A stretch of 40,000 nucleotides of DNA. Source: Pseudomonas duriflava. GTDB taxonomy: Bacteria > Pseudomonadota > Gammaproteobacteria > Pseudomonadales > Pseudomonadaceae. Below are positions 1 through 40,000 of the stretch, one piece after another. The DNA lies in contig NZ_VLKY01000016.1 of assembly GCF_007830155.1 (NCBI RefSeq), forward strand, positions 34,771 to 74,770, written 5' to 3'. The notes beneath the pieces were generated by a model, which saw only the letters and a list, made by a program, of their open reading frames with translations, did no database searches and was not told the origin of the DNA. A program made the translations under genes and the position numbers. Positions within the stretch are counted from its first letter, which is position 1; each line of letters starts with the position of its first letter.

Positions 1-402
1 AGCAACATAACATCCTTGTATTGGTTGATTGAGAGAGCTATTAATCTCATATTCGTACCTATCGACCTCGCAGGATTAAACTTGAGGACGAGGTGTGTAT
101 TCTTCTCCAATGCCTTGGAAGCGCCGTCTGTAATTGGATAATGCTGCCAGGCAACTACTAGGTGACTGTTGATCAAGTAGCCGGGCAATGCAGATCTTGA
201 TCATGGACCTTGAGCTCGCCTCCGCTGAATCACCAGGTATTTTGGCAAGCAGTATCCCTTTGGCGTGCTGTTGCGCTGAGGGCGAAGCAATGTTCCTAAT
301 GTGGCGCTTTCGTTTCCCAGCGCAGCAGACTGCGCCTGGTATCAGATCTTCGAGGCACTGCCTTTGCTAAGGGTGATTAATGCTTGAGGGCAAACCGAGC
401 CA

Positions 403-1059
403 TTAACCGCCTTTAAGCATTACCTGCGTGACAACATCCTTGAGTGCCTTGTACGGTATCTGGGGATATTTTGAAAAAGCCCAGATAAGCGACTCGTAAT
501 AGCCAATAGCGGCCAGCCTATGGGAGGCTTCCCTATAACGTGCATCGCCCGCATGAAGGGCTCGTAGTAAGCGGCTTGCACCCTCAATGGCCGAGCAAAC
601 ACTGACTAGCAGGGAGTCGTGCTGCATTTCGGCCAAATGGTCCATAAGTAGGCCTGAATCCACTGGCTCAGGATTGCCTTGCCTGGGCATGAGCAAACCG
701 CATTCCAGCACAATGCGCAGCACGCGGTTGCCAAACTGACGATGAATGCGCGAGACATGGGCGGGCTGACGCAAACGTACATGACCCAGGAGCAGGGCCG
801 CGATGACCTGTTCTTCATCACCGCCGTTTTCCATCACCAGCGCCGCGGTACCCATGGCCTGCGCCAGCTCCTGTTCTCCTTTGGTATGAGCTGCTACAGC
901 CTGCGCAAACGCAATGAAAAGATTGCCAGTGCCGTAGGTGGAGTTGCTGTTCTTCATCACTGTACTGCTCAAGATTGTTGCTTCCTGCCGTTGCGTTAAG
1001 TCAAACGATATGTATCCTGAGGCGACACGTCTATCGTGTAGACATGCACAGGTAAACAA
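403..1059 (-). CDS. Hypothetical protein with a remote, catalytically degenerate HD_4 (RelA/SpoT-type hydrolase)-like layout. The true start is probably the internal ATG at 957 (MKNSNSTYG...).
   Basis: 218-aa ORF divergent from the WYL regulator gene. The segment AAHTKGEQ...AALVMENGGDEEQVIAALLLGHV has the spacing of the H..Q...H..VA....AALLHDv HD_4 pattern, but the HD dyad is replaced by GH. No strong SD precedes either candidate start. Confidence 0.4.
   Translation of the reverse strand: MFTCACLHDRRVASGYISFDLTQRQEATILSSTVMKNSNSTYGTGNLFIAFAQAVAAHTKGEQELAQAMGTAALVMENGGDEEQVIAALLLGHVRLRQPAHVSRIHRQFGNRVLRIVLECGLLMPRQGNPEPVDSGLLMDHLAEMQHDSLLVSVCSAIEGASRLLRALHAGDARYREASHRLAAIGYYESLIWAFSKYPQIPYKALKDVVTQVMLKGG
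1029..1043. promoter_or_regulatory. Short palindrome GTCTA-TCGTG-TAGAC in the divergent promoter region; candidate operator for the WYL regulator.
   Basis: Perfect 5-bp inverted arms with a 5-bp spacer, about 35 nt upstream of the regulator start. A second pair, ACGATA (1004-1009) / TATCGT (1032-1037), overlaps it. The arms are short, so this could be chance. Confidence 0.2.
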
Positions 1060-1076
1060 TTCGTACAGATGAGGAA

Positions 1077-1949
1077 GTGATGAAAAGGCAACAATCCCTG
1101 GACCAGATCCGCTGGGACCTGGCCCTGCGGTATCGACTGATCGAAACCATTGCCTGGTGGGAGGGCCGCCTGACCACAGGGCACCTGATGCAGAGCTTTG
1201 GTATCAGTCGGCAGCAGGCGTCAAAGGATATCAATACCTACCTGACCGAGCATGCGCCCGGTAACCTTACATATGATCGGCATTTGAAGGGCTACAAGCC
1301 CTCGAAAACGTTCAGGCCACGGTTTATTGATGGCAGTGCTGGCGCCTACCTGCACATGGTCAACCAGAACCGTGAGAAGGCGCCGCATATCAGCGGCCTG
1401 GCGGTCGCCTATTCCCACGTCGAGCAGCTTGATGTACCCGACCGGACCATTCGTCCCGAGGTGCTCAGGCCCATCCTCAAGGCCTGCCGGGAAGGGCTGA
1501 GGCTGGAAACCGAGTATGTGTCCATGTCGGCTCCGACTCGAGAAATCCGGGTCATGGCGCCCCATACCCTGGTCTATGATGGGCTGCGTTGGCATGTCCG
1601 GGCCTACTGTGAGAAGAACAGGGGCTACCGTGACTTTGTGCTTAGCCGCTTTCGGGGCGAGCCGGATCTGATGGACCCCACCGAGCATGGTCAAAGCGAG
1701 GACGAAGGCTGGAATACCGAGCTTGAGGTCATCATTGCACCAGACACCCGCTTAAGCGATGAGCAAAAGGAGATTATCGAAGCCGACTTTGGTATGGAAA
1801 AGGGACGTCTGGTTATTCCGACCCGAGGGGCACTGGTACCTTATGTTCTCAAGCGCTACCAGCTAAGCACCGATAGCATTGCGGCCAATGCGGTCGCCCA
1901 ACTGATCTATGTGGTAAACCGGGAAGAGCTGAAAAAGTGGATCATTTGA
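1077..1949 (+). CDS. WYL-domain transcriptional regulator, BrxR/CapW-like (wHTH-WYL-C-terminal extension).
   Basis: SD GAGGAA at 1071-1076; the ATG at 1080 is the likelier start. N-terminal HTH-like segment RYRLIETIAWWEGRLTTGHLMQSFGISRQQASKDINTY. Central WYL-type motif HTLVYDGLRWHVRAYCEKNRGYRDFVLSRF. At about 290 aa and at the head of defence genes, it matches the BrxR/CapW family architecture. Confidence 0.8.
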   Translation: MMKRQQSLDQIRWDLALRYRLIETIAWWEGRLTTGHLMQSFGISRQQASKDINTYLTEHAPGNLTYDRHLKGYKPSKTFRPRFIDGSAGAYLHMVNQNREKAPHISGLAVAYSHVEQLDVPDRTIRPEVLRPILKACREGLRLETEYVSMSAPTREIRVMAPHTLVYDGLRWHVRAYCEKNRGYRDFVLSRFRGEPDLMDPTEHGQSEDEGWNTELEVIIAPDTRLSDEQKEIIEADFGMEKGRLVIPTRGALVPYVLKRYQLSTDSIAANAVAQLIYVVNREELKKWII

Positions 1950-2489
1950 AAGAGGCTAGAGGGTTTTGTAAGACGGCTAATGGTATCTGGCCGACATGTG
2001 GCTCGATCAAGGGGAGATATCTGGCTGCAGACTAGCTGGGAGATTGGCCGGCATGCTCCAGAGCTGCTAGCTTTCTGTATGAGAGATTGTTGTCAATCAA
2101 AACCCGGTTGCACCTGCAGCACCGCTAAGGCCCAGGAAGCTGTCCATTCAGTCTTGTGCCATTGCATCAGCACGGAGGCGGGCAGCTCTACGAGTTCGAG
2201 CGCATGATCGTACTTGACAGCCTCTGACAGCCTTCGATCAGGCCTTGTTAAAACCTTGAAGATGAGCACGTTGCTGCTCTACGTCAGTTACGTTGGTTGC
2301 TTATCCTCTCCAATACCCTTCATCAACTGGCTCCGCCTATCTTGACCTGTAGAGCGATGCTGTTGGCGATCCCATGTTAGCCTCCTTTTACCTGCAGACA
2401 GCTAAAGTCTAGTCGCAGGGCGCCGATATAAAGCCAAACCGGTTCAGGTTGCCAATGGCTAATCCACAAGCCGTTCAAGGAGAGAATAA

Positions 2490-3197
2490 ATGATCAGGAA
2501 ATCGGTAGCAGAACTCGACTTTGTCAACCGTAGATCGCCGTTGCCCACGGTTGAAGTCGACGCTGCCTCTATTGAAGCGGCCGGCTTCAGTATTCATCAC
2601 ACCGTACTGCAGATACTGACCCGGTTGGCTGAGCAGGATAAGTCACTTCGTACCACTCTTTACTTCTATGCCTCTCCAAGCGTCAACTTTCACGAACCGA
2701 GCTTTTCTGAATTCCTTCTGGTTGCAGGTCCTGAAAAGGTTCTATTGGCCCTAGGCTCTGGCTTTAAGCAACTGCCATGCGTGAAGTCTCGATTGAGCGA
2801 TTACGTATCATCAGCCTCTGCTCTGCGAGCGTTTCATGTCCAAGAAGGTCAGGTATGGGAGCCGGAAGATGCCTGCACATGGTATTCCAATAACCAGCGT
2901 CTGGCTGACCTGACCGAAGAGGCCGAGCAGGATACCCTGCCTTTAGAGGAAGACCTGGACGACCAGGAAGACTCGGAGGATACAGAGGATACAGACCCGC
3001 TTGTGACTGCTGCCGAACACAAGGCTGCGCGCTATCGGGCCGCACGCTCTGATGCGAAAGTCAGTAGCATTCGCGCCACCATCGAGGAGGTCTTTGGTTT
3101 GCCGGCAGGCTCGGTTGCTCTCTGCGGTCCGGACAGGCGAGCACTACGCGGTAACGCGCGGATCAGGACGTTGCGTAAACGCTGGGAAGAGAGTTGA
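2490..3197 (+). CDS. Hypothetical protein with a strongly acidic central tract.
   Basis: 235-aa ORF with SD AAGGAG at 2477-2482. Acidic run EEAEQDTLPLEEDLDDQEDSEDTEDTD, followed by a basic C-terminus (RGNARIRTLRKRWEES). It ends 17 nt before the DUF262 gene and is probably co-transcribed. I recognise no catalytic motif. Confidence 0.6.
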   Translation: MIRKSVAELDFVNRRSPLPTVEVDAASIEAAGFSIHHTVLQILTRLAEQDKSLRTTLYFYASPSVNFHEPSFSEFLLVAGPEKVLLALGSGFKQLPCVKSRLSDYVSSASALRAFHVQEGQVWEPEDACTWYSNNQRLADLTEEAEQDTLPLEEDLDDQEDSEDTEDTDPLVTAAEHKAARYRAARSDAKVSSIRATIEEVFGLPAGSVALCGPDRRALRGNARIRTLRKRWEES

Positions 3198-3213
3198 GCA
3201 GGAGCGTCATTAA

Positions 3214-4710
3214 ATGATCCAGGAACATCCGGTACGGGTCAGTACATTGACCTTTGCCGATTTGCTAAAAGCAGGTCAGCCACTGGCACTGGACAGCTAC
3301 CAGCGTGGCTTTGTTTGGAGTCCTGAAAAGCTCCTGCAGTTGACAAGTGATCTTGCTGAGTTTGCAGCACAGCCAGACAAACATCTGCCCTACTATATTG
3401 GTGCAGTATTGCTGCATCATGATGCATGCCAGTCCAGAAGGTTTATCATTGATGGCCAGCAGCGCATTACTGCGCTGTCGTTGCTGTATCACCGTGCTAC
3501 CGGCAGGCTGCCCACAGGCCAGGCACTCAGCTATTCGGGACAGTCCGCGCGGCAAATCCGCAGAGGAATGCAGGCGTTGCAGCAGCAAGCGGCGATTGCA
3601 CGTGAGGTCATTGAACAACTGCGTCTGACTGTAATCGAAGTGGATAACAGCGACCTCGCATTTACCTTTTTCGATACGCAGAACAACCGTGGCGTACCCC
3701 TCCAGGCAACAGACCTGCTCAAGGCCTATCACCTGCGGGCAATCGATCATGCGAATGGCGTAGGCGAACTCAGAGCCACCCTGCAAAAAAACTGCGCCGA
3801 ACGCTGGGAGGCGATGCAGCGGTTGCCCGCAACACTGTCGCCAGGCCAGGATTTTGCTCCCTGCCTGTTCACTCGCTTTCTCTGGCGTGCTCGCCGCTGG
3901 CGCGGTACGCAAACACCAACAGACACACACGAGGCGCTGCTGTCCGAGTTCCAGATCGATACCTGGCACCACGGCGCAGATAGCCGTAGCAGCGTTGACA
4001 GTGTACCGCTCTATGCCAATCGGGTTAATAGACTGGCGACGGCGCTGACTCTGACACGTGACGGAGAGTATGTCTTGCAGGGTAACCAGGTGCGGGTCAG
4101 CCATGATCCGGCAAACCTTCCCATGGCGCTGCGCCAGCCCATTCATGAAGGCGTAGGTTTCTTTCTCTATGCTGACAAGTATGCCGCTTTGCTGCAGAGA
4201 CTGATGAATACTCCCAGGCCCTGCGCCCAGGTGACTGCATTCCGTGCAATTTATCATGAATTGCTGCGCAACAATCAGGAGTATTTGCGTGAGATTTTTA
4301 TACTCTGCACCCTGGTCTATATGGATCAGTTTGACGTCGAGCAGTTGCCTGAATTTGCCCTGCGCTTGGAGTTCCTGCTGGGTGCGATTCGTCTAAAGCA
4401 GCAACTGGTCAGGCAGGAAACGGCGGCCAATTTCTTCAGACACGCCGAACTCAATCTGCTGGATGTGATTGTGCAGAGCTACCACCCGAAACAAGTGCTG
4501 GACTTTCTGAAACGGCGTCAACAGGCCCTGCTACCGCTCTATGCCGAGGAGTCCATTAATGTAGGAAAAGGTGTGCAAGGCCGGTATAAACGAGCTGTTC
4601 TAACGTTCTATCGTGAGCAGGCAGGTTCTGCATGTTCAAGCCTTTCTGCAAAATCGCAATGGCTCGAGGCGTATCTGAAAACTTCTCTGGAAGGTCACGA
4701 TGGGCATTGA
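3214..4710 (+). CDS. DUF262 (ParB/Srx-like NTPase, GmrS-like) protein without a nuclease domain.
   Basis: DUF262 signatures: YQRGFVWSPEKLLQLTSDL, IIDGQQRITALSLL, FFDTQNNRGVPLQATDLLKAYHL. No C-terminal His-Me/DUF1524 motif. The 3' end overlaps the next gene by 11 nt. Confidence 0.85.
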   Translation: MIQEHPVRVSTLTFADLLKAGQPLALDSYQRGFVWSPEKLLQLTSDLAEFAAQPDKHLPYYIGAVLLHHDACQSRRFIIDGQQRITALSLLYHRATGRLPTGQALSYSGQSARQIRRGMQALQQQAAIAREVIEQLRLTVIEVDNSDLAFTFFDTQNNRGVPLQATDLLKAYHLRAIDHANGVGELRATLQKNCAERWEAMQRLPATLSPGQDFAPCLFTRFLWRARRWRGTQTPTDTHEALLSEFQIDTWHHGADSRSSVDSVPLYANRVNRLATALTLTRDGEYVLQGNQVRVSHDPANLPMALRQPIHEGVGFFLYADKYAALLQRLMNTPRPCAQVTAFRAIYHELLRNNQEYLREIFILCTLVYMDQFDVEQLPEFALRLEFLLGAIRLKQQLVRQETAANFFRHAELNLLDVIVQSYHPKQVLDFLKRRQQALLPLYAEESINVGKGVQGRYKRAVLTFYREQAGSACSSLSAKSQWLEAYLKTSLEGHDGH

Positions 4711-6730
4711 GTCTAGTCTCTGCACTTTGGAACAGTTGACCCACAGAGATGATGCCGCGTGGTGTTTTAATGTGCCGATTTATCAACGCCTGTACGTGTG
4801 GGCTGATGATCAGGTCAGAACGCTCTTAACCGACATAGCAAATGCATTCGATCGCCAGGACACCAGTTTTTTCCTGGGAGGTACGCTGTTGGTGGAAAAG
4901 ACCACCCATGAAGACCGAGGCGAGGGCGTCCGCCGCTTCGATCTGATTGACGGACAGCAGCGGTTCACCACTCTGTGGATGCTCAGTACGGTGCCGGTAT
5001 GGCATGAGGTGATGGGCGACTTCAGTAGGGTGCTGCTCAAGGACAGACGGATTCCGCGTCTCCATTTCTCGATCCGCGATGAGGTAAATGGCTTTCTTGC
5101 CAGCATGATGCCGGGTACCAGAGTAACGCCTTCTGAAGCAGTCGATACCCGTAGCATGAGAAAGGCCCAGCAACTGATGGCTTCCTTCGCGCAGACCTAC
5201 AAGCGTGCCGATGGCAAACCGGTAGATGATGAATATCTGAGGGGGCTCGCTGGGTATGTGTACCGCAATGTCTCGCTGGTGCTCACCCAGGTGCCTGAAG
5301 GCATGGACCTAAACAAGCTGTTCGAGGTCATCAACAACCGCGGGGTTCAACTCCAGCATCACGAGATCCTTAAGGCCAGGTTGCTGCATGATATCCCTGT
5401 ACAAGACCGCTCCCGTTGCGCGGCTCTATGGAATGCCTGTGCCGACATGAGCGGCTTTGTCGAGCGTAATCTGTCCTTAGAAGCGCAGTTGGAAGCGCAT
5501 CGGCTGGGAGATCTCTATAATAAGGGACAACTGTTGCATGCCGGTGCCGTGCACAGCTTGCTCGGGCACAATGCCAACACCGAGCAAGGTGATGATAGCG
5601 ATCGTCTGAGCCTAGAGGAAATTGTTAATGCCTCGGCAGGTAATAGCGGTATGGGGAAGACTGTTAACACCAGCGATAGCAGCGAAGCGCCTTGGGCTCG
5701 CAGCATCATTGGTTTTCCACTGTTTCTGCTTCATGTTCTTCGAATCTGGCTAAAAGAGCAGGGGCAGCCAGACCTACCACGTGTGCTGGATCGACAACTG
5801 CTCGCCCTCTTCGAGGCCCATTTGCTGGTGCCAGCGGAGTCTGTGCAGCGTGCAGAGAGGGCCCGAGGCTTTATCGACCTGCTTTGGCGCATTCGCGTAC
5901 TCTGGGATGAGTATGTGATCAAATGGGTCGACCAGGGCAATGAGGAAATACATCAGGTTTGCCACACCTCGATCTCTGCTACTGATAACAGGCGCTATAT
6001 CAATCGCAGCCGGGACACCAACCTACACCAGGGATTATCGCTGCTGCAGAGCATGCTTTACCACTCGCAGGAAATCACTACCCATTACTGGTTGACTCCC
6101 TTTCTGTATTTCATCCACAAGCATGCTAATACCGTGCGCGGTAGCAGTGGTGAGGTCGAGCGTTACTTCGGCTTCTTGTGTCACTTGGATAACCAGTTGC
6201 TGGGCGAGGTGACCGATATTTCGTTAGTTGTGCGTAGTCGTGGATTCATGGACGCCCCTTGGCGGATCGCCGCAGCCCTGCAGTTTGAAACGGCGCTGGT
6301 AGAGGACGATGGCGTCAGGTTTGCGCATTACTGGTTCTACAAGTTGGACTTCGTGCTCTGGTTTGAACAACAAAGTAAGCATGAGCTTTGGGACAACTTT
6401 CGTTTTACCGCCAAGAATTCGGTCGAGCATATTTCGCCGCAGACTCCACAGGCGACCGATACCAATACGGTCTCGAAGACGTGGTTGGACCGCTTTGGCA
6501 ATCTTGCATTGGTCTCTCGGAGTATCAACTCCGAATATGGCAATTTGCCCTTCAACGAAAAGCGTCAGCGATTTATTAATAAGCGAGAGTACGAAAAGCG
6601 GCCTGACTCCCTAAAGATGGACCTGATTTATTCGCACGATAGATGGGGGGAAGCCGCGGCCACTGCTCACCAGTCAGCCATGCTAACGACGCTACGAGAC
6701 CATTATTTAAAGGTTTTTGACTTCAACTAG
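4700..6730 (+). CDS. DUF262-DUF1524 fusion protein (GmrSD / BrxU / SspE-like NTPase-HNH endonuclease).
   Basis: N-terminal YQRLYVWADDQVRTLLTDI, LIDGQQRFTTLWML and FEVINNRGVQLQHHEILKARLL (DUF262). C-terminal NSVEHISPQTP...FGNLALVSRSINSEYGNLPFNEKR (DUF1524 His-Me finger pattern EH..P....GNL.L.....N). Confidence 0.85.
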   Translation: MGIESSLCTLEQLTHRDDAAWCFNVPIYQRLYVWADDQVRTLLTDIANAFDRQDTSFFLGGTLLVEKTTHEDRGEGVRRFDLIDGQQRFTTLWMLSTVPVWHEVMGDFSRVLLKDRRIPRLHFSIRDEVNGFLASMMPGTRVTPSEAVDTRSMRKAQQLMASFAQTYKRADGKPVDDEYLRGLAGYVYRNVSLVLTQVPEGMDLNKLFEVINNRGVQLQHHEILKARLLHDIPVQDRSRCAALWNACADMSGFVERNLSLEAQLEAHRLGDLYNKGQLLHAGAVHSLLGHNANTEQGDDSDRLSLEEIVNASAGNSGMGKTVNTSDSSEAPWARSIIGFPLFLLHVLRIWLKEQGQPDLPRVLDRQLLALFEAHLLVPAESVQRAERARGFIDLLWRIRVLWDEYVIKWVDQGNEEIHQVCHTSISATDNRRYINRSRDTNLHQGLSLLQSMLYHSQEITTHYWLTPFLYFIHKHANTVRGSSGEVERYFGFLCHLDNQLLGEVTDISLVVRSRGFMDAPWRIAAALQFETALVEDDGVRFAHYWFYKLDFVLWFEQQSKHELWDNFRFTAKNSVEHISPQTPQATDTNTVSKTWLDRFGNLALVSRSINSEYGNLPFNEKRQRFINKREYEKRPDSLKMDLIYSHDRWGEAAATAHQSAMLTTLRDHYLKVFDFN

Positions 6731-6879
6731 TATAAGTCGCTTCCTAAGCTTAACGAGGATTGATTCGTTCAAAAGCGATATCATCTGATAGGTCACAATG
6801 TCCGCTTTTAGCGCCTCGATATCTGTTGCATCTTGATCAGTACGGAGGTTTCGCTAGGCAATAAGTAAGGTATGAAGAG

Positions 6880-9800
6880 TTGGCAGAAAAGATACTGGTA
6901 GAGGAAAATATGGACCAAGGGTTAGCGGTCGGTGAGTTAGTTCAGTCTAGTGTCTTTTCTGGCATTGGCAAACTGTCGAAACTGGACCTTGAGAAGGGCC
7001 TAGGCGAGGTTGCCTTCTTCGAATCTCCTTTGAATCCTGAGACCCGTAAGGTTAGAGTAAATCTTGACGACGTTAGGAAAACTCAGTTGTATGAGGAGGC
7101 TATCGTTTATTGTCAAGATCGGGCGACAGGAATATGGCGGCGTGGCCGGTACGGTGGCCCTCGACCTCTGGACCGACATTTAGTGATTTTTCGTGCCGAC
7201 AATAACGATCAAGAAATTGTTGAAATCGACGAAATTTACTGCCTGAACTTAGGTACAAACGGCTTGTTGGATCCTTCGGCCTTTCTAGCTGCTAGATCTA
7301 ACGACGCACCTTACTTTTTTCCTTTGCGCCAGGGTTTTCTTGAGGCTTATATTGAACAGCGGGCGGCGTGCTGTTCCATCGGTGCGATTACCAGCAGTAG
7401 CGTAGAGTTGGAACCGCATCAAATTGCTGTCGTTAGGCGCGTCCTTAAGGACTCATACCCGAAGTACTTGCTAGCGGATGAAGTGGGCTTGGGCAAGACG
7501 ATCGAGGCTGGCCTGATCATCCGTGAGCACGTGCTTCAGAAGAAGTTCGACGCCAATGTTTTAATTGCGGCGCCGGCTTCTCTTGTCACTCAGTGGCATG
7601 AGGAGCTAAAGGGCCGATTTCATCTTGGCGAGTTGATGTCTACAAAACATCGATCGGAACAACTGATTCGAGTATGCAGTCATGAACAGTTGGTGACGGC
7701 TTTGGGGGAAGGCGGCCAGCCTAGCTTGTTTGTCGTTGACGAGATGCATCAATTGGCGCCGTTGGCCTGGTCCTCCGAGCAACTCTCGAATTACCGGTTT
7801 CAGGTGCTGGCGAAGGCCTGCCAGGCAGCTGAGGCGACCCTGTTATTGTCGGGAACCCCGTTGAATGGGAACGAAAGAAATTTCCTGGCGATGCTGCACT
7901 GCTTGAGTCCCGAGGCTTATGAGATCTCGGAAGCGGGGGTTCAGCGTTTCATCGCTCGAGTCAAGGAGCGTGAGTGGCTTGGCGGATTGTATAGCGCACT
8001 GACCCCGGATAACTCGAACGGCGCATTGGAACAAGCACTACAGGATCTGCGGGGGAAGTTCCCTGAGGATCAGGAGTTGCATGAGCGAATCGGCAGTTTG
8101 ATGCCGTTGGTGGATCTCTTCGCGGAGGAGAGCGGCGAGCAGCGCGAGCAACAAATCACAGGCTTGCGGCATTACCTCGGAGAACACTACCGCCTGCATC
8201 AGCGCATGCTTCGTAACCGCCGGGAAATGGGTCATCTCGCGCAGTTGTTTCCAGGATTGGCTGGTTTGCGCCGTCAATACTGGCCGATACAACCACACAG
8301 CATGCCATTGGATCTGTTGTTGGAAGAGTACCGCAGCCAGGCCTGCCGGGATCCTGATGAGTTCCAGGCGATGAGTTCTGGAGAGTACCTGGACTGGGTT
8401 GACGACCTGTTGGGCAGTCCATTGCTGGTAAAGCAGCGGGCCGATAAGTTCGATAGGCAACTGGCGGCGACGCTTGAAGCAACCGAGCGAGAGCTGCTTG
8501 CCGAAATATCCAAGCAGGCCTCACTCGAGCAGGCGTGTAAAGATCGGAGTTTGAGCGCGAGTCTGGAAGATTGGTTGGCCGAAAACCCTAAGGGCAAGGT
8601 GGTTGTTTTCTGCGGTGACGAAGTAGTCGCGGATCATGTTGCCGCTACGCTCGGTGACTCTCTGGCTGTAGGTATAGAGCGCAATGCTTCCGGCCGCGAC
8701 TTGCAGTTCTTGCTTTCGGGCGGCTCTGTGCGGGTATTGGTTTGCGATCAAGGTGGTGAAGATGGTCTTAACCTGCATGGGGGGCAGAAACTCGCCGTGC
8801 ATTACAGCCTACCGAGATCGTTCAGTCGCGTTGAACAACGTCTGGGACGATTGAACCGTTACAGCGCAAATTTGCGTGGCATCAGGCCTGTGGAAAGTTT
8901 GGTTTTGATGTCTGACCATGATGGCTTGTTCCGACGGTGGCTAGATCTGCTTGACACATCGGTAGGTGTATTCAATCAGACGGTGGCCAGTTTGCAGTAC
9001 GTACTGGAGGAGCACCTCGAAAAGACTTGGCAGGCAGTCGCGCGATCCGGCGATGAAGAGTTGCTTGTCTGCGCCAAGCAACTGAGCGGCGAGGGCGGCC
9101 TGCTGGACCGCGAGCGCCGTCGGGTGAAAGTACAGGAAGAATTGCTTGCATTGGACGAGGATGTCGCCAAGGCACGGGACTTCGCCGAAAGAATTTCTGA
9201 GGCGGACGAAATAGCCGAGGAGCAGATTGGCCGCATGTGTGCCTGGATGACGCGCGGCTTGAACTTCAGGCTAGAGGGGGATCTGCAGCAGCAATTCAGG
9301 TTGGGCTTCGGCCTTGACCCCGCTGAGCGTGGCGGTCGTACCCTGGTAGACGTGAAGACCTTTATCGAAGGTTGCATCACGGGTATTGATCCGGAAAGTG
9401 GTAACCCGCCATATACCGCTCCCATGAGTTTCTTGCGGCAGCAGGCTTCAGTTCAATCGGGCGTGTACCCCTTCCGTTACGGTCAGCCGTTCGTGGATTC
9501 CATATATGAACTGGCCGCTGGTGATTCGCGTGGGGCAACCTGCGCATTCTTGCGAATTCTTAATAGCAGTTCACTGCAGGCGCCAAAGATTTTCTTTCAT
9601 TTCAAGTGGTTGGTAACGGCTGCCCGACCGGATTGCACGTATCAGGAACAGGTTATCGCCGATGAGTTACTGGCACCTGCGGTGTATGGCCACTGGATCG
9701 CTGAAGACGGCAGCCTGGTAAAGGCCGAAAGCATATTGAAATCCCTGGAATGGCCTTACAAAAAGCCCGCGGGCGCTATCTTCCAGGATATCAATCTGCG

Positions 9801-10002
9801 CCATGATGTCTGGTCCGAGTTGGAGTTTCTATTACCTGTGGGCGAATGGAAGCGCATGGTGCTGGGTATCACTAAGTTGAGCCGAAAGAGCATCATCGAG
9901 GAGATAGGCGCTCTGCGAGGTTCCGCCCTTGACCCGCATGTGCACCTTATGGCGGTACGCGCCCAGATCCTGTGCTCGAAAGATCTGTGGAGGAATGAAT
10001 GA
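6880..10002 (+). CDS. dpdE: SNF2-family helicase, DpdE-like. The likely start is the ATG at 6910, after SD GAGGA at 6901-6905; the track starts at TTG 6880.
   Basis: SNF2 motifs: LLADEVGLGKTIEAG (I), FVVDEMHQL (II, DExH), LLLSGTPLNGN (III), LVCDQGGEDGLNLH (V), VEQRLGRLNRY (VI). It is the first gene of the overlapping dpd restriction operon. Naming follows colinearity with the published dpdD-K order, recalled from memory. Confidence 0.8.
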   Translation: MAEKILVEENMDQGLAVGELVQSSVFSGIGKLSKLDLEKGLGEVAFFESPLNPETRKVRVNLDDVRKTQLYEEAIVYCQDRATGIWRRGRYGGPRPLDRHLVIFRADNNDQEIVEIDEIYCLNLGTNGLLDPSAFLAARSNDAPYFFPLRQGFLEAYIEQRAACCSIGAITSSSVELEPHQIAVVRRVLKDSYPKYLLADEVGLGKTIEAGLIIREHVLQKKFDANVLIAAPASLVTQWHEELKGRFHLGELMSTKHRSEQLIRVCSHEQLVTALGEGGQPSLFVVDEMHQLAPLAWSSEQLSNYRFQVLAKACQAAEATLLLSGTPLNGNERNFLAMLHCLSPEAYEISEAGVQRFIARVKEREWLGGLYSALTPDNSNGALEQALQDLRGKFPEDQELHERIGSLMPLVDLFAEESGEQREQQITGLRHYLGEHYRLHQRMLRNRREMGHLAQLFPGLAGLRRQYWPIQPHSMPLDLLLEEYRSQACRDPDEFQAMSSGEYLDWVDDLLGSPLLVKQRADKFDRQLAATLEATERELLAEISKQASLEQACKDRSLSASLEDWLAENPKGKVVVFCGDEVVADHVAATLGDSLAVGIERNASGRDLQFLLSGGSVRVLVCDQGGEDGLNLHGGQKLAVHYSLPRSFSRVEQRLGRLNRYSANLRGIRPVESLVLMSDHDGLFRRWLDLLDTSVGVFNQTVASLQYVLEEHLEKTWQAVARSGDEELLVCAKQLSGEGGLLDRERRRVKVQEELLALDEDVAKARDFAERISEADEIAEEQIGRMCAWMTRGLNFRLEGDLQQQFRLGFGLDPAERGGRTLVDVKTFIEGCITGIDPESGNPPYTAPMSFLRQQASVQSGVYPFRYGQPFVDSIYELAAGDSRGATCAFLRILNSSSLQAPKIFFHFKWLVTAARPDCTYQEQVIADELLAPAVYGHWIAEDGSLVKAESILKSLEWPYKKPAGAIFQDINLRHDVWSELEFLLPVGEWKRMVLGITKLSRKSIIEEIGALRGSALDPHVHLMAVRAQILCSKDLWRNE

Positions 10003-12464
10003 TTCAGGCCCAATGGAACGCCTTGCAGAGGGCTCTGCTGGCGCCAGAGCATCAATTCGAGCAGACAGTCGTCGAGCCATACTTTCTCCGCCTGCTGATG
10101 GTGTTCGGCGACGCAAAGGCGGGCTCGGCCGATCGCGCCGTCGCTTGTCGTGATGCTTTCGGCTGTGCTCAAGCTCATGGCTGCACTGATTTGCTGCTAC
10201 AAGTGCCTGCTAGTTCCGTTGAAGGGCAACATCTAGCGCGAGTGGGCCTGACTCAAGATCCGTTAACCGACCGGGTCAGGATGGAGACTGCTCTCGAGGA
10301 AGCGGAGTTGGCGGTTTACAGACGTGAGCGTCGCCGAGTCCTGCACCAACCTCAAATAGACGTGGCCTTGAGTAGTGCTTTGGGCCGTGTTGGATTTAGC
10401 AACTACAACGGCCTCGGTCAGCAAGCTGCAGTACGTACATTGCTGACCTCTCCGGATGACAGTACGGTCTTCATCAACCTGCCGACAGGTTGCGGCAAGA
10501 CGCTGGCTGTCCATGCTTTAAGTTTGTTTGCCTATCGACAGAAAGTGGTGCTTGTCATTGTGCCAACGACCGGACTTGCCATCGAGCAGGCCGCGCGTGC
10601 TGGGGAAGTGCTGACGGCTGCAGGATCCGATCACGGCGGTAGCTACGTGTGGATCGGGGGCCAGGAGGAAGCTGAGCGTCGAGAGATTCGTGAGCGTCTG
10701 CATTGCGGCACTCAACGGATCCTGTTCTGTGCGCCCGAGTCCGCCATATCGGGCCTTAGACCATTGTTGTTCGAACTCGCCGGAAAAGGACTGCTGGGTG
10801 CGCTAGTAATCGATGAGGCGCATCTGGTCGGCCAATGGGGGGCGGAGTTCCGTCCAGACTTCCAACTGCTTGCCCCTCTTTTCCACTCCCTCAGAGAGCA
10901 CTCCTCAAGCGCCATCCGAACCTTGTTGATGTCAGCTACGTTTAATTCCGCCGCTCTGGAGGTGCTGAAGGAAGCCTTCGTTCCCGAAGGAGTTCAGGCT
11001 ATTGAGATCAATGGCAGTTTTTTGCGCCCAGAGTTGAACTTCAATGTCCGCCGAGTTATTGCAGAAGAAGAGCACCGGCAGGTTGTCGTGGACTTGCTAT
11101 GGCGTTTGCCTCGACCTCTGATTCTTTACACAACGACCCGGCAGGATGCGCAGAACTGGCGAGACTTGTTGGTCGAGCAGGGTTTCCGTCGGCTTGGCCT
11201 GTTCCATGGCGAAACCAACACCCAGGAGCGCGAACGTCTGATCGGCCAGTGGCAAGATGACCATCTGGACATCATGGTTGCGACGTCCGCCTTCGGCGTT
11301 GGCATGGATAAGAGCGATGTCCGTTCGGTATTGCATGCGGCAGTGCCAGAAAATCTGGATCGTTTTTATCAGGAGGCGGGGCGTGCCGGGCGTGACGGTA
11401 ACGCCTGTTGGTCCTGGTTGGTTTTCTACCCGGGCCAGATAAATGTGGCAGAGCAGATATCACGGGCAAGACTGATTTCCAGTGAAGTGGGATTGGATCG
11501 CTGGAACACCTTGCTGCAGAGCCGTCGACGTAGCAGTGATGGTTGCTTCAGTGTTTCTCTGTCTATGTTGCGCCGAGATTTGAAGCGACGCAGCGAAGGT
11601 AACGCAGAGTGGAACGTACGTACGTTGCTTCTGATGCAGCGTGCTGGCTTGATTCGATTGCGCTATTCACCGCCCGAGGTACCTCACGAAAACGCAGCAG
11701 TAGTCGATACGGAATTGCCTCAGGGCGACAATTACTTTGACCGCATCGATGTACAGATCCTGATGGATGCGCATCAGTCCACAGCCACTTGGCGGCACTA
11801 TGTTGATCCGCAACGTGCCCTTGAACAGCGGGTCATGGCAAACGGTTTCGCCAGTTTGCGCAGATGGCTGGATGATCCGGGCCAGTCGCTGTGCCACCAG
11901 TTAGAAGAGTTCTATCGACTGGATGGCATTAGTCCTGAACGCAGTTGCGGCGGTTGTCCTGGTTGCCGTGCTCAGGGGCGGGGACCCTTTACGCCAACGT
12001 TGAGCGCGTCTTTCCATGTGACTGGCGTAGTAACTCCCCCTATGCCGAAGTGGATGCCGGACTCCCAGTTACTGCGGATTCGCTACCGTACTGAGAGTTA
12101 TCGTAGTGTAACTCCCCGTGCTCTGATTCATAACTGGCGGCGATGGATGGTGGCTCTTCTGCGCAGCCAGCAGGTGCAGGCTGTCCGTGCCAGTCGGGCC
12201 TTGTTGGATGAAATACAGACCGATGCTGGTTTGAAAACACTACCGTTCTGGTGTGCCCTGGAACCTCGCGACAGCGCTGGAAGTTGGACTGAGTTGGTTT
12301 TACTCATGCCGGGGGAAAGCAACCTGCCTGCGGGTGGCTATGAGGTTCCAGCAAGATTGATAGTTGCGCCCGAGACTCTGAGTGATCCGTATCACCCGTA
12401 CCGAAGTTGGTGGGAGTGTGATTCCAAAAGCAAGGATTTAGTCGACTTCGAAAGGGAAATATAA
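9999..12464 (+). CDS. dpdF: RecQ-like superfamily 2 helicase, DpdF-like.
   Basis: NLPTGCGKTLAVHA (I), VIVPTTGL (Ia), LVIDEAHLVGQWGAEFRPDF (II plus the RecQ-type extension), LLMSATF (III), VATSAFGVGMDKSDV (V), FYQEAGRAGRDG (VI). Cys cluster CGGCPGCR. The start overlaps the dpdE stop (ATGA). Confidence 0.8.
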   Translation: MIQAQWNALQRALLAPEHQFEQTVVEPYFLRLLMVFGDAKAGSADRAVACRDAFGCAQAHGCTDLLLQVPASSVEGQHLARVGLTQDPLTDRVRMETALEEAELAVYRRERRRVLHQPQIDVALSSALGRVGFSNYNGLGQQAAVRTLLTSPDDSTVFINLPTGCGKTLAVHALSLFAYRQKVVLVIVPTTGLAIEQAARAGEVLTAAGSDHGGSYVWIGGQEEAERREIRERLHCGTQRILFCAPESAISGLRPLLFELAGKGLLGALVIDEAHLVGQWGAEFRPDFQLLAPLFHSLREHSSSAIRTLLMSATFNSAALEVLKEAFVPEGVQAIEINGSFLRPELNFNVRRVIAEEEHRQVVVDLLWRLPRPLILYTTTRQDAQNWRDLLVEQGFRRLGLFHGETNTQERERLIGQWQDDHLDIMVATSAFGVGMDKSDVRSVLHAAVPENLDRFYQEAGRAGRDGNACWSWLVFYPGQINVAEQISRARLISSEVGLDRWNTLLQSRRRSSDGCFSVSLSMLRRDLKRRSEGNAEWNVRTLLLMQRAGLIRLRYSPPEVPHENAAVVDTELPQGDNYFDRIDVQILMDAHQSTATWRHYVDPQRALEQRVMANGFASLRRWLDDPGQSLCHQLEEFYRLDGISPERSCGGCPGCRAQGRGPFTPTLSASFHVTGVVTPPMPKWMPDSQLLRIRYRTESYRSVTPRALIHNWRRWMVALLRSQQVQAVRASRALLDEIQTDAGLKTLPFWCALEPRDSAGSWTELVLLMPGESNLPAGGYEVPARLIVAPETLSDPYHPYRSWWECDSKSKDLVDFEREI

Positions 12465-12466
12465 GT

Positions 12467-13351
12467 ATGTCGATGGTGAATAATGCTCACCCAGGCAGCA
12501 GTCTGATCCTGCTAAATCTTATTGATCGAGTATTGGTTCGCAGGGGGAAACCAATTGCGCGCACGGAGTTATTGGAGACATTGCGGCCGGAGTTGCTCCC
12601 CAAAAGTGAGACTGGAGCAAAACGTTTTGAGTCGAATCTGGATTTCTGGTTGGAAGAAGGGTTGTGGTTGCAGGACAGCGAGGGAATGATTTTCGCGCCC
12701 CCTCAGGTCAGTGAGAATGATCTTCCGTCGCGTGTATTGCAGTTGCTTATTGATAATGCAGCCACGCGGTCGGAATCGGCTATCTTGGACGGTACTCGCA
12801 CTGAGCCATTTCTTCGTGCAATGACCTGTTTGTTAGCGCAGCGTCGGTACACCTTCATGGGCGGGGAGTCGGTAAGCTCTTCCAATGCCGCCGAGGCGGT
12901 AAATAGCCATCTACCGGGGCGGGGGTTGAATGAGTCTAACGAACTCCCGACCTTTTTGGCCTATGGGGAATTCCTTGGCTTCTTGGAGCCCTTCGGAAAG
13001 GGTTACATTGTAGATCCTACTTTAGCTATCGAACCCTACCTTGAGAGAATTTTCGAAGGCGGGCGAGTACTTCCGTTTAGAGTATTTCTCGAACGTTTGG
13101 GAGGGTACCTACCTCTGCTTGATGAAGGGGCCTATCGTCGATTGTTGGAACCTTGCATGGAAAATTGGAAGCCAGACGCACCATATGAAGTAAGCGCCGC
13201 ACTCAGCCACGCTCTAGTCCGTCTGGAAAGTCTGTTTCGATTACGCTTGGAAAAGTCCTCTGACGATAGTTTGAGTATGCGACTGCTGTTGCCAAATGGT
13301 GTTCAACGCTCCGTAGGTGAGATTCAATACCGTACTGAGGTCGCTGTATGA
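12467..13351 (+). CDS. dpdG: Hypothetical protein; DpdG by position.
   Basis: 294-aa ORF starting 2 nt after the dpdF stop and overlapping the next gene (ATGA). No motif recognised. Assigned purely by synteny. Confidence 0.5.
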   Translation: MSMVNNAHPGSSLILLNLIDRVLVRRGKPIARTELLETLRPELLPKSETGAKRFESNLDFWLEEGLWLQDSEGMIFAPPQVSENDLPSRVLQLLIDNAATRSESAILDGTRTEPFLRAMTCLLAQRRYTFMGGESVSSSNAAEAVNSHLPGRGLNESNELPTFLAYGEFLGFLEPFGKGYIVDPTLAIEPYLERIFEGGRVLPFRVFLERLGGYLPLLDEGAYRRLLEPCMENWKPDAPYEVSAALSHALVRLESLFRLRLEKSSDDSLSMRLLLPNGVQRSVGEIQYRTEVAV

Positions 13352-16300
13352 GTCTGATCAATTACTGGCCAAGTTCGGAACACATTTCCCAGTGCATCCG
13401 TACGGAGGCAGAGGAGTTAGCTGAGCACGTACTCTTAGCGGTGCATGAGCCTATGCAGTTGCTTCGGGTAGGTAACGGAGCAGAGCAGCAATGTACCGAG
13501 GCCGATCTGCTAACGCACTTTCTAGAGGTGGAGAGACCGATTCCCTTGGTCGGGCGTTCCGGCGTAGGAAAATCCCACCTGATTCGCTGGTTGGAAGCCC
13601 AACTAAAACTGCAGTCGCTATCCGCCAACTGGCATATCGTTCGCATTCCGAAGAATGCAAGTTTGCGTCAGGTATTGGAAATCCTTCTGGATGGCTTGGA
13701 AGGAGACGAGTTCGAGAGTGCACGTCTACGGATTCGGTCTGTAGGTGAAATGCTGAGGACCGGAGAGGTAGCTGACTTGCTGTTGACCTTCATGTCACAG
13801 CAATTGCAGCGACTCAACACCCGGATCGCAGAGCAAATTAGCTATTACCGAGAAAATCCGCAGGCCAGTCAAAAATTGTCTGTTGAAGAAAAGCAGCGTT
13901 GGCGAGATGTTAACGCGCATACTACGCCGGGGTGTGGTCTTTCCGAACTGATTACCGACCCTAATTTCAAGAGAAGCTTGCTTGATCCGAAGCATTGTAT
14001 TTATCAGTTCGCAAGCCGGTTGACTCAAGGCGCTACCGATCAAGAGTTAAGTCGAAACGATTACCAGATCAGGGCCGAGGACCTGGATTTCAGTTTCAAC
14101 CTCGATGACCTGTCGCAAAGCGCTCGGCAGTATGTCAGTCGAGCTCAATTGAATACCAATCGGCAAGCCCAAGAGTCCGCAGCAGGTGTATTAAACGAAG
14201 TTTTGGGAGAGTCAACCAGAACTGCTTTTCGTCATTTGTTCAGTTTCAATGGCGGTAGTTTTTTAGACCTCTTTAAAGACATCCGTCGTACCTTGAAACA
14301 TCAGGATCGCACTCTGGTAGTACTGGTGGAGGATATGGCTGCGATTTCTGCTATCGAGGACGTGCTAATCGACAGCCTTCTGGAAGAGGCCGTTAGGGAT
14401 GAAAAGCAAGAACTGTGTACGCTTCGCTCGGCTATCGCGGTAACGGATGGTTATCAAGGATATCTGCGACGGCAGGACACGATTAAAACACGTGCACAGT
14501 ATGAATGGTTGATACGTGATCATGGCCAGAGTCGCGAGCAAACGCTGGAGCGCATTGTTGATTTCTGCGGTCGCTACCTGAACGCTGCCCGTCACGGTAG
14601 TGCAAAACTGAAAGCGTCCTGGTTGGAGCGCTCGACAGACGTCAGTTGGCCGTTAATTTGGGAAGATTCCGAAGGCCCGCCGGAGGAACTCCAGGCATTC
14701 GGCCATTCGCCTTCTGGCGTGCCGCTCTTCCCTTTCAATCGCAACGCGATCAATGCGCTGGCGGATCACTATTGCAGCAACGACGAAGAGTTGAATTTCA
14801 ATCCCCGCCAAGTGTTGAACCAAGTTGTGTTGCGAGTATTACGTGATCATCGGCAGGCGTGCCAGGAGCAGAGATTCCCGCCGGCAGATTTCGCCAATAT
14901 CAAGGCCGGTGCAGGACTGATTGACCTGTATAGACTCGACGAACCAGCACGCTGCGAATCTTTGGCCGCTATCTGGGGGTACGGTTGCCGGTCTATCGCA
15001 GAGTTGCAGCAGAACTTGGATTGGCGCGTAGCAAACGTCTTCGGGCTAAACGCATTGGCATCTTTGTTGGAAGAGGTGCAACCCGTTGGTTTTGTTCGCC
15101 CACCAACGCGGACAGGTACTGGTCCGAAAAAAACTAAACCTGCGGTAGAGCCAGGAGTACTGAAATCCGAGCCTGATCCCGATCAGCACCGATTGGAAGA
15201 GATTGTTTCAGAGTGGTTTCAGCGTACAAAGAAGTTGGAGCAAGACGAATCCAGGGATCTAAGAAACGCCCTGAACAAGATGTATCAGCAATATGCTCAT
15301 CCGGACTGGTTTGGCTTAGGGGCGCGGCCGGAATTACTGCGTGGGACGATTGCTAATATCAATATTCCATTTTCCCTTACTGGGAACAAAGCCACCAATT
15401 TGGTGTGGTTCTGCCAGGAAGCGGACTTTGAGGCCCCTCAAAAGGCAGTTGCTTTGAAGGGCGTAGCGCTGGCGCTTCTGCGTTACGAGAGCGTCAATCG
15501 AAGATCCGCTGGGATAGGTTGGCAATACCCTGGTGGATTCGATGATTACCTGCGCTACCAGAATTTCGCCGCACGTTGGGTTCCGCAAGTTCTACAAACA
15601 CTTTCGCTAATGGAGCGCTCAAAACTTCATGAGGTGATGAAAGAACAATTGAGTCTAGTTCCCATCCTGGGATTATGGAGGACCGCGTCCAATGATCGCC
15701 AGCGACTCAATGAATTGCTCACTCCGGCACAAAAGATTCTGGAGTCATTGCCAAAACCTGCTTCTCCGATACTGCTAGAACTCCGCAAAAGTGCCTTGGA
15801 TGAGTGGGAAGGAAAGCGAGATGCCTGGTTGAAGTTGGTGGCCGCCAATGACCATGGTATGGATGGAGAGTTGGCGCTTAGGTCATTCAAAGAGGCTAGT
15901 AAGACTGATTTTAAGCAGAAGTTGCCAAGGTATGACAAAGAAATCACCCAGGCACTGCAGTCGTCGTTCGATGTGCTGTCCGTTCTAGATGGCTATTCTC
16001 GGCACGAGCAATTTTGCCTCTTGCTGGATGAAATGTCTGAAATTGTTCGTGGCGTAAGTGAAGGCGGGTTGCATTATCCCGCTCAGTTTTCAGACGTGCC
16101 GAATGCCAAGAGGATGCGTGAGGCATTGAACTCTCTAAAAGCAAGCGAGGTTTGGGCGGCAGTCAAGGTTTTCCTCTCATCTTGGAACGAATCTGATTTG
16201 CCCAAGAAGTTGCAGTTGATCAATCAGGTAGACGGTCAAAAACTGGAAGAGGCCGTTCAGACACTGGGTGCGTGGGATAAATTCTATTCCTATGTCTTGC

Positions 16301-16428
16301 CGCGTTTGGAGAATGAGAATCGTCAATCTGGTCTGGACGTCTTGGGGCAGTCACAGGAGAGGGTCACCGGATTGTTGAAGGGGCTGACAGGCACTTTGAA
16401 GGATTTGTTGGAGGCGTGCAGTGAGTAG
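13348..16428 (+). CDS. dpdH: Large P-loop ATPase; DpdH by position.
   Basis: Walker A PLVGRSGVGKSHL and a plausible Walker B RTLVVLVEDMAAI. 1026 aa. Overlaps both neighbours. Confidence 0.6.
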   Translation: MSLINYWPSSEHISQCIRTEAEELAEHVLLAVHEPMQLLRVGNGAEQQCTEADLLTHFLEVERPIPLVGRSGVGKSHLIRWLEAQLKLQSLSANWHIVRIPKNASLRQVLEILLDGLEGDEFESARLRIRSVGEMLRTGEVADLLLTFMSQQLQRLNTRIAEQISYYRENPQASQKLSVEEKQRWRDVNAHTTPGCGLSELITDPNFKRSLLDPKHCIYQFASRLTQGATDQELSRNDYQIRAEDLDFSFNLDDLSQSARQYVSRAQLNTNRQAQESAAGVLNEVLGESTRTAFRHLFSFNGGSFLDLFKDIRRTLKHQDRTLVVLVEDMAAISAIEDVLIDSLLEEAVRDEKQELCTLRSAIAVTDGYQGYLRRQDTIKTRAQYEWLIRDHGQSREQTLERIVDFCGRYLNAARHGSAKLKASWLERSTDVSWPLIWEDSEGPPEELQAFGHSPSGVPLFPFNRNAINALADHYCSNDEELNFNPRQVLNQVVLRVLRDHRQACQEQRFPPADFANIKAGAGLIDLYRLDEPARCESLAAIWGYGCRSIAELQQNLDWRVANVFGLNALASLLEEVQPVGFVRPPTRTGTGPKKTKPAVEPGVLKSEPDPDQHRLEEIVSEWFQRTKKLEQDESRDLRNALNKMYQQYAHPDWFGLGARPELLRGTIANINIPFSLTGNKATNLVWFCQEADFEAPQKAVALKGVALALLRYESVNRRSAGIGWQYPGGFDDYLRYQNFAARWVPQVLQTLSLMERSKLHEVMKEQLSLVPILGLWRTASNDRQRLNELLTPAQKILESLPKPASPILLELRKSALDEWEGKRDAWLKLVAANDHGMDGELALRSFKEASKTDFKQKLPRYDKEITQALQSSFDVLSVLDGYSRHEQFCLLLDEMSEIVRGVSEGGLHYPAQFSDVPNAKRMREALNSLKASEVWAAVKVFLSSWNESDLPKKLQLINQVDGQKLEEAVQTLGAWDKFYSYVLPRLENENRQSGLDVLGQSQERVTGLLKGLTGTLKDLLEACSE

Positions 16429-17179
16429 TCTTGAGCAAAGAGTTTATGCTTTGCGCGAGCAGTTTGAACTAAATCGCTCGGCCGGTGAACTGCGAACCGC
16501 CATTGATGATTGCCAGGAAATTTACGAGAGATTTGTGTCGCTTTCCGAAAGGCTTGATTTGCTGCAGCGCCAATCATCGAGCATTGGGGCTTTACCGGTG
16601 GATGCTCCAGAATTGCTGGATTTGAAATCAGAGTTTAAAGGGCAGATATCTACGGCTCTGGCAAGCTTGGGAGTTTTTTTTGAGGTTTGGCGAAAGAATA
16701 AACAAGTCTCTCGTCAGGACGATTCTCTTGAGAATTCGCGAGTTGCACTTGAAAGTCTGGTTGTTCGATTGGAGAGCAAAATCGAATCCTGCTGGAAAAA
16801 GTGGACCGAACAACTGTACAGCCAGTGCATGGTCGAGAAGGTGATACTGGATAGTCAGCGCGAGATACCGGGTTCCGAACGCGTATACAGCGACTATATC
16901 GAGTTGCAGGGAAGGTTTAAAGATCTAGCAAAGCAAGTACCTGAGACCGTATGGCCTCTTCGCGATTTGATGGACCTTAAAAATCGTATGGAGCAGGTTA
17001 GAGGGGAAATGCAACTCGATCTTCCTGAGAACGTTAAGCGTTTCTTCAAGTTATTAAACCAGCGCGGAAGGTCTACGGGTGTTCCATTGTCGGAGATGGA
17101 CAAGGACACCTTCTGCTGGCTGCTTGAGCACGCCTTGCTAGGTCAGTTCTCCGTCGAACGCAGTAGGAAGCTATTTTGA
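16421..17179 (+). CDS. dpdI: Hypothetical, probably helical/coiled-coil protein; DpdI by position.
   Basis: 252-aa ORF with a GTG start overlapping the dpdH stop by 8 nt. Its stop overlaps the dpdJ start (TGATG). The sequence is rich in E/L/R/Q heptad-like runs, and I recognise no enzymatic motif. Confidence 0.5.
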   Translation: MSSLEQRVYALREQFELNRSAGELRTAIDDCQEIYERFVSLSERLDLLQRQSSSIGALPVDAPELLDLKSEFKGQISTALASLGVFFEVWRKNKQVSRQDDSLENSRVALESLVVRLESKIESCWKKWTEQLYSQCMVEKVILDSQREIPGSERVYSDYIELQGRFKDLAKQVPETVWPLRDLMDLKNRMEQVRGEMQLDLPENVKRFFKLLNQRGRSTGVPLSEMDKDTFCWLLEHALLGQFSVERSRKLF

Positions 17180-20100
17180 TGGAAATATCCCTGGAGCGTT
17201 TGTGTACTGCCCTCGATCGCCTGGAGGAGTTGGAGACGAGTTTGCTGGCCTGGGGGGACACCGGTGGCTTCTTCACAGAAAACGAGATACTTGCGACACT
17301 CGAAGAGGTGCTTCCCGGGGACGATCCCTATGAAGTTCTGCTCGGACTCTGCGATCACGCCATGGTGATCGAGGCTCCCCACCCCGAGGGATTGTCCAAG
17401 CGCTACAGGACGCGAATGGGCGAGGCTGCGCATCTGTACCGCCATCTTCGCCAGTGGTTCCTAAACAAACCGGTCGACCAGGCCCGTACGCTAGTTTCCG
17501 ATTTTCGTTTCGTTCGGCGGCCGCGTAGTTACCCCTGCCGTGATCAGAGTTTGCAGAAACTACTAGATGGCTTGGGCGAGGACGCTTCTGCGCGATTCCA
17601 GCTGCCAATCCGCGCTCTACTGGGATACCAGGAGAACCTGCTTCTGGCCGGCTTTCAGGTGCGTGCCACTACTCGAGTCCTGCAGGCGTCTAAGGATCGG
17701 TCCATCCATGCTGCCGGCAGCATAGTCTGTGCCGGCACTGGTAGCGGCAAGACCTTGGCTTTCTATTTACCAGCCTTGGCTGCCTTATGCAGTCAATTGG
17801 CTGAGGATGCTTCCTCGCGAGTACGCATTCTGGCGATCTACCCGCGGCGTGAACTGCTGAAAGATCAGTTCATGGAGACTTGGAGCCAATGCCGAAAATT
17901 GGACGAACTAGTCAAGTCGCAGTCAGGCCGAAAGATTTCCATTGGGGCATTTTTTGGCGACACGCTGGAGAACACCAATGTTGCCCATGAGGCCGCAAAA
18001 AAGTTCAACGGCAATTTGCCGTTCGACTTGTTGCGTTGCCCTACGAAGGATTGCTCCGGAAAAATGGAATGGCGTCTGGAGGGTTCTGTCACGCAACGCG
18101 AAGAACTGCACTGCAGTCGCTGTGATCATTATGTACCTCATGATGAGGTTCGATTGACTCGGCGGTCTCTGGCTGCTGCACCACCGGATATCCTCTTCAC
18201 GACGACTGAAATGCTGAATCAGCATCTTGGGAACTATGCATTCCACCACTTATTCGGGGTAGGTAACTGCGAGGGACCCACGCTAGTGCTGCTGGATGAG
18301 GTGCATACTTATGAAGGCAGTAGCGGAGCGCAGACGGCCTATCTGCTTCGGCGTTGGATGAAGCGAAGTGAATGCCGGCCACACTTCGTTGGACTTTCCG
18401 CTACTTTGAGCGACGCACCTGCTTTTTTTTCCGAGTTAATCGGGGCGAAAGAAGGTCATGTGGAGTTGATCGAGCCTCTTGCGGATGAGATGGTGGACGA
18501 GGGCGCCGAGTATCTCATGTTATTGCGCGGGGATCCGGTTTCCCAAACTGCATTGCTCTCCACCACCATTCAGGCCGCTATGTTGACTCGGCGTATCCTG
18601 GATAATCGTGACAAGAGATCGCGTGGAACATGGGGAAGTAAAACTTTCGTTTTTACCGATGATCTGGATGTCAACAATCGACTCTATCACCAGCTTGCAG
18701 ACGCTGAAGGTTGGAAAACCAGGGGCGCGCAGTTGGTGCCGGATCATGAACCGCTGGCAAGCTTGAGGGGAAGCGGTCGCTATCTGGATTTTCCAAGCCG
18801 CCTTAAACGCATTCAGTTAGGCCAAGACTGGCAAATAGGCATGGATATCGGGCATTCGCTCGACAATGATGATCGCGCTCGGGTAGGCCGGACCTCTAGT
18901 CAGGACTCTGGCGTCGACCCTAACTCCGAGATCGTGGTGGCTACTGCTTCGCTGGAGGTCGGCTTTAACGATCCATCGGTTGGGGCGGTTTTGCAGCATA
19001 AGGCGCCGCGAAGCGTTGCGTCCTATCTGCAGCGCAAGGGACGTGCTGGGCGCCCCCGCGGGATGCGCCCATGGACCCTCGTTGTGCTTTCTGAGTTCGG
19101 TCGAGATCGAGTTGCTTTCCAGCGTTACGAGGAGTTGCTTACCCCTGAAATCAAGCGACAGAGGTTGCCACTTCAGAATGGGCATATCCAGAAGATGCAG
19201 GGGGCAATGGCGACGCTGGATTGGCTAGCGATGCTGCTGAAGGAGGGGTCGGTTTGGAGAATCCTGAAGTATCCCAAAGGATCGTCTGCACAACTGACGA
19301 CCTTGCTCTCGGCCGTTGAGCAAGTACTGCAACCTGGTGGAATGCAGGACCGATATTTTGGTTATTTGAAGGACGCGTTGCGCATAGATGAGGCAGCCTT
19401 GCAGCAAGTTCTGTGGGCTTCACCGCGATCATTGATGTTGTCTTTTTTGCCGACGCTTCGGCGGCAATTGAAAACGCTGTGGTGCGAGTATGGAGAGAAG
19501 TGGAAAGAACTCCCCCGAGGCCGCTCTCCGATGCCGGCTTTCATTCCAGAGGCAATGTTCGCCGAATTAAATATTCCTAACCTATTCGTGTCTTTGCAGC
19601 GTGGGGAAGGTAGTGATGCAAAATGGGAAGGACTGCCATTTTATCAGGCTTTGCGCGAGTTCTCTCCCGGCAGGATTTCCAAGCGTTTCGCTATCAAGTA
19701 TGACCTGGCTGACTGGCTGATCCCGGAGGGATTTCAGCCCATTGCCGATACCCTACAACAGGTTGACTTTGAGATTGCGGAAGCATTCGGAGAGTACCTA
19801 CAGAACGAAGGGGCGGTGGCTGCGGGATCTGATGCAGAATTGTCTGTGGTGCGGCCACGGGAAATACATACCCGCGCTCTGCGCAAGGCGAGTGGGTTGA
19901 CGGAAAAGAGTAATTCCCGCCTGCGTTGGGATTCGGAATTCATCTTGGCCGAACATACAACTGTTCAGAAGCCACCGATGGGAAGTTGGGGGAAGCACCT
20001 GATTGATGTGGCGTTTTGCCTTCATCAACAAATGACGCCGCTTGAGGTGGTGCGCTATAGCAAAGGAGCTGACGCCACGCTGCGTTTTCGCAGCGGCCAA

Positions 20101-21612
20101 ATCGCGCGGGTGAATTTTGCATGGAAAAGCCAAGGTGAAGCGATAGCCGTAGGTGCGCGTCAGTGGGTGGATGGTATGCGTCTTCGTTTTCGAGTCGGCA
20201 ATGAAACGATTGCCGATCTCCTGGGGGCCCCTGCCATATCGGCCGCATTGCGTCCGTTGTTGTTCCGGCGGCGGGTTGAGCAACTAGATCGTTTCGGCGG
20301 TGACCCCTTTACAGCCAATTGGGTATGCGAGTGCTTCCTTGCCGCTTTGGCCGTCGAGTTGAAGGACGTAGACCCGGCCGTGCCATCGGTGATGCATGGG
20401 GCCTTGTGCCGTCTACTTTCCGACGAGGGCAAAGAACGCTTGCTCGCTATTCCGCAAAGCCTTTTCCAACTCGATGAGCAAGAAGAAAGTTCCAGAGAGC
20501 AGGAATTGCAGGCCGACCTGCGGGGACTCCTGGGATGCTCTGAAGTGCTAGCCCGACTGGCAGATTGTGCCGAGCCTCTGTGGCGGGATATTCATGCCTT
20601 GCCAGATATCGTGGAATGGACAAAAGAACTGCTGGCCAATACGTTGGCAGCAGCAACCCAGCAAACACTATGCACCTTGCTTGGGGACGTTAACGAACGC
20701 TCGGTGAATGCTGATGCGCTTTGGCAAGACGGTGACTTGGAAGTATGGCTCAGCGAGGTCGAAGCGGGTGGTTGTGGAATCATCAGTCGTTTGGCCGAAG
20801 ACTACTTCGATGATCCTTTACGATTTCTGAATGTATTGGCGTGCAGTTTGCGCCCTGGCGACTACGAGCAAATTGACTTCGATCTCTACGAATTGCTGGA
20901 GAAAGCTTCTGTTGATGAGGAGATCGAGAGGGTTCTAACGGATGTCCGTGCAGCCGCCGATCATAAGCAGCGTCGCAAGGCCGGTGCAGCCATGCATTCC
21001 AGTCTCTTGCGGGCGGGGTTTGCACTTAGCCACAGTTTCCTCAGTGTATTGCACTCTCGCATACTCAAGCCGAGCAGCAGTCGGCAAACCGATGCTGAAC
21101 TGCTTACATTGCTCAAGCAATGGCGAGAACTGGAGGTCAGGAGTGGCATTGAGTGGCCCCTTAATATTGTTTCCCACACGTTGGCGGCGCAGAAGATGAG
21201 GGCGAATGCGACTGTCTCTGATTTATTTCGTGCTCATTGTGTGAATCAGGGGTTATTGTGGCCGCGAGGTAATACCATTCGTCAATCGGAATTGAATCGT
21301 TACAATCCTTTTAATAATGGGAATGCGGCCACGGAACGAATGCTGGGCGCTGGTTTGTTCGCCGGGCGTAGACCTCGGATAGTGTATTCAAATTCCTATT
21401 TGAGTGAATTGCACAAACTCTTGCGAGAAGAGGGTGGCGTTGAATTGGTGATTCCCCGCGACCAGCAGGGGAGGGTGTCCAAAGTCATTACCGAAGTACA
21501 GTTGTATCCGGTTGACTATCTGGGTTTGCTACTTTACCCCAGAGTGGGCGAACTACAGAGAGAAGACGGTTCCCTGGTGCTGGTCATAGAGTTGGCGGAG
21601 GCTTTGCAGTGA
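17176..21612 (+). CDS. dpdJ: Very large DExH-box helicase with a zinc-ribbon insert, DpdJ-like. The likely start is the ATG at 17179.
   Basis: VCAGTGSGKTLAFYLPAL (I), LVLLDEVHTYEG (II), VGLSATL (III), VATASLEVGFNDP (V), YLQRKGRAGRP (VI, about aa 618). Cys4 insert CPTKDC...CSRC between motifs I and II. About 850 aa after motif VI carry no motif I recognise. Confidence 0.75.
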   Translation: MMEISLERLCTALDRLEELETSLLAWGDTGGFFTENEILATLEEVLPGDDPYEVLLGLCDHAMVIEAPHPEGLSKRYRTRMGEAAHLYRHLRQWFLNKPVDQARTLVSDFRFVRRPRSYPCRDQSLQKLLDGLGEDASARFQLPIRALLGYQENLLLAGFQVRATTRVLQASKDRSIHAAGSIVCAGTGSGKTLAFYLPALAALCSQLAEDASSRVRILAIYPRRELLKDQFMETWSQCRKLDELVKSQSGRKISIGAFFGDTLENTNVAHEAAKKFNGNLPFDLLRCPTKDCSGKMEWRLEGSVTQREELHCSRCDHYVPHDEVRLTRRSLAAAPPDILFTTTEMLNQHLGNYAFHHLFGVGNCEGPTLVLLDEVHTYEGSSGAQTAYLLRRWMKRSECRPHFVGLSATLSDAPAFFSELIGAKEGHVELIEPLADEMVDEGAEYLMLLRGDPVSQTALLSTTIQAAMLTRRILDNRDKRSRGTWGSKTFVFTDDLDVNNRLYHQLADAEGWKTRGAQLVPDHEPLASLRGSGRYLDFPSRLKRIQLGQDWQIGMDIGHSLDNDDRARVGRTSSQDSGVDPNSEIVVATASLEVGFNDPSVGAVLQHKAPRSVASYLQRKGRAGRPRGMRPWTLVVLSEFGRDRVAFQRYEELLTPEIKRQRLPLQNGHIQKMQGAMATLDWLAMLLKEGSVWRILKYPKGSSAQLTTLLSAVEQVLQPGGMQDRYFGYLKDALRIDEAALQQVLWASPRSLMLSFLPTLRRQLKTLWCEYGEKWKELPRGRSPMPAFIPEAMFAELNIPNLFVSLQRGEGSDAKWEGLPFYQALREFSPGRISKRFAIKYDLADWLIPEGFQPIADTLQQVDFEIAEAFGEYLQNEGAVAAGSDAELSVVRPREIHTRALRKASGLTEKSNSRLRWDSEFILAEHTTVQKPPMGSWGKHLIDVAFCLHQQMTPLEVVRYSKGADATLRFRSGQIARVNFAWKSQGEAIAVGARQWVDGMRLRFRVGNETIADLLGAPAISAALRPLLFRRRVEQLDRFGGDPFTANWVCECFLAALAVELKDVDPAVPSVMHGALCRLLSDEGKERLLAIPQSLFQLDEQEESSREQELQADLRGLLGCSEVLARLADCAEPLWRDIHALPDIVEWTKELLANTLAAATQQTLCTLLGDVNERSVNADALWQDGDLEVWLSEVEAGGCGIISRLAEDYFDDPLRFLNVLACSLRPGDYEQIDFDLYELLEKASVDEEIERVLTDVRAAADHKQRRKAGAAMHSSLLRAGFALSHSFLSVLHSRILKPSSSRQTDAELLTLLKQWRELEVRSGIEWPLNIVSHTLAAQKMRANATVSDLFRAHCVNQGLLWPRGNTIRQSELNRYNPFNNGNAATERMLGAGLFAGRRPRIVYSNSYLSELHKLLREEGGVELVIPRDQQGRVSKVITEVQLYPVDYLGLLLYPRVGELQREDGSLVLVIELAEALQ

Positions 21613-21621
21613 GGGCGCGCT

Positions 21622-22149
21622 ATGAATGAGCAGCGGCAGATTTTTCTGCATGGACCTCTGGGGCGTAGGCAGTTTCGTGAAGTACTAAGTACTATGCTGG
21701 CGTCTTTGTTGATCAATCCAGACGAGATCTGGCTTGTATCACCTTGGTTGAGCGATTTTCCTTTATTGGATAATCGCTCAGGGCAATGGAATTCATTGGA
21801 ACCCAAGTGGGGTAGTCGAACCGTTTCGTTCAGCGAGTTATTGGGTCGGGCGGTCACGGCGGGGTGTACCTTGCGAATCGCAACCCGCGATGTAGACTCC
21901 AGTCGATATTTTGTCCGTGGCCTTGAGAATCGTCTCGGCGACAATCCGGACTTTCACTACCTAATCAGTGACACCCTGCATTCGAAGGGCTTTTTGACCC
22001 GATCGGGGTTTCTTAAGGGTTCCTTGAACTACACCTTCAGTGGTACGCAACGAAACGATGAGCATGTGACTCTGACACAAGACGCACAGGTGATATCCGA
22101 TGCGTTTCTTGAATTCAAAAATCATTATCGTTTCGAGGCCGATATATGA
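21622..22149 (+). CDS. dpdK: Single-HKD phospholipase D-family nuclease (Nuc-like), DpdK-like.
   Basis: 175 aa with one HKD-type motif, LHSKGFLTRSGFLKGSLNYTFSG (H.K....(x)..GS.N). It has the size of dimeric Nuc-type nucleases. Its stop overlaps the next start (ATGA). Confidence 0.75.
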   Translation: MNEQRQIFLHGPLGRRQFREVLSTMLASLLINPDEIWLVSPWLSDFPLLDNRSGQWNSLEPKWGSRTVSFSELLGRAVTAGCTLRIATRDVDSSRYFVRGLENRLGDNPDFHYLISDTLHSKGFLTRSGFLKGSLNYTFSGTQRNDEHVTLTQDAQVISDAFLEFKNHYRFEADI

Positions 22150-24329
22150 GTATCCCACCAGATTGGCTTCGGAATTTTTTCGCTGAAGACAATCAAATCG
22201 ATCTTGATCGACTGCTTTCGCTGACTAACCCGTACGATCCAAAGTTTCAAGATCTACTCAAGCCACTCGTGTCTTCAGCTATCGAGGGAAAATGGCCGTT
22301 GCTGCTCCCGGTTAGTCGTGGCGGCGAACTTTACTTCTATGGTGCTGAACGCGACAGGCGATCTTTGGAGGAGTTGCGACAGATACTGCAAGCGGTGCTG
22401 GGAGCAGCGGATACGTATCCAGAGTTTCCATTGATTAAGGTAGCCCGGGGAAAAATCGAACAGATTCTTTTACAGCAGGCACCTGCAGGGCTTCTCAAAG
22501 TTGATTTGTTACGCCAGTCGCAGAGCGACTTCGCTTTACGTAAACGTGTGTTTCAAGCGTTGGCATCGGTGCTGGATCTCTACCAGCAACGGCCGCCAGC
22601 AACCGCTGTGGTGAAGCGGCCAGTTGGGCGGGTCCTGCGGGATTTCTTCGCCGCTTGTCAGTCCTGGGATGGTTCGAAAGCATCGCACTTTTTTGGCGAA
22701 CTCAAAACGACAGGCAATTTCAGTCAGCGAAACTTGATCTCTCTGGAGTTGCAGGCCTGGGAGGCTGAGCGTCGTTGGTCGGACATTATAGGACATCCCC
22801 GACTAGTGGATATGCTGGGCGCAAGAATGCCCGCCCAACTGGTTCGGGTTCTATTGCGCGCCGTAGGTAATTTAGGCGGTGAACGTTTGCTGGAGCCAGG
22901 GGCGTTTGGCGAGGTGTCCCTGGAGCATATACGTCTTCTATGTCAGCCGATTAGCCCTCTTTTTGCCAATCGGCCTCCCCTAGAGACCCGCGAATGCTTT
23001 GCATCCGACTGGAAACTCTGGGCGATAGGCGCCGGGGCATTAGGCTTCTCCGATGGCCTTGATGGTCTTCCTGTCTTCATCGATCCGGCCTGGATTTGCG
23101 GATTGCACGACTGGGCAAACCTGCCGGCCAAGACCCCGGTAGCGCCAACCATAGCACCAATCCCTTCGCTGCAAAAAGTCGGATCTCCCCAGACCTTCAA
23201 CGATCTGCGACTGGTGCTCGAAGGCTCGCTATCTGCCTCCATGGAAGAGTTACGCGAGATCTGGGTCGCAGTGCAGGACGCACCCGAAGAGTTAAAAAAT
23301 GAACTCTACGTTTATCCACGCCTGCAGTCGGTGTGGCAAGGCATATGCCAGTTCTTCGATGGTAGTAGAGAACTCGGTTGGAAGGGATGGCTAGAACGCC
23401 TGAAGGAGGATTCTACTGACCCAGATGCCCTGATTCACGAGTTGCAGGAGGAGAGCCAGAGCTGGTCAATCGAGTCCTTCTCGGAGGCTCAGTTGATTGA
23501 GTGTCTGCATGGCGATGCCAGTACTTCCCTATTGTTGCGAGACAGCTTGCCGCTGCTGCTTGACTGGCTGGATCGTCGTCAAATCCTCTGCTCCGGGCAC
23601 TTCTGGCTGGAATGGCTGGAGTTGCTGGCTCTCGATGATTTGGTTAATCCGTCGGACGTACAGTTGGCAGGGCAGATTGTGCAGCGCTTCTTGTCCCGTC
23701 CTAGCCAAATCGGTGACCGTGCGCGCCTAGGGGAGTCCCTGGAGTTGTTATGGGAGAAGGGCGGTTCGGTCAGTGCTTATTCGGAAATGCTCGAGATTGT
23801 CGAGTTGCTTTTGGACGAGACTCAACCGGGGCAGCAACAGTTGCAAAAGCTCTGGTTGGTACTTCAAGGATTCGCCATGAGTCGCTGGACCCGTCTCGAG
23901 TTAGTGCAGCGTTATCTCACCAAAAGTCTCGCCAGAGAGATATTTGGTGAGAGCAATGAAGCGAGTTATCCGCCACTAACTGCTGAAGGAGGCGATGCTG
24001 ATCTTGACGTCCAAACAAGAAGGCTATCGGGTAGGCTGCTTGCTATCTACAGCCTTACCGAAGGGGCCGCGCGGCGAGCTAAAATAGTACTGGAAGGCAT
24101 GTTTGAGGGGCTGCGAGTGGAACTCAATCATGATCACACTGCGACCCCGGCTCTGCAGAATTTAGCCAAAAAAGCTAATTACTTCTTGTTTGTTTCCTGT
24201 AGCGCGAAGCATCAAGCCTTCTATCCCGTGAGTCGGATAAGACAGGATTTGATCTATCCCTTAGGAAAAGGCGCATCGAGCATAATCGAAGCATTTTGCA
24301 AAAGCTGCGTAAATACTACCTCGGAATAA
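22146..24329 (+). CDS. Hypothetical 727-aa protein translationally coupled to dpdK. It may be the DpdD equivalent or an additional component.
   Basis: Long uninterrupted ORF with the same composition as the operon and an ATGA overlap with dpdK. No catalytic motif recognised. The C-terminal ~90 aa (LLAIYSLTEGAARRAKIVLEG...NYFLFVSCSAKHQAFYPV) look like a small Rossmann-like alpha/beta domain. Confidence 0.6.
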   Translation: MSIPPDWLRNFFAEDNQIDLDRLLSLTNPYDPKFQDLLKPLVSSAIEGKWPLLLPVSRGGELYFYGAERDRRSLEELRQILQAVLGAADTYPEFPLIKVARGKIEQILLQQAPAGLLKVDLLRQSQSDFALRKRVFQALASVLDLYQQRPPATAVVKRPVGRVLRDFFAACQSWDGSKASHFFGELKTTGNFSQRNLISLELQAWEAERRWSDIIGHPRLVDMLGARMPAQLVRVLLRAVGNLGGERLLEPGAFGEVSLEHIRLLCQPISPLFANRPPLETRECFASDWKLWAIGAGALGFSDGLDGLPVFIDPAWICGLHDWANLPAKTPVAPTIAPIPSLQKVGSPQTFNDLRLVLEGSLSASMEELREIWVAVQDAPEELKNELYVYPRLQSVWQGICQFFDGSRELGWKGWLERLKEDSTDPDALIHELQEESQSWSIESFSEAQLIECLHGDASTSLLLRDSLPLLLDWLDRRQILCSGHFWLEWLELLALDDLVNPSDVQLAGQIVQRFLSRPSQIGDRARLGESLELLWEKGGSVSAYSEMLEIVELLLDETQPGQQQLQKLWLVLQGFAMSRWTRLELVQRYLTKSLAREIFGESNEASYPPLTAEGGDADLDVQTRRLSGRLLAIYSLTEGAARRAKIVLEGMFEGLRVELNHDHTATPALQNLAKKANYFLFVSCSAKHQAFYPVSRIRQDLIYPLGKGASSIIEAFCKSCVNTTSE

Positions 24330-24449
24330 AGAGGTGACCTCAAAGGTGTCGAGTTCTCGGTATCATCCTGATGATGAGTGCAAAGTTGTTTCTGCTCAAT
24401 GTGTACGATAGTTTACATAGTAATCAATCCGTCAAGCATTTAACAAAGC

Positions 24450-24857
24450 TCATCGCGTCCAGCGCAAAACGCAGCGATCGCCGCTGGCTCGGCGTTCGAT
24501 CATAACGGCGCATAGGCCTGGTACCGAATCTGCCATCTGTGCGCGAATAAAAGCACAGAGATTCTCGATAGTGGCAGATCCTAGACCTTGAACCTCATCA
24601 AGGAATCGGTGATCTAGCATCTCTTTTACTCTGGCAATTTCACTGCGCAGATAGCCAAGATCTATAAGCATCCCGGAGGTGGGATCCGGTTGACCAGCGA
24701 CGGTAACCTCTGCTTCGTAGGTATGTCCGTGGATACGTAGACTGCCCTCGGTCTCGATAGTACGATTCAAGGTGTGGGCTGCTTCGAAGAAAAAGCGCTG
24801 CGATAGTTCGTACACGCTCCTGCAGTTGTCCAAGGCATTATCTGTGGATGTAGACAT
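24450..24857 (-). CDS. queD: 6-carboxy-5,6,7,8-tetrahydropterin synthase QueD.
   Basis: 135 aa. FFFEAAHTL and SLRIHGHTYEAEVTV match the QueD/PTPS H..HGH zinc-binding signature. It sits next to queE and queC, and its start overlaps the queE stop by 1 nt. Confidence 0.85.
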   Translation of the reverse strand: MSTSTDNALDNCRSVYELSQRFFFEAAHTLNRTIETEGSLRIHGHTYEAEVTVAGQPDPTSGMLIDLGYLRSEIARVKEMLDHRFLDEVQGLGSATIENLCAFIRAQMADSVPGLCAVMIERRASGDRCVLRWTR

Positions 24858-25489
24858 CAGCGAATCTCCAATATCTTATGTGTCTGTACAGAGAGACGCC
24901 ATTTGGTGTTCTCCTGACAATAGGCAATGGCAGAGCGGGTATTCTGCCTCTGCATTGGTCCATCCATGGGTTGCAATAGATAGTAGTGAAAGTTGCTATC
25001 AAGCGCGGCCATGGGGAGTAGGCCAGGCTGGGGATAAACAAGTTTTAGTTCGTGGCCGCTGCGCTGCACCCACTCCGAGCCAGCCTTAGGGCTAACGCAG
25101 ATCCAATCGATACCTTGAGGTACTGGAATGGTCCCGTTAGTCTCCACAGCAATTTCAAAACCCTGATCATGCAAGGCCTCGATGAATGCTTCATCTACCT
25201 GCATTAAGGGCTCGCCTCCCGTCAATACAACATAGCGGTGCTCCTGGCCGCTTGGCCAGAGCGAGGAAATTTGTTCAACTAAGATCTCCGCAGTCTGATA
25301 CTTGCCACCTAAGGTTCCGTTCGTACCCACAAAGTCTGTGTCGCAAAACTGGCATACTGCCTTGGAGCGATCGGTTTCCCGACCACTCCACAGATTACAC
25401 CCTGCAAAACGACAAAAAACTGCAGGTCGGCCTGCTCGAAGCCCTTCCCCCTGCAGGGTGTAAAAGATCTCTTTAACGCTATAAGTCAT
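24857..25489 (-). CDS. queE: 7-carboxy-7-deazaguanine synthase QueE (radical SAM).
   Basis: 210 aa. [46 protein letters not shown] carries a CX14CX2C-type cluster motif typical of the short QueE class. C-terminal [12 protein letters not shown]. Confidence 0.9.
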
Positions 25490-26190
25490 GCCACGCTATC
25501 TCGCTGAAACGCCTCAAAGCCAGTTCGGCGTAGCTCGCAGGCAGGGCATTGATTGCAGCCATAACCCCAGTCATGACGATGCTGCCGATCCCCCAGATAA
25601 CAGGTATGGGTGTGCTCTTGAATAAGAGCAACAAAGTTTGGCCCGCCAAGGGCTTTGGCCAGATCCCAGGTTTGTTTCTTATCCAACCACATTAGCGGTG
25701 TCTCAATTACCAGTGGCATATCCATACCTAGGCTCAGAGATACCTGTAACGCTTTGAGTGTGTTGTCGCGACAGTCGGGATAGCCCGAGTAGTCTGTTTC
25801 ACACATCCCGCCTACAAGTACGCTCAGTCCTCTGCGATAGGCGAGGGTAGCGGCGAAGGTAAAAAAAAGAAGGTTACGACCCGGTACAAAGGTATTAGGT
25901 AGACCATTTTCTTCAACCTCAATCGCTTTTTCGGCAGTCATTGCCGTATCGCTGATCTGACTGAGTAGCTTTAAGTCTAATAAATGGTCTTCGCCTAATT
26001 TGCTCTTCCAGCCGGGAAATTCATCTCTTAGCTTCTCTAGAATATGCATACGACACTGCAATTCCACCTCATGACGCTGACCGTAGTCGAAACCCACTGT
26101 TTCGACATGCTCATATCTAGTTAAAGCCCAGGCTAGGCAAGTGGTAGAATCCTGGCCACCTGAGAACAGAACCAACGCTGACTTATGCAT
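25486..26190 (-). CDS. queC: 7-cyano-7-deazaguanine (preQ0) synthase QueC.
   Basis: [19 protein letters not shown]-loop motif. C-terminal zinc cysteines CYLGDR...[11 protein letters not shown]. 234 aa. Confidence 0.9.
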
Positions 26191-26204
26191 AATTTAGTTA
26201 ACTC

Positions 26205-27272
26205 TTAACTAGTGGGCTGGGTCTTTTTCAATTCCTGACTCAATTTTCGCGTCAGAAATTGGCTCAAGAGGGCGATATCACTAGGTGTGTTTTGAATACC
26301 GTTCCAGGGTCGCCGATCATTTTCTGAAAAAATCCACTCGCCACTAGTCCAGGCAGTGTAAGGCTTAAGCAATCGTAATCCATTAATAAAAGACTGTTTG
26401 TCGACAGATCCGCCTGTGCTGTAGATCAGTTCCATAACGAAGCCTAGCGCGATAAGCCCAGCGCCGTGCTTTAGACGGGAATTGCGAGGGGCTAAACCGT
26501 CCCATTCGTTTTTAAAAACAACTCTTACCGCGTGGAAGAAATTATTAATTACTTCAACTGATCTGGACTCAAAATCGTCAAACTTCATGAACGATCGAAT
26601 CGCACCATCATTTGCTGAGTTCATTACTAATTTCTGCATTGCTGTATCACTCAATGTACCCTGCGGATTTGTATGCTGGCGTACCTCGCAAAATAGTGAT
26701 GAAGAAGGAAGGAAATTGAGCGTATCAACAATGCGTGCAGCAAATTTACGACTGGTAAAGCGCTCCGGCAAGCCTTCTACGGTTGGCAGCAATTCATAAA
26801 TCAATGATTTAGGCAGAGGCCGAGTATTGTTGATCAGTATGAACTGCTGTCGAAGTTCATTGTAATCTTTACAAACAAGCGCAGAGACGAAGACTTGAAA
26901 ATCACCCTTATCCATGCTTGAAAGGGCGCTAAGTCGTTGTTGGCCATCAACTACAAAACCCGGTTTTGAGGATGTTGCATCAATGTCAATTGCAACTACG
27001 CCGTCCCCTTGATCTTTAAGCGTCACATCTCCCAAAAAGGCAAGAATGATCGCATTGGGTAAGAGTGCATCCTCACGGCTCAGATAATCGCGAATATCGT
27101 TGATATGGGACGCTACCTGATGACGCTGAAATCCTTTTAGTTGTCCTTCATTGTCACGTCCAACTCGTTCAATTTCTGAGAATTGGAGTATGTCTTGAGG
27201 ACGAGCGGCAAATGTAAAAACATCATGGCCAGAGGCTTGCTGCGCCCTAACACCTTTATAACGGAAAATCAT
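26205..27272 (-). CDS. dpdB: DGQHR/DndB-like ParB-superfamily protein, DpdB (paralog 1, immediately downstream of dpdA).
   Basis: GFQRHQVASHINDIRDYL, LPNAIILAF, FVVDGQQRLSAL and QFILINNTRPLPKSLIYELLP give the DGQHR-domain pattern. The start overlaps the dpdA stop (ATGA). Confidence 0.75.
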   Translation of the reverse strand: MIFRYKGVRAQQASGHDVFTFAARPQDILQFSEIERVGRDNEGQLKGFQRHQVASHINDIRDYLSREDALLPNAIILAFLGDVTLKDQGDGVVAIDIDATSSKPGFVVDGQQRLSALSSMDKGDFQVFVSALVCKDYNELRQQFILINNTRPLPKSLIYELLPTVEGLPERFTSRKFAARIVDTLNFLPSSSLFCEVRQHTNPQGTLSDTAMQKLVMNSANDGAIRSFMKFDDFESRSVEVINNFFHAVRVVFKNEWDGLAPRNSRLKHGAGLIALGFVMELIYSTGGSVDKQSFINGLRLLKPYTAWTSGEWIFSENDRRPWNGIQNTPSDIALLSQFLTRKLSQELKKTQPTS

Positions 27273-28564
27273 TCTTTGTGTTCCAGGGTCTTTTGCAAGT
27301 GTCGGTAATAGACGCCTAGGTTATGAAACCCACGACGCTTGTTACGATTACTTGCTCGAAAAATAATGGTTTCAACGCCAGCAGACTGACAAATCGTGCA
27401 TTGGCACTTTTGCCAAGGTTTGTCACGCAGTGTGGGAGAAATAAGCCGAATATTTTTAGCTATTTCCTTCTCCTTTTCTGCCTCACTGAGCGATGAGCCA
27501 CTTAGCGCTAAACGTAAGTAATCGATTAAGGCGGAGAGCGTTTCGTCATAATCTAACAGGCCCTTGTCATACTCACGAATAGCCTTGAGCGCTACTATCT
27601 CTTTTTTCTGCAACTCTTCGGCACTAAGTGTTCCTTTCTTAATACCTTGCATAAGGCGTGGATTCTCTATCGCTTGTGGAATCCTGATGGCTGTGTAGTA
27701 GTCAAGTTTTCGAGTCAGGTTATCGAGATAATAATTGGCTTTTGCATCCTTGAAGGCACGTATCAACGGTGAGGTTGAATCAAAGCTCGTAATGCCGTAG
27801 TTAGTAAATTCGTGGATTTGTTCAGCTTTAGCAAATCCCAAAAGATGAATATTGGTTTCTGGTTTTAAAATATTACGTAGCGCCTTAAGCACCGCGTGGA
27901 TTTGCTCGACCTTAAGAGGAACAAGCCCGCCAATGGCAAGATACCGATATCCCATCGCTTCCAATGATTTAGCTGCTGTGGCCATGCTTTCAGGTGACCA
28001 ACCTTGAACAGCGCCGAGCGGTTCGAAAGGCCAGTCTGCCTCTTTGACTAGGCGCAAAAACTCTCTTGCATTTTCTAACGTGATTTCATAACGGTAAATT
28101 ACATCTCTTGGCTGAGAGTCTGCCGGAGGATTCGTCACATCACAGTCAAAAATAATATGGTCAGGCGAGCAGCCATGTGTAAACCCTGCATCAGAATAAA
28201 ATTCCATCACCTCTAGCGGTGTATAGGCAGGCGTTGGATGAGTTACATAAGCAAAAGCGCCACAGTCGCCCAAAATCATGATATTGGAAAACTTGGGGCC
28301 TTCTAGACGCAAAAATTTTCGCACACCATCTCTAAGTAAACGCTGCTGCTCAGAGGTCGAATAGCGGACTTTCGAGTTAGCGACCCCTAACGCAGGACGC
28401 ACCGCGCTCATTGACACCAGTAATCCATCATAGGGCACAGGGGTCATCATTTCGTGCGCATACTGATCATCCCAGTAGCGCTTGCGCCCTGGCGCATTAC
28501 GATCATTGATAAAATCGTAATAAGGATCTACATAATCTTGGGTATCGGCGTATAGAAATTTCAT
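27269..28564 (-). CDS. dpdA: tRNA-guanine transglycosylase-like DNA 7-deazaguanine transglycosylase DpdA.
   Basis: 431 aa. TGT-type C-terminal zinc motif KCQCTICQSAG...FHNLGVYYRHL (CxCxxC...H) and the internal strand YLAIGGLVPL. It is embedded between DGQHR genes and beside queCDE, which is the diagnostic Dpd context. Confidence 0.8.
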   Translation of the reverse strand: MKFLYADTQDYVDPYYDFINDRNAPGRKRYWDDQYAHEMMTPVPYDGLLVSMSAVRPALGVANSKVRYSTSEQQRLLRDGVRKFLRLEGPKFSNIMILGDCGAFAYVTHPTPAYTPLEVMEFYSDAGFTHGCSPDHIIFDCDVTNPPADSQPRDVIYRYEITLENAREFLRLVKEADWPFEPLGAVQGWSPESMATAAKSLEAMGYRYLAIGGLVPLKVEQIHAVLKALRNILKPETNIHLLGFAKAEQIHEFTNYGITSFDSTSPLIRAFKDAKANYYLDNLTRKLDYYTAIRIPQAIENPRLMQGIKKGTLSAEELQKKEIVALKAIREYDKGLLDYDETLSALIDYLRLALSGSSLSEAEKEKEIAKNIRLISPTLRDKPWQKCQCTICQSAGVETIIFRASNRNKRRGFHNLGVYYRHLQKTLEHKE

Positions 28565-29688
28565 TATCGTATGCTGGTTATATAAAGACGTAACAATGTG
28601 TCTTGCAAAGTTTTTATATCTTTCTTTGTATGTTCAAGTTCGTTCCAGGCAATATCTATGCCTGGCCATTTGCCAGAGGTCCACGCACAATGAGGTACTA
28701 TTCGAGAGATTTCTTGTACAAGACTTTCGTAATTATTATTGTAGCCATTGAGCTTTGCATAAATACGGTCCATTAACACTCCCATAGCAATAATGCCTGC
28801 TGAGTGCATAAGGCGGCTATTTTTAGGGTCAAGGCCCCATGCGCTTGGAAAGCACTGTTTTACAGCTTTCCAAAAATGTACTAGTAATTGATACATGGCC
28901 TCTACATTTGCCGCTTCGTCATTACTGGATTTGTAGGGATAGAGCGCTCCTAACGGATTACTCATACTATGTTTGATCATGGTGATGACCGAAGTATCTG
29001 TAACGACAGATGAAGTATCTTTTTGATCTGAAAGACGCTTAATGAGCTTATAAAACGGAGATTCAGGATCCCGATTAAGTAAACCGCATAGTTCGGCAGG
29101 TGCTTTTTTAGCGCTAAGCTCTTTGGGTAATAAAATACTACTTGTTTCCGGCAGTAACTCATTAATCAGCCGGGTTGGAAGCGGCTTAGCCTTATTAACT
29201 AAAATAAATTGCTCTCGCTGAGTTGTTAGATTGTCGGAAACAAAGCCAACAACAGGAACAGGCAAGTCAGCGTTTTCAGCTTTAGCTAGCGCTAACGAGC
29301 GTTGTTGACCATCAACAATCCAAGCAGAGCGCTCCCCCATTTTATGAATCGGTATACGTAATGTTCCAGCTTGAGCTATGCCTTCATCGCCCGTTGGTTT
29401 TGTTCCTCGAGAGGCTGTGAATTTAATATCTGAAGACAGGGCTAGAATAATCGCGTTTGGAAATAATACATTTCCTTGGTTTAAGTACTGAATAATGCCT
29501 TTTACGTGGCTTCGGATCTCAGGCCTTTGAAAGCCTTTCAAAGCATTACTCTCATCACGAGCCAGGCGGGTTATGTCAGCAATTCTGACAAGATCTGAAC
29601 CTCTAATAAACAAAGCATAGACGTCTAAATCATCACCTTGAGTGGTTCGAAGTGCTCGAACGACAATCTCTTGATAAATCTCCGTCAT
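28564..29688 (-). CDS. DGQHR/DndB-like ParB-superfamily protein, divergent DpdB-like paralog 2 (immediately upstream of dpdA).
   Basis: GFQRPEIRSHVKGIIQYL, FPNAIILAL, WIVDGQQRSLAL and QFILVNKAKPLPTRLINELLPE. It is colinear with paralogs 1 and 3 but much more divergent. Its stop overlaps the dpdA start by 1 nt. Confidence 0.75.
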   Translation of the reverse strand: MTEIYQEIVVRALRTTQGDDLDVYALFIRGSDLVRIADITRLARDESNALKGFQRPEIRSHVKGIIQYLNQGNVLFPNAIILALSSDIKFTASRGTKPTGDEGIAQAGTLRIPIHKMGERSAWIVDGQQRSLALAKAENADLPVPVVGFVSDNLTTQREQFILVNKAKPLPTRLINELLPETSSILLPKELSAKKAPAELCGLLNRDPESPFYKLIKRLSDQKDTSSVVTDTSVITMIKHSMSNPLGALYPYKSSNDEAANVEAMYQLLVHFWKAVKQCFPSAWGLDPKNSRLMHSAGIIAMGVLMDRIYAKLNGYNNNYESLVQEISRIVPHCAWTSGKWPGIDIAWNELEHTKKDIKTLQDTLLRLYITSIR

Positions 29689-30620
29689 GCTTCACCTCTA
29701 GATGCGGCGCCATCCTTTAGTTGCGACCAGAGAGTTCGAAACCGCGACTGCTCGCAGGCGACTTTCGCTTCATCTCGGAGATAGCGTAGTAACCGGGTTG
29801 AACTCCCTCCATACGAAGCCCAAACCTCTTTAAGCAAGGTCAAGACCTCCTGGTCTGTAACTCGACGCCTCGCTACCTTACTAACTGTTTGCAACCGATC
29901 CATGGCCTCATTTACGGTATGACGGGCCACTGTAATGGGTTGAAAAGCGAGGTTAAGGTCCTCAATAAAGTGGAGCATTGCCCGTTGCGGGTAATCGTTT
30001 CTAGTTCCTGCTATACGTGAGCTTTCAAGTCGCTCGTCGTAGGGCATAGCAACGTGCTTAAAATGTTCTGGGAGATGTATAATCCCGGGGCGTGAAGTAA
30101 ATATTCGGATTTTTGCGGCATCTACAGCATTTATTTGCGCAAGATCATTTGCGATAAGATCGATATAATTGGCTGAGAGAGCAATTAATATGAGCCCTAC
30201 ATCAGGGCTGCCTGCCAGTTCTTTAATGGGGTAGGGCTGATTGTATTGAGTATTAATCGCGTCCCACCAATCTCGAGGGCTAGCTCCAAACTCATTGAGT
30301 TTAAGGCGAATCGAACCTGCGCCCTCGGCAACCGTTAGGTCATAAAGAGGGCAAAGGCCATCACTAGGAATAAGGCCCATTCCTGTAGAGGCAAACATCA
30401 GCTCAGCTTTCAGTGCTCGGGCTACCTTAAACGCTTCCTGAACACTTCGCCCTACATACAGGGACCCCGCCTGAACAAGAGGTTCATGCGCTTTAACTTT
30501 TTGTGCCCACAAAGCTGCCATCATCGTAAGCGATTCGCAATCTGAAGGCTCGAAAGTTACTCGCAATGAGCCACTCATACGCTTTCGGTTCGTGCAATTA
30601 GTGATGATGACAGTGCGCAT
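29685..30620 (-). CDS. Hypothetical protein; DpdC candidate (preQ0-DNA to ADG-DNA conversion) by synteny only.
   Basis: 311-aa ORF, first gene of the minus-strand operon, overlapping paralog 2 by 4 nt. N-terminal pattern IITNCTNRKR...LYVGRSVQEA...FASTGMGLIPSD...YDLT. I cannot confirm the family from memory. Confidence 0.45.
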   Translation of the reverse strand: MRTVIITNCTNRKRMSGSLRVTFEPSDCESLTMMAALWAQKVKAHEPLVQAGSLYVGRSVQEAFKVARALKAELMFASTGMGLIPSDGLCPLYDLTVAEGAGSIRLKLNEFGASPRDWWDAINTQYNQPYPIKELAGSPDVGLILIALSANYIDLIANDLAQINAVDAAKIRIFTSRPGIIHLPEHFKHVAMPYDERLESSRIAGTRNDYPQRAMLHFIEDLNLAFQPITVARHTVNEAMDRLQTVSKVARRRVTDQEVLTLLKEVWASYGGSSTRLLRYLRDEAKVACEQSRFRTLWSQLKDGAASRGEA

Positions 30621-30798
30621 AAAACTGTTGGGTCCCGTTTGCGAGGGGTTGCAGTTATTTGAATCTGTGCAATTCTAGCATCAGTAACTGCATAAGATCA
30701 TTCCAGGTAGTCTGATTTTTGTACGGGCCTGCCGTTGCTCATGTGGTTAACGTCGAGTAAGCCAGTAAAGACATATCCAGATTAGGTAGGAGAGACAA

Positions 30799-31875
30799 GT
30801 GTTACGGTTTGCAGCCATACAGGCCCTACAAAGTGACACCCATCAGGTGCTCTCATTTGCAGCTACCGTTGAGCAAGTACTTGCTATCGCAGCTATTGAT
30901 CGAGTCAAGCGAGATGACAAAGGCTTTTTACTAGGATTTCAGCGACCACTCGTATCCAAGCATATTAAAGAGATTCGCGATTATTTAGGCCGCCCAGATG
31001 CGGTTATGCCTAACGCCGTGGTGCTAGCGTTCACAAGTGGCATTAATGTCAAACGTAACGGCGGCCCCTATGTGGAACTTGAAGTGGATGCCTCCTCTGG
31101 ACCCGTAGGGTTTGTTGTTGATGGTCAGCAACGACTGTCAGCATTGGCTGGCTTGCCTACAAGTTCATTCCAAATACTTGTCTCAGCGCTGATATGCAAT
31201 AGCGCCGAGGAGTTACGGAGACAATTCATACTCGTAAACAATACAAGTCCGTTACCTAAGTCGTTGATTTATGAACTGCTACCCTCGGTTGAGGGATTGC
31301 CTCGGCGGATGAACGCTCGATCAAGGGCAGCCAGAATTGTCGAAATGTTAAATTATGACGCTCGCTCTTCTCTAAGAGGGCAGATAAAGCAACATACAAA
31401 TCCGACCGGCGTAATAGGCGACACCGGATTGCAGAAGTTAGTGATGAATTCCTTATCAGACGGGTATTGCCGATCTGTAATAGACCATGAGAATGGGGAA
31501 GAGACGTGCTTTTTGGCAATAAGCGAATTTTTCTTAGCTGTTCAGCAGGTTTTTAGTTCAGCCTGGTATGGCCATACGCCAAAGTCCTCACGCCTAGTGC
31601 ATAGCGCTGGAATTATTTCTATGGGTTTTGTGATGGAGCAGTTATGTCATGCTGGAAAGCCTTTAGCTCCAGTTTTTAAGTTAGGGCTAAGCGCGTTAAA
31701 GGGAAAAACAGCCTGGACAGTCGGCGATGGTGAATGGCCTTTTAGAGCCGGTAAAAGACCTTGGAATGGCATACAAAATCTTCACGGAGATATTCATCTG
31801 CTGACTGACTACTTAACTAAGCTGGTCCGGTCCCCTATGGGTAGTCGTCATAACAAAACAACATCAATCGAATAA
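30799..31875 (+). CDS. DGQHR/DndB-like ParB-superfamily protein, DpdB-like paralog 3 (divergently transcribed).
   Basis: GTG start with SD AGGAGA upstream. GFQRPLVSKHIKEIRDYL, MPNAVVLAF, FVVDGQQRLSAL and QFILVNNTSPLPKSLIYELLPSVEGLP. It aligns by eye end to end with paralog 1, with roughly half the positions identical. Confidence 0.75.
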   Translation: MLRFAAIQALQSDTHQVLSFAATVEQVLAIAAIDRVKRDDKGFLLGFQRPLVSKHIKEIRDYLGRPDAVMPNAVVLAFTSGINVKRNGGPYVELEVDASSGPVGFVVDGQQRLSALAGLPTSSFQILVSALICNSAEELRRQFILVNNTSPLPKSLIYELLPSVEGLPRRMNARSRAARIVEMLNYDARSSLRGQIKQHTNPTGVIGDTGLQKLVMNSLSDGYCRSVIDHENGEETCFLAISEFFLAVQQVFSSAWYGHTPKSSRLVHSAGIISMGFVMEQLCHAGKPLAPVFKLGLSALKGKTAWTVGDGEWPFRAGKRPWNGIQNLHGDIHLLTDYLTKLVRSPMGSRHNKTTSIE

Positions 31876-31887
31876 CTAGGAAATGAT

Positions 31888-32325
31888 ATGAATATCGACG
31901 TCCAAAAAACGGTCGCCTTGGTAAGCATAGAAACAGTCAAAGAGTTTTCATCTGAGCTTATAGTATTAGCCAATGTTTTTCAGGACGAACTACAGCGAAT
32001 CAGTAGGATCGACTGTGAGGCTGCGGAGCGTAGTTACGGGGTATTGATGGAGATTTACGGTCTTCGTACGCGAGCCAATATATTGTTCAACGATGCAGTT
32101 CATCATACGGTTGAAGGCTTAGACTTTACTCAGCAAGAGTTAATGGGCCTGGTCGAGCAAGTGAAATATTTAATGCCAAGCATTACAACAATAAAAACTG
32201 CAAACACGATTATTTTATCTGTTGCTACGTTTTCTGTTGCTCTAGGAGAGGGTCGGGGTAAAGTGGTTAAATTTCTTATGGATAATTTAAAAAAGCAAAT
32301 ATCTGTATTAAGCAGCTCTAGCTAA
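31888..32325 (+). CDS. Hypothetical protein.
   Basis: 145-aa ORF starting 12 nt after paralog 3, with SD AGGAAA upstream and AT-rich composition like its neighbours. No motif recognised. Confidence 0.5.
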   Translation: MNIDVQKTVALVSIETVKEFSSELIVLANVFQDELQRISRIDCEAAERSYGVLMEIYGLRTRANILFNDAVHHTVEGLDFTQQELMGLVEQVKYLMPSITTIKTANTIILSVATFSVALGEGRGKVVKFLMDNLKKQISVLSSSS

Positions 32326-32458
32326 TAGAATTATTATAAATTGTAATAAAGGGATCTATAAAATTAGGGACAGAGGTGACTGGGCAGCCAAACACCAATC
32401 TCATCTAACCTTTTCAAGTTAGTGGCGATACTTCTTTGAATAAGTAAGGGATATTCTG

Positions 32459-32692
32459 ATGAGCCTTCATTATGACGAAGACGAAAGGCCTAAAAAGCTT
32501 GATAAATTCCATTATCACGAAGCGCTTCATACCTGCGATGTGATTAGCCGGATGATCAGTACAGAACTGTGTGACCACTGGACATATGCTGAAATGAGTG
32601 ATGAGTCCAGACAGCATTTAGAGGATGCTCAGGCTTCACTATATAAATATTACTGCCTTCTTTGCGACAGGCAGGATGAGTTAAAAGATTAA
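32459..32692 (+). CDS. Hypothetical small protein.
   Basis: 77-aa ORF with SD-like AAGGGA upstream. Rich in Cys/His (HYHEALHTCD, CDHW, CLLCD). No family recognised. Confidence 0.35.
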   Translation: MSLHYDEDERPKKLDKFHYHEALHTCDVISRMISTELCDHWTYAEMSDESRQHLEDAQASLYKYYCLLCDRQDELKD

Positions 32693-33008
32693 GAAATCTG
32701 GCAGCCTACTATCCGTCGGCAACTGCATGTTTATCATTACAACCTGGCAGACCCCACTCCTACCAGCTCTTTCACTCCAGTTCAAAGCGACAATTCAACG
32801 ATAGGTACAAGACAGGTAATGACGCCCAGGGCGAGCAGAAACGAGGCGATCTAACCTATCAGCCAGACGGTCTCCAGAGCCGAAGGGCAGCTCGCATAAA
32901 GCCGGGATGATTCTTTGTAGTGCCTGCCCCGGCTACACTGCTGATCTGTTCTGACCAGACCAATTTTTCATGGAATGGGGACAGCAGATAATCAAAAGGA
33001 GGTAGGCA

Positions 33009-34559
33009 ATGCCATGGACTATAGAAAAAGCAAGCGCGTACGGTGGCGTACTGATAGACCAGCAAAGACAGGTCCTTTTACGGGAGCCCGCCAATCACTA
33101 CGACGGTTACGTATGGACCTTTGCCAAGGGCCGCCAGGACGCTGGAGAAACACCCGAGCAAACGGCGCTGCGCGAGGTGCGCGAAGAAACCGGATACCAG
33201 GCCCGGATCGTTGGAGTATTGCCTGGAGTATTCAAGGGTGGCACCACGGCAAATGCCTACTTCATCATGCAGCCCCTTGGTCCCCAGGAAGAAACTGAGT
33301 GGGAAACCCAAGCCACACGATGGGTTGGCTTTGATGAAGCACATGAGCTTATAGGCCAGACTACCAATGCGATCGGTCGCACTCGCGACCGGGAGGTACT
33401 GGCTGCGGCTCGCAACTGGCTCGAGCATAACGGCCTCTTCCCAGGGGCTAATCAACAAAAAGAACAGGTGCTAGAGCGCTTCCAGGGCTGCCTGTTAGGC
33501 GGCGCGGTGGGGGATGCCCTTGGCGCACCGGTTGAGTTCATGTCGCGCCAGGAGATACTGGACCGCTTTGGCCTTGGCGGTATTACCCGTTATGCCAGGG
33601 CCTTTGGTGGCCTGGGCAGGATTACCGATGATACCCAGATGACCCTGTTTACCGCAGAAGGCCTTCTTCGCGGCTGGGTCAGGGGCTGCCAGAGAGGCAT
33701 TACCACCTATGCCGGAGTGACCGCAAACGCTTATCTCCGGTGGCTCAGGACGCAAGGCCTGTCTCCAGCCGACACGGCAGGTCACAACAGCGAAGAGACA
33801 GGCTGGCTTTTTTCACAGCCTGAACTACATAGCCAACGTGCACCTGGTCATACCTGTCTGTCAGCTCTTCAGGACATGCAACATCCTGGGGAGCCTGCGC
33901 GAAACAACAGCAAAGGTTGTGGTGGCGTCATGCGCGTGGCGCCAGTGGGCCTGTTTGGCTGGCGCCTGGGCCAGTGCGCCTCGCCTGAGCAAACCTTTGA
34001 GCTGGGTAATGAACTTGCCGCGCTGACACATGGTCACCCCACTGGCGCACTCACCGGCGGTGTACTGGCCGTGCTGATCATGCAGTTGGTTGATGGCGGC
34101 ACGTTAACCGAGGCGCTTGAAGTGGCCAGGACTGTCCTGCGGCAGAAGCCCCATCATATGGAAACCCTGCAGGCACTTGAACACGCACAAGCCCTTTCTG
34201 CCTCAGGTCTTTCTCCTGACGAGGCTATTGCAAGGCTTGGTGAGGGCTGGATTGCCGAGGAGGCCCTGGCCATTGCGGTCTACTGCGCCCTGGTCGCAAG
34301 GGATTTCAGGCACGGGGTGGTCCTGGCTGTAAACCATGATGGTGACTCGGATTCGACTGGCGCGATTGCTGGCAACCTGTTGGGTACCCTTCATGGCATC
34401 AGGGCCATCCCTCAGGAGTGGCTAAGCCCGCTTGAGCTCCATGACGTGATCCAGGAGATGGCCTGCGATCTCTATGCCTTCAAGGATTGGGATATTGGTG
34501 AATACAGTCAGGACAGCGAATTGGTGCACCACATCTGGCGAAAATACCCTGGATGTTAA
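33009..34559 (+). CDS. NUDIX hydrolase fused to an ADP-ribosylglycohydrolase (DraG/ARH family).
   Basis: SD AAGGAGG at about 32996-33002. Canonical Nudix box GRQDAGETPEQTALREVREETGY (GX5EX7REUXEEXGU). ARH motifs in the C-terminal ~350 aa: CLLGGAVGDALGAPVEF, ITDDTQMTLFTAEGL, GDSDSTGAIAGNLLGTLHG. Confidence 0.85.
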   Translation: MPWTIEKASAYGGVLIDQQRQVLLREPANHYDGYVWTFAKGRQDAGETPEQTALREVREETGYQARIVGVLPGVFKGGTTANAYFIMQPLGPQEETEWETQATRWVGFDEAHELIGQTTNAIGRTRDREVLAAARNWLEHNGLFPGANQQKEQVLERFQGCLLGGAVGDALGAPVEFMSRQEILDRFGLGGITRYARAFGGLGRITDDTQMTLFTAEGLLRGWVRGCQRGITTYAGVTANAYLRWLRTQGLSPADTAGHNSEETGWLFSQPELHSQRAPGHTCLSALQDMQHPGEPARNNSKGCGGVMRVAPVGLFGWRLGQCASPEQTFELGNELAALTHGHPTGALTGGVLAVLIMQLVDGGTLTEALEVARTVLRQKPHHMETLQALEHAQALSASGLSPDEAIARLGEGWIAEEALAIAVYCALVARDFRHGVVLAVNHDGDSDSTGAIAGNLLGTLHGIRAIPQEWLSPLELHDVIQEMACDLYAFKDWDIGEYSQDSELVHHIWRKYPGC

Positions 34560-34584
34560 TGCCGCGTATCCGCTAGAGGGTGCA

Positions 34585-34610
34585 CAGCCATCCATTTTGC
34601 CGGATGGCTG
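34585..34610 (+). terminator. Stem-loop 26 nt downstream of the NUDIX-ARH stop; possible terminator, but with no U-tract.
   Basis: CAGCCATCC (34585-34593) and GGATGGCTG (34602-34610) form a perfect 9-bp stem with an 8-nt loop. A third segment, CCATCC (34616-34621), could pair alternatively with GGATGG. Confidence 0.3.
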
Positions 34611-34782
34611 GAGATCCATCCTTAGATGCCCACTATCCGGCGCGTCCAAACTGTTGCGCCTGTTGTCTACTAACAGGATGTACTGGCAATCCTGTGACGG
34701 ATGAGCCGATTAATCCGTATAGTTGGCTCATTTATAGAGCCGATTAGGCTATCCATTAGGCTCATTGCACCGAGGCCGCGCC

Positions 34783-35942
34783 ATGCAAACGCTAAACTGG
34801 ATCTGGCAGCAACCCGACTGGCCCGCTTTCACCTGGCAGGAAAAGGACCTGATGCAGCTCTTAAGAACCTGCAACCGGGCACAAGGACAATTGCCGGTAT
34901 GTCCGCTACCGTCGGAGACTTTACAGGGCTTCAAAACACGCTGGACACCCTGCTGCGTAACATCGTGACCTCATCAGCAATAGAAGGGGAGCCGCTCAAT
35001 GTGGGCTCGGTACGCTCATCGCTTGCCCGTCGCCTTGGCCTTGCAGACACAGGTAAGCCCAGTTCACGCAGCGAAGGCCTAGCAGAGTTGCTGCTCGATG
35101 CCACGGGCAATCAGGCCCAGCCGCTTACTCTGGAAAGGCTATACCAGTGGCACCGCTGGCTCTTTCCCCAGGACGAGTTATCTCTGGGTGTCCATATTCG
35201 TGTCGGTGCACTGCGTGGTGAGGAACCGATGCAGGTGGTCTCAGGTCGGCTTGACTGCCCTACTGTACAGTTTGAGGCGCCGCCCCGCGCCGGTCTTGAA
35301 CACCAGATGGACCGTTTTCTGGACTGGTTCGAACGCAGTCGTCAGGAGCCGGGGCTCGATCCGTTGCTGCGCGCCGGCATAGCGCATTTCTGGTTTGTAA
35401 CCCTGCATCCCTTCGACGATGGCAATGGCCGGCTTACCCGTGCGCTTACCGATCTGGCGCTTGCCCAGGGTGAGCAGCAGTCAATCCGCTTGTATACCCT
35501 GTCGGCAAGCATTCTTGATAATCGTAATGAGTACTACAGAATCCTTGAATCAAGCCAGAAGGGTACGCTGGACATCACCGCCTGGCTGGAGTGGTTCCTG
35601 CAAACGCTCCTGCAAAGCCTGGAACAGGCGATGACGCGCATTGATCGTGGGCTGGCAAAGGCTCGGTTTTGGCAGACCCACCGTACCGATGCCCTTTCCG
35701 CAGAACAGGTAAAAGTGCTCAATCGGTTGCTTGACAGCGGAGAGCGTGGATTCGAGGAGGGCATTAGCGCGGCGCAATACAAGGCAGTGGCGCAGGTCTC
35801 CAAGGCTACGGCCACGCGCCACTTGAGCGATCTCCTGAGCAGGGGCTGTATTGTTCGTTTGCCTGGCGGCGGGCGCAGCACGCGCTATGTGATTGCTCCA
35901 GCGAGCACTGGGTCATGGTTTTTATACGGGAAAGAACCCTGA
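34783..35942 (+). pseudogene. DUF4172-Fic family protein (AMPylase-type Fic), disrupted by an apparent 1-nt frameshift near 34890-34896.
   Basis: The N-terminus MQTLNWIWQQPDWPAFTWQEKDLMQLLRTCNRAQGQL (ATG 34783, frame 1) is the conserved DUF4172 start. The protein continues in another frame as AGMSATVG...LLRNIVTSSAIEGEPLNVGSVRSSLARRLGL, with the Fic motif HPFDDGNGRLTRAL. The N-terminus of the track ORF (34701, MSRLIRIVG...) looks spurious. Confidence 0.7.
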
Positions 35943-35949
35943 CTGGGAG

Positions 35950-36486
35950 ATGGTTCCTATTATAAAGGCGACTGCAAGAGGTGAGCAGTTTGTAGCTGAT
36001 CTTGGAGGCGGTAACGAGCTGATCTGGACTCCCGCAGCAGACCCAAATAACCATATGGGAATCCCCGCACTTGCAGGCGCGCCAGGGCTTCCAAACGTAT
36101 GGGTCTACCCGCCTGGTGAAAAAACCGATCAGGCATTGATCAATCCGGTTTATCCAACCGATTACCAGGATGCCATCATTTGATTCCCAACCTCCACCGT
36201 AAAACCCATATATATTGTTCTTAATAGTTCGCATACCTATCATCCAGCACCTAAAGATTTGCCCGCTTTCCCGGAAGCGAAAAAAGCTAAACCTAAAACT
36301 GCTGTCCAAGGGGGAGGCGGACTTCGAAAGCGATGGAAAGATCAGGAGGGCAAGATATATGAGTGGGACTCACAGCATGGCGCTGTCGAAATTTATAATA
36401 AAAGAGGTAAACACATAGGTGAGTTTAATCATATAACTGGTGAGCAGAATAAAGGTGCAGATGGGAAAAGAGAGGTGGAACCATGA
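35950..36486 (+). pseudogene. 5'-truncated colicin/pyocin-type toxin remnant ending in a colicin E3-like 16S rRNase domain. It is interrupted by an in-frame TGA at 36181-36183.
   Basis: ORFs 35893-36183 and 36259-36486 share one frame. Read-through gives ...YPTDYQDAII*FPTSTVKPIYIVLNSSHTYHPAPKDLPAFPEAKKAKPKTAVQGGGGLRKRWKDQEGKIYEWDSQHGAVEIYNKRGKHIGEFNHITGEQNKG. From memory, the colicin E3 C-terminus is HDYHPAPK...GGGKRKRWTGDKGRKIYEWDSQHGELEGY...HLGSFDPKTGNQLKG. No receptor-binding or translocation domains lie upstream. Confidence 0.75.
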
Positions 36487-36716
36487 ATTATAGTATCAGT
36501 GGGTTCTTTGCTGAGGGGCCAGATGATTCAATCCAGTTTGAAATAGACCTGGGGGATGAATACGATAAGGAAATAAAGAAAATAATGCAGTGGGAAACCC
36601 TGGAAGACAAGGTTGATGAGTATGAAATATCAGATTCAAAAATATCTGAATTTAGCAAATTACTTGACGTAGCGTTTCCAGCGGGTCTGACCTATTTTAT
36701 AGGCGCTTATAGTTAA
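36483..36716 (+). CDS. Putative immunity protein for the E3-like rRNase domain (assigned by position).
   Basis: 77-aa acidic ORF whose ATG overlaps the toxin stop (ATGA), with its own SD GAGGTGG inside the toxin 3' end. This is the typical toxin-immunity arrangement. It shows no evident similarity to ImmE3 as I recall it. Confidence 0.55.
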   Translation: MNYSISGFFAEGPDDSIQFEIDLGDEYDKEIKKIMQWETLEDKVDEYEISDSKISEFSKLLDVAFPAGLTYFIGAYS

Positions 36717-36725
36717 AATCATTTC

Positions 36726-36902
36726 ATGAGAAAAAATTCAAAGGCTGGATCCAGTTATGGAATCAGCAAAGTAAGCCATGGTAAAGCCGGTACGCTTGCC
36801 TGGCGGGTTTGCCTCTACCGTGGTCAGGGAAAAGCCGTAGAAAAAGAGTTTCCCTTTCTTAAGCATGGAGGGAAGGGCTCAATAAGCCTATTCAAGGGTT
36901 GA
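36726..36902 (+). other. 58-codon ORF resembling the N-terminus of AP2/integrase-type DNA-binding-domain proteins; probably a gene fragment.
   Basis: It falls below the track cutoff and I translated it by hand: MRKNSKAGSSYGISKVSHGKAGTLAWRVCLYRGQGKAVEKEFPFLKHGGKGSISLFKG. The G(I/V)S.V....G...W.V.......K....F....GGK pattern resembles bacterial AP2-domain proteins. It overlaps the convergent lipoprotein gene by 15 nt. Confidence 0.25.
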
Positions 36903-37892
36903 GCTTTGTTGTATTGCACATCTGAAACTATTAAGGTTGGAGTATCGTTTCAGATCTAGATTCATACTTCTACGCAGGACGGTATTTGCCGACAACCACG
37001 GGGTTTCAACAGCGTTTGACCCCCGGCTTACCTTCGTTTGTCCATTACTAGGTCCCTGTGGATCCAGGACTGGGGACTCTTGATAATAATCCTTTGAGTA
37101 CCAGTCGTTTACCCACTCTGTAGCAACAGCGCTCATCTCGTATAGTCCTAAGGGACTAGGTGAGAAGCTGCCTACTGGGAAAACCTTGAAGTTTCCCGAC
37201 TCATGTTCAGGAGGATAGTTTTCTCCAAAATTGAGATTTCCATTGCTGGTCGGATAAAGGATGTGCTTGCCTCTGTTCCGTGCCGCATATTCCCATTGAG
37301 CCTCAGTAGGAAGATCGACGGGGTAACCGGTAAGGTCACCTATCCAGTTACAGTAGTCTTTTGCTTCCTGCCAATATCTGGTGGGAGCTGGCACATCCGG
37401 TGCGAAATAGTCCTTAAAGTACGGGTCTTTTCTCTGCTCAGAATCAAAAACTGGCTTACCTTGAATTTTTCGAAATAAGTCAAAGGCATGTAAAGTAGTT
37501 TTTTTACTAGCTAAATAGTAGCTGCTTAGTTTGACTGGGTGAGTCGGAGCATCGCTTTCTATACTAATATTGCATAGCTGTTCTTCAGTCATTCCACACG
37601 GCCAGGAACAGTTATCCTGTGGGTTGAAATCGCAGGCCCAGCCAAAGTCGCCCATTTGAAAGTCGCCGCCCTCTATAAAAACCATTTCGTCTACAGAGCG
37701 AACAACTACAGCCAAGATATCGGCTTTTTCTGGAGCCGTCAGGTTGGGATATTTGCTATCCACTTTTTTTGCTATCTGCTCAACCTTTGTAGGACTTAGA
37801 CTCTTACTGATCGGCAAAGAGGCTGATTCAGAATGGCAGGCTGCTAGCAGGCTTAAAGCAAGAAGTGAGTAAAATTTTGATAGCTTGGTCAT
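36888..37892 (-). CDS. Lipoprotein with an FGE-sulfatase (SUMF1/EgtB/PvdO) domain.
   Basis: Signal peptide plus lipobox LALSLLAAC. FGE-sulfatase domain motifs: FIEGGDFQMGDF, YWQEAKDYCNWIG, LPTEAQWEYAARNRG, GLYEMSAVATEWVNDWY, VSRGSN, FRCA. Confidence 0.8.
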   Translation of the reverse strand: MTKLSKFYSLLALSLLAACHSESASLPISKSLSPTKVEQIAKKVDSKYPNLTAPEKADILAVVVRSVDEMVFIEGGDFQMGDFGWACDFNPQDNCSWPCGMTEEQLCNISIESDAPTHPVKLSSYYLASKKTTLHAFDLFRKIQGKPVFDSEQRKDPYFKDYFAPDVPAPTRYWQEAKDYCNWIGDLTGYPVDLPTEAQWEYAARNRGKHILYPTSNGNLNFGENYPPEHESGNFKVFPVGSFSPSPLGLYEMSAVATEWVNDWYSKDYYQESPVLDPQGPSNGQTKVSRGSNAVETPWLSANTVLRRSMNLDLKRYSNLNSFRCAIQQSSTLE

Positions 37893-38163
37893 TGGTCATC
37901 CATGATCGTTTTACAACCTTGATAGCCTATCATCCTAGCTACTGTTGGCTACCGCGAGCCAGCGCAAACCAGTTGAGTAAGCCTGTTTTACCGACCAAGC
38001 GCTAGTGGTGCACTTGTTGATAAAGCAATGCTACAGAGCTTTCTCAAATCTGACTGTACTGAAGTCTTCGAAGAGGAGTGGCATGGGGGGCAAGGTTAAT
38101 GCAATGCCAAACCATGTCTGGCAATATCAGTTTATATGGACGTAAGTAAGTGAGACATCAGGG

Positions 38164-39210
38164 ATGAATATCAGAAAACGGCTATCGAGGTTCACGCCTG
38201 GCCATAATCAGCGGTTGAAAGAGCTATCATCACGTGTTAACAGCCAAGTGAGCCGTGCGTGCTCGGTCAACGACCTGGTGGCGGCGATACGAGAGATAGG
38301 CGCCTTTGACGAATCGCTACGCTACAACTTGATCCTGCCACGCCTTATCTTGATCCCGCTTTGGGCCATGGTGCTTTTGGGCTTTGTCCTGCTGGTTGAC
38401 GTATCGGCCGACTGGGCCTGGATCCCCGATTACCTGAATACCAGAGTGGTAGGGGCCTGTATCCTGTTTCCAATGCTGGTGATTGCCGTAATTTATACTT
38501 CCAAGGTTACGGACAAGTCTGAGGCAATCAATACACTTTCCACACGTATTGCCACACGCTACCTGGCCATGGCGTATCAGATACGTGAAATTCCGGGTGG
38601 CGCAGGCATGCAGCTAAGCTGGCTTTGCGCAACGTTCAAGGATTTCTGCCGAGGTGTAGAATCCCAGTTTACGGGGTACAAACGCTATCTTGTTGTGGCA
38701 TTAACCGGTGCTTATCAGGGTCAGCTCCAGACGTTTGCCTACCACTACCATCATCTTCGCTATACCGCCAGGTCCACATCAGGCGGAGAATATGAGCTTG
38801 ACCGGTACAGCCTGACCGTTGAGTTTCCCTGGATCAGGGAGGTCTCCGTGCGCGGAGAATCCCTGAGGTCTACGGTGGACAGAGAGCAGCACTGGAAAAC
38901 ACCAAACGTGCAGTTCAATCACCGCTTCAAACTGACCGGTTCACGTGAGGATGCATGCGAGCGCTTTATCAAAGCCGAAATGCTTGAATGCTGCCTTGCC
39001 CTGGCCAATGTTCTTGAGGGTCTAAACATGGAGTTTTCCGCCACGGGCCATCTGTGCCTGAGCTTTTACACTGATCTGATGGCGGTTAGGACTGCTCATA
39101 CCCTTCACAACGCCGAGGCGTTCGAGGCGGAAATGCGAAAAGGTTTCCGCCTGCCACAGCTTGATTTTACCCTGGCTCAGCTTGAAAGGATGAGAGCGCT
39201 CTATGCATAG
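38164..39210 (+). CDS. Hypothetical membrane protein.
   Basis: 348-aa ORF with two clear hydrophobic helices (LILIPLWAMVLLGFVLLV, VVGACILFPMLVIAVIY) followed by a soluble domain of about 230 aa. No family recognised. Confidence 0.6.
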   Translation: MNIRKRLSRFTPGHNQRLKELSSRVNSQVSRACSVNDLVAAIREIGAFDESLRYNLILPRLILIPLWAMVLLGFVLLVDVSADWAWIPDYLNTRVVGACILFPMLVIAVIYTSKVTDKSEAINTLSTRIATRYLAMAYQIREIPGGAGMQLSWLCATFKDFCRGVESQFTGYKRYLVVALTGAYQGQLQTFAYHYHHLRYTARSTSGGEYELDRYSLTVEFPWIREVSVRGESLRSTVDREQHWKTPNVQFNHRFKLTGSREDACERFIKAEMLECCLALANVLEGLNMEFSATGHLCLSFYTDLMAVRTAHTLHNAEAFEAEMRKGFRLPQLDFTLAQLERMRALYA

Positions 39211-39324
39211 ACTCCCTACTCACTGTGCAGCAAAGCTCGCCAAGAAAGCCGCTGGAAGGTCGAGTGTTTTTGGCTGATTAGCTGCGCACGTTGCGCGTAA
39301 GCGACCACAGGATCCCAGCGTGCC

Positions 39325-39344
39325 CTAGCTGCTCAGGCAGCTAG
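39325..39344. terminator. Hairpin between convergent genes; possible bidirectional terminator, but with no U-tract.
   Basis: CTAGCTGC-TCAG-GCAGCTAG forms a perfect 8-bp stem with a 4-nt loop in the 250-bp gap between the 38164-39210 (+) and 39460-40000 (-) genes. Confidence 0.25.
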
Positions 39345-39459
39345 AGCATTAGATACAACAAGCACTGATGCGGTCCCAGGAACCATCCTGTACTCATATG
39401 GCTTCGAGGCAAGGTAACGTTGAGCACGTCTCTGGCCTGTTGCAGCAGGCAGGTTATGA

Positions 39460-40000
39460 TCAGTAAGCCAGTGGTTTGGGGTCCGGCTTGCTGGAGACTT
39501 TCACATACTTTCCGCCTGCATAGACGTTATGACCAAACCCGCAGTAGTCTCCTGTCTGGTCAACCTTGAGCCCTCCAGGCTGGACTGTAAAGGTAAAGGT
39601 GCAATCGTAGCCGGCATTATCGGATGCCATTGTGTGGAAGGCCTTGCCGCCATCGAAGTGGACATCGGCTTCAAAACTCCCCAGGTTTGGACCGACATAC
39701 ATCGCCATCATTCCAGGTGTTAGCCCATCAAACCAGACCTTATAACCTGTACCGTTTCTTTTGATGTTGACCACGTTCCACATGGCCATGCCTACGTAGG
39801 ACCAGTATTCTCCTTCCAGTGTGTTATCAGCCATGGACGCTGCATGCTCAATCTCTGCTGCATACTTTTTGAGATTGAAGACTGATTTTGGGCTGTTGGC
39901 GTTGATCGCCAGCCAGGCCTTTGCTTTCAGAAAGGTCCCCTCATGGGCATAGGTCAGCGCAACGTTGTTGTAGGCTGTGGCAATCGCGGACTCATCCAGC
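39460..40000 (-). CDS. Partial CDS running off the window edge: a TPR-like segment followed by a C-terminal domain of unknown function.
   Basis: The reading frame stays open upstream of the track ATG (39834) to position 40000. Hand translation gives LDESAIATAYNNVALTYAHEGTFLKAKAWLAINANSPKSVFNLKKYAAEIEHAAS-MADNTLEGEYW... The AYNNVALTYAHEG..KA..WL segment is TPR-like. Confidence 0.55.
   Translation of the reverse strand, partial: LDESAIATAYNNVALTYAHEGTFLKAKAWLAINANSPKSVFNLKKYAAEIEHAASMADNTLEGEYWSYVGMAMWNVVNIKRNGTGYKVWFDGLTPGMMAMYVGPNLGSFEADVHFDGGKAFHTMASDNAGYDCTFTFTVQPGGLKVDQTGDYCGFGHNVYAGGKYVKVSSKPDPKPLAY

Follow-up and report, generated by a model that had tools for sequence, protein, structure and literature searches.

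Two DUF262 systems made of two proteins, TgvAB and GrwAB, have been experimentally characterised (PMC11411939, PMC12137116). TgvAB (VC1767/VC1766), located in a type I RM operon of V. cholerae VPI-2, is encoded by overlapping genes for a DUF262-only and then a DUF262-DUF1524 protein. TgvA and TgvB are both needed, mutants in the DGQQR and His-Me motifs are dead, and the targets are phages with glc-hmC and ara-hmC (PMC11411939, PMC12409362). GrwAB, from V. cholerae WASA VSP-II, needs both DUF262 domains and the nuclease, and recognises 7-deazaguanine DNA; its gene order puts the nuclease-bearing GrwA ahead of GrwB, which possesses a long multi-domain C-terminal region that is, according to the authors, distinct from TgvA (PMC12137116). 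The single-chain enzymes GmrSD, BrxU and HEC-06 also combine a DUF262 NTPase with a DUF1524 His-Me nuclease. These type IV enzymes act as single polypeptides, as homodimers, and occur embedded within or next to systems based on modification, for example BREX and Hma. The DUF262-DUF1524 architecture is present as well in SspE, the phosphorothioate-sensing nickase of SspABCD-SspE, which depends on and co-occurs with its own modification genes.

We compared with these systems a Pseudomonas duriflava locus lying in a window of 40,000 nucleotides, the whole stretch of DNA that was analysed. As presented in Table 1, four ORFs were confirmed, all on the + strand, upstream of a complete dpd cluster, and the many conserved homologues of each cassette-region gene exclude chance ORFs. 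The original prediction had described a WYL gene followed by three closely spaced or overlapping genes. For the last three this was observed: 16 nt, with AGGAG upstream of the second ATG, separate the accessory gene from the DUF262+DUF7834 gene, and the tgvA-like and tgvB-like genes overlap by 11 nt (ATGGGCATTGA). The WYL gene, at 540 nt from the accessory gene (1950-2489), cannot be called closely spaced. A gap of 150 nt before dpdE had also been proposed. We obtained 149 nt when the longest ORF was taken (TTG 6880); however, dpdE more probably starts at ATG 6910, leaving 179 nt, since a GAGGAAAA ribosome-binding site is present and the L029 homologue begins there.

Table 1. Features of the locus in window coordinates.
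Feature	Position	Strand	Evidence
BrxR-family wHTH-WYL regulator gene	1077..1949	+	Pfam WYL E 1e-12; BrxR 7t8k match
Locus-specific non-coding spacer, WYL gene to cassette	1950..2456	.	without homology to other cassette loci
Three-gene cassette homology block (accessory, tgvA-like, tgvB-like)	2457..6768	+	nucleotide identity to other loci
Accessory protein, 235 aa	2490..3197	+	conserved family; AF2 model; without Pfam match
TgvA-like protein, 498 aa: DUF262 + DUF7834, without nuclease domain	3214..4710	+	Pfam, VC1767 alignment
TgvB-like protein, 676 aa: DUF262, helical linker, DUF1524 His-Me finger nuclease	4700..6730	+	Pfam, VC1766 alignment
Conserved dpd restriction block, dpdE-F-G-H-I-J-K-D	6886..24329	+	PADLOC, NCBIfam
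queC, dpdB, dpdA, dpdC		-	PADLOC, NCBIfam

The explanation that we consider likely is a mobile three-gene unit with a TgvAB-family type IV enzyme, which would lie beside the WYL gene and Dpd by mosaicism and would not read the Dpd mark. Pfam detected GmrSD_N (DUF262, E 5e-25) and DUF7834 (E 9e-42) in the TgvA-like protein, and GmrSD_N (E 2e-27) and GmrSD_C (DUF1524, E 4e-17, residues 539-662) in the TgvB-like protein. Both domains of the TgvA-like protein recur in TgvA of V. cholerae (VC1767), with DUF7834 at residues 199-399 (E 3e-38). The identity was 26% over 405 columns between the TgvA-like protein and TgvA, the DUF7834 region included (E 4e-29, BLASTP), and 29% over 422 columns between the TgvB-like protein and TgvB (VC1766; E 1e-44); these alignments cover V. 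cholerae residues 1-399, and the C-terminal nuclease region was compared through Pfam and motifs only. As in TgvAB, both proteins carry the QR, DGQQR and FxxxN motifs, at residues 30-31, 80-84 and 153-157 (FDTQN) of the TgvA-like protein and 29-30, 84-88 and 208-212 (FEVIN) of the TgvB-like protein. The His-Me finger is likewise in the second protein, with EHISP (H577) and GNLAL (N601) at positions comparable to the catalytic H571 and N602 of TgvB (PMC11411939). The gene order, DUF262-only and then DUF262-DUF1524, and the gene overlap are common to the two systems.

Furthermore, AGA73015 of P. putida HB3267 is a close orthologue of the TgvA-like protein, by inspection of the first 400 aa, and together with its neighbour AGA73016 it is TgvAB hit 39 in Table S5 of PMC11411939; it is for this P. 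putida pair that recognition by the authors' TgvAB detection model is documented. TgvAB-like pairs at 47-51% identity were observed inside type I RM operons (L037, L038 and L040) and after BREX pglZ-brxL (L039), surroundings of the type known for TgvAB and BrxU. Likeness of the window proteins to the single-chain enzymes is limited to portions of the domains: matches to the PADLOC HEC-06 and Orf5 models were split into 2-3 stretches, and PDB matches covered only about 80 aa. We also considered identity with GrwAB, a two-protein GmrSD-like system too, and rejected it on the reverse gene order and the DUF7834 of the TgvA-like protein, the pair being set apart from GrwAB by description. Taken together, the sequence comparisons identify the DUF262 pair as the Pseudomonas version of TgvAB, a restriction system of two proteins that had been described before. 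The view that such an arrangement was not a described system is thus corrected, since both TgvAB and GrwAB are described, and the less favoured option of the original prediction, an independent type IV system, is the one retained, in the form of a modification-dependent pair of the GmrSD kind. With an identity of only 26-29%, the substrate specificity cannot be confidently transferred from V. cholerae and may differ.

To evaluate the independence of the pair from Dpd, we analyzed the distribution of both. Metagenome contigs L041 and L042 align with the 4.3 kb block of three genes over 4314 nt at a nucleotide identity of 96.6%; for loci of P. aeruginosa, P. linyingensis and P. baetica the value is 77-80%. 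This homology begins 33 nt upstream of the first ATG and stops 38 nt past the last stop codon. At the protein level, the trio was found at 67-99% identity in L001-4, L007-15 and L041-44. One copy (L043) adjoins a type I RM system and the P. aeruginosa copy is at a pheT-ihfA-merR site. The original prediction had suggested looking for co-occurrence of the four genes with dpd in related genomes, and this was not observed. No dpd gene was detected in the retrieved flanks of at least 12 other Pseudomonas-group cassette settings, including L041, which is 98-99% identical. Conversely, the cassette was upstream of dpdE in none of eight close dpd clusters (DpdE 63-93% identical to that of the window) over the 0.1-10 kb of sequence available, at least 4 kb being available in just four of the eight. 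These comparisons represent a sample of tens of loci and no census, in which the cassette adjoins Dpd only in this genome. On the dpd side, nucleotide homology to L029, L030 and L035 (95%) starts at window positions 6886-6898, and the homology blocks break between the cassette end at 6768 and the dpd start at about 6886. We also tried the cassette as a part of the conserved dpd gene set and rejected it: the PADLOC and NCBIfam Dpd models match 6880-31875 only, with the cassette genes outside, and close dpd clusters are without the cassette. Overall, the cassette appears to be a self-contained, horizontally mobile three-gene unit with the Dpd cluster as an independent neighbour, and the region 1077-6730 appears composite rather than a single system.

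This distribution already largely refutes the idea of an SspE-like effector reading the 7-deazaguanine mark. Such an effector, a functional part of Dpd, would sense the host mark through DUF262 and nick unmarked invading DNA through DUF1524. The pair does adjoin dpdE in the same orientation, the 179 nt in between contain nothing resembling a terminator, and the pair shares the DUF262-DUF1524 architecture of SspE, to which weak PADLOC matches were obtained over the N-terminal ~80 aa. However, this likeness is confined to the shared DUF262 core, whereas the match to TgvA and TgvB extends over about 400 aa, and type I RM and BREX systems also have this pair as a neighbour. In contrast with SspE and its modification genes, the cassette occurs elsewhere without dpd and dpd without the cassette; with the homology breaks and the TgvAB match, this leaves the mark-reading effector unsupported, and we regard it as very improbable. 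As a member of the TgvAB family, the pair should not be cited in support of a nuclease that reads deazaguanine. An inactive remnant, passively carried in the island, is even harder to believe. In its favour, no promoter could be recognised; this has to be weighed against three intact ORFs with all catalytic motifs conserved, preserved ribosome-binding sites and translational-coupling overlap, and copies elsewhere that keep the same reading frames at 96.6% nucleotide identity.

BrxR-type regulators repress defence operons. Residues 13-287 of the WYL protein match residues 9-281 of the BrxR crystal structure sequence 7t8k (E 4.6e-62), and matches were also obtained to CapW 7tb6 (E 1e-38) and to the PADLOC WYL model (E 6e-25), which bears out its description as a BrxR/CapW-like regulator. 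Like BrxR, which it matches over nearly its full length, it is placed in a defence island; unlike the BrxR and CapW genes, its gene has no BREX or CBASS operon immediately downstream, and its homologues adjoin varied cargo (a helicase-nuclease, dpd or a TgvAB-like cassette). The further claim that this gene heads the module was not supported. Most cassette loci are without a WYL gene. Homologues within 10 kb were found in five other cassette loci, L009-L012 and L015, at 67-69% identity and about 7 kb from the cassette, with an oppositely oriented ankyrin and helicase-nuclease operon in between. In L035 and L036, WYL homologues are directly beside dpdE, in divergent orientation.

We therefore weighed a single BrxR-controlled unit of WYL, accessory, tgvA-like and tgvB-like genes with the WYL protein as dedicated regulator. 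All four genes share one orientation, nothing terminator-like was found between 1949 and 2490, a conserved promoter is missing from the cassette itself, and the five loci mentioned above do associate the two elements, if only at a distance. Yet the spacer shared no homology with any other cassette locus. A search of 900-2520 revealed no inverted repeat; promoter- and terminator-like sites in the spacer were not above chance, and it gave no Rfam match. Since the 540-nt gap is unshared and the WYL gene is mostly absent from cassette loci and also flanks dpdE, this gene behaves as a general component of the island. It is on these comparisons a neighbour and apparently not a conserved part of the cassette; a dedicated four-gene unit is somewhat unlikely, but WYL control of the cassette in this one genome is possible.

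A silencing role for the WYL protein was also included in another reading, in which the pair would have a broad GrwAB-like specificity including 7-deazaguanine DNA. This would be potentially autotoxic in a Dpd-modifying host, and the accessory and/or BrxR-like protein would keep the pair silent or inhibited until infection. The BrxR match, the repressive function of such regulators and the missing conserved promoter would fit, and GrwAB does restrict Queuovirinae, with escape mutations mapping to phage dpdA. Nevertheless, the pair has a TgvA-type DUF7834 and the order tgvA-tgvB, not grwA (nuclease)-grwB, and no restriction of Queuovirinae was seen with V. cholerae TgvAB (PMC12137116). Such a specificity is also hard to reconcile with a stable host whose DNA itself contains dPreQ0/dADG, and the accessory gene is not a Dpd-specific safeguard, as it is present in cassettes of dpd-free genomes. 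We thus judge this reading improbable.

Returning to the preferred reading, the TgvA-like and TgvB-like proteins would act jointly as a two-component GmrSD-like type IV (modification-dependent) restriction enzyme of the TgvAB family. By analogy with V. cholerae TgvAB, both DUF262 domains would bind and hydrolyse NTP and help to sense hypermodified phage DNA, for which glucosyl- or arabinosyl-hydroxymethylcytosine is the best target precedent, and the His-Me finger of the TgvB-like protein (H577, N601) would cut this DNA. Defence-island mosaicism would have placed the cassette between the BrxR-type WYL gene and the Dpd cluster, and the cassette would neither need Dpd nor read its mark. It may instead complement Dpd against phages with hypermodified DNA, as BrxU does for BREX and TgvAB for its surrounding type I RM system. 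Because the host genome should carry both dPreQ0 and dADG, the enzyme is expected to ignore these bases, although a deazaguanine specificity is not impossible in principle, as the related GrwAB restricts 7-deazaguanine phages. Coexistence with Dpd thus predicts a TgvAB homologue tolerant of dPreQ0/dADG DNA, unlike GrwAB. The reading of the locus is thereby corrected from a new Dpd effector to a TgvAB-family type IV restriction enzyme, and Dpd joins type I RM and BREX as modification-based systems with TgvAB/BrxU-type neighbours. The window pair adjoins Dpd and is not embedded in a type I RM operon. Its position is in line with the view of type IV enzymes as a back-up for self-marking systems, directed at phages whose DNA is hypermodified.

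The locus overall is an ordinary defence-island mosaic plus one modestly novel accessory gene. This gene is the first in every cassette copy and precedes the Pseudomonas pairs, unlike in V. cholerae and in the RM- and BREX-embedded pairs examined, where it is absent. It appears to be the sole undescribed element of the cassette, and its family usually adjoins restriction-type nucleases. The search for the family gave 152 hits, and 494 clusters at 50% identity. No match to the accessory protein was found in Pfam, NCBIfam, PADLOC, PHROGs or PDB sequences. In this protein, residues 1-140 form an alpha/beta N-domain, which is followed by a disordered acidic linker (~141-184) and a C-domain of basic character (~185-235); the AF2 model has pLDDT values over 90 in residues 1-130 and under 50 in residues 146-184. 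The original prediction had called it an acidic protein, which fits in part only: the pI is 4.9 for the whole protein, 5.8 for the N-domain and 4.05 for the 38-aa acidic linker, but the C-domain is strongly basic (pI 11.4). Many polar and aromatic residues are invariant in the N-domain, and the fold matches were weak (ACT/NIL-like, E ~0.02).

Neighbours of the accessory family include hsdS/hsdR (L005), single-chain GmrSD-like genes (L024, L025 and L027), HNH_2 (L021) and an SbcCD-like gene (L026), and the N-domain is also fused to HNH and to DUF2779 in homologues. Since the family adjoins many different restriction-type nucleases and its N-domain is fused to nucleases, we infer that the accessory protein regulates or targets the nuclease. 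Its basic C-domain probably binds nucleic acid. The occurrence of the accessory protein without a nuclease neighbour in L016-L018 weakens the view of a dedicated nuclease partner. We tentatively propose, as a possibility rather than an expectation, a new and fairly widespread family working with diverse restriction-type nucleases, in which the ACT-like N-domain would be a sensor of a ligand or of modified DNA, the basic C-domain would bind nucleic acid and the acidic linker would be an autoinhibitory DNA mimic. With these three parts, the protein would control or target the nuclease, and the Pseudomonas cassette would then be a three-component TgvAB variant with a new regulatory principle. The conserved accessory gene offers a cheap entry to the regulation of two-protein GmrSD-like enzymes, which published work has left open. 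The nucleases in the proposed partnership are TgvAB pairs, single-chain GmrSD-like, HNH, HsdR and SbcCD-like proteins, and the DUF2779 of the fusion is PD-(D/E)XK-like.

The open reading frames and Pfam domains of the region were confirmed as the original prediction had described them, and the dpd island in the rest of the window is complete. The features are presented in the table below. The 235-aa protein, hereafter the accessory protein, is IQ22_03945 of Pseudomonas duriflava (100% identity). As judged from sequence, its gene and those of proteins A and B form an operon-like cassette of three genes, with NTPase motifs intact in the two DUF262 proteins and one intact His-Me nuclease. We did not observe any megablast match of 1077-6730 in complete E. 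coli genomes, nor any Rfam match over the entire window.

Features of the window and of the retrieved loci (L handles) compared with it
Feature	Position	Strand	Remark
HD_4-domain protein	403-1059	-	divergent from WYL gene
WYL gene	1077-1949	+	Pfam WYL
Gap between WYL gene and 235-aa gene			540 nt
Accessory gene, 235 aa	2490-3197	+	no Pfam family
Protein A gene, 498 aa	3214-4710	+	Pfam GmrSD_N+DUF7834; 16 nt after 235-aa gene
Protein B gene, 676 aa	4700-6730	+	Pfam GmrSD_N+GmrSD_C; 11-nt overlap with protein A gene
dpdE-F-G-H-I-J-K-D	6880-24329	+	downstream of protein B gene
Radical-SAM gene, queC, dpdA, dpdC, three dpdB-like paralogues	between 24857 and 31875
dpdA	27269-28564
dpdC	29685-30620
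DpdB-like paralogues	26205-27272, 28564-29688, 30799-31875	-, -, +	PADLOC DpdB E 1e-110 to 1e-138
NUDIX plus ADP-ribosylglycohydrolase fusion	33009-34559		far end of island
SoFic-like Fic protein	34701-35942		far end of island
Accessory homologue outside cassette	L005		between hsdS and hsdR
Accessory homologues outside cassette	L024, L025, L027		precede single-chain GmrSD-like genes
Accessory homologue outside cassette	L021		precedes HNH_2 nuclease
Accessory homologue outside cassette	L026		precedes SbcCD-like pair
Accessory homologues, no nuclease nearby	L016, L017, L018 (~9000-10740)		60-62% identity
Accessory-type C-domain, other N-terminus	L027 8566-9384, L028 9329-10135		Caballeronia, Paraburkholderia
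BrxR-like WYL homologues just upstream of dpdE	L035 8454-9320, L036 175-1041	-, -	67% identical, divergent
ADP-ribosylglycohydrolase homologues near WYL homologues	L010 922-1974, L011, L015, L035 3788-4867

The original prediction knew of no described system pairing a DUF262 protein with a DUF262-DUF1524 protein; V. cholerae has two characterised systems of this kind, TgvAB and GrwAB. In TgvAB, TgvA carries DUF262 only, TgvB is a DUF262-DUF1524 protein, both are needed and the targets are glc-hmC and ara-hmC phages, while in GrwAB the nuclease protein is encoded first and 7-deazaguanine phages are also restricted (PMC11411939, PMC12137116, PMC12409362). As V. cholerae comparison sequences, we used residues 1-399 of VC1767 (TgvA) and VC1766 (TgvB), as listed in Table S5 of PMC11411939. 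Protein A is 26% identical to this part of TgvA over ~400 residues (E 4e-29), with a common Pfam architecture of GmrSD_N plus DUF7834 (E 3e-38 in TgvA), and protein B is 29% identical to TgvB across all of the residues compared (E 1e-44). Proteins A and B both retain intact QR, DGQQR and FxxxN motifs. The His-Me finger of protein B comprises EHISP with H577 and GNLAL with N601, comparable in position to H571 and N602, the residues mutated in TgvB. By inspection, AGA73015 of P. putida HB3267 is a close orthologue of protein A; together with its neighbour AGA73016, it is hit 39 in the TgvAB authors' own list of homologues (PMC11411939). Single-chain GmrSD-like models (HEC-06, Orf5, SspE) and solved structures covered the window proteins only in part, which argues for the TgvAB family, to which we assign the DUF262 pair on sequence comparison. 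HEC-06, considered as the closest family, was rejected, being a single-chain enzyme with only these partial matches. A paper on an END nuclease of P. aeruginosa, considered as a possible account of the cassette, proved unrelated.

An SspE-like effector reading the deazaguanine mark had been favoured for this pair. We analyzed the co-occurrence of cassette and dpd in both directions, forward with loci encoding the 235-aa protein from representative genomes and assemblies, and in reverse with eight metagenome loci whose DpdE is 63-93% identical to that of the window (flanking dpd genes up to 97%). The three cassette genes co-occur elsewhere with order and spacing unchanged, at 67-99% protein identity, in P. 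aeruginosa, P. linyingensis, Aquipseudomonas alcaligenes, P. baetica, P. fluorescens, P. reactans, P. ceruminis, P. kitaguniensis and several metagenome contigs, and dpd genes were present in the retrieved flanks of none of these other loci. The nearest copy, L041 (A 98%, B 99% identical), is followed by an mvaT-like gene, and the copy in L043 by a type I RM system. In the reverse direction, the cassette was found upstream of dpdE in none of the eight close dpd loci (0.1-10 kb of sequence available, at least 4 kb in four), and ICE-type genes take its place in L029. At the nucleotide level, the homology of the cassette extends over 2457-6768 (96.6% to L041/L042) and that of dpd starts at 6886-6898 (95% to L029, L030 and L035), the two blocks being joined by ~117 nt of unique sequence. 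Beyond the window, we thus observed no co-occurrence in either direction in the sequence retrieved; with cassette loci lacking dpd and close dpd loci lacking the cassette, the distribution contradicts a reader of the deazaguanine mark, and the adjacency reflects no specific functional coupling. A+B pairs of lower similarity (47-51% identity) occur inside type I RM operons or after BREX pglZ-brxL. Therefore, the position beside dpd is one case of the general habit of TgvAB/BrxU-type enzymes of adjoining modification-based systems. In L016, a ~1040-aa gene upstream, considered as DpdE, was rejected, as it encodes an AcrB-type transporter.

The WYL protein, a BrxR homologue along its entire length (7t8k, E 4.6e-62), had been placed at the head of the cassette module. 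Its gene is not part of the cassette. Within 10 kb, the majority of cassette loci contain no WYL homologue. In five loci, one (67-69% identity) lies ~7 kb upstream of the cassette; the operon in between is oppositely oriented and encodes an ankyrin protein and a PD-(D/E)XK/RNase H-like/SF1-helicase protein. The WYL gene acts like a regulator that recurs in defence islands beside varying cargo. As homologues adjoin dpdE in L035 and L036, its link may be with dpd or with the site where the island inserted, and not with the DUF262 cassette. The 507-nt spacer between the WYL gene and the cassette is unique to the window, and no operator, promoter or terminator was detectable in it. An inverted-repeat (operator) search over 900-2520 gave none, and a promoter and terminator scan of 1-7200 gave chance-level counts, with zero in this spacer. 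Because homology with all the other copies starts just 33 nt before the first ATG (2457-2489), the cassette brings along no conserved promoter and must rely on its context. In an upstream alignment of nine loci, the window shares only ~30 nt, around the ribosome-binding site. An element, TTGCCACTGTCGAGCGTGACC, ~95 nt upstream of the cassette, is common to a subset of the other loci and absent from the window.

The accessory gene, first in the cassette, is the sole undescribed element. Its product gave zero matches in Pfam, NCBIfam, PADLOC, PHROGs and PDB sequences, including with a profile. An AlphaFold2 model built on 27 homologues exhibits a confident alpha/beta N-domain (residues 1-140) followed by a disordered acidic linker; the C-domain is small and very basic (pI 11.4). 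Foldseek against the PDB and viral structures returned non-significant ACT/NIL-like matches only (E 0.02 or worse). In the alignment, many polar and aromatic residues of the N-domain are invariant, and a C-terminal motif, RYRAARSDA...FGLPxGSVALCGPD...TLRxRW, is nearly so. A profile search delineated a family of 494 clusters at 50% identity. The N-domain is found fused to an HNH nuclease, a DUF2779 nuclease-like domain or ankyrin repeats. In Caballeronia and Paraburkholderia, the basic C-domain follows an acidic N-terminal region of another kind, and in L027 such a gene adjoins a GmrSD-like gene. The two domains are independently mobile (P0356, P0341, P0274 and P0309; L027 and L028). From its gene neighbours and these nuclease fusions, the accessory protein may regulate nucleases or direct their targeting. 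In L016-L018, the accessory homologues neighbour housekeeping genes (AcrB-type pump, short-chain dehydrogenase, type II secretion), with an uncharacterised acidic protein (306-308 aa) encoded ahead of them in L016 and L018.

By analogy with TgvAB, proteins A and B would act as a complex, in which the DUF262 domains would sense hypermodified phage DNA in an NTP-dependent manner and license cleavage by the nuclease of protein B. Judging from its context, this system would be independent of Dpd and would complement it. The enzyme should not recognise dPreQ0 or dADG, because the host should carry both (dpdA, dpdB, dpdC and queC are present); in contrast to GrwAB, which restricts 7-deazaguanine phages, it is expected to be blind to such bases. 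The DUF262 pair is a new member of a known family, and the novelty lies in the conserved undescribed first gene and in the position beside Dpd; beyond this assignment, the locus offers a well-defined accessory gene and a clean prediction on the tolerance of deazaguanine DNA.

Concerning the dpd island, the longest dpdE open reading frame starts at a TTG (6880), and the conserved dpd block starts just upstream of an ATG at 6910. This ATG is served by a good ribosome-binding site, GAGGAAAA, and matches the start of the closest dpdE homologue, in L029. It is most likely the dpdE start, and the gap between the protein B gene and dpdE is therefore 179 nt. The usual number of dpdB genes is one; here, three DpdB-like paralogues surround dpdA and dpdC, with a DndB domain in both of the two scanned with Pfam. 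GC content is 0.43-0.47 on the dpdA/B/C modification side (26000-33000) versus 0.48-0.58 over the cassette and dpdE-D (1-25000), and this difference suggests different origins for the modification and restriction halves. Homologues of the ADP-ribosylglycohydrolase (44-47% identity) recur 0.4-3.6 kb from WYL homologues elsewhere. At the other end, only 17 nt separate the longest open reading frames of the HD_4 and WYL genes, so that the annotation probably places one or both starts too far upstream. In L023, the homologue of the accessory protein is likewise followed by a small HD_4 protein.

Follow-up and report, generated by a model that had tools for sequence, protein, structure and literature searches.

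The locus analysed here raises the question of whether Pseudomonas duriflava carries a complete Dpd system and how far its architecture departs from that of known islands. Dpd systems, described in 2016, convert a few guanines of the host's own DNA to 7-deazaguanine and destroy DNA lacking this mark. The ORF listing of the analysed stretch of 40,000 nucleotides (the window) contains 16 closely spaced genes across 6.9-31.9 kb, one fewer than the 17 of a preliminary description, with which the ORF positions otherwise agree. The genes dpdE-F-G-H-I-J-K-D are located on the forward strand, dpdC-dpdB2-dpdA-dpdB1-queC-queE-queD on the reverse strand, and dpdB3, again on the forward strand, diverges from dpdC. 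Adjacent genes mostly overlap by 1-8 nt or lie no more than about 15 nt apart, and the overlaps of start and stop codons suggest co-translation.

Judged from sequence, this region very probably represents a complete and apparently intact Dpd 7-deazaguanine modification-restriction island of the multi-DpdB subtype. The proposal of a complete Dpd-type system with its own preQ0 genes was borne out by the profile searches: the component models were matched (DpdI under its cutoff), and nine Dpd families passed the curated NCBIfam equivalog cutoffs, with scores far beyond chance. PADLOC concurred for DpdE, DpdF, DpdG, DpdH, DpdJ, DpdK, and DpdD. The ORFs are uninterrupted, all 16 being full length against their profiles, and the helicase, ATPase and HxK motifs are intact. 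Gene content, motifs, family membership and synteny of the island are established. The system is a known one and the P. duriflava island is an ordinary Pseudomonas example of it, the sole unusual feature being the presence of three DpdB copies.

Restriction operon

The first gene of the forward-strand operon, dpdE (6910..10002), codes for an SNF2-family helicase of 1030 aa, scoring 1004 bits against NCBIfam DpdE (NF041062, cutoff 500) and 1231 bits against PADLOC DpdE. Translation probably begins at ATG 6910, the longest ORF extending to TTG 6880; the product contains the motifs DEVGLGKT and DEMH and matches a Pseudomonas duriflava protein of 1030 aa at NCBI with 100% identity. The gene dpdF (9999..12464) encodes a RecQ-like DEAH helicase (NCBIfam DpdF 805 bits, cutoff 550; PADLOC DpdF 921 bits) with DEAH, SAT, and QxxGRxGR motifs. 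It is followed by dpdG (12467..13351), the product of which matches NCBIfam DpdG over its full length (316 bits, cutoff 80) as well as PADLOC DpdG, and by dpdH (13348..16428), encoding a P-loop ATPase with a BrxC-like part (NCBIfam DpdH 893 bits, cutoff 450; PADLOC DpdH) and a Walker A motif, GRSGVGKS, at residue 69.

The next gene, dpdI (16421..17179), is a divergent copy, with 105 bits against the NCBIfam DpdI model (cutoff 150) and no PADLOC match at E <= 1e-25. Its alignment to the NCBIfam profile is full length (positions 2-239 of 239), and relatives carry an equally long gene at this position. The product of dpdJ (17179..21612; NCBIfam DpdJ 1676 bits, cutoff 800; PADLOC DpdJ 1790 bits) is a large DExH helicase of the YprA family with Walker A, DEVH, SAT and QRKGRAGR motifs. 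The dpdJ ATG 17179 overlaps the dpdI stop codon, and the longest ORF starts at TTG 17176. The small putative nuclease DpdK (21622..22149), of the phospholipase-D (HxK) family, scores 186 bits against NCBIfam DpdK (cutoff 100), contains the motif H120-S-K122...GSLN and is 54% identical to DpdK of an Enterobacter plasmid. These seven genes, dpdE-K, had been correctly recognized in the preliminary description, which omitted the eighth, dpdD (22146..24329), coding for a protein of 727 aa and closing the operon (NCBIfam DpdD 578 bits, cutoff 300; PADLOC DpdD 631 bits).

Helicases account for three of the eight predicted products of the operon; the others are a BrxC-like ATPase, a nuclease of the PLD family and three further proteins. 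DpdE-K together with DpdD would attack DNA without the 7-deazaguanine mark, and we infer that both sensing and cutting are performed by the DpdD-K set.

preQ0 synthesis and DNA modification

In the reverse-strand operon, queC (25486..26190) encodes 7-cyano-7-deazaguanine (preQ0) synthase (TIGR00364, 202 bits, cutoff 150), and queE (24857..25489) encodes radical-SAM 7-carboxy-7-deazaguanine synthase of the Cx14CxxC type (TIGR04508, 347 bits, cutoff 240), with the motif at residue 31. The gene beside them (24450..24857) had been identified as queD. It does belong to the PTPS family (Pfam PTPS, 88 bits), but the diagnostic catalytic Cys is absent, SxxxHGH replacing the QueD signature CxxxHGH, and the protein falls under both NCBIfam QueD cutoffs. 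Alignment with the QueD structures of P. aeruginosa and E. coli places its Ser39 at the catalytic Cys; the protein retains the His residues that bind Zn, the Asp-His pair and the Glu. The QueD-like protein, QueE and QueC could together produce preQ0, with FolE, encoded elsewhere, feeding the pathway; no folE was found within the window.

The DNA-guanine transglycosylase is encoded by dpdA (27269..28564, reverse strand; NCBIfam DpdA 553 bits, cutoff 200). Compared with the structure of DpdA from S. Montevideo (PDB 7ui4; E 6e-94), it keeps the Zn site and the equivalents of Asp95, Phe99, Asp130, Gly206-Gly207, Leu236, Asp256, and Phe265, comprising the catalytic residues (Asp95 and Asp256) and those binding the base. 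The modification operon begins with dpdC (29685..30620, reverse strand), assigned by PADLOC (DpdC PDLC02815, 299 bits). Following the chemistry of DpdA, DpdB and DpdC worked out in S. Montevideo (PMC10164549), DpdA would replace specific guanines of double-stranded DNA with preQ0, an exchange requiring ATP hydrolysis by the ParB-like DpdB, and DpdC is predicted to convert the dPreQ0 in DNA to dADG.

Three DpdB copies and the divergent region

Two DpdB-like genes had been reported for this island, and three genes with the DGQQR motif of DpdB were found. The first, dpdB1 (26205..27272, reverse strand), is located downstream of dpdA and encodes a ParB-like ATPase (NCBIfam DpdB 381 bits, cutoff 300) with DGQQR at residue 109. 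In the tree it clusters with the sole DpdB from the Enterobacter plasmid, which identifies it as the orthologue of canonical DpdB. The product of dpdB2 (28564..29688, reverse strand), located upstream of dpdA (461 bits against the same model; DGQQR at residue 126), falls into a separate clade that contains every upstream copy of 43 further loci and is an old paralogue. The divergent dpdB3 (30799..31875, forward strand; 342 bits) is nested within the DpdB1-type clade and occurs in Pseudomonas loci only. All three proteins retain DGQQR and the 55 columns invariant in a six-sequence alignment. With dS saturated, their dN values (0.19-0.23) remain similar to the DpdA value (0.17), so that all three copies are under purifying selection.

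The interval between dpdC and dpdB3 (30621..30798, 178 bp) is a candidate divergent promoter region. It contains the inverted repeat GCAGTTA-N28-TAACTGC, located about 40-85 nt upstream of dpdC and partly conserved in an alignment of nine Pseudomonas loci: the copies in the window and in L009 are perfect, and those in L001-L008 each have a single mismatch. This repeat may have a regulatory role. On its other side, dpdB3 is coupled to a gene for a 145-aa protein (31888..32325, forward strand), lying beyond the previously described range of 6880-31875 and kept beside dpdB3 in L001-L009 and in P. aeruginosa. The protein has no match in Pfam, NCBIfam or PADLOC; AF2 predicts a helical bundle (pLDDT 88), for which comparison with the PDB yielded no significant match.

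DpdB of S. Montevideo is a homodimer, and it does not form a stable complex with DpdA. Our best guess is that DpdB1 and DpdB2 act jointly on DpdA, forming either a heterodimer or a pair of clamps; DpdB3 and the 145-aa protein could be an accessory or regulatory pair.

Alternative explanations and relatives of the island

The forward-strand operon could in principle be a different defence system built on helicases (DISARM, BREX, or Druantia) and merely located beside a 7-deazaguanine cluster, considering that an SNF2 core is common to DpdE, DrmD and BrxHII, and that DpdJ shares the YprA helicase family with DrmA and DruE. The scores refute this explanation, which has next to no chance of being correct. 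Better scores for DISARM or Druantia had been named as evidence against a Dpd assignment; the comparison instead placed DISARM and BREX models about 10 times lower, DpdE scoring 1004 bits in NCBIfam against 132 for DrmD (cutoff 610), and 1231 bits in PADLOC against 106 for DrmD and 105 for BrxH. ZorD reached 27 bits against a cutoff of 1500, other non-Dpd matches were likewise far under their cutoffs, and the NCBIfam Dpd models were all far above their own, except for DpdI. DpdF, DpdG, DpdH, DpdJ, and DpdK gave strong matches to Dpd models only, and methyltransferase, PglZ and DUF1998 genes are absent from the operon according to the ORF listing and NCBIfam search. A relic that is decaying or capable of modification only, having lost restriction, is also very unlikely. 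Partial restriction operons are common among Dpd islands (PMC12235509), and the low score of DpdI and the loss of the signature Cys in the QueD-like protein would fit such a relic, as would the different histories of the two modules: identity to P. argentinensis is about 96% for the restriction module and about 67% for the modification module, indicating that modules have been exchanged. Against decay stand the full-length ORFs (16/16) with intact motifs, the dN/dS values of the restriction genes relative to P. argentinensis (0.05-0.18), and the Ser-type QueD itself, which is kept in 119 of the 120 best homologues and present in a stand-alone queC-queE-queD operon. The P. duriflava copy is probably active.

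An end product other than dADG, either dPreQ0 alone or another 7-deazaguanine derivative, is unlikely, even though dADG is not made by all validated dpd islands (PMC12235509). Besides the Ser-type QueD, this option draws on DpdC, which is recognized by PADLOC alone, without a match among Pfam or NCBIfam models, and shares 34% identity with the same-position gene of A. vitis and 25% with that of Enterobacter, and on DpdA, in which Gln replaces His181 throughout the multi-DpdB subtype; this His contacts the base in the studied enzyme, where it was modelled to form a hydrogen bond. However, the PADLOC match of DpdC is full length (1e-89; profile positions 6-308 of 312) and 44/44 near-invariant family positions are kept, and the DpdA loop GG-LVPL (GGLVPL) agrees with the pattern for preQ0 selectivity known from S. 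Montevideo. Moreover, Comamonas testosteroni (locus L018) bears the same subtype, and its DNA was reported to contain dPreQ0 and dADG (PMC12235509, citing Thiaville 2016), the correspondence being at the species level. Regulation by the extra DpdB copies is possible, if doubtful: DpdB1 alone would drive DpdA, and DpdB2, DpdB3 or both would be DNA-binding proteins that control expression or how far modification proceeds, like DndB of dnd systems. Among ParB-like proteins DpdB falls into the DndB branch, and a regulatory function was reported for DndB (PMC5699537); the orthology of DpdB1 to the single canonical DpdB and the position of dpdB3 across the repeat-containing interval agree with this role. 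Retention of the NTPase motif and the same invariant positions by all three copies argues against regulation, as does the overlap of dpdB2 with both dpdA and dpdC within the operon, typical for subunits rather than regulators, and its conservation in 43/43 further loci.

The gene order had been considered different from that of known islands, with dpdC first and dpdA bracketed by DpdB genes. Only the latter distinguishes it, the order being otherwise mostly canonical: on the Enterobacter cloacae plasmid pPOL9A, a canonical island with a single DpdB, the dpdC-like gene also comes first, and dpdC-like, dpdA and dpdB converge on dpdD-K-J-I-H-G-F-E. The sole difference in order is the second DpdB upstream of dpdA in P. 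duriflava. The arrangement dpdC-dpdB2-dpdA-dpdB1-queC is found in all 43 further related two-DpdB loci, from alpha-, beta- and gamma-proteobacteria. Duplication of DpdB is widespread, and extra dpdB copies have already been counted in the literature: a 2025 survey lists dpdB as the dpd gene most often duplicated (PMC12235509). The PGAP annotation of Agrobacterium vitis already reads dpdB-dpdA-dpdB, and the two-DpdB arrangement is present in many P. aeruginosa assemblies.

Gene content and surroundings of the dpd island

The region between 6.9 and 31.9 kb of the window contains 16 long ORFs, arranged as two converging blocks and one divergent gene. The plus-strand block comprises eight genes with overlapping or almost abutting ends, whose products match the curated NCBI models for, in order, DpdE (1004 bits, cutoff 500), DpdF (805 bits, cutoff 550), DpdG (316 bits, cutoff 80), DpdH (893 bits, cutoff 450), DpdI (105 bits, cutoff 150), DpdJ (1676 bits, cutoff 800), DpdK (186 bits, cutoff 100) and DpdD (578 bits, cutoff 300). 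All these restriction proteins exceed their curated cutoffs with the single exception of DpdI, which is aligned end to end with its model and encoded at the expected position. The presence in the NCBI database of a Pseudomonas duriflava protein identical (100%) to the 1030-aa DpdE, annotated as 'ATP-dependent helicase HepA', places the start of dpdE at ATG 6910. Walker A, DExH and QxxGRxxR motifs are present in the helicases and DpdH, and the HxK...GSxN motif in DpdK.

The minus-strand block begins, in transcription order, with the gene for DpdC (311 aa), recognised by PADLOC only. It is followed by genes for the DGQHR protein DpdB2 (461 bits with the DpdB model, cutoff 300), DpdA (27269–28564, minus strand; 553 bits with NF041059, cutoff 200), another DGQHR protein, DpdB1 (381 bits, cutoff 300), QueC (202 bits, cutoff 150), QueE (347 bits, cutoff 240) and a QueD-like protein of the PTPS family (24450–24857, minus strand; 88 bits with Pfam PTPS). 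QueC and QueE are of the standard types. A third DpdB, DpdB3 (30799–31875, plus strand; 342 bits, cutoff 300), is encoded divergently from dpdC.

Judged from its sequence, this is a complete Dpd island of the multi-DpdB subtype, intact-looking and with no sign of decay. The preliminary description had proposed a complete Dpd system in this region, and the matches to the NCBIfam and PADLOC Dpd models show that the system is real and its coordinates right. The gene list of that description has to be amended: it omitted dpdD, whose product scores far above its cutoff, and it counted two DpdB-like genes, while three exceed the DpdB cutoff.

DISARM, BREX and Druantia share with Dpd the SNF2 (DrmD, BrxHII) and YprA (DrmA, DruE) helicase families and a BrxC-like ATPase (bioRxiv 10.1101/2025.09.15.676423). 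A better fit of the window proteins to such families was not seen: in PADLOC, DpdE scores 1231 bits as a Dpd protein and 106 and 105 bits as DrmD and BrxH, respectively. The DrmD models of DISARM, for instance, yielded 132 bits (cutoff 610) and 68 bits (cutoff 950), and the scores with all these families are far below their cutoffs. Neither a methyltransferase nor PglZ is encoded here, and the self mark of Dpd is a base exchange rather than methylation. Another linkage is with the Dnd/Ssp systems, where DndB and SspE carry a DGQHR/DGQQR ParB-like NTPase domain in common with DpdB, as evidenced by Pfam DndB matches. The phosphorothioate chemistry of Dnd/Ssp, however, differs from Dpd modification, the nuclease motif of SspE is missing from DpdB (PMC10164549), and the DndB-associated NCBIfam model reached only 31–52 bits on the window (cutoff 450).

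Upstream of the island are genes for a WYL-domain (BrxR-like) regulator (1077–1949) and for an uncharacterised 235-aa protein (2490–3197), together with two overlapping plus-strand genes (3214–6730) encoding GmrSD-like (DUF262) proteins with GmrSD_N and DUF7834 domains and with GmrSD_N and GmrSD_C domains. The two genes resemble a restriction pair of type IV (modification-dependent) and are a neighbour of Dpd in its own right within a defence island. Their assignment to Dpd was considered and rejected because in P. knackmussii a dpdE of 84% identity is preceded by unrelated genes, namely a transposase and TIR and AAA genes. Two larger proteins are encoded downstream of the island, within 33009–36716: a 516-aa fusion of NUDIX and ADP-ribosylglycohydrolase and a 413-aa Fic/DUF4172 protein. 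The same interval contains short ORFs whose products have Pyocin_S and colicin-type 'Cytotoxic' domains, with an immunity-like DUF7683 gene after them; these ORFs resemble orphan remnants of toxin-immunity genes.

No tRNA genes or Rfam families were detected in the window, and a tRNA-linked integration site therefore could not be shown. No integrase was found in the window, and the repeat search revealed no direct repeats at the borders of the island; the inverted repeats I1 and I2 arise simply from the likeness of dpdB3 to dpdB1 and dpdB2. Consensus scans for promoters and terminators gave sites no more numerous than in shuffled sequence. When the entire 25-kb region was compared by megablast with E. 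coli genomes and with plasmids, no match was obtained. A Logan assembly contains the same DNA.

DpdA and the three DpdB proteins

The DpdA protein is homologous to the crystallised S. Montevideo DpdA (PDB 7ui4; E-value 6e-94), and its residues were numbered via this alignment, with residue roles taken from PMC10164549. The equivalents of the general acid/base Asp95 and the nucleophile Asp256 (PMC10164549), the base-binding Asp130, as well as Phe99, Leu236, Gly206-Gly207 and Phe265, are all kept. The preQ0-type loop GGLVPL is also retained, along with the CxCxxC...H zinc site, the spacing of which is identical. Among the named active-site positions only one differs, with Gln (Gln188, in the motif AVQGW) in place of the base-contacting His181. 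Gln occupies this position in 43 of the 44 DpdA sequences from two-DpdB loci, including the window; the fragment from locus L042 stops short of the site. His is found in the crystal structure and in the DpdA of the single-DpdB island of Enterobacter cloacae plasmid pPOL9A (NZ_CP086409).

All three DpdB copies contain DGQQR, a motif linked to NTPase activity (PMC10164549), and have 55 invariant columns in common in a six-sequence alignment. A neighbour-joining tree built from 106 DGQHR proteins places all DpdB2 copies, encoded upstream of dpdA, in one clade and all downstream DpdB1 copies in a second one, which includes the only DpdB of the Enterobacter plasmid. By this grouping, DpdB1 is orthologous to the DpdB that has been studied, and DpdB2 is an old paralogue. 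DpdB3, present in Pseudomonas only, is nested within the DpdB1-type clade. Relative to P. argentinensis, dN is 0.22 for DpdB1, 0.19 for DpdB2, 0.23 for DpdB3 and 0.17 for DpdA, with saturated dS. The low dN combined with saturated dS indicates that all three DpdB proteins are held by selection, and the same saturation makes dN/dS of the modification genes not computable.

The DpdB of S. Montevideo is a homodimer, and base exchange needs its ATPase (PMC10164549). By analogy, it is reasonable to suppose that DpdB1 and DpdB2 could form a heterodimer or, alternatively, two separate clamps.

A gene for a 145-aa protein (31888–32325, plus strand) is located 12 nt after dpdB3 and is kept beside it in Pseudomonas islands. 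A P. duriflava protein in the NCBI database is 100% identical to it. Four homologues of this protein were found in the databases, and its confidently modelled helical bundle has no significant fold match in the PDB. A further ORF of 77 aa was called after this gene (32459–32692). Very divergent DGQHR-domain genes were also observed near several dpd islands, including those of P. argentinensis (L009; 4029–5210, minus strand), the Agrobacterium vitis plasmid (L044; 20018–21058) and the loci L007, L021, L025, L032, L034, L037 and L040. The divergent DGQHR proteins recovered by the search make up an outgroup clade, separate from DpdB1, DpdB2 and DpdB3.

preQ0 supply, DpdC and the divergent intergenic region

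The QueD-like protein falls below both NCBIfam QueD cutoffs because the Cys of the CxxxHGH motif is replaced by Ser39. This residue (in S39-L-R-I-HGH) aligns with the corresponding Cys in the P. aeruginosa and E. coli QueD structures, and the Cys has been called catalytic and required in QueD (PMC5041015, PMC9894224). The window protein thus lacks the published CxxxHGH signature of QueD (PTPS-I, 6-carboxytetrahydropterin synthase), and its SxxxHGH is also unlike the ExxHGH of PTPS-III and the CxxxxxHGH of PTPS-II. It retains the three zinc-binding His residues, the Asp-His pair and the Glu. The Ser-type protein is encoded in 14 related loci, and of the 120 database homologues ranked best, 119 share the Ser. 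The presence of a Ser-type QueD in a stand-alone queC-queE-queD operon of Lampropedia aestuarii, with no dpd genes nearby, suggests that it is probably a working QueD variant and not the product of a dead gene. A folE gene is absent from the window, so that FolE would have to be supplied from elsewhere.

Proteins of 364–436 aa with two tandem PTPS domains are encoded in the betaproteobacterial dpd islands L011, L019, L021, L023–L029 and L032–L036, at about 13.1–14.2 kb in most of these loci. Their first domain carries CxxxHGH, and the second one lacks the Cys. The non-Cys PTPS matches in betaproteobacteria were considered as a separate accessory family, but this assignment was rejected, since they represent the second domain of these fused proteins, whose first domain has the Cys.

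DpdC gave a full-length PADLOC match (1e-89) and no match in the Pfam and NCBIfam copies searched, so that its family membership is based on PADLOC and synteny. In 43 homologues, 44 positions show conservation of at least 93%, and the window protein retains every one of them, Cys9-x-x-Arg12-Lys13 included. An exact look-up of its sequence found no record. These features point to a DpdC of the DUF6884 family, predicted to convert dPreQ0 to dADG in DNA. The first gene of the pPOL9A island, annotated as 'hypothetical', encodes a distant DpdC homologue (25% identity, E-value 4e-6). For annotation purposes, it should be kept in mind that DpdC escapes the Pfam and NCBIfam models and that the Ser-type QueD escapes the NCBIfam QueD models.

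The genes dpdC and dpdB3 share a divergent region of 178 bp. An inverted repeat, GCAGTTA-N28-TAACTGC, is located in it upstream of dpdC (about 30640–30690). In an alignment with nine Pseudomonas loci, this repeat is free of mismatches in the window and P. argentinensis and has a single one in the eight other loci; it could be an operator and is regarded as a candidate.

Distribution and modular history of multi-DpdB islands

To our knowledge, Dpd is the largest restriction-modification system known. It was reportedly described in 2016 by Thiaville, in Salmonella enterica serovar Montevideo.

The window and the S. Montevideo system contain the same eleven families, DpdA–K, and agree in the catalytic Asp residues, zinc site and preQ0-type loop of DpdA and in the DGQQR motif of DpdB. 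S. Montevideo, however, has one DpdB instead of three and His181 instead of Gln in DpdA, while the window differs by its very divergent DpdC and by the location of queC, queE and Ser-type queD inside the operon. Identity of the window proteins to the enterobacterial-type Dpd is only about 40–54%. In the canonical single-DpdB island of pPOL9A, dpdC-like, dpdA and dpdB genes converge on dpdD-K-J-I-H-G-F-E, as in the window, but a DpdB upstream of dpdA and a third DpdB are absent, and there are no que genes in the stretch shown. Consequently, of the unusual gene order noted in the preliminary description only the extra DpdB upstream of dpdA stands; the first position of dpdC, the order from dpdE to dpdK and dpdD, and the convergence of the two blocks are all canonical.

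A DpdA scan with one genome per species yielded 42 loci, among which those of Pseudomonas are the closest (80–85% identity), followed by Variovorax, Comamonas, Caballeronia, Achromobacter and others. The arrangement dpdB2-dpdA-dpdB1 is present in 40 of the 42 loci; the other two, L035 and L042, end at a contig edge. This block is preceded by dpdC where the contig is long enough and is usually followed by queC and queE. Islands of P. aeruginosa (L049, L050), P. argentinensis and other Pseudomonas (L001–L008) match the window gene for gene, with DpdA identity of 80–85%, and differ from it in the pairing of modules. In P. aeruginosa the 145-aa gene and dpdB3 are on one strand and dpdC-dpdB2-dpdA-dpdB1-queC-queE-queD (Ser type) on the other, with dpdD-K-J converging; this layout, identical to the window and including the third DpdB and 145-aa gene, occurs in 233 blocks of the assembly collection. 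The Agrobacterium vitis plasmid (CP146243) and Comamonas testosteroni ATCC 11996 (L018) also carry dpdC-dpdB-dpdA-dpdB followed by que genes, and both lack the Pseudomonas dpdB3 and 145-aa pair. Both genes flanking dpdA in A. vitis are already labelled DpdB by PGAP. Other traits set the A. vitis plasmid apart from the window: its QueD is of the canonical Cys type, it carries a gene for a VUT-family transporter, and its restriction region is interrupted.

A survey from 2025 that covered 2335 unique dpd islands counted 801 additional copies of dpdB, more than of any other gene (PMC12235509). The multi-DpdB architecture is thus already known from annotation and census, and near-identical layouts are common in Pseudomonas. 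The Dpd system itself is known, with curated models for nearly every gene, and the window represents another such island; our literature search found no functional study of the multi-DpdB architecture. As the locus shows, a subtype that combines two ancient DpdB paralogues with Gln181 in DpdA and a QueD of the Ser type exists in nature and is widespread. The useful new details are the orthology of the three DpdB copies, the Gln181 signature, the Ser-type QueD and a clean module swap relative to P. argentinensis.

Nucleotide identity to P. argentinensis is 93–98% between 17.3 and 24.1 kb (dpdJ, dpdK and dpdD), 77–81% over queD-queE-queC and 65–71% from dpdB1 to dpdC; it is about 96% for the restriction genes and about 67% for the modification genes. 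A sharp recombination breakpoint is located at the convergent dpdD/queD junction, near 24.1–24.5 kb. The dS is 0.15–0.17 for dpdK and dpdD and saturated for the modification genes. The opposite relation is seen in the Pseudomonas locus L001, where the modification module is as near to that of the window as any (DpdA 85%), but DpdJ and DpdK are only 38 and 29% identical.

From these comparisons, the modification and restriction modules have evidently been exchanged as units between Pseudomonas lineages, which fits a restriction machinery that would read the mark and not a particular sequence context. One modification module occurs together with restriction modules whose protein sequences diverge by as much as about 65%, and with such diverse pairings restriction would have to read the 7-deazaguanine mark independently of the sequence context in which DpdA and DpdB install it. 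A more far-reaching possibility is that multi-DpdB islands represent a mechanistically distinct Dpd subtype, in which a Gln181 DpdA would act with a heteromeric DpdB1/DpdB2 ATPase clamp, supplemented in Pseudomonas by DpdB3 and its 145-aa partner, which would tune or redirect modification; the result would be a different repertoire of target sites, with restriction reading the mark itself. We consider this full scheme rather unlikely.

The two modules also differ in base composition. The G+C content changes from about 53% to about 45% across the dpdD/queD junction, and GC3 is 0.34–0.44 in the modification module vs 0.52–0.60 in the restriction genes, both in the window and in its relatives.

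Follow-up and report, generated by a model that had tools for sequence, protein, structure and literature searches.

The 727-aa protein encoded at 22146-24329 of the window (the whole stretch of Pseudomonas duriflava DNA that was analysed, 40,000 nucleotides) is, with near certainty, DpdD, whose gene closes the Dpd restriction operon (dpdE-F-G-H-I-J-K-D). In Dpd systems, 7-deazaguanines (preQ0/ADG) take the place of some guanines of the cell's DNA, and DNA that lacks this modification is restricted. Tentatively, and at somewhat less than even chances, we propose that DpdD serves the PLD nuclease DpdK as a scaffold or a regulatory partner; the identity and this role, stated together as one claim, are considered slightly better than an even bet.

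Identity of the protein

The gene and its immediate surroundings comprise the following features:

21622-22149, plus strand: dpdK, gene of a single-HKD phospholipase-D-like nuclease (NF041068, weak PLDc_2 match)
22135-22138, plus strand: GAGG Shine-Dalgarno-like motif, 7 nt before the dpdD ATG and within the 3' end of dpdK (direct reading)
22146-24329, plus strand: dpdD, 727 aa, ATG start (ORF list, NF041061 and PADLOC DpdD)
24330-24449, no strand: convergent spacer of 120 bp between dpdD and queD, the latter on the minus strand

The NCBIfam equivalog model NF041061 matches the protein with 578.4 bits, the curated cut-off being 300, and aligns residues 8-716 with positions 1-704 of its 704. 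Additionally, the PADLOC DpdD model PDLC02826 reaches 631.4 bits (residues 4-719 against 4-725 of 729), and 15 other PADLOC DpdD sub-models also match. A search of the complete genome with NF041061 led to the same outcome as the search of the window protein and to a single copy of dpdD. Pfam PF28109 ("DpdD") is precomputed on all the relatives, and the orthologues in E. coli, A. vitis and Nostoc carry the label dpdD in RefSeq/GenBank. The sequence-only reading had called the protein uncharacterised, which does not hold given that curated DpdD models exist and that the RefSeq label is dpdD; its guess that this might be the DpdD counterpart, by contrast, is borne out by the full-length matches. 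The upstream PLD nuclease that it had taken for DpdK is indeed recognised as such by NF041068 (186.3 bits, cut-off 100).

The reading of the gene itself also stands, as both the ORF and the overlap with dpdK are real: the TGA stop of dpdK and the ATG of dpdD (22146-22148) overlap as ATGA. A consensus scan found no terminator in the 120-bp spacer between dpdD and queD. The composition shared with the operon was confirmed as well, since G+C over 22-24 kb is 0.52-0.55, like that of dpdE-K (0.48-0.58) and unlike that of the modification genes, which lie at 26-33 kb and have 0.43-0.47.

The Dpd island and the dpdK-dpdD pair

The genes in the window follow the order dpdE, F, G, H, I, J, K and D, then queD, queE, queC, dpdB, dpdA, dpdB and dpdC. 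For DpdE, F, G, H, J, K, A and B the cut-offs are exceeded, DpdI reaches 105 bits, below its cut-off of 150, and DpdC was identified through PADLOC. Thus, dpdD lies inside a dpd cluster that holds dpdA/dpdB and the restriction genes. As in the Dpd system of the Salmonella Montevideo type, it occupies the position after dpdK and has the same neighbours (dpdE-K, then dpdB/dpdA); the differences from known Dpd systems are minor, namely three dpdB copies, queC, queD and queE genes belonging to the island, and Asn for Asp at position 678 of DpdD. The E. coli and Kluyvera orthologues share about 35% identity with the protein, have equal length and show the same three-part layout (see below). Because dpdD is in its usual place directly after dpdK, the locus is ordinary, a catalogued gene in a catalogued place.

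In fact, dpdK was found directly upstream of dpdD, on the same strand, in all 28 loci having upstream sequence (the related-locus search used a 31-sequence alignment), down to 24% protein identity, and the same order is observed in RefSeq-annotated E. coli as well as on plasmids of Agrobacterium and Nostoc. In nearly all loci the dpdD start lies at -4, -8, -1 or +1 nt relative to the dpdK stop, the genes thereby overlapping or abutting. The pair also persists where the island is disturbed. For instance, six genes separate dpdJ from dpdK in Nostoc, yet dpdK and dpdD are adjacent, and neither dpdA nor dpdB was found within 14 kb downstream of the pair; in A. vitis, dpdK-dpdD is intact although it is parted from the modification genes by approximately 10 kb holding IS elements and endonuclease genes. 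The dpdK-dpdD pair is the most persistent linkage of the island. The earlier suggestion of a DpdD relocated to the 3' end was rejected because dpdK followed by dpdD is the standard order at every locus examined, including the 28 loci and those of E. coli, A. vitis and Nostoc.

Regarding co-occurrence, whose absence had been named as grounds for refutation, the 401 genomes sampled include 4 with DpdD, and these are exactly the ones with DpdK and with DpdA. Homologues recovered with the family profile were limited to a set of 22 close relatives. As for the claim that dpdD is "almost certainly co-expressed" with the restriction genes, co-expression is plausible, since the dpdK/dpdD overlap is kept family-wide.

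Predicted architecture

The AlphaFold model of DpdD is confident (pLDDT 92) and shows a predicted architecture of three parts, namely an N-terminal alpha+beta domain, a helical body formed by a TPR-like segment and an acidic block, and a basic flavodoxin-like C-terminal module (the C-module):

22146-22595, plus strand: N-terminal alpha+beta domain, residues 1-150 (AF2 models)
22617-23135, plus strand: TPR-like helical segment, residues 158-330 (VIA, Foldseek)
23178-23975, plus strand: strongly acidic helical block, residues 345-610, all-helical in the AlphaFold model
23997-24323, plus strand: basic flavodoxin-like alpha/beta C-module, residues 618-726 (Pfam PF28109 "DpdD", DUF2325-like)
24210-24212, plus strand: codon of His689, which alone is invariant across the DpdD family (127/127)

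When modelled alone with AF2, the N-terminal domain gives a pLDDT of 94 and a pTM of 0.88. No clear structural relative was found for it by Foldseek (best E=0.06), by VIA (best Z=5.7) or in the Atlas (no usable match); the top VIA match, at that Z of 5.7, is a TYW3-like protein, and ACT-like and pterin-dehydratase-like folds follow at about Z 5. Residues 158-330 superpose on TPR arrays such as those of SRP72 (Z 9.4), Tah1 (Z 8.9) and LapB (Z 8.8) in VIA, values that unrelated helical repeats commonly reach, about 13 being advised for such repeats. With the whole model, Foldseek returned only TPR, HAT and PPR repeats at a TM of about 0.1. Pfam scans found neither a TPR sequence motif nor a TPR family match in DpdD or in ten relatives. 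The acidic helical block has a net charge of -22 (family median -18) and is acidic in all 127 members of the 127-sequence alignment.

No family of the local Pfam copy is found in DpdD, so no NTPase, nuclease or methyltransferase domain was detected, in agreement with the sequence-only reading, which had recognised no such motif. A lax Pfam scan of ten relatives gave scattered sub-threshold matches only, and comparing a profile with the sequences in the PDB turned up nothing but helical noise (E of at least 0.015). The similarity of DpdD to DUF3225 mentioned in a 2016 review (PMC5699537) was not recovered in the Pfam scans of the protein and the ten relatives.

The C-terminal module and His689

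A possible small alpha/beta domain at the extreme C-terminus had already been noticed, and the AlphaFold model agrees, with strands at 631-635, 657-661 and 679-682; four strands are modelled in all, and His689 follows the third. This is the most conserved part of the DpdD family, with conserved residues at E639, D663, H689, G707-K708-G709 and S712. The module has a pI of 9.4 and is basic in 97% of family members. Short DpdD forms that do not carry it are also known, one of 434 aa (G198) and clusters of about 575 aa, and because of them it cannot always be needed in cis; no Pfam match was found in the tails of two of them (P0112 and G198). A hint from the Atlas at phage look-alikes of the module was not supported, as tblastn of phages with the C-module found nothing.

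The C-module probably belongs, as a divergent member, to DUF2325 (PF10087), a small domain of bacteria to which no function has been assigned. An hhalign comparison of the two gives a score of 29.9 over 100 columns (P=2.1e-4, probability 46%), while the reversed control reaches 12.9 and 20 shuffled controls at most 15.1. The Asp, Ala-Asp and Ser/Lys-His motifs of DUF2325 are in register with the C-module, and His689 falls on the His that DUF2325 conserves in its "SH" motif. Additionally, in DUF2325 proteins and DpdD alike the domain is C-terminal, behind an unannotated and probably helical region. The Atlas feature score for DUF2325 likeness (0.76) serves as a lead only. By contrast, the "VGG" and "HHDGG" motifs are replaced in the C-module, which also lacks the Cys residues on either side of the His; this DpdD gives no match to PF10087 (gathering threshold 33.6 bits), and two of the ten relatives match it below that threshold (P0065 with 13.4 bits and P0167 with 15.1 bits, E 0.03-0.09).

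The overall fold is shared with the three-layer alpha/beta folds of receivers, PTS EIIB and flavodoxin-like proteins. Residues 626-727 match the BaeR receiver 4b09 in VIA with Z 8.7 (rmsd 2.6, 93 aligned), the NtrC-family structure 2q5c with Z 8.9 and the EIIB structure 1e2b with Z 8.2; in general, receiver, PTS-EIIB and PBP-type folds give Z 8-9, and receivers Z 7.7-8.7 by fold alone. All these matches are tied, at 8-15% identity, and the C-module has only four strands. Moreover, receivers, which also have an acidic pair after strand 1 and Thr/Ser and Lys after strands 4 and 5, carry their phospho-acceptor Asp after strand 3, whereas the C-module carries a His there. This resemblance in fold gives no evidence of phosphotransfer.

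Possible roles of DpdD

A role as scaffold or regulatory partner of DpdK would operate as follows. Translational coupling would produce DpdD and DpdK in a fixed proportion, the helical body of DpdD would hold protein partners, and the basic DUF2325-like C-module might bind a phosphate-bearing ligand or DNA, with this binding helping to license or to restrain cleavage. The lasting dpdK-dpdD pairing described above speaks for the partnership, as does the assignment of DpdD-K to the restriction phenotype (PMC10164549). A scaffold-like character is supported by the TPR-like matches, the empty search for Pfam enzyme domains, the lack of a sequence match to any solved structure, the acidic block in 100% of members and the basic C-module in 97%, and the earlier idea of a sensor or scaffold fits the modelled architecture. 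Nevertheless, adjacency and coupling would be equally expected for any two subunits of one machine, and the invariant His, with E639, D663 and the GKGS loop, resembles an active site or a ligand site more than a part of a passive scaffold. The short forms lacking the C-module, the TPR-like Z-scores that helical repeats can reach by chance, and the 2016 review's grouping of dpdD with dpdA/B/C by distribution (PMC5699537) also count against it.

The same residues lead to a different proposal, which we consider rather unlikely, in which DpdD is an enzyme or effector subunit whose C-module uses His689, E639, D663 and the GKGS loop to catalyse a reaction such as hydrolysis or phosphotransfer, with DNA or a nucleotide as substrate, the helical body merely delivering it. 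The invariance of His689 argues for such a role, as do the conservation of E639, D663, K708 and S712 (83-93% across the family), the position of the conserved residues after strands 1, 2, 3 and 4, which according to the model topology would be the usual ligand edge of such folds, and the resemblance to phosphotransfer domains. However, neither Pfam nor the PDB profile search matches an enzyme family, the structural matches are spread evenly across unrelated flavodoxin-like folds, DUF2325 itself has no known activity, and DpdD forms without the C-module exist. Additionally, position 678, an Asp in 92% of the family, is Asn here and N, S, Q or E in this Pseudomonas clade.

It is quite improbable that DpdD serves the modification side instead, recruiting or regulating DpdA, DpdB or DpdC, for example to couple modification to restriction. 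The 2016 review counted dpdD in 90% of the genomes carrying dpdA and described it as "nearly always associated with dpdA", with a distribution that goes with dpdA/B/C and not with dpdEFJK (PMC5699537). In most loci, moreover, dpdD lies at the junction beside a convergent dpdB-dpdA pair, and its acidic block could, speculatively, bind the basic DpdA, DpdB and DpdC (pI 7.6-9.4). Against this, DpdA, DpdB and DpdC alone reconstitute modification in vitro, while DpdD-K, assigned as a group, give the restriction phenotype (PMC10164549); dpdD is co-oriented and coupled with dpdK rather than with dpdA/B, remains with dpdK where the modification genes are displaced (A. vitis) or not nearby (Nostoc), and agrees in G+C with the restriction operon.

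Finally, the idea that the ORF has nothing to do with DpdD and was added in this lineage only, for instance as a sensor gained by Pseudomonas, can practically be dismissed: although the local Pfam copy gives no match and the N-terminal domain lacks a structural relative, the idea is ruled out by the full-length matches to two curated model sets (NF041061 and PADLOC DpdD), by a family of 993 representatives at 50% identity and by the gene order in the relatives' loci, with orthologues placed alike in Enterobacteriaceae, Alpha- and Betaproteobacteria, Cyanobacteria and a Planctomycetota MAG.

To return to DpdD as partner of DpdK, a more specific version, which we regard as a long shot, is that the C-module is a ligand- or phospho-His-operated switch gating the co-translated nuclease, His689 lying after strand 3, where receivers carry their phospho-acceptor. 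The dpdK-dpdD linkage, the invariant His689, the separable basic C-module and the family-wide acidic helical block offer experimental handles. If the switch were real, it would provide the first function for DpdD and for the DUF2325 superfamily, and it would identify the checkpoint that holds Dpd restriction off modified self DNA.

Identification of the gene

Two overlapping ORFs form the junction considered here:
21622-22149, + strand: upstream ORF (dpdK, a PLD-like nuclease gene), its TGA stop shared with the dpdD ATG as ATGA
22146-24329, + strand: dpdD ORF, 727 aa, ATG start

The sequence-only reading had described this ORF and its overlap with the upstream stop, and both are confirmed in the sequence, which also carries a GAGG motif 7 nt 5′ of the ATG. 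Its view that the gene shares the composition of the operon likewise holds, as the G+C content of dpdD (0.52-0.55) equals that of the upstream helicase and nuclease genes, against 0.43-0.47 in the downstream modification genes; it had seen no NTPase, nuclease or methyltransferase motif, and our local Pfam copy finds no domain in the protein. There is a single dpdD copy in the P. duriflava genome, and a consensus scan of the 120-bp spacer between the convergent genes dpdD and queD (24330-24449) detected no intrinsic terminator.

The suggestion that the protein might be the counterpart of DpdD is borne out by two profiles: the NCBIfam equivalog NF041061 scores 578.4 bits (curated cut-off 300) and is matched from its first to its last position, and the PADLOC DpdD profile scores 631 bits. 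Additionally, PF28109, a newer Pfam family named 'DpdD' in the Atlas, is borne by all relatives in a large protein collection. Judging by these profile matches, the 727-aa protein is DpdD.

The Dpd island

A complete Dpd island makes up the rest of the window, with these components and neighbours:
+ strand: dpdE, F, G, H, I, J, K, D
minus strand: queD, queE, queC, dpdB, dpdA, dpdB, dpdC
+ strand, after dpdC: third dpdB
1077-1949: WYL-domain protein, just 5′ of dpdE
2490-3197: unknown protein of 235 aa, just 5′ of dpdE
3214-4710: GmrSD_N+DUF7834 gene, overlapping the next GmrSD-type gene
4700-6730: GmrSD_N+GmrSD_C gene, overlapping the preceding GmrSD-type gene

The two GmrSD-type genes resemble a restriction pair of type IV (modified-DNA-dependent), placed beside a DNA-modifying system. 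DpdI (16421-17179) reaches 105 bits, under the NCBIfam cut-off of 150, and is a poorly modelled family; the equivalent genes in E. coli, Agrobacterium vitis and Nostoc are labelled 'hypothetical protein' in RefSeq. The island (6880-31875) is also split by charge, as DpdD-K are all acidic (pI 5.1-6.3) whereas the modification proteins (DpdA, DpdC and all three copies of DpdB) range from neutral to basic (pI 7.6-9.4).

Pairing of dpdK and dpdD

We compared 30 loci encoding DpdD relatives at 24-94% identity, from Pseudomonas, Paraburkholderia, Enterobacteriaceae, Brevundimonas, Methylococcaceae and others, together with one Planctomycetota MAG, onto which the Dpd proteins of the window were mapped by tblastn. 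The nearest, from Phytopseudomonas argentinensis (94% protein identity), has an identical layout. In all 28 loci with upstream sequence, dpdK lies directly 5′ of dpdD on the same strand and is preceded by dpdJ, and the modification genes usually follow dpdD in convergent orientation. The distance from the dpdK stop to the dpdD start is -4, -8, -1 or +1 nt in nearly every locus; because the overlap recurs so widely, the coupling to the nuclease gene that had been noticed in this one sequence is a trait of the family.

The E. coli RefSeq island is similarly arranged (queD, dpdE, dpdF, dpdG, dpdH, a hypothetical gene, dpdJ, dpdK and dpdD, then dpdB and dpdA on the opposite strand), with an 8-nt dpdK/dpdD overlap, and its dpdD was found in 59 of 5,426 complete E. 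coli genomes. The idea that dpdD had been relocated to the 3′ end is consequently rejected, since the dpdK-dpdD order is that of the 28 informative loci and of E. coli.

No linkage in the island is as persistent as that of dpdK with dpdD. On a plasmid of Nostoc sp. C057 (L042:9995-13968), for instance, six small genes, including those for a DUF4365 protein and an HNH-motif protein, lie between dpdJ and dpdK, and dpdK and dpdD are still adjacent, with a 93-nt gap and no overlap; no dpdA or dpdB is annotated within 14 kb downstream of the pair. On an A. vitis plasmid, the two genes overlap by 4 nt and lie about 10 kb from the modification genes, across a stretch of IS and endonuclease genes. Co-occurrence with other dpd genes was also observed: in a single sample of 401 genomes drawn from the phylum, DpdD, DpdA and DpdK were each detected in the same 4 and in none of the rest.

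Architecture and conservation

An exhaustive search gave 993 DpdD representatives at 50% identity, mostly of 700-770 aa. The AlphaFold2 model, built on a 127-sequence alignment (mean pLDDT 92.1, pTM 0.82), has three parts:
residues 1-150: N-terminal alpha+beta domain (pLDDT 94 when folded alone)
residues ~158-605: all-helical region
residues 618-726: C-module, four-stranded parallel alpha/beta

No convincing structural relative was found for residues 1-150 (Foldseek best E=0.06, VIA best Z=5.7). The first helical segment fits TPR arrays at Z 8.8-9.4, values that unrelated helical repeats can also give. Residues 345-610 are strongly acidic in 127/127 members (median net charge -18, here -22).

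The C-module, which corresponds to the small alpha/beta domain glimpsed in the sequence-only reading, shows the highest conservation within the family, has a basic character in 97% of members (pI ~9.4) and contains His689, the only invariant residue of DpdD. Further conserved residues are E639, D663, G707-K708-G709 and S712; in the model, these and His689 follow strands and would lie on the ligand-binding edge of such folds. D678 is on the other edge, ahead of strand 3; this position (codon 24177-24179) is Asp in 92% of the family, Asn here, and N/S/Q/D/E within the clade. The predicted fold is clearly of the flavodoxin-like class, and its matches, which include receiver domains, PTS EIIB, halves of periplasmic binding proteins and a TIR domain at tied Z of 8-9, single out no family.

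The motif pattern of the C-module pointed to DUF2325, a low-score lead in the Atlas, and sub-threshold PF10087 (DUF2325) matches were found exactly at the C-module in 2/10 diverse relatives. When profiles were compared, using genuine DUF2325 sequences from genomes and the protein collection, hhalign aligned 100 columns at a score of 29.9 (P=2.1e-4, probability 46%), the Asp, Ala-Asp and His motifs coinciding, against 12.9 for the reversed control and at most 15.1 for 20 column-shuffled ones. A distant kinship seems likely from sequence comparison. As in DpdD, DUF2325 is C-terminal in its multi-domain proteins and preceded by an unannotated region. As DUF2325 is itself uncharacterised, the putative kinship gives DpdD no function.

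Several relatives suggest that DpdD also exists in split or shortened forms. In genome G198, the gene after dpdK (L040:3866-5170, minus strand) encodes 434 aa comprising the N-domain and the TPR-like body, and abuts a convergent dpdB, so that it lacks the C-module. P0112 (442 aa) is similar, and neither tail has Pfam matches. Three ~575-aa clusters (P0063, P0066 and P0067) end where the C-module would begin, around residue 576, and P0061, P0119 and P0136 (110-151 aa) are the C-module alone. PADLOC has DpdD models of like sizes (538 and 148 positions).

Possible role of DpdD

A 2016 review reported dpdD in 90% of dpdA genomes, with weak DUF3225 similarity only, 'making any functional prediction difficult' (PMC5699537). 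The 2023 reconstitution attributed modification to DpdA/B/C and restriction to DpdD-K as a set, stating 'specific roles for each protein unknown' (PMC10164549). A preprint on YprA helicases analysed DpdJ and left DpdD unmentioned. According to GATOR-GC, similarity recovers dpdD and dpdI less often than any other dpd genes (PMC12235509), which fits the low mean column identity of the DpdD family (24%).

No enzymatic domain is recognisable in DpdD, and the best-supported reading is that it would be a scaffold or regulatory subunit whose synthesis keeps pace with that of the DpdK nuclease. Pairing, architecture and conservation were observed here; on the functional side, we infer that partners would dock on the helical body and that the basic, His-bearing C-module would bind DNA or a phosphate-bearing ligand. 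The invariant His also favours a main rival, in which the C-module would be catalytic. A role on the modification side, the other rival, is made less likely by the in vitro reconstitution and by the K-D linkage. The gene dpdD was already known and occupies here the site that is standard for it; the residual value of the analysis of this putative scaffold lies in a domain map and a set of testable residues.

What the first reader, a model, noticed from the sequence alone, without database searches (positions are those of the whole stretch)
26205..31875. Three DGQHR (DpdB-like) paralogs: two bracket dpdA with overlapping codons and a third is divergently transcribed
As I recall it, the described minimal modification machinery uses a single DpdB ATPase with DpdA. 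Here three colinear proteins carry GFQR...PNA(I/V)(I/V)LA...(V/I)VDGQQR...QFIL(I/V)N...LP..LI.ELLP. Paralogs 1 (26205-27272) and 3 (30799-31875) are clearly close, with about half the positions identical by eye. Paralog 2 (28564-29688) is much more divergent. Paralogs 1 and 2 are both translationally coupled to dpdA. This suggests a heteromeric DpdA-DpdB-DpdB' complex or two sequence specificities. Paralog 3 has its own promoter, facing the operon promoter. It could instead be a DndB-style regulator of the modification operon, or a spare specificity subunit acquired separately.
Basis: partly seen in the sequence, partly recalled or inferred. Interest (0 to 1): 0.7.

Follow-up and report, generated by a model that had tools for sequence, protein, structure and literature searches.

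The report
Three DpdB paralogs in Dpd island
A Pseudomonas DNA-modification (Dpd) defence island really does encode three copies of the DpdB ATPase, but two copies flanking dpdA is the normal layout for a large group of such islands, and only the third, separately acquired copy is specific to the Pseudomonas lineage.

Summary
Three full-length DpdB-family genes lie at the stated coordinates. All score above the curated DpdB cut-off and all keep the GFQR and DGQQR motifs. Paralogs 1 and 3 are 50% identical; paralog 2 is 31-33% identical to each.

The window is a complete Dpd island from Pseudomonas duriflava: dpdE-F-G-H-I-J-K-D, then dpdC-dpdB(up)-dpdA-dpdB(down)-queC-queE-queD.

The arrangement is not unusual. 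All 80 species-level loci with DpdA at least 50% identical have the same dpdC-dpdB-dpdA-dpdB' order, mostly with 4-nt overlaps. A published survey counts about 19% of dpd islands with two dpdB and about 6% with three.

The third copy, followed by a small helical protein (Y145), was found only in Pseudomonas-clade islands. It belongs to the downstream type and groups with alphaproteobacterial downstream copies, not with the resident one. It is under equally strong purifying selection (dN/dS 0.04).

Salmonella DpdB is a homodimeric ATPase. I therefore infer, without direct evidence, that the up and down paralogs form a heterodimer. The third copy would then be an extra downstream-type subunit of the modification module.

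There is no evidence for a DndB-style regulator. This is a modest lead: a variant of a known system.

The parts
29685..30620 (-). dpdC, a divergent DUF6884-type gene and first gene of the modification operon. By homology it converts dPreQ0-DNA to dADG-DNA.
   Evidence: PADLOC PDLC02815 DpdC, 299 bits. A local HMM of its homologs hits the Salmonella-type protein in the DpdC position at E 1e-27 to 1e-32. The Comamonas homolog hits PF21818 at 33 bits. The window protein itself has no Pfam or NCBIfam hit.
   Evidence: NF041060 at 461 bits. The upstream clade is monophyletic in 100% of bootstraps. Its stop codon overlaps the dpdA start by 1 nt. dN/dS 0.038.
27269..28564 (-). dpdA, the DNA-guanine transglycosylase
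   Evidence: NF041059 at 553 bits. 44% identical to S. Montevideo DpdA, PDB 7UI4.
   Evidence: NF041060 at 381 bits. Its start overlaps the dpdA stop by 4 nt. Orthologs at 65-80% identity occur in many Pseudomonadota and in a Scytonema metagenome-assembled genome. dN/dS 0.038.
24450..26190 (-). queC (25486-26190), queE (24857-25489) and queD (24450-24857): preQ0 synthesis genes at the 3' end of the operon
   Evidence: NCBIfam TIGR00364, TIGR04508 and TIGR03367.
30621..30798 (.). Divergent intergenic region between dpdC and the third dpdB. It contains a 9-nt perfect inverted repeat, TGCAGTTAT (30650-30658) and ATAACTGCA (30685-30693).
   Evidence: The spacer length and the blocks GCAnTTAT and AnTAACTG are conserved in 10 Pseudomonas loci. 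There is no sigma-70 consensus match. Function not shown.
30799..31875 (+). Third dpdB paralog. It is of the downstream type and was found only in the Pseudomonas clade. It has a GTG start with an AGGAG Shine-Dalgarno sequence.
   Evidence: NF041060 at 342 bits. 50% identical to paralog 1. It keeps 73 of the 76 positions conserved in both other clades. dN/dS 0.043. It co-diverges with DpdA, r = 0.99. AF2 model pLDDT 89.
31888..32325 (+). Y145, a small all-helical protein of unknown function that starts 12 nt after the third dpdB
   Evidence: Adjacent to the third dpdB in all 12 Pseudomonas loci. Also present in 6 dpd loci that lack a third dpdB. AF2 pLDDT 88, no fold match. Only 33 representative clusters in 1.84 billion proteins.
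6880..24329 (+). [quoted passage not shown]
   Evidence: NCBIfam NF041062 to NF041068 and NF041061. All are above their cut-offs except DpdI, at 105 bits against a cut-off of 150.

Best explanation
The region is the modification half of a complete Dpd (7-deazaguanine DNA modification and restriction) island. It has the 'two-DpdB' architecture dpdC-dpdB(up)-dpdA-dpdB(down)-queCED.

Shown:
- The two bracketing paralogs are old, distinct clades.
- They always occur together with dpdA.
- They are translationally coupled to dpdA.
- They evolve at the same rate as DpdA under strong purifying selection.
- Both keep the ParB-type NTPase motifs (GxQR and DGQQR).

Inferred: the single Salmonella DpdB is a homodimeric ATPase that DpdA needs in order to insert preQ0 into DNA. 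The up and down paralogs therefore most likely form an obligate heterodimeric ATPase that does this job for DpdA, after which DpdC converts dPreQ0 to dADG.

Shown for the third, divergently transcribed copy:
- It is a downstream-type DpdB.
- It came from a different dpd lineage and has since been inherited with the Pseudomonas-clade island.
- It is intact and under selection.
- It shares a transcription unit with a small helical dpd-associated protein, and in some species with queD.

Inferred, with low certainty: it is an additional subunit of the modification machinery. It could be an alternative partner for the upstream-type subunit, or a separate homodimer. It is probably neither a transcription factor nor a remnant.
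For: - Family assignment.
- Universal architecture: the DpdA-anchored scan of GTDB species genomes found 376 relatives. Each of the best 80 loci carries dpdC, an upstream dpdB, dpdA and a downstream dpdB.
- Translational coupling: 4-nt overlaps at the upstream-copy/dpdA junction in 70 of 80 loci and at the dpdA/downstream-copy junction in 54 of 79.
- Clade structure: the upstream clade is monophyletic in 100% of bootstraps, and the downstream copies plus the third copy in 100%.
- Co-divergence: pairwise distances correlate at r = 0.96 (DpdA vs downstream copy), 0.90 (DpdA vs upstream copy) and 0.93 (between the two copies). Mean distances are equal at 0.38, 0.38 and 0.37.
- Motifs are conserved in every clade.
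- dN/dS is 0.037-0.043 for DpdA and all three DpdB paralogs.
- Salmonella DpdB shares 10 clade-defining residues with the upstream clade only and 8 with the downstream clade only. Both copies look like diverged descendants of one ancestral DpdB.
- Salmonella DpdB is a homodimer with a DGQQR ATPase domain and is required with ATP for DpdA activity (PMC10164549).
- Third copy: found only in Pseudomonas-clade loci. It is sister to alphaproteobacterial downstream copies in 82% of bootstraps. Its closest outside relatives, at 55-60% identity, are downstream copies in dpdC-dpdB-dpdA-dpdB' operons.
- The order B3-Y145-queD occurs in 5 of 12 Pseudomonas loci.
Against: - There is no physical evidence for any complex. 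The heterodimer is inferred only from co-occurrence and from the Salmonella homodimer.
- In Salmonella, DpdA and DpdB did not form a stable complex on size-exclusion chromatography. A 'DpdA-DpdB-DpdB' complex' is therefore not implied.
- Both paralogs keep all NTPase motifs, which fits two separate homodimers equally well.
- The root of the DpdB tree rests on very distant DGQHR proteins. Salmonella DpdB joins the downstream clade in only 77% of bootstraps, and by HMM score it resembles the upstream copy.
- The survey covers only the 80 best of 376 DpdA relatives, with 10-kb flanks.
- The role of the third copy is a guess. Y145 also occurs without it, so the two are not an obligate pair.
Confidence: 0.5

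Rival explanations
1. Each bracketing paralog forms its own homodimer and does a different job. For example, one drives DpdA's base exchange, and the other recruits DpdC or couples modification status to the DpdD-K restriction machinery.
For: Both clades keep the complete NTPase motif set, so neither looks like a degenerate partner. Salmonella DpdB is a homodimer. The upstream copy is inserted between dpdC and dpdA, a position that is empty in Salmonella-type loci.
Against: The Salmonella system performs all the same steps with one DpdB. Strict co-occurrence and equal rates of change are also what a heteromer would show. Nothing here separates the two models.
Confidence: 0.25
2. The third, divergent copy is a DndB-style DNA-binding regulator. 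It would bind the shared 178-nt control region and tune expression of the modification operon.
For: It is divergently arranged. The spacer has conserved length, conserved blocks and an inverted repeat. It has non-ATG start codons (GTG in the window; apparently TTG in the nine other loci aligned), which suggests low expression. DndB, a relative in the same Pfam family, is an ATP-modulated repressor (cited in PMC10164549 and PMC5699537).
Against: It scores as a DpdB equivalog, not as DndB: the dnd-associated DGQHR model TIGR04172 gives 31 bits against a cut-off of 450. It keeps 73 of 76 family-wide conserved positions, including DGQQR. Its closest relatives are operon-internal downstream copies. 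No dnd genes are in the window. The 78 two-copy islands outside the Pseudomonas clade (69 species loci plus L004/L005, L137/L138 and L140) have no such gene. The inverted repeat is perfect only in this window.
Confidence: 0.15
3. The third copy is a functionless leftover from recombination between two dpd islands, or a redundant spare.
For: It lies at the edge of the island, next to an integrase in P. aeruginosa. It has a foreign phylogenetic origin.
Against: dN/dS is 0.043, the same as DpdA. It is intact in all 12 Pseudomonas loci and co-diverges with the island at r = 0.99. It is co-oriented with queD in 5 loci.
Confidence: 0.05

Closest known systems
Salmonella enterica serovar Montevideo Dpd system (DpdA, DpdB, DpdC for modification; DpdD-K for restriction)
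   Same: All eleven Dpd families are present. DpdA is 44% identical to the 7UI4 protein. DpdB has the DGQQR ParB-like ATPase architecture. DpdC is homologous. preQ0 genes are linked.
   Different: Salmonella-type loci have dpdC-dpdA-dpdB with one DpdB. Here an extra upstream-type dpdB sits between dpdC and dpdA, and a third copy is divergent. DpdC here is too diverged to hit Pfam DUF6884. queC, queE and queD are part of the operon.
Two-DpdB dpd islands of Comamonas, Cupriavidus, Variovorax, Paraburkholderia, Rhizobiaceae and Sphingomonadales
   Same: The core is identical, dpdC-dpdB(up)-dpdA-dpdB(down)-que, in 80 of 80 loci. It includes C. testosteroni ATCC 11996 (L034). DNA of C. testosteroni is reported to carry dPreQ0 and dADG (as cited in PMC12235509; the strain was not verified here).
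   Different: These islands lack the third divergent dpdB. Only six of them have the Y145 gene, placed elsewhere.
DndB (regulator of the dnd DNA phosphorothioation operon)
   Same: Same Pfam family, PF14072, and the same DGQHR/DGQQR ParB-like fold class.
   Different: No dnd genes are nearby. The dnd-associated DGQHR model scores far below its cut-off (31-52 bits against 450). All three proteins are DpdB equivalogs.
ParB/Noc/PadC CTPase clamps and GmrSD/SspE DUF262 NTPases
   Same: The GxxR and DGQQR nucleotide-binding motifs. The top Foldseek hits of the paralog-3 model are the pNOB8 ParB N-domain, with PadC and BrxU lower in the list. The same structures are named as DpdB's neighbours in PMC10164549.
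   Different: The Foldseek matches are not significant (E 0.06 or worse). DpdB has its own helical C-terminal domain and no nuclease motif.

Membership tests
DpdB (NCBIfam NF041060 equivalog) | Full-length HMM score above the curated cut-off of 300 bits | tested here: met
   381, 461 and 342 bits for paralogs 1, 2 and 3. PADLOC DpdB gives 413, 460 and 368 bits.
DpdB (NCBIfam NF041060 equivalog) | DGQQR NTPase motif and GxQR motif in a ParB-like N-terminal domain | tested here: met
   Present in all three proteins and conserved at 90% or more in each clade.
DpdB (NCBIfam NF041060 equivalog) | Encoded next to dpdA within a dpd island | tested here: met
   dpdA, dpdC and dpdD-K are all in the window.
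DpdB (NCBIfam NF041060 equivalog) | ATPase activity required for DpdA-catalysed preQ0 insertion; homodimer in solution | not testable with these tools
   Known only for S. Montevideo DpdB (PMC10164549).
DpdC (DUF6884, PF21818) | Homology to the gene in the DpdC position of Salmonella-type loci | tested here: met
   PADLOC DpdC at 299 bits. Profile hit at E 1e-27 to 1e-32. The window protein itself gives no Pfam hit, but its Comamonas homolog does.
DndB (dnd operon regulator) | Membership of a dndBCDE cluster and a match to dnd-specific DGQHR models | tested here: not met
   TIGR04172 gives 31-52 bits against a cut-off of 450. None of the ORFs submitted to the family searches (24 of the window's larger ORFs) is a Dnd protein; short and nested ORFs were not scanned.
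DndB (dnd operon regulator) | Sequence-specific binding to its own promoter region | not testable with these tools
   Only an inverted repeat and conserved blocks were seen in 30621-30798.
ParB/Srx-fold NTPase superfamily | Structural similarity of the N-terminal domain to ParB-N | tested here: inconclusive

The most novel reading that the evidence does not exclude
DpdB in about a quarter of dpd islands is not a homodimer. It is an obligate asymmetric heterodimer of an upstream-type and a downstream-type subunit. In Pseudomonas a horizontally acquired second downstream-type subunit (paralog 3, perhaps helped by Y145) can swap into this clamp and redirect or regulate DpdA. That would give the island two modification specificities, or a switchable modification state.
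Probability: 0.15. Interest if true: 0.65.

Novelty: new variant of a known kind. Interest (0 to 1): 0.4.

Why it matters
All biochemistry on bacterial 7-deazaguanine DNA modification comes from the single-DpdB Salmonella system, and what the DpdB ATPase actually does there is still open.

A large, widespread group of islands splits DpdB into two co-inherited paralogs. The group includes islands in P. aeruginosa and in C. testosteroni, whose DNA is reported to be modified. If the two form a heterodimer, its two halves can be mutated separately. That would make it possible to test how ATP binding and hydrolysis are coupled to DpdA.

The third Pseudomonas copy and the small Y145 protein are uncharacterised accessories. 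They could explain lineage differences in modification level or site choice. The finding also means that annotation and survey pipelines that call every copy 'DpdB' are merging at least three distinct clades.

Tried and rejected
- Megablast of the 7.9-kb module against E. coli genomes and plasmids found nothing.
- No DpdB structure is in the PDB by sequence search.
- Thiaville et al. 2016 (PNAS) is not held in the library. The C. testosteroni modification data are therefore cited second-hand.
- A text search for named DpdB paralogs ('DpdB1', 'DpdB2', 'two DpdB') found nothing relevant.
- The first bootstrap run was invalid because saturated distances gave NaN. It was repeated with capped distances.
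- The promoter and terminator scan found no site in the divergent spacer, and fewer sites overall than in shuffled sequence.
- No Rfam family, including preQ1 riboswitches, and no tRNA is present in the window.
- Y145: no Pfam, NCBIfam or PADLOC hit, and no fold match.
- A word-indexed homolog search for Y145 returned only 4 proteins. The exhaustive profile search found 33 clusters.
- I considered predicting an up/down heterodimer from a linker fusion.
- Reading the higher NF041060 score of paralog 2 as proof that it is 'the' canonical DpdB was rejected. Salmonella DpdB is equidistant from both clades. By position and by tree it leans toward the downstream copy.
Full report
**What is there**

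The window is from Pseudomonas duriflava: paralogs 1 and 3 match NCBI proteins of that species at 100%. It carries a complete Dpd island.

[quoted passage not shown] Each was identified by its NCBIfam equivalog model.

Converging on them, on the - strand, is one tightly packed operon:
- a 311-aa gene (29685-30620)
- DGQHR paralog 2 (28564-29688)
- dpdA (27269-28564)
- DGQHR paralog 1 (26205-27272)
- queC, queE and queD (26190 down to 24450)

Divergent from this operon, across 178 nt, are paralog 3 (30799-31875, GTG start) and a 145-aa ORF (31888-32325).

**Checking the observation**

All three paralogs exceed the curated cut-off of the DpdB equivalog model (381, 461 and 342 bits against 300). 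They also match PADLOC DpdB.

BLASTP gives 50% identity between paralogs 1 and 3, 33% between 1 and 2, and 31% between 2 and 3. The signature is DGQQR, as in Salmonella DpdB.

dpdA overlaps paralog 1 by 4 nt and paralog 2 by 1 nt. The exception is the assumed promoters, for which a consensus scan found nothing in the spacer.

**The 311-aa gene is dpdC**

The window protein has no Pfam or NCBIfam hit, even at E below 10. Three other lines identify it:
- It matches PADLOC DpdC at 299 bits.
- A profile built from its homologs in related loci hits the gene in the DpdC position of Salmonella-type loci at E 1e-27 to 1e-32.
- Its Comamonas homolog passes the Pfam DUF6884 threshold.

DUF6884 is the DpdC family according to PMC12235509. 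The operon is therefore dpdC-dpdB-dpdA-dpdB'-queCED.

**How ordinary is it?**

I built a DpdA alignment that included the S. Montevideo sequence recovered from PDB 7UI4. I used it to scan one genome per GTDB species. The scan found 376 DpdA relatives, and the 80 best loci (50-85% identity) were kept. They come from Gamma-, Beta- and Alphaproteobacteria plus a few metagenome-assembled genomes.

Six-frame ORFs searched with the window's proteins show the same dpdC, upstream dpdB, dpdA, downstream dpdB order in all 80 loci. One locus seemed at first to lack the downstream copy, but only because of N runs.

The 4-nt overlaps are conserved:
- upstream copy to dpdA: 70 of 80 loci
- dpdA to downstream copy: 54 of 79
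- dpdC to upstream copy: 51 of 78

By contrast, 40 Salmonella-type loci from metagenomes (DpdA mostly 90-98% identical to 7UI4, two at 70% and one at 85%) have dpdC-dpdA-dpdB, with a single DpdB downstream of dpdA.

A published survey of 2335 de-duplicated dpd islands noted in passing that dpdB has by far the most extra copies, at 801 (PMC12235509/PMC11888242). Tabulating the rows of its architecture table that hold at least two windows (2273 of 2335) gives about 73.5% with one dpdB, about 19% with two and one dpdA, and about 6% with three.

But the arrangement is far from unique, and the copy numbers are already in the literature. No interpretation has been published. I found no paper that names or analyses the paralogs.

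**Relationships of the paralogs**

I built a neighbour-joining tree of 111 non-redundant DpdB-family sequences, with 200 bootstraps on a subsample of 52. It shows:
- The upstream copies form one clade (100%).
- The downstream copies plus paralog 3 form another (100%).
- Salmonella DpdB joins the downstream clade in 77% of replicates and the upstream clade in 22%. The root rests on very distant DGQHR proteins, so this placement is weak.

Salmonella DpdB scores about equally against paralogs 1 and 2 (about 205 and 209 bits). It shares 10 clade-defining residues only with the upstream clade and 8 only with the downstream clade. The simplest reading is an ancient duplication of one ancestral DpdB, followed by divergence of both copies. 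Neither copy can be called 'the' canonical DpdB.

All clades keep G[FY]QR, PNA, VDGQQR, QFxLxN, PLP, ELLP, SRLxHxxG, AWTxGxW and WNxxQ.

Across 79 loci, DpdA and the two copies have equal mean pairwise distances (0.38, 0.38 and 0.37). Their distance matrices correlate at r = 0.90-0.96.

**The third copy**

It occurs only in the Pseudomonas-clade loci:
- this window
- P. viridiflava (three assemblies)
- nine species-level loci (L006-L014)
- P. aeruginosa CP115204

None of the 78 other two-copy loci has it within 10 kb (71 of the 80 surveyed loci plus L004/L005, L137/L138 and L140).

It is a downstream-type protein. It shares 23 clade-specific residues with the downstream clade against 3 with the upstream clade, and it keeps 73 of 76 family-wide conserved positions.

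It is not a recent duplicate of the resident downstream copy:
- It groups with alphaproteobacterial downstream copies in 82% of bootstraps and with beta/gamma copies in 10-17%.
- Its closest non-Pseudomonas relatives, at 55-60% identity against 50% to paralog 1, are operon-internal downstream copies in two unclassified NCBI assemblies and a Rhodospirillales-type metagenome contig.

Within Pseudomonas it co-diverges with DpdA (r = 0.99). Its dN/dS is 0.043, against 0.037-0.038 for DpdA and the other two copies. It was therefore acquired once and has been kept under selection.

An AF2 model is confident (pLDDT 89). Its best, non-significant Foldseek hits are the pNOB8 ParB N-domain. That structure is among the neighbours reported for Salmonella DpdB.

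**The 145-aa neighbour (Y145)**

Y145 follows paralog 3 in all 12 Pseudomonas loci. In P. aeruginosa the gene was not called in the annotation.

It is a confident all-helical bundle (pLDDT 88) with no fold match and no family hit. The family is tiny, with 33 clusters among 1.84 billion representatives.

It also occurs in six dpd islands that have no third dpdB: Variovorax, two Massilia, Dechloromonas, Acinetobacter and Ramlibacter. There it sits at the 3' end of the modification operon or divergent from dpdC. It is therefore an accessory of the modification module in general, not an obligate partner of paralog 3.

In five Pseudomonas loci queD sits directly after Y145 and is missing from the main operon. 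This ties the paralog-3 unit to preQ0 supply, and so to modification.

**Mechanism**

Established for Salmonella (PMC10164549):
- DpdA exchanges guanine for preQ0 in DNA only with DpdB and ATP.
- DpdB is the ATPase and is stimulated by DpdA plus DNA.
- DpdB is a homodimer, by SAXS and MALS, with a ParB-like N-domain carrying DGQQR. It was proposed to close around DNA.
- No stable DpdA-DpdB complex was seen.
- DpdC then hydrolyses dPreQ0 to dADG.

By homology the same chemistry applies here.

Inference: the strictly co-inherited, equally constrained upstream and downstream paralogs replace the homodimer with a heterodimer. This is the usual outcome when a self-associating protein duplicates. 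I put it at about 0.5. Two separate homodimers with split roles is the main rival, at about 0.25.

For paralog 3, the data favour a working member of the modification module. It could be an alternative downstream-type partner or its own dimer. The data count against a DndB-like repressor (about 0.15) and against a relic (about 0.05).

The spacer has a perfect 9-nt inverted repeat in this window and conserved sequence blocks across Pseudomonas. Nothing shows what binds there.

**Verdict**

The feature is real and fully confirmed. Its core, two DpdB paralogs bracketing dpdA, is the standard layout of a large clade of dpd islands, and the copy counts are already published. The three-copy form is a lineage-specific elaboration, standard in all 12 distinct Pseudomonas-clade islands examined.

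New here:
- the split into upstream, downstream and third-copy clades
- the foreign origin of the third copy
- the evidence that all three copies are under selection
- the recurrent Y145 accessory gene

This is a new variant of a known kind and a reasonable experimental lead, not a surprise.

Noticed in passing
window 31888-32325 (+); also L024:14143-14562, L033:13589-14065, L050:13607-14065, L052:1065-1619, L057:13150-13527: A small (about 140 aa) all-helical protein family recurs in dpd modification modules, with or without a third dpdB. It has no hit in Pfam, NCBIfam or PADLOC and no fold match. Only 33 representative clusters were found among 1.84 billion proteins.
   Followed up: yes
L001:4543-4944, L007:5836-6225, L009:5836-6234, L010:1501-1902, L011:5831-6196: In five Pseudomonas islands queD has moved out of the main operon. 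It sits directly downstream of Y145 in the transcription unit of the third dpdB. Three other islands (L006, L012, L013) show no queD near the module at all.
   Followed up: partly
window 3214-4710 and 4700-6730 (+): Two adjacent, overlapping DUF262/GmrSD-family genes (GmrSD_N+DUF7834, and GmrSD_N+GmrSD_C) lie just upstream of dpdE. Their best PADLOC hits are HEC-06, Orf5 and SspE. They look like a type IV restriction-like pair and belong to the same ParB/DGQQR superfamily as DpdB. A 235-aa ORF with no hits (2490-3197) precedes them.
   Followed up: partly
window 26000-33000 versus 7000-24000: The modification module has 43-47% G+C, while the dpdE-D restriction module has 48-58%. The two halves of the island may have different histories.
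   Followed up: no
window 16421-17179 (+): The gene in the DpdI position scores only 105 bits against the NF041066 cut-off of 150, so it is a divergent DpdI.
   Followed up: no
L012:8198-9505, L014:4029-5210, L015:13251-14825, L020:14136-15308, L032:11241-12815, L037:15730-16641, L042:15792-16991, L062:15915-17426, L065:8128-9243, L078:17755-19119: About 10 of the 80 related dpd loci carry yet another distant DGQHR-domain protein within 10 kb of dpdA. These are 300-520 aa and score 52-82 bits on the DpdB model, far below its cut-off. They are of unknown affiliation.
   Followed up: partly
window 33009-34559, 34701-35942, 36888-37892, 403-1059, 1077-1949: Flanking genes: a NUDIX plus ADP-ribosylglycohydrolase fusion, a Fic/DUF4172 protein, an FGE-sulfatase-domain protein, an HD_4-domain protein and a WYL-domain protein. 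No integrase and no tRNA is in the window, whereas the P. aeruginosa island has an integrase right after Y145 (L139:11596-13008).
   Followed up: no
L139:11078-11527 (P. aeruginosa CP115204): The Y145 homolog is an intact ORF, but it is absent from the gene calls returned for that record.
   Followed up: partly
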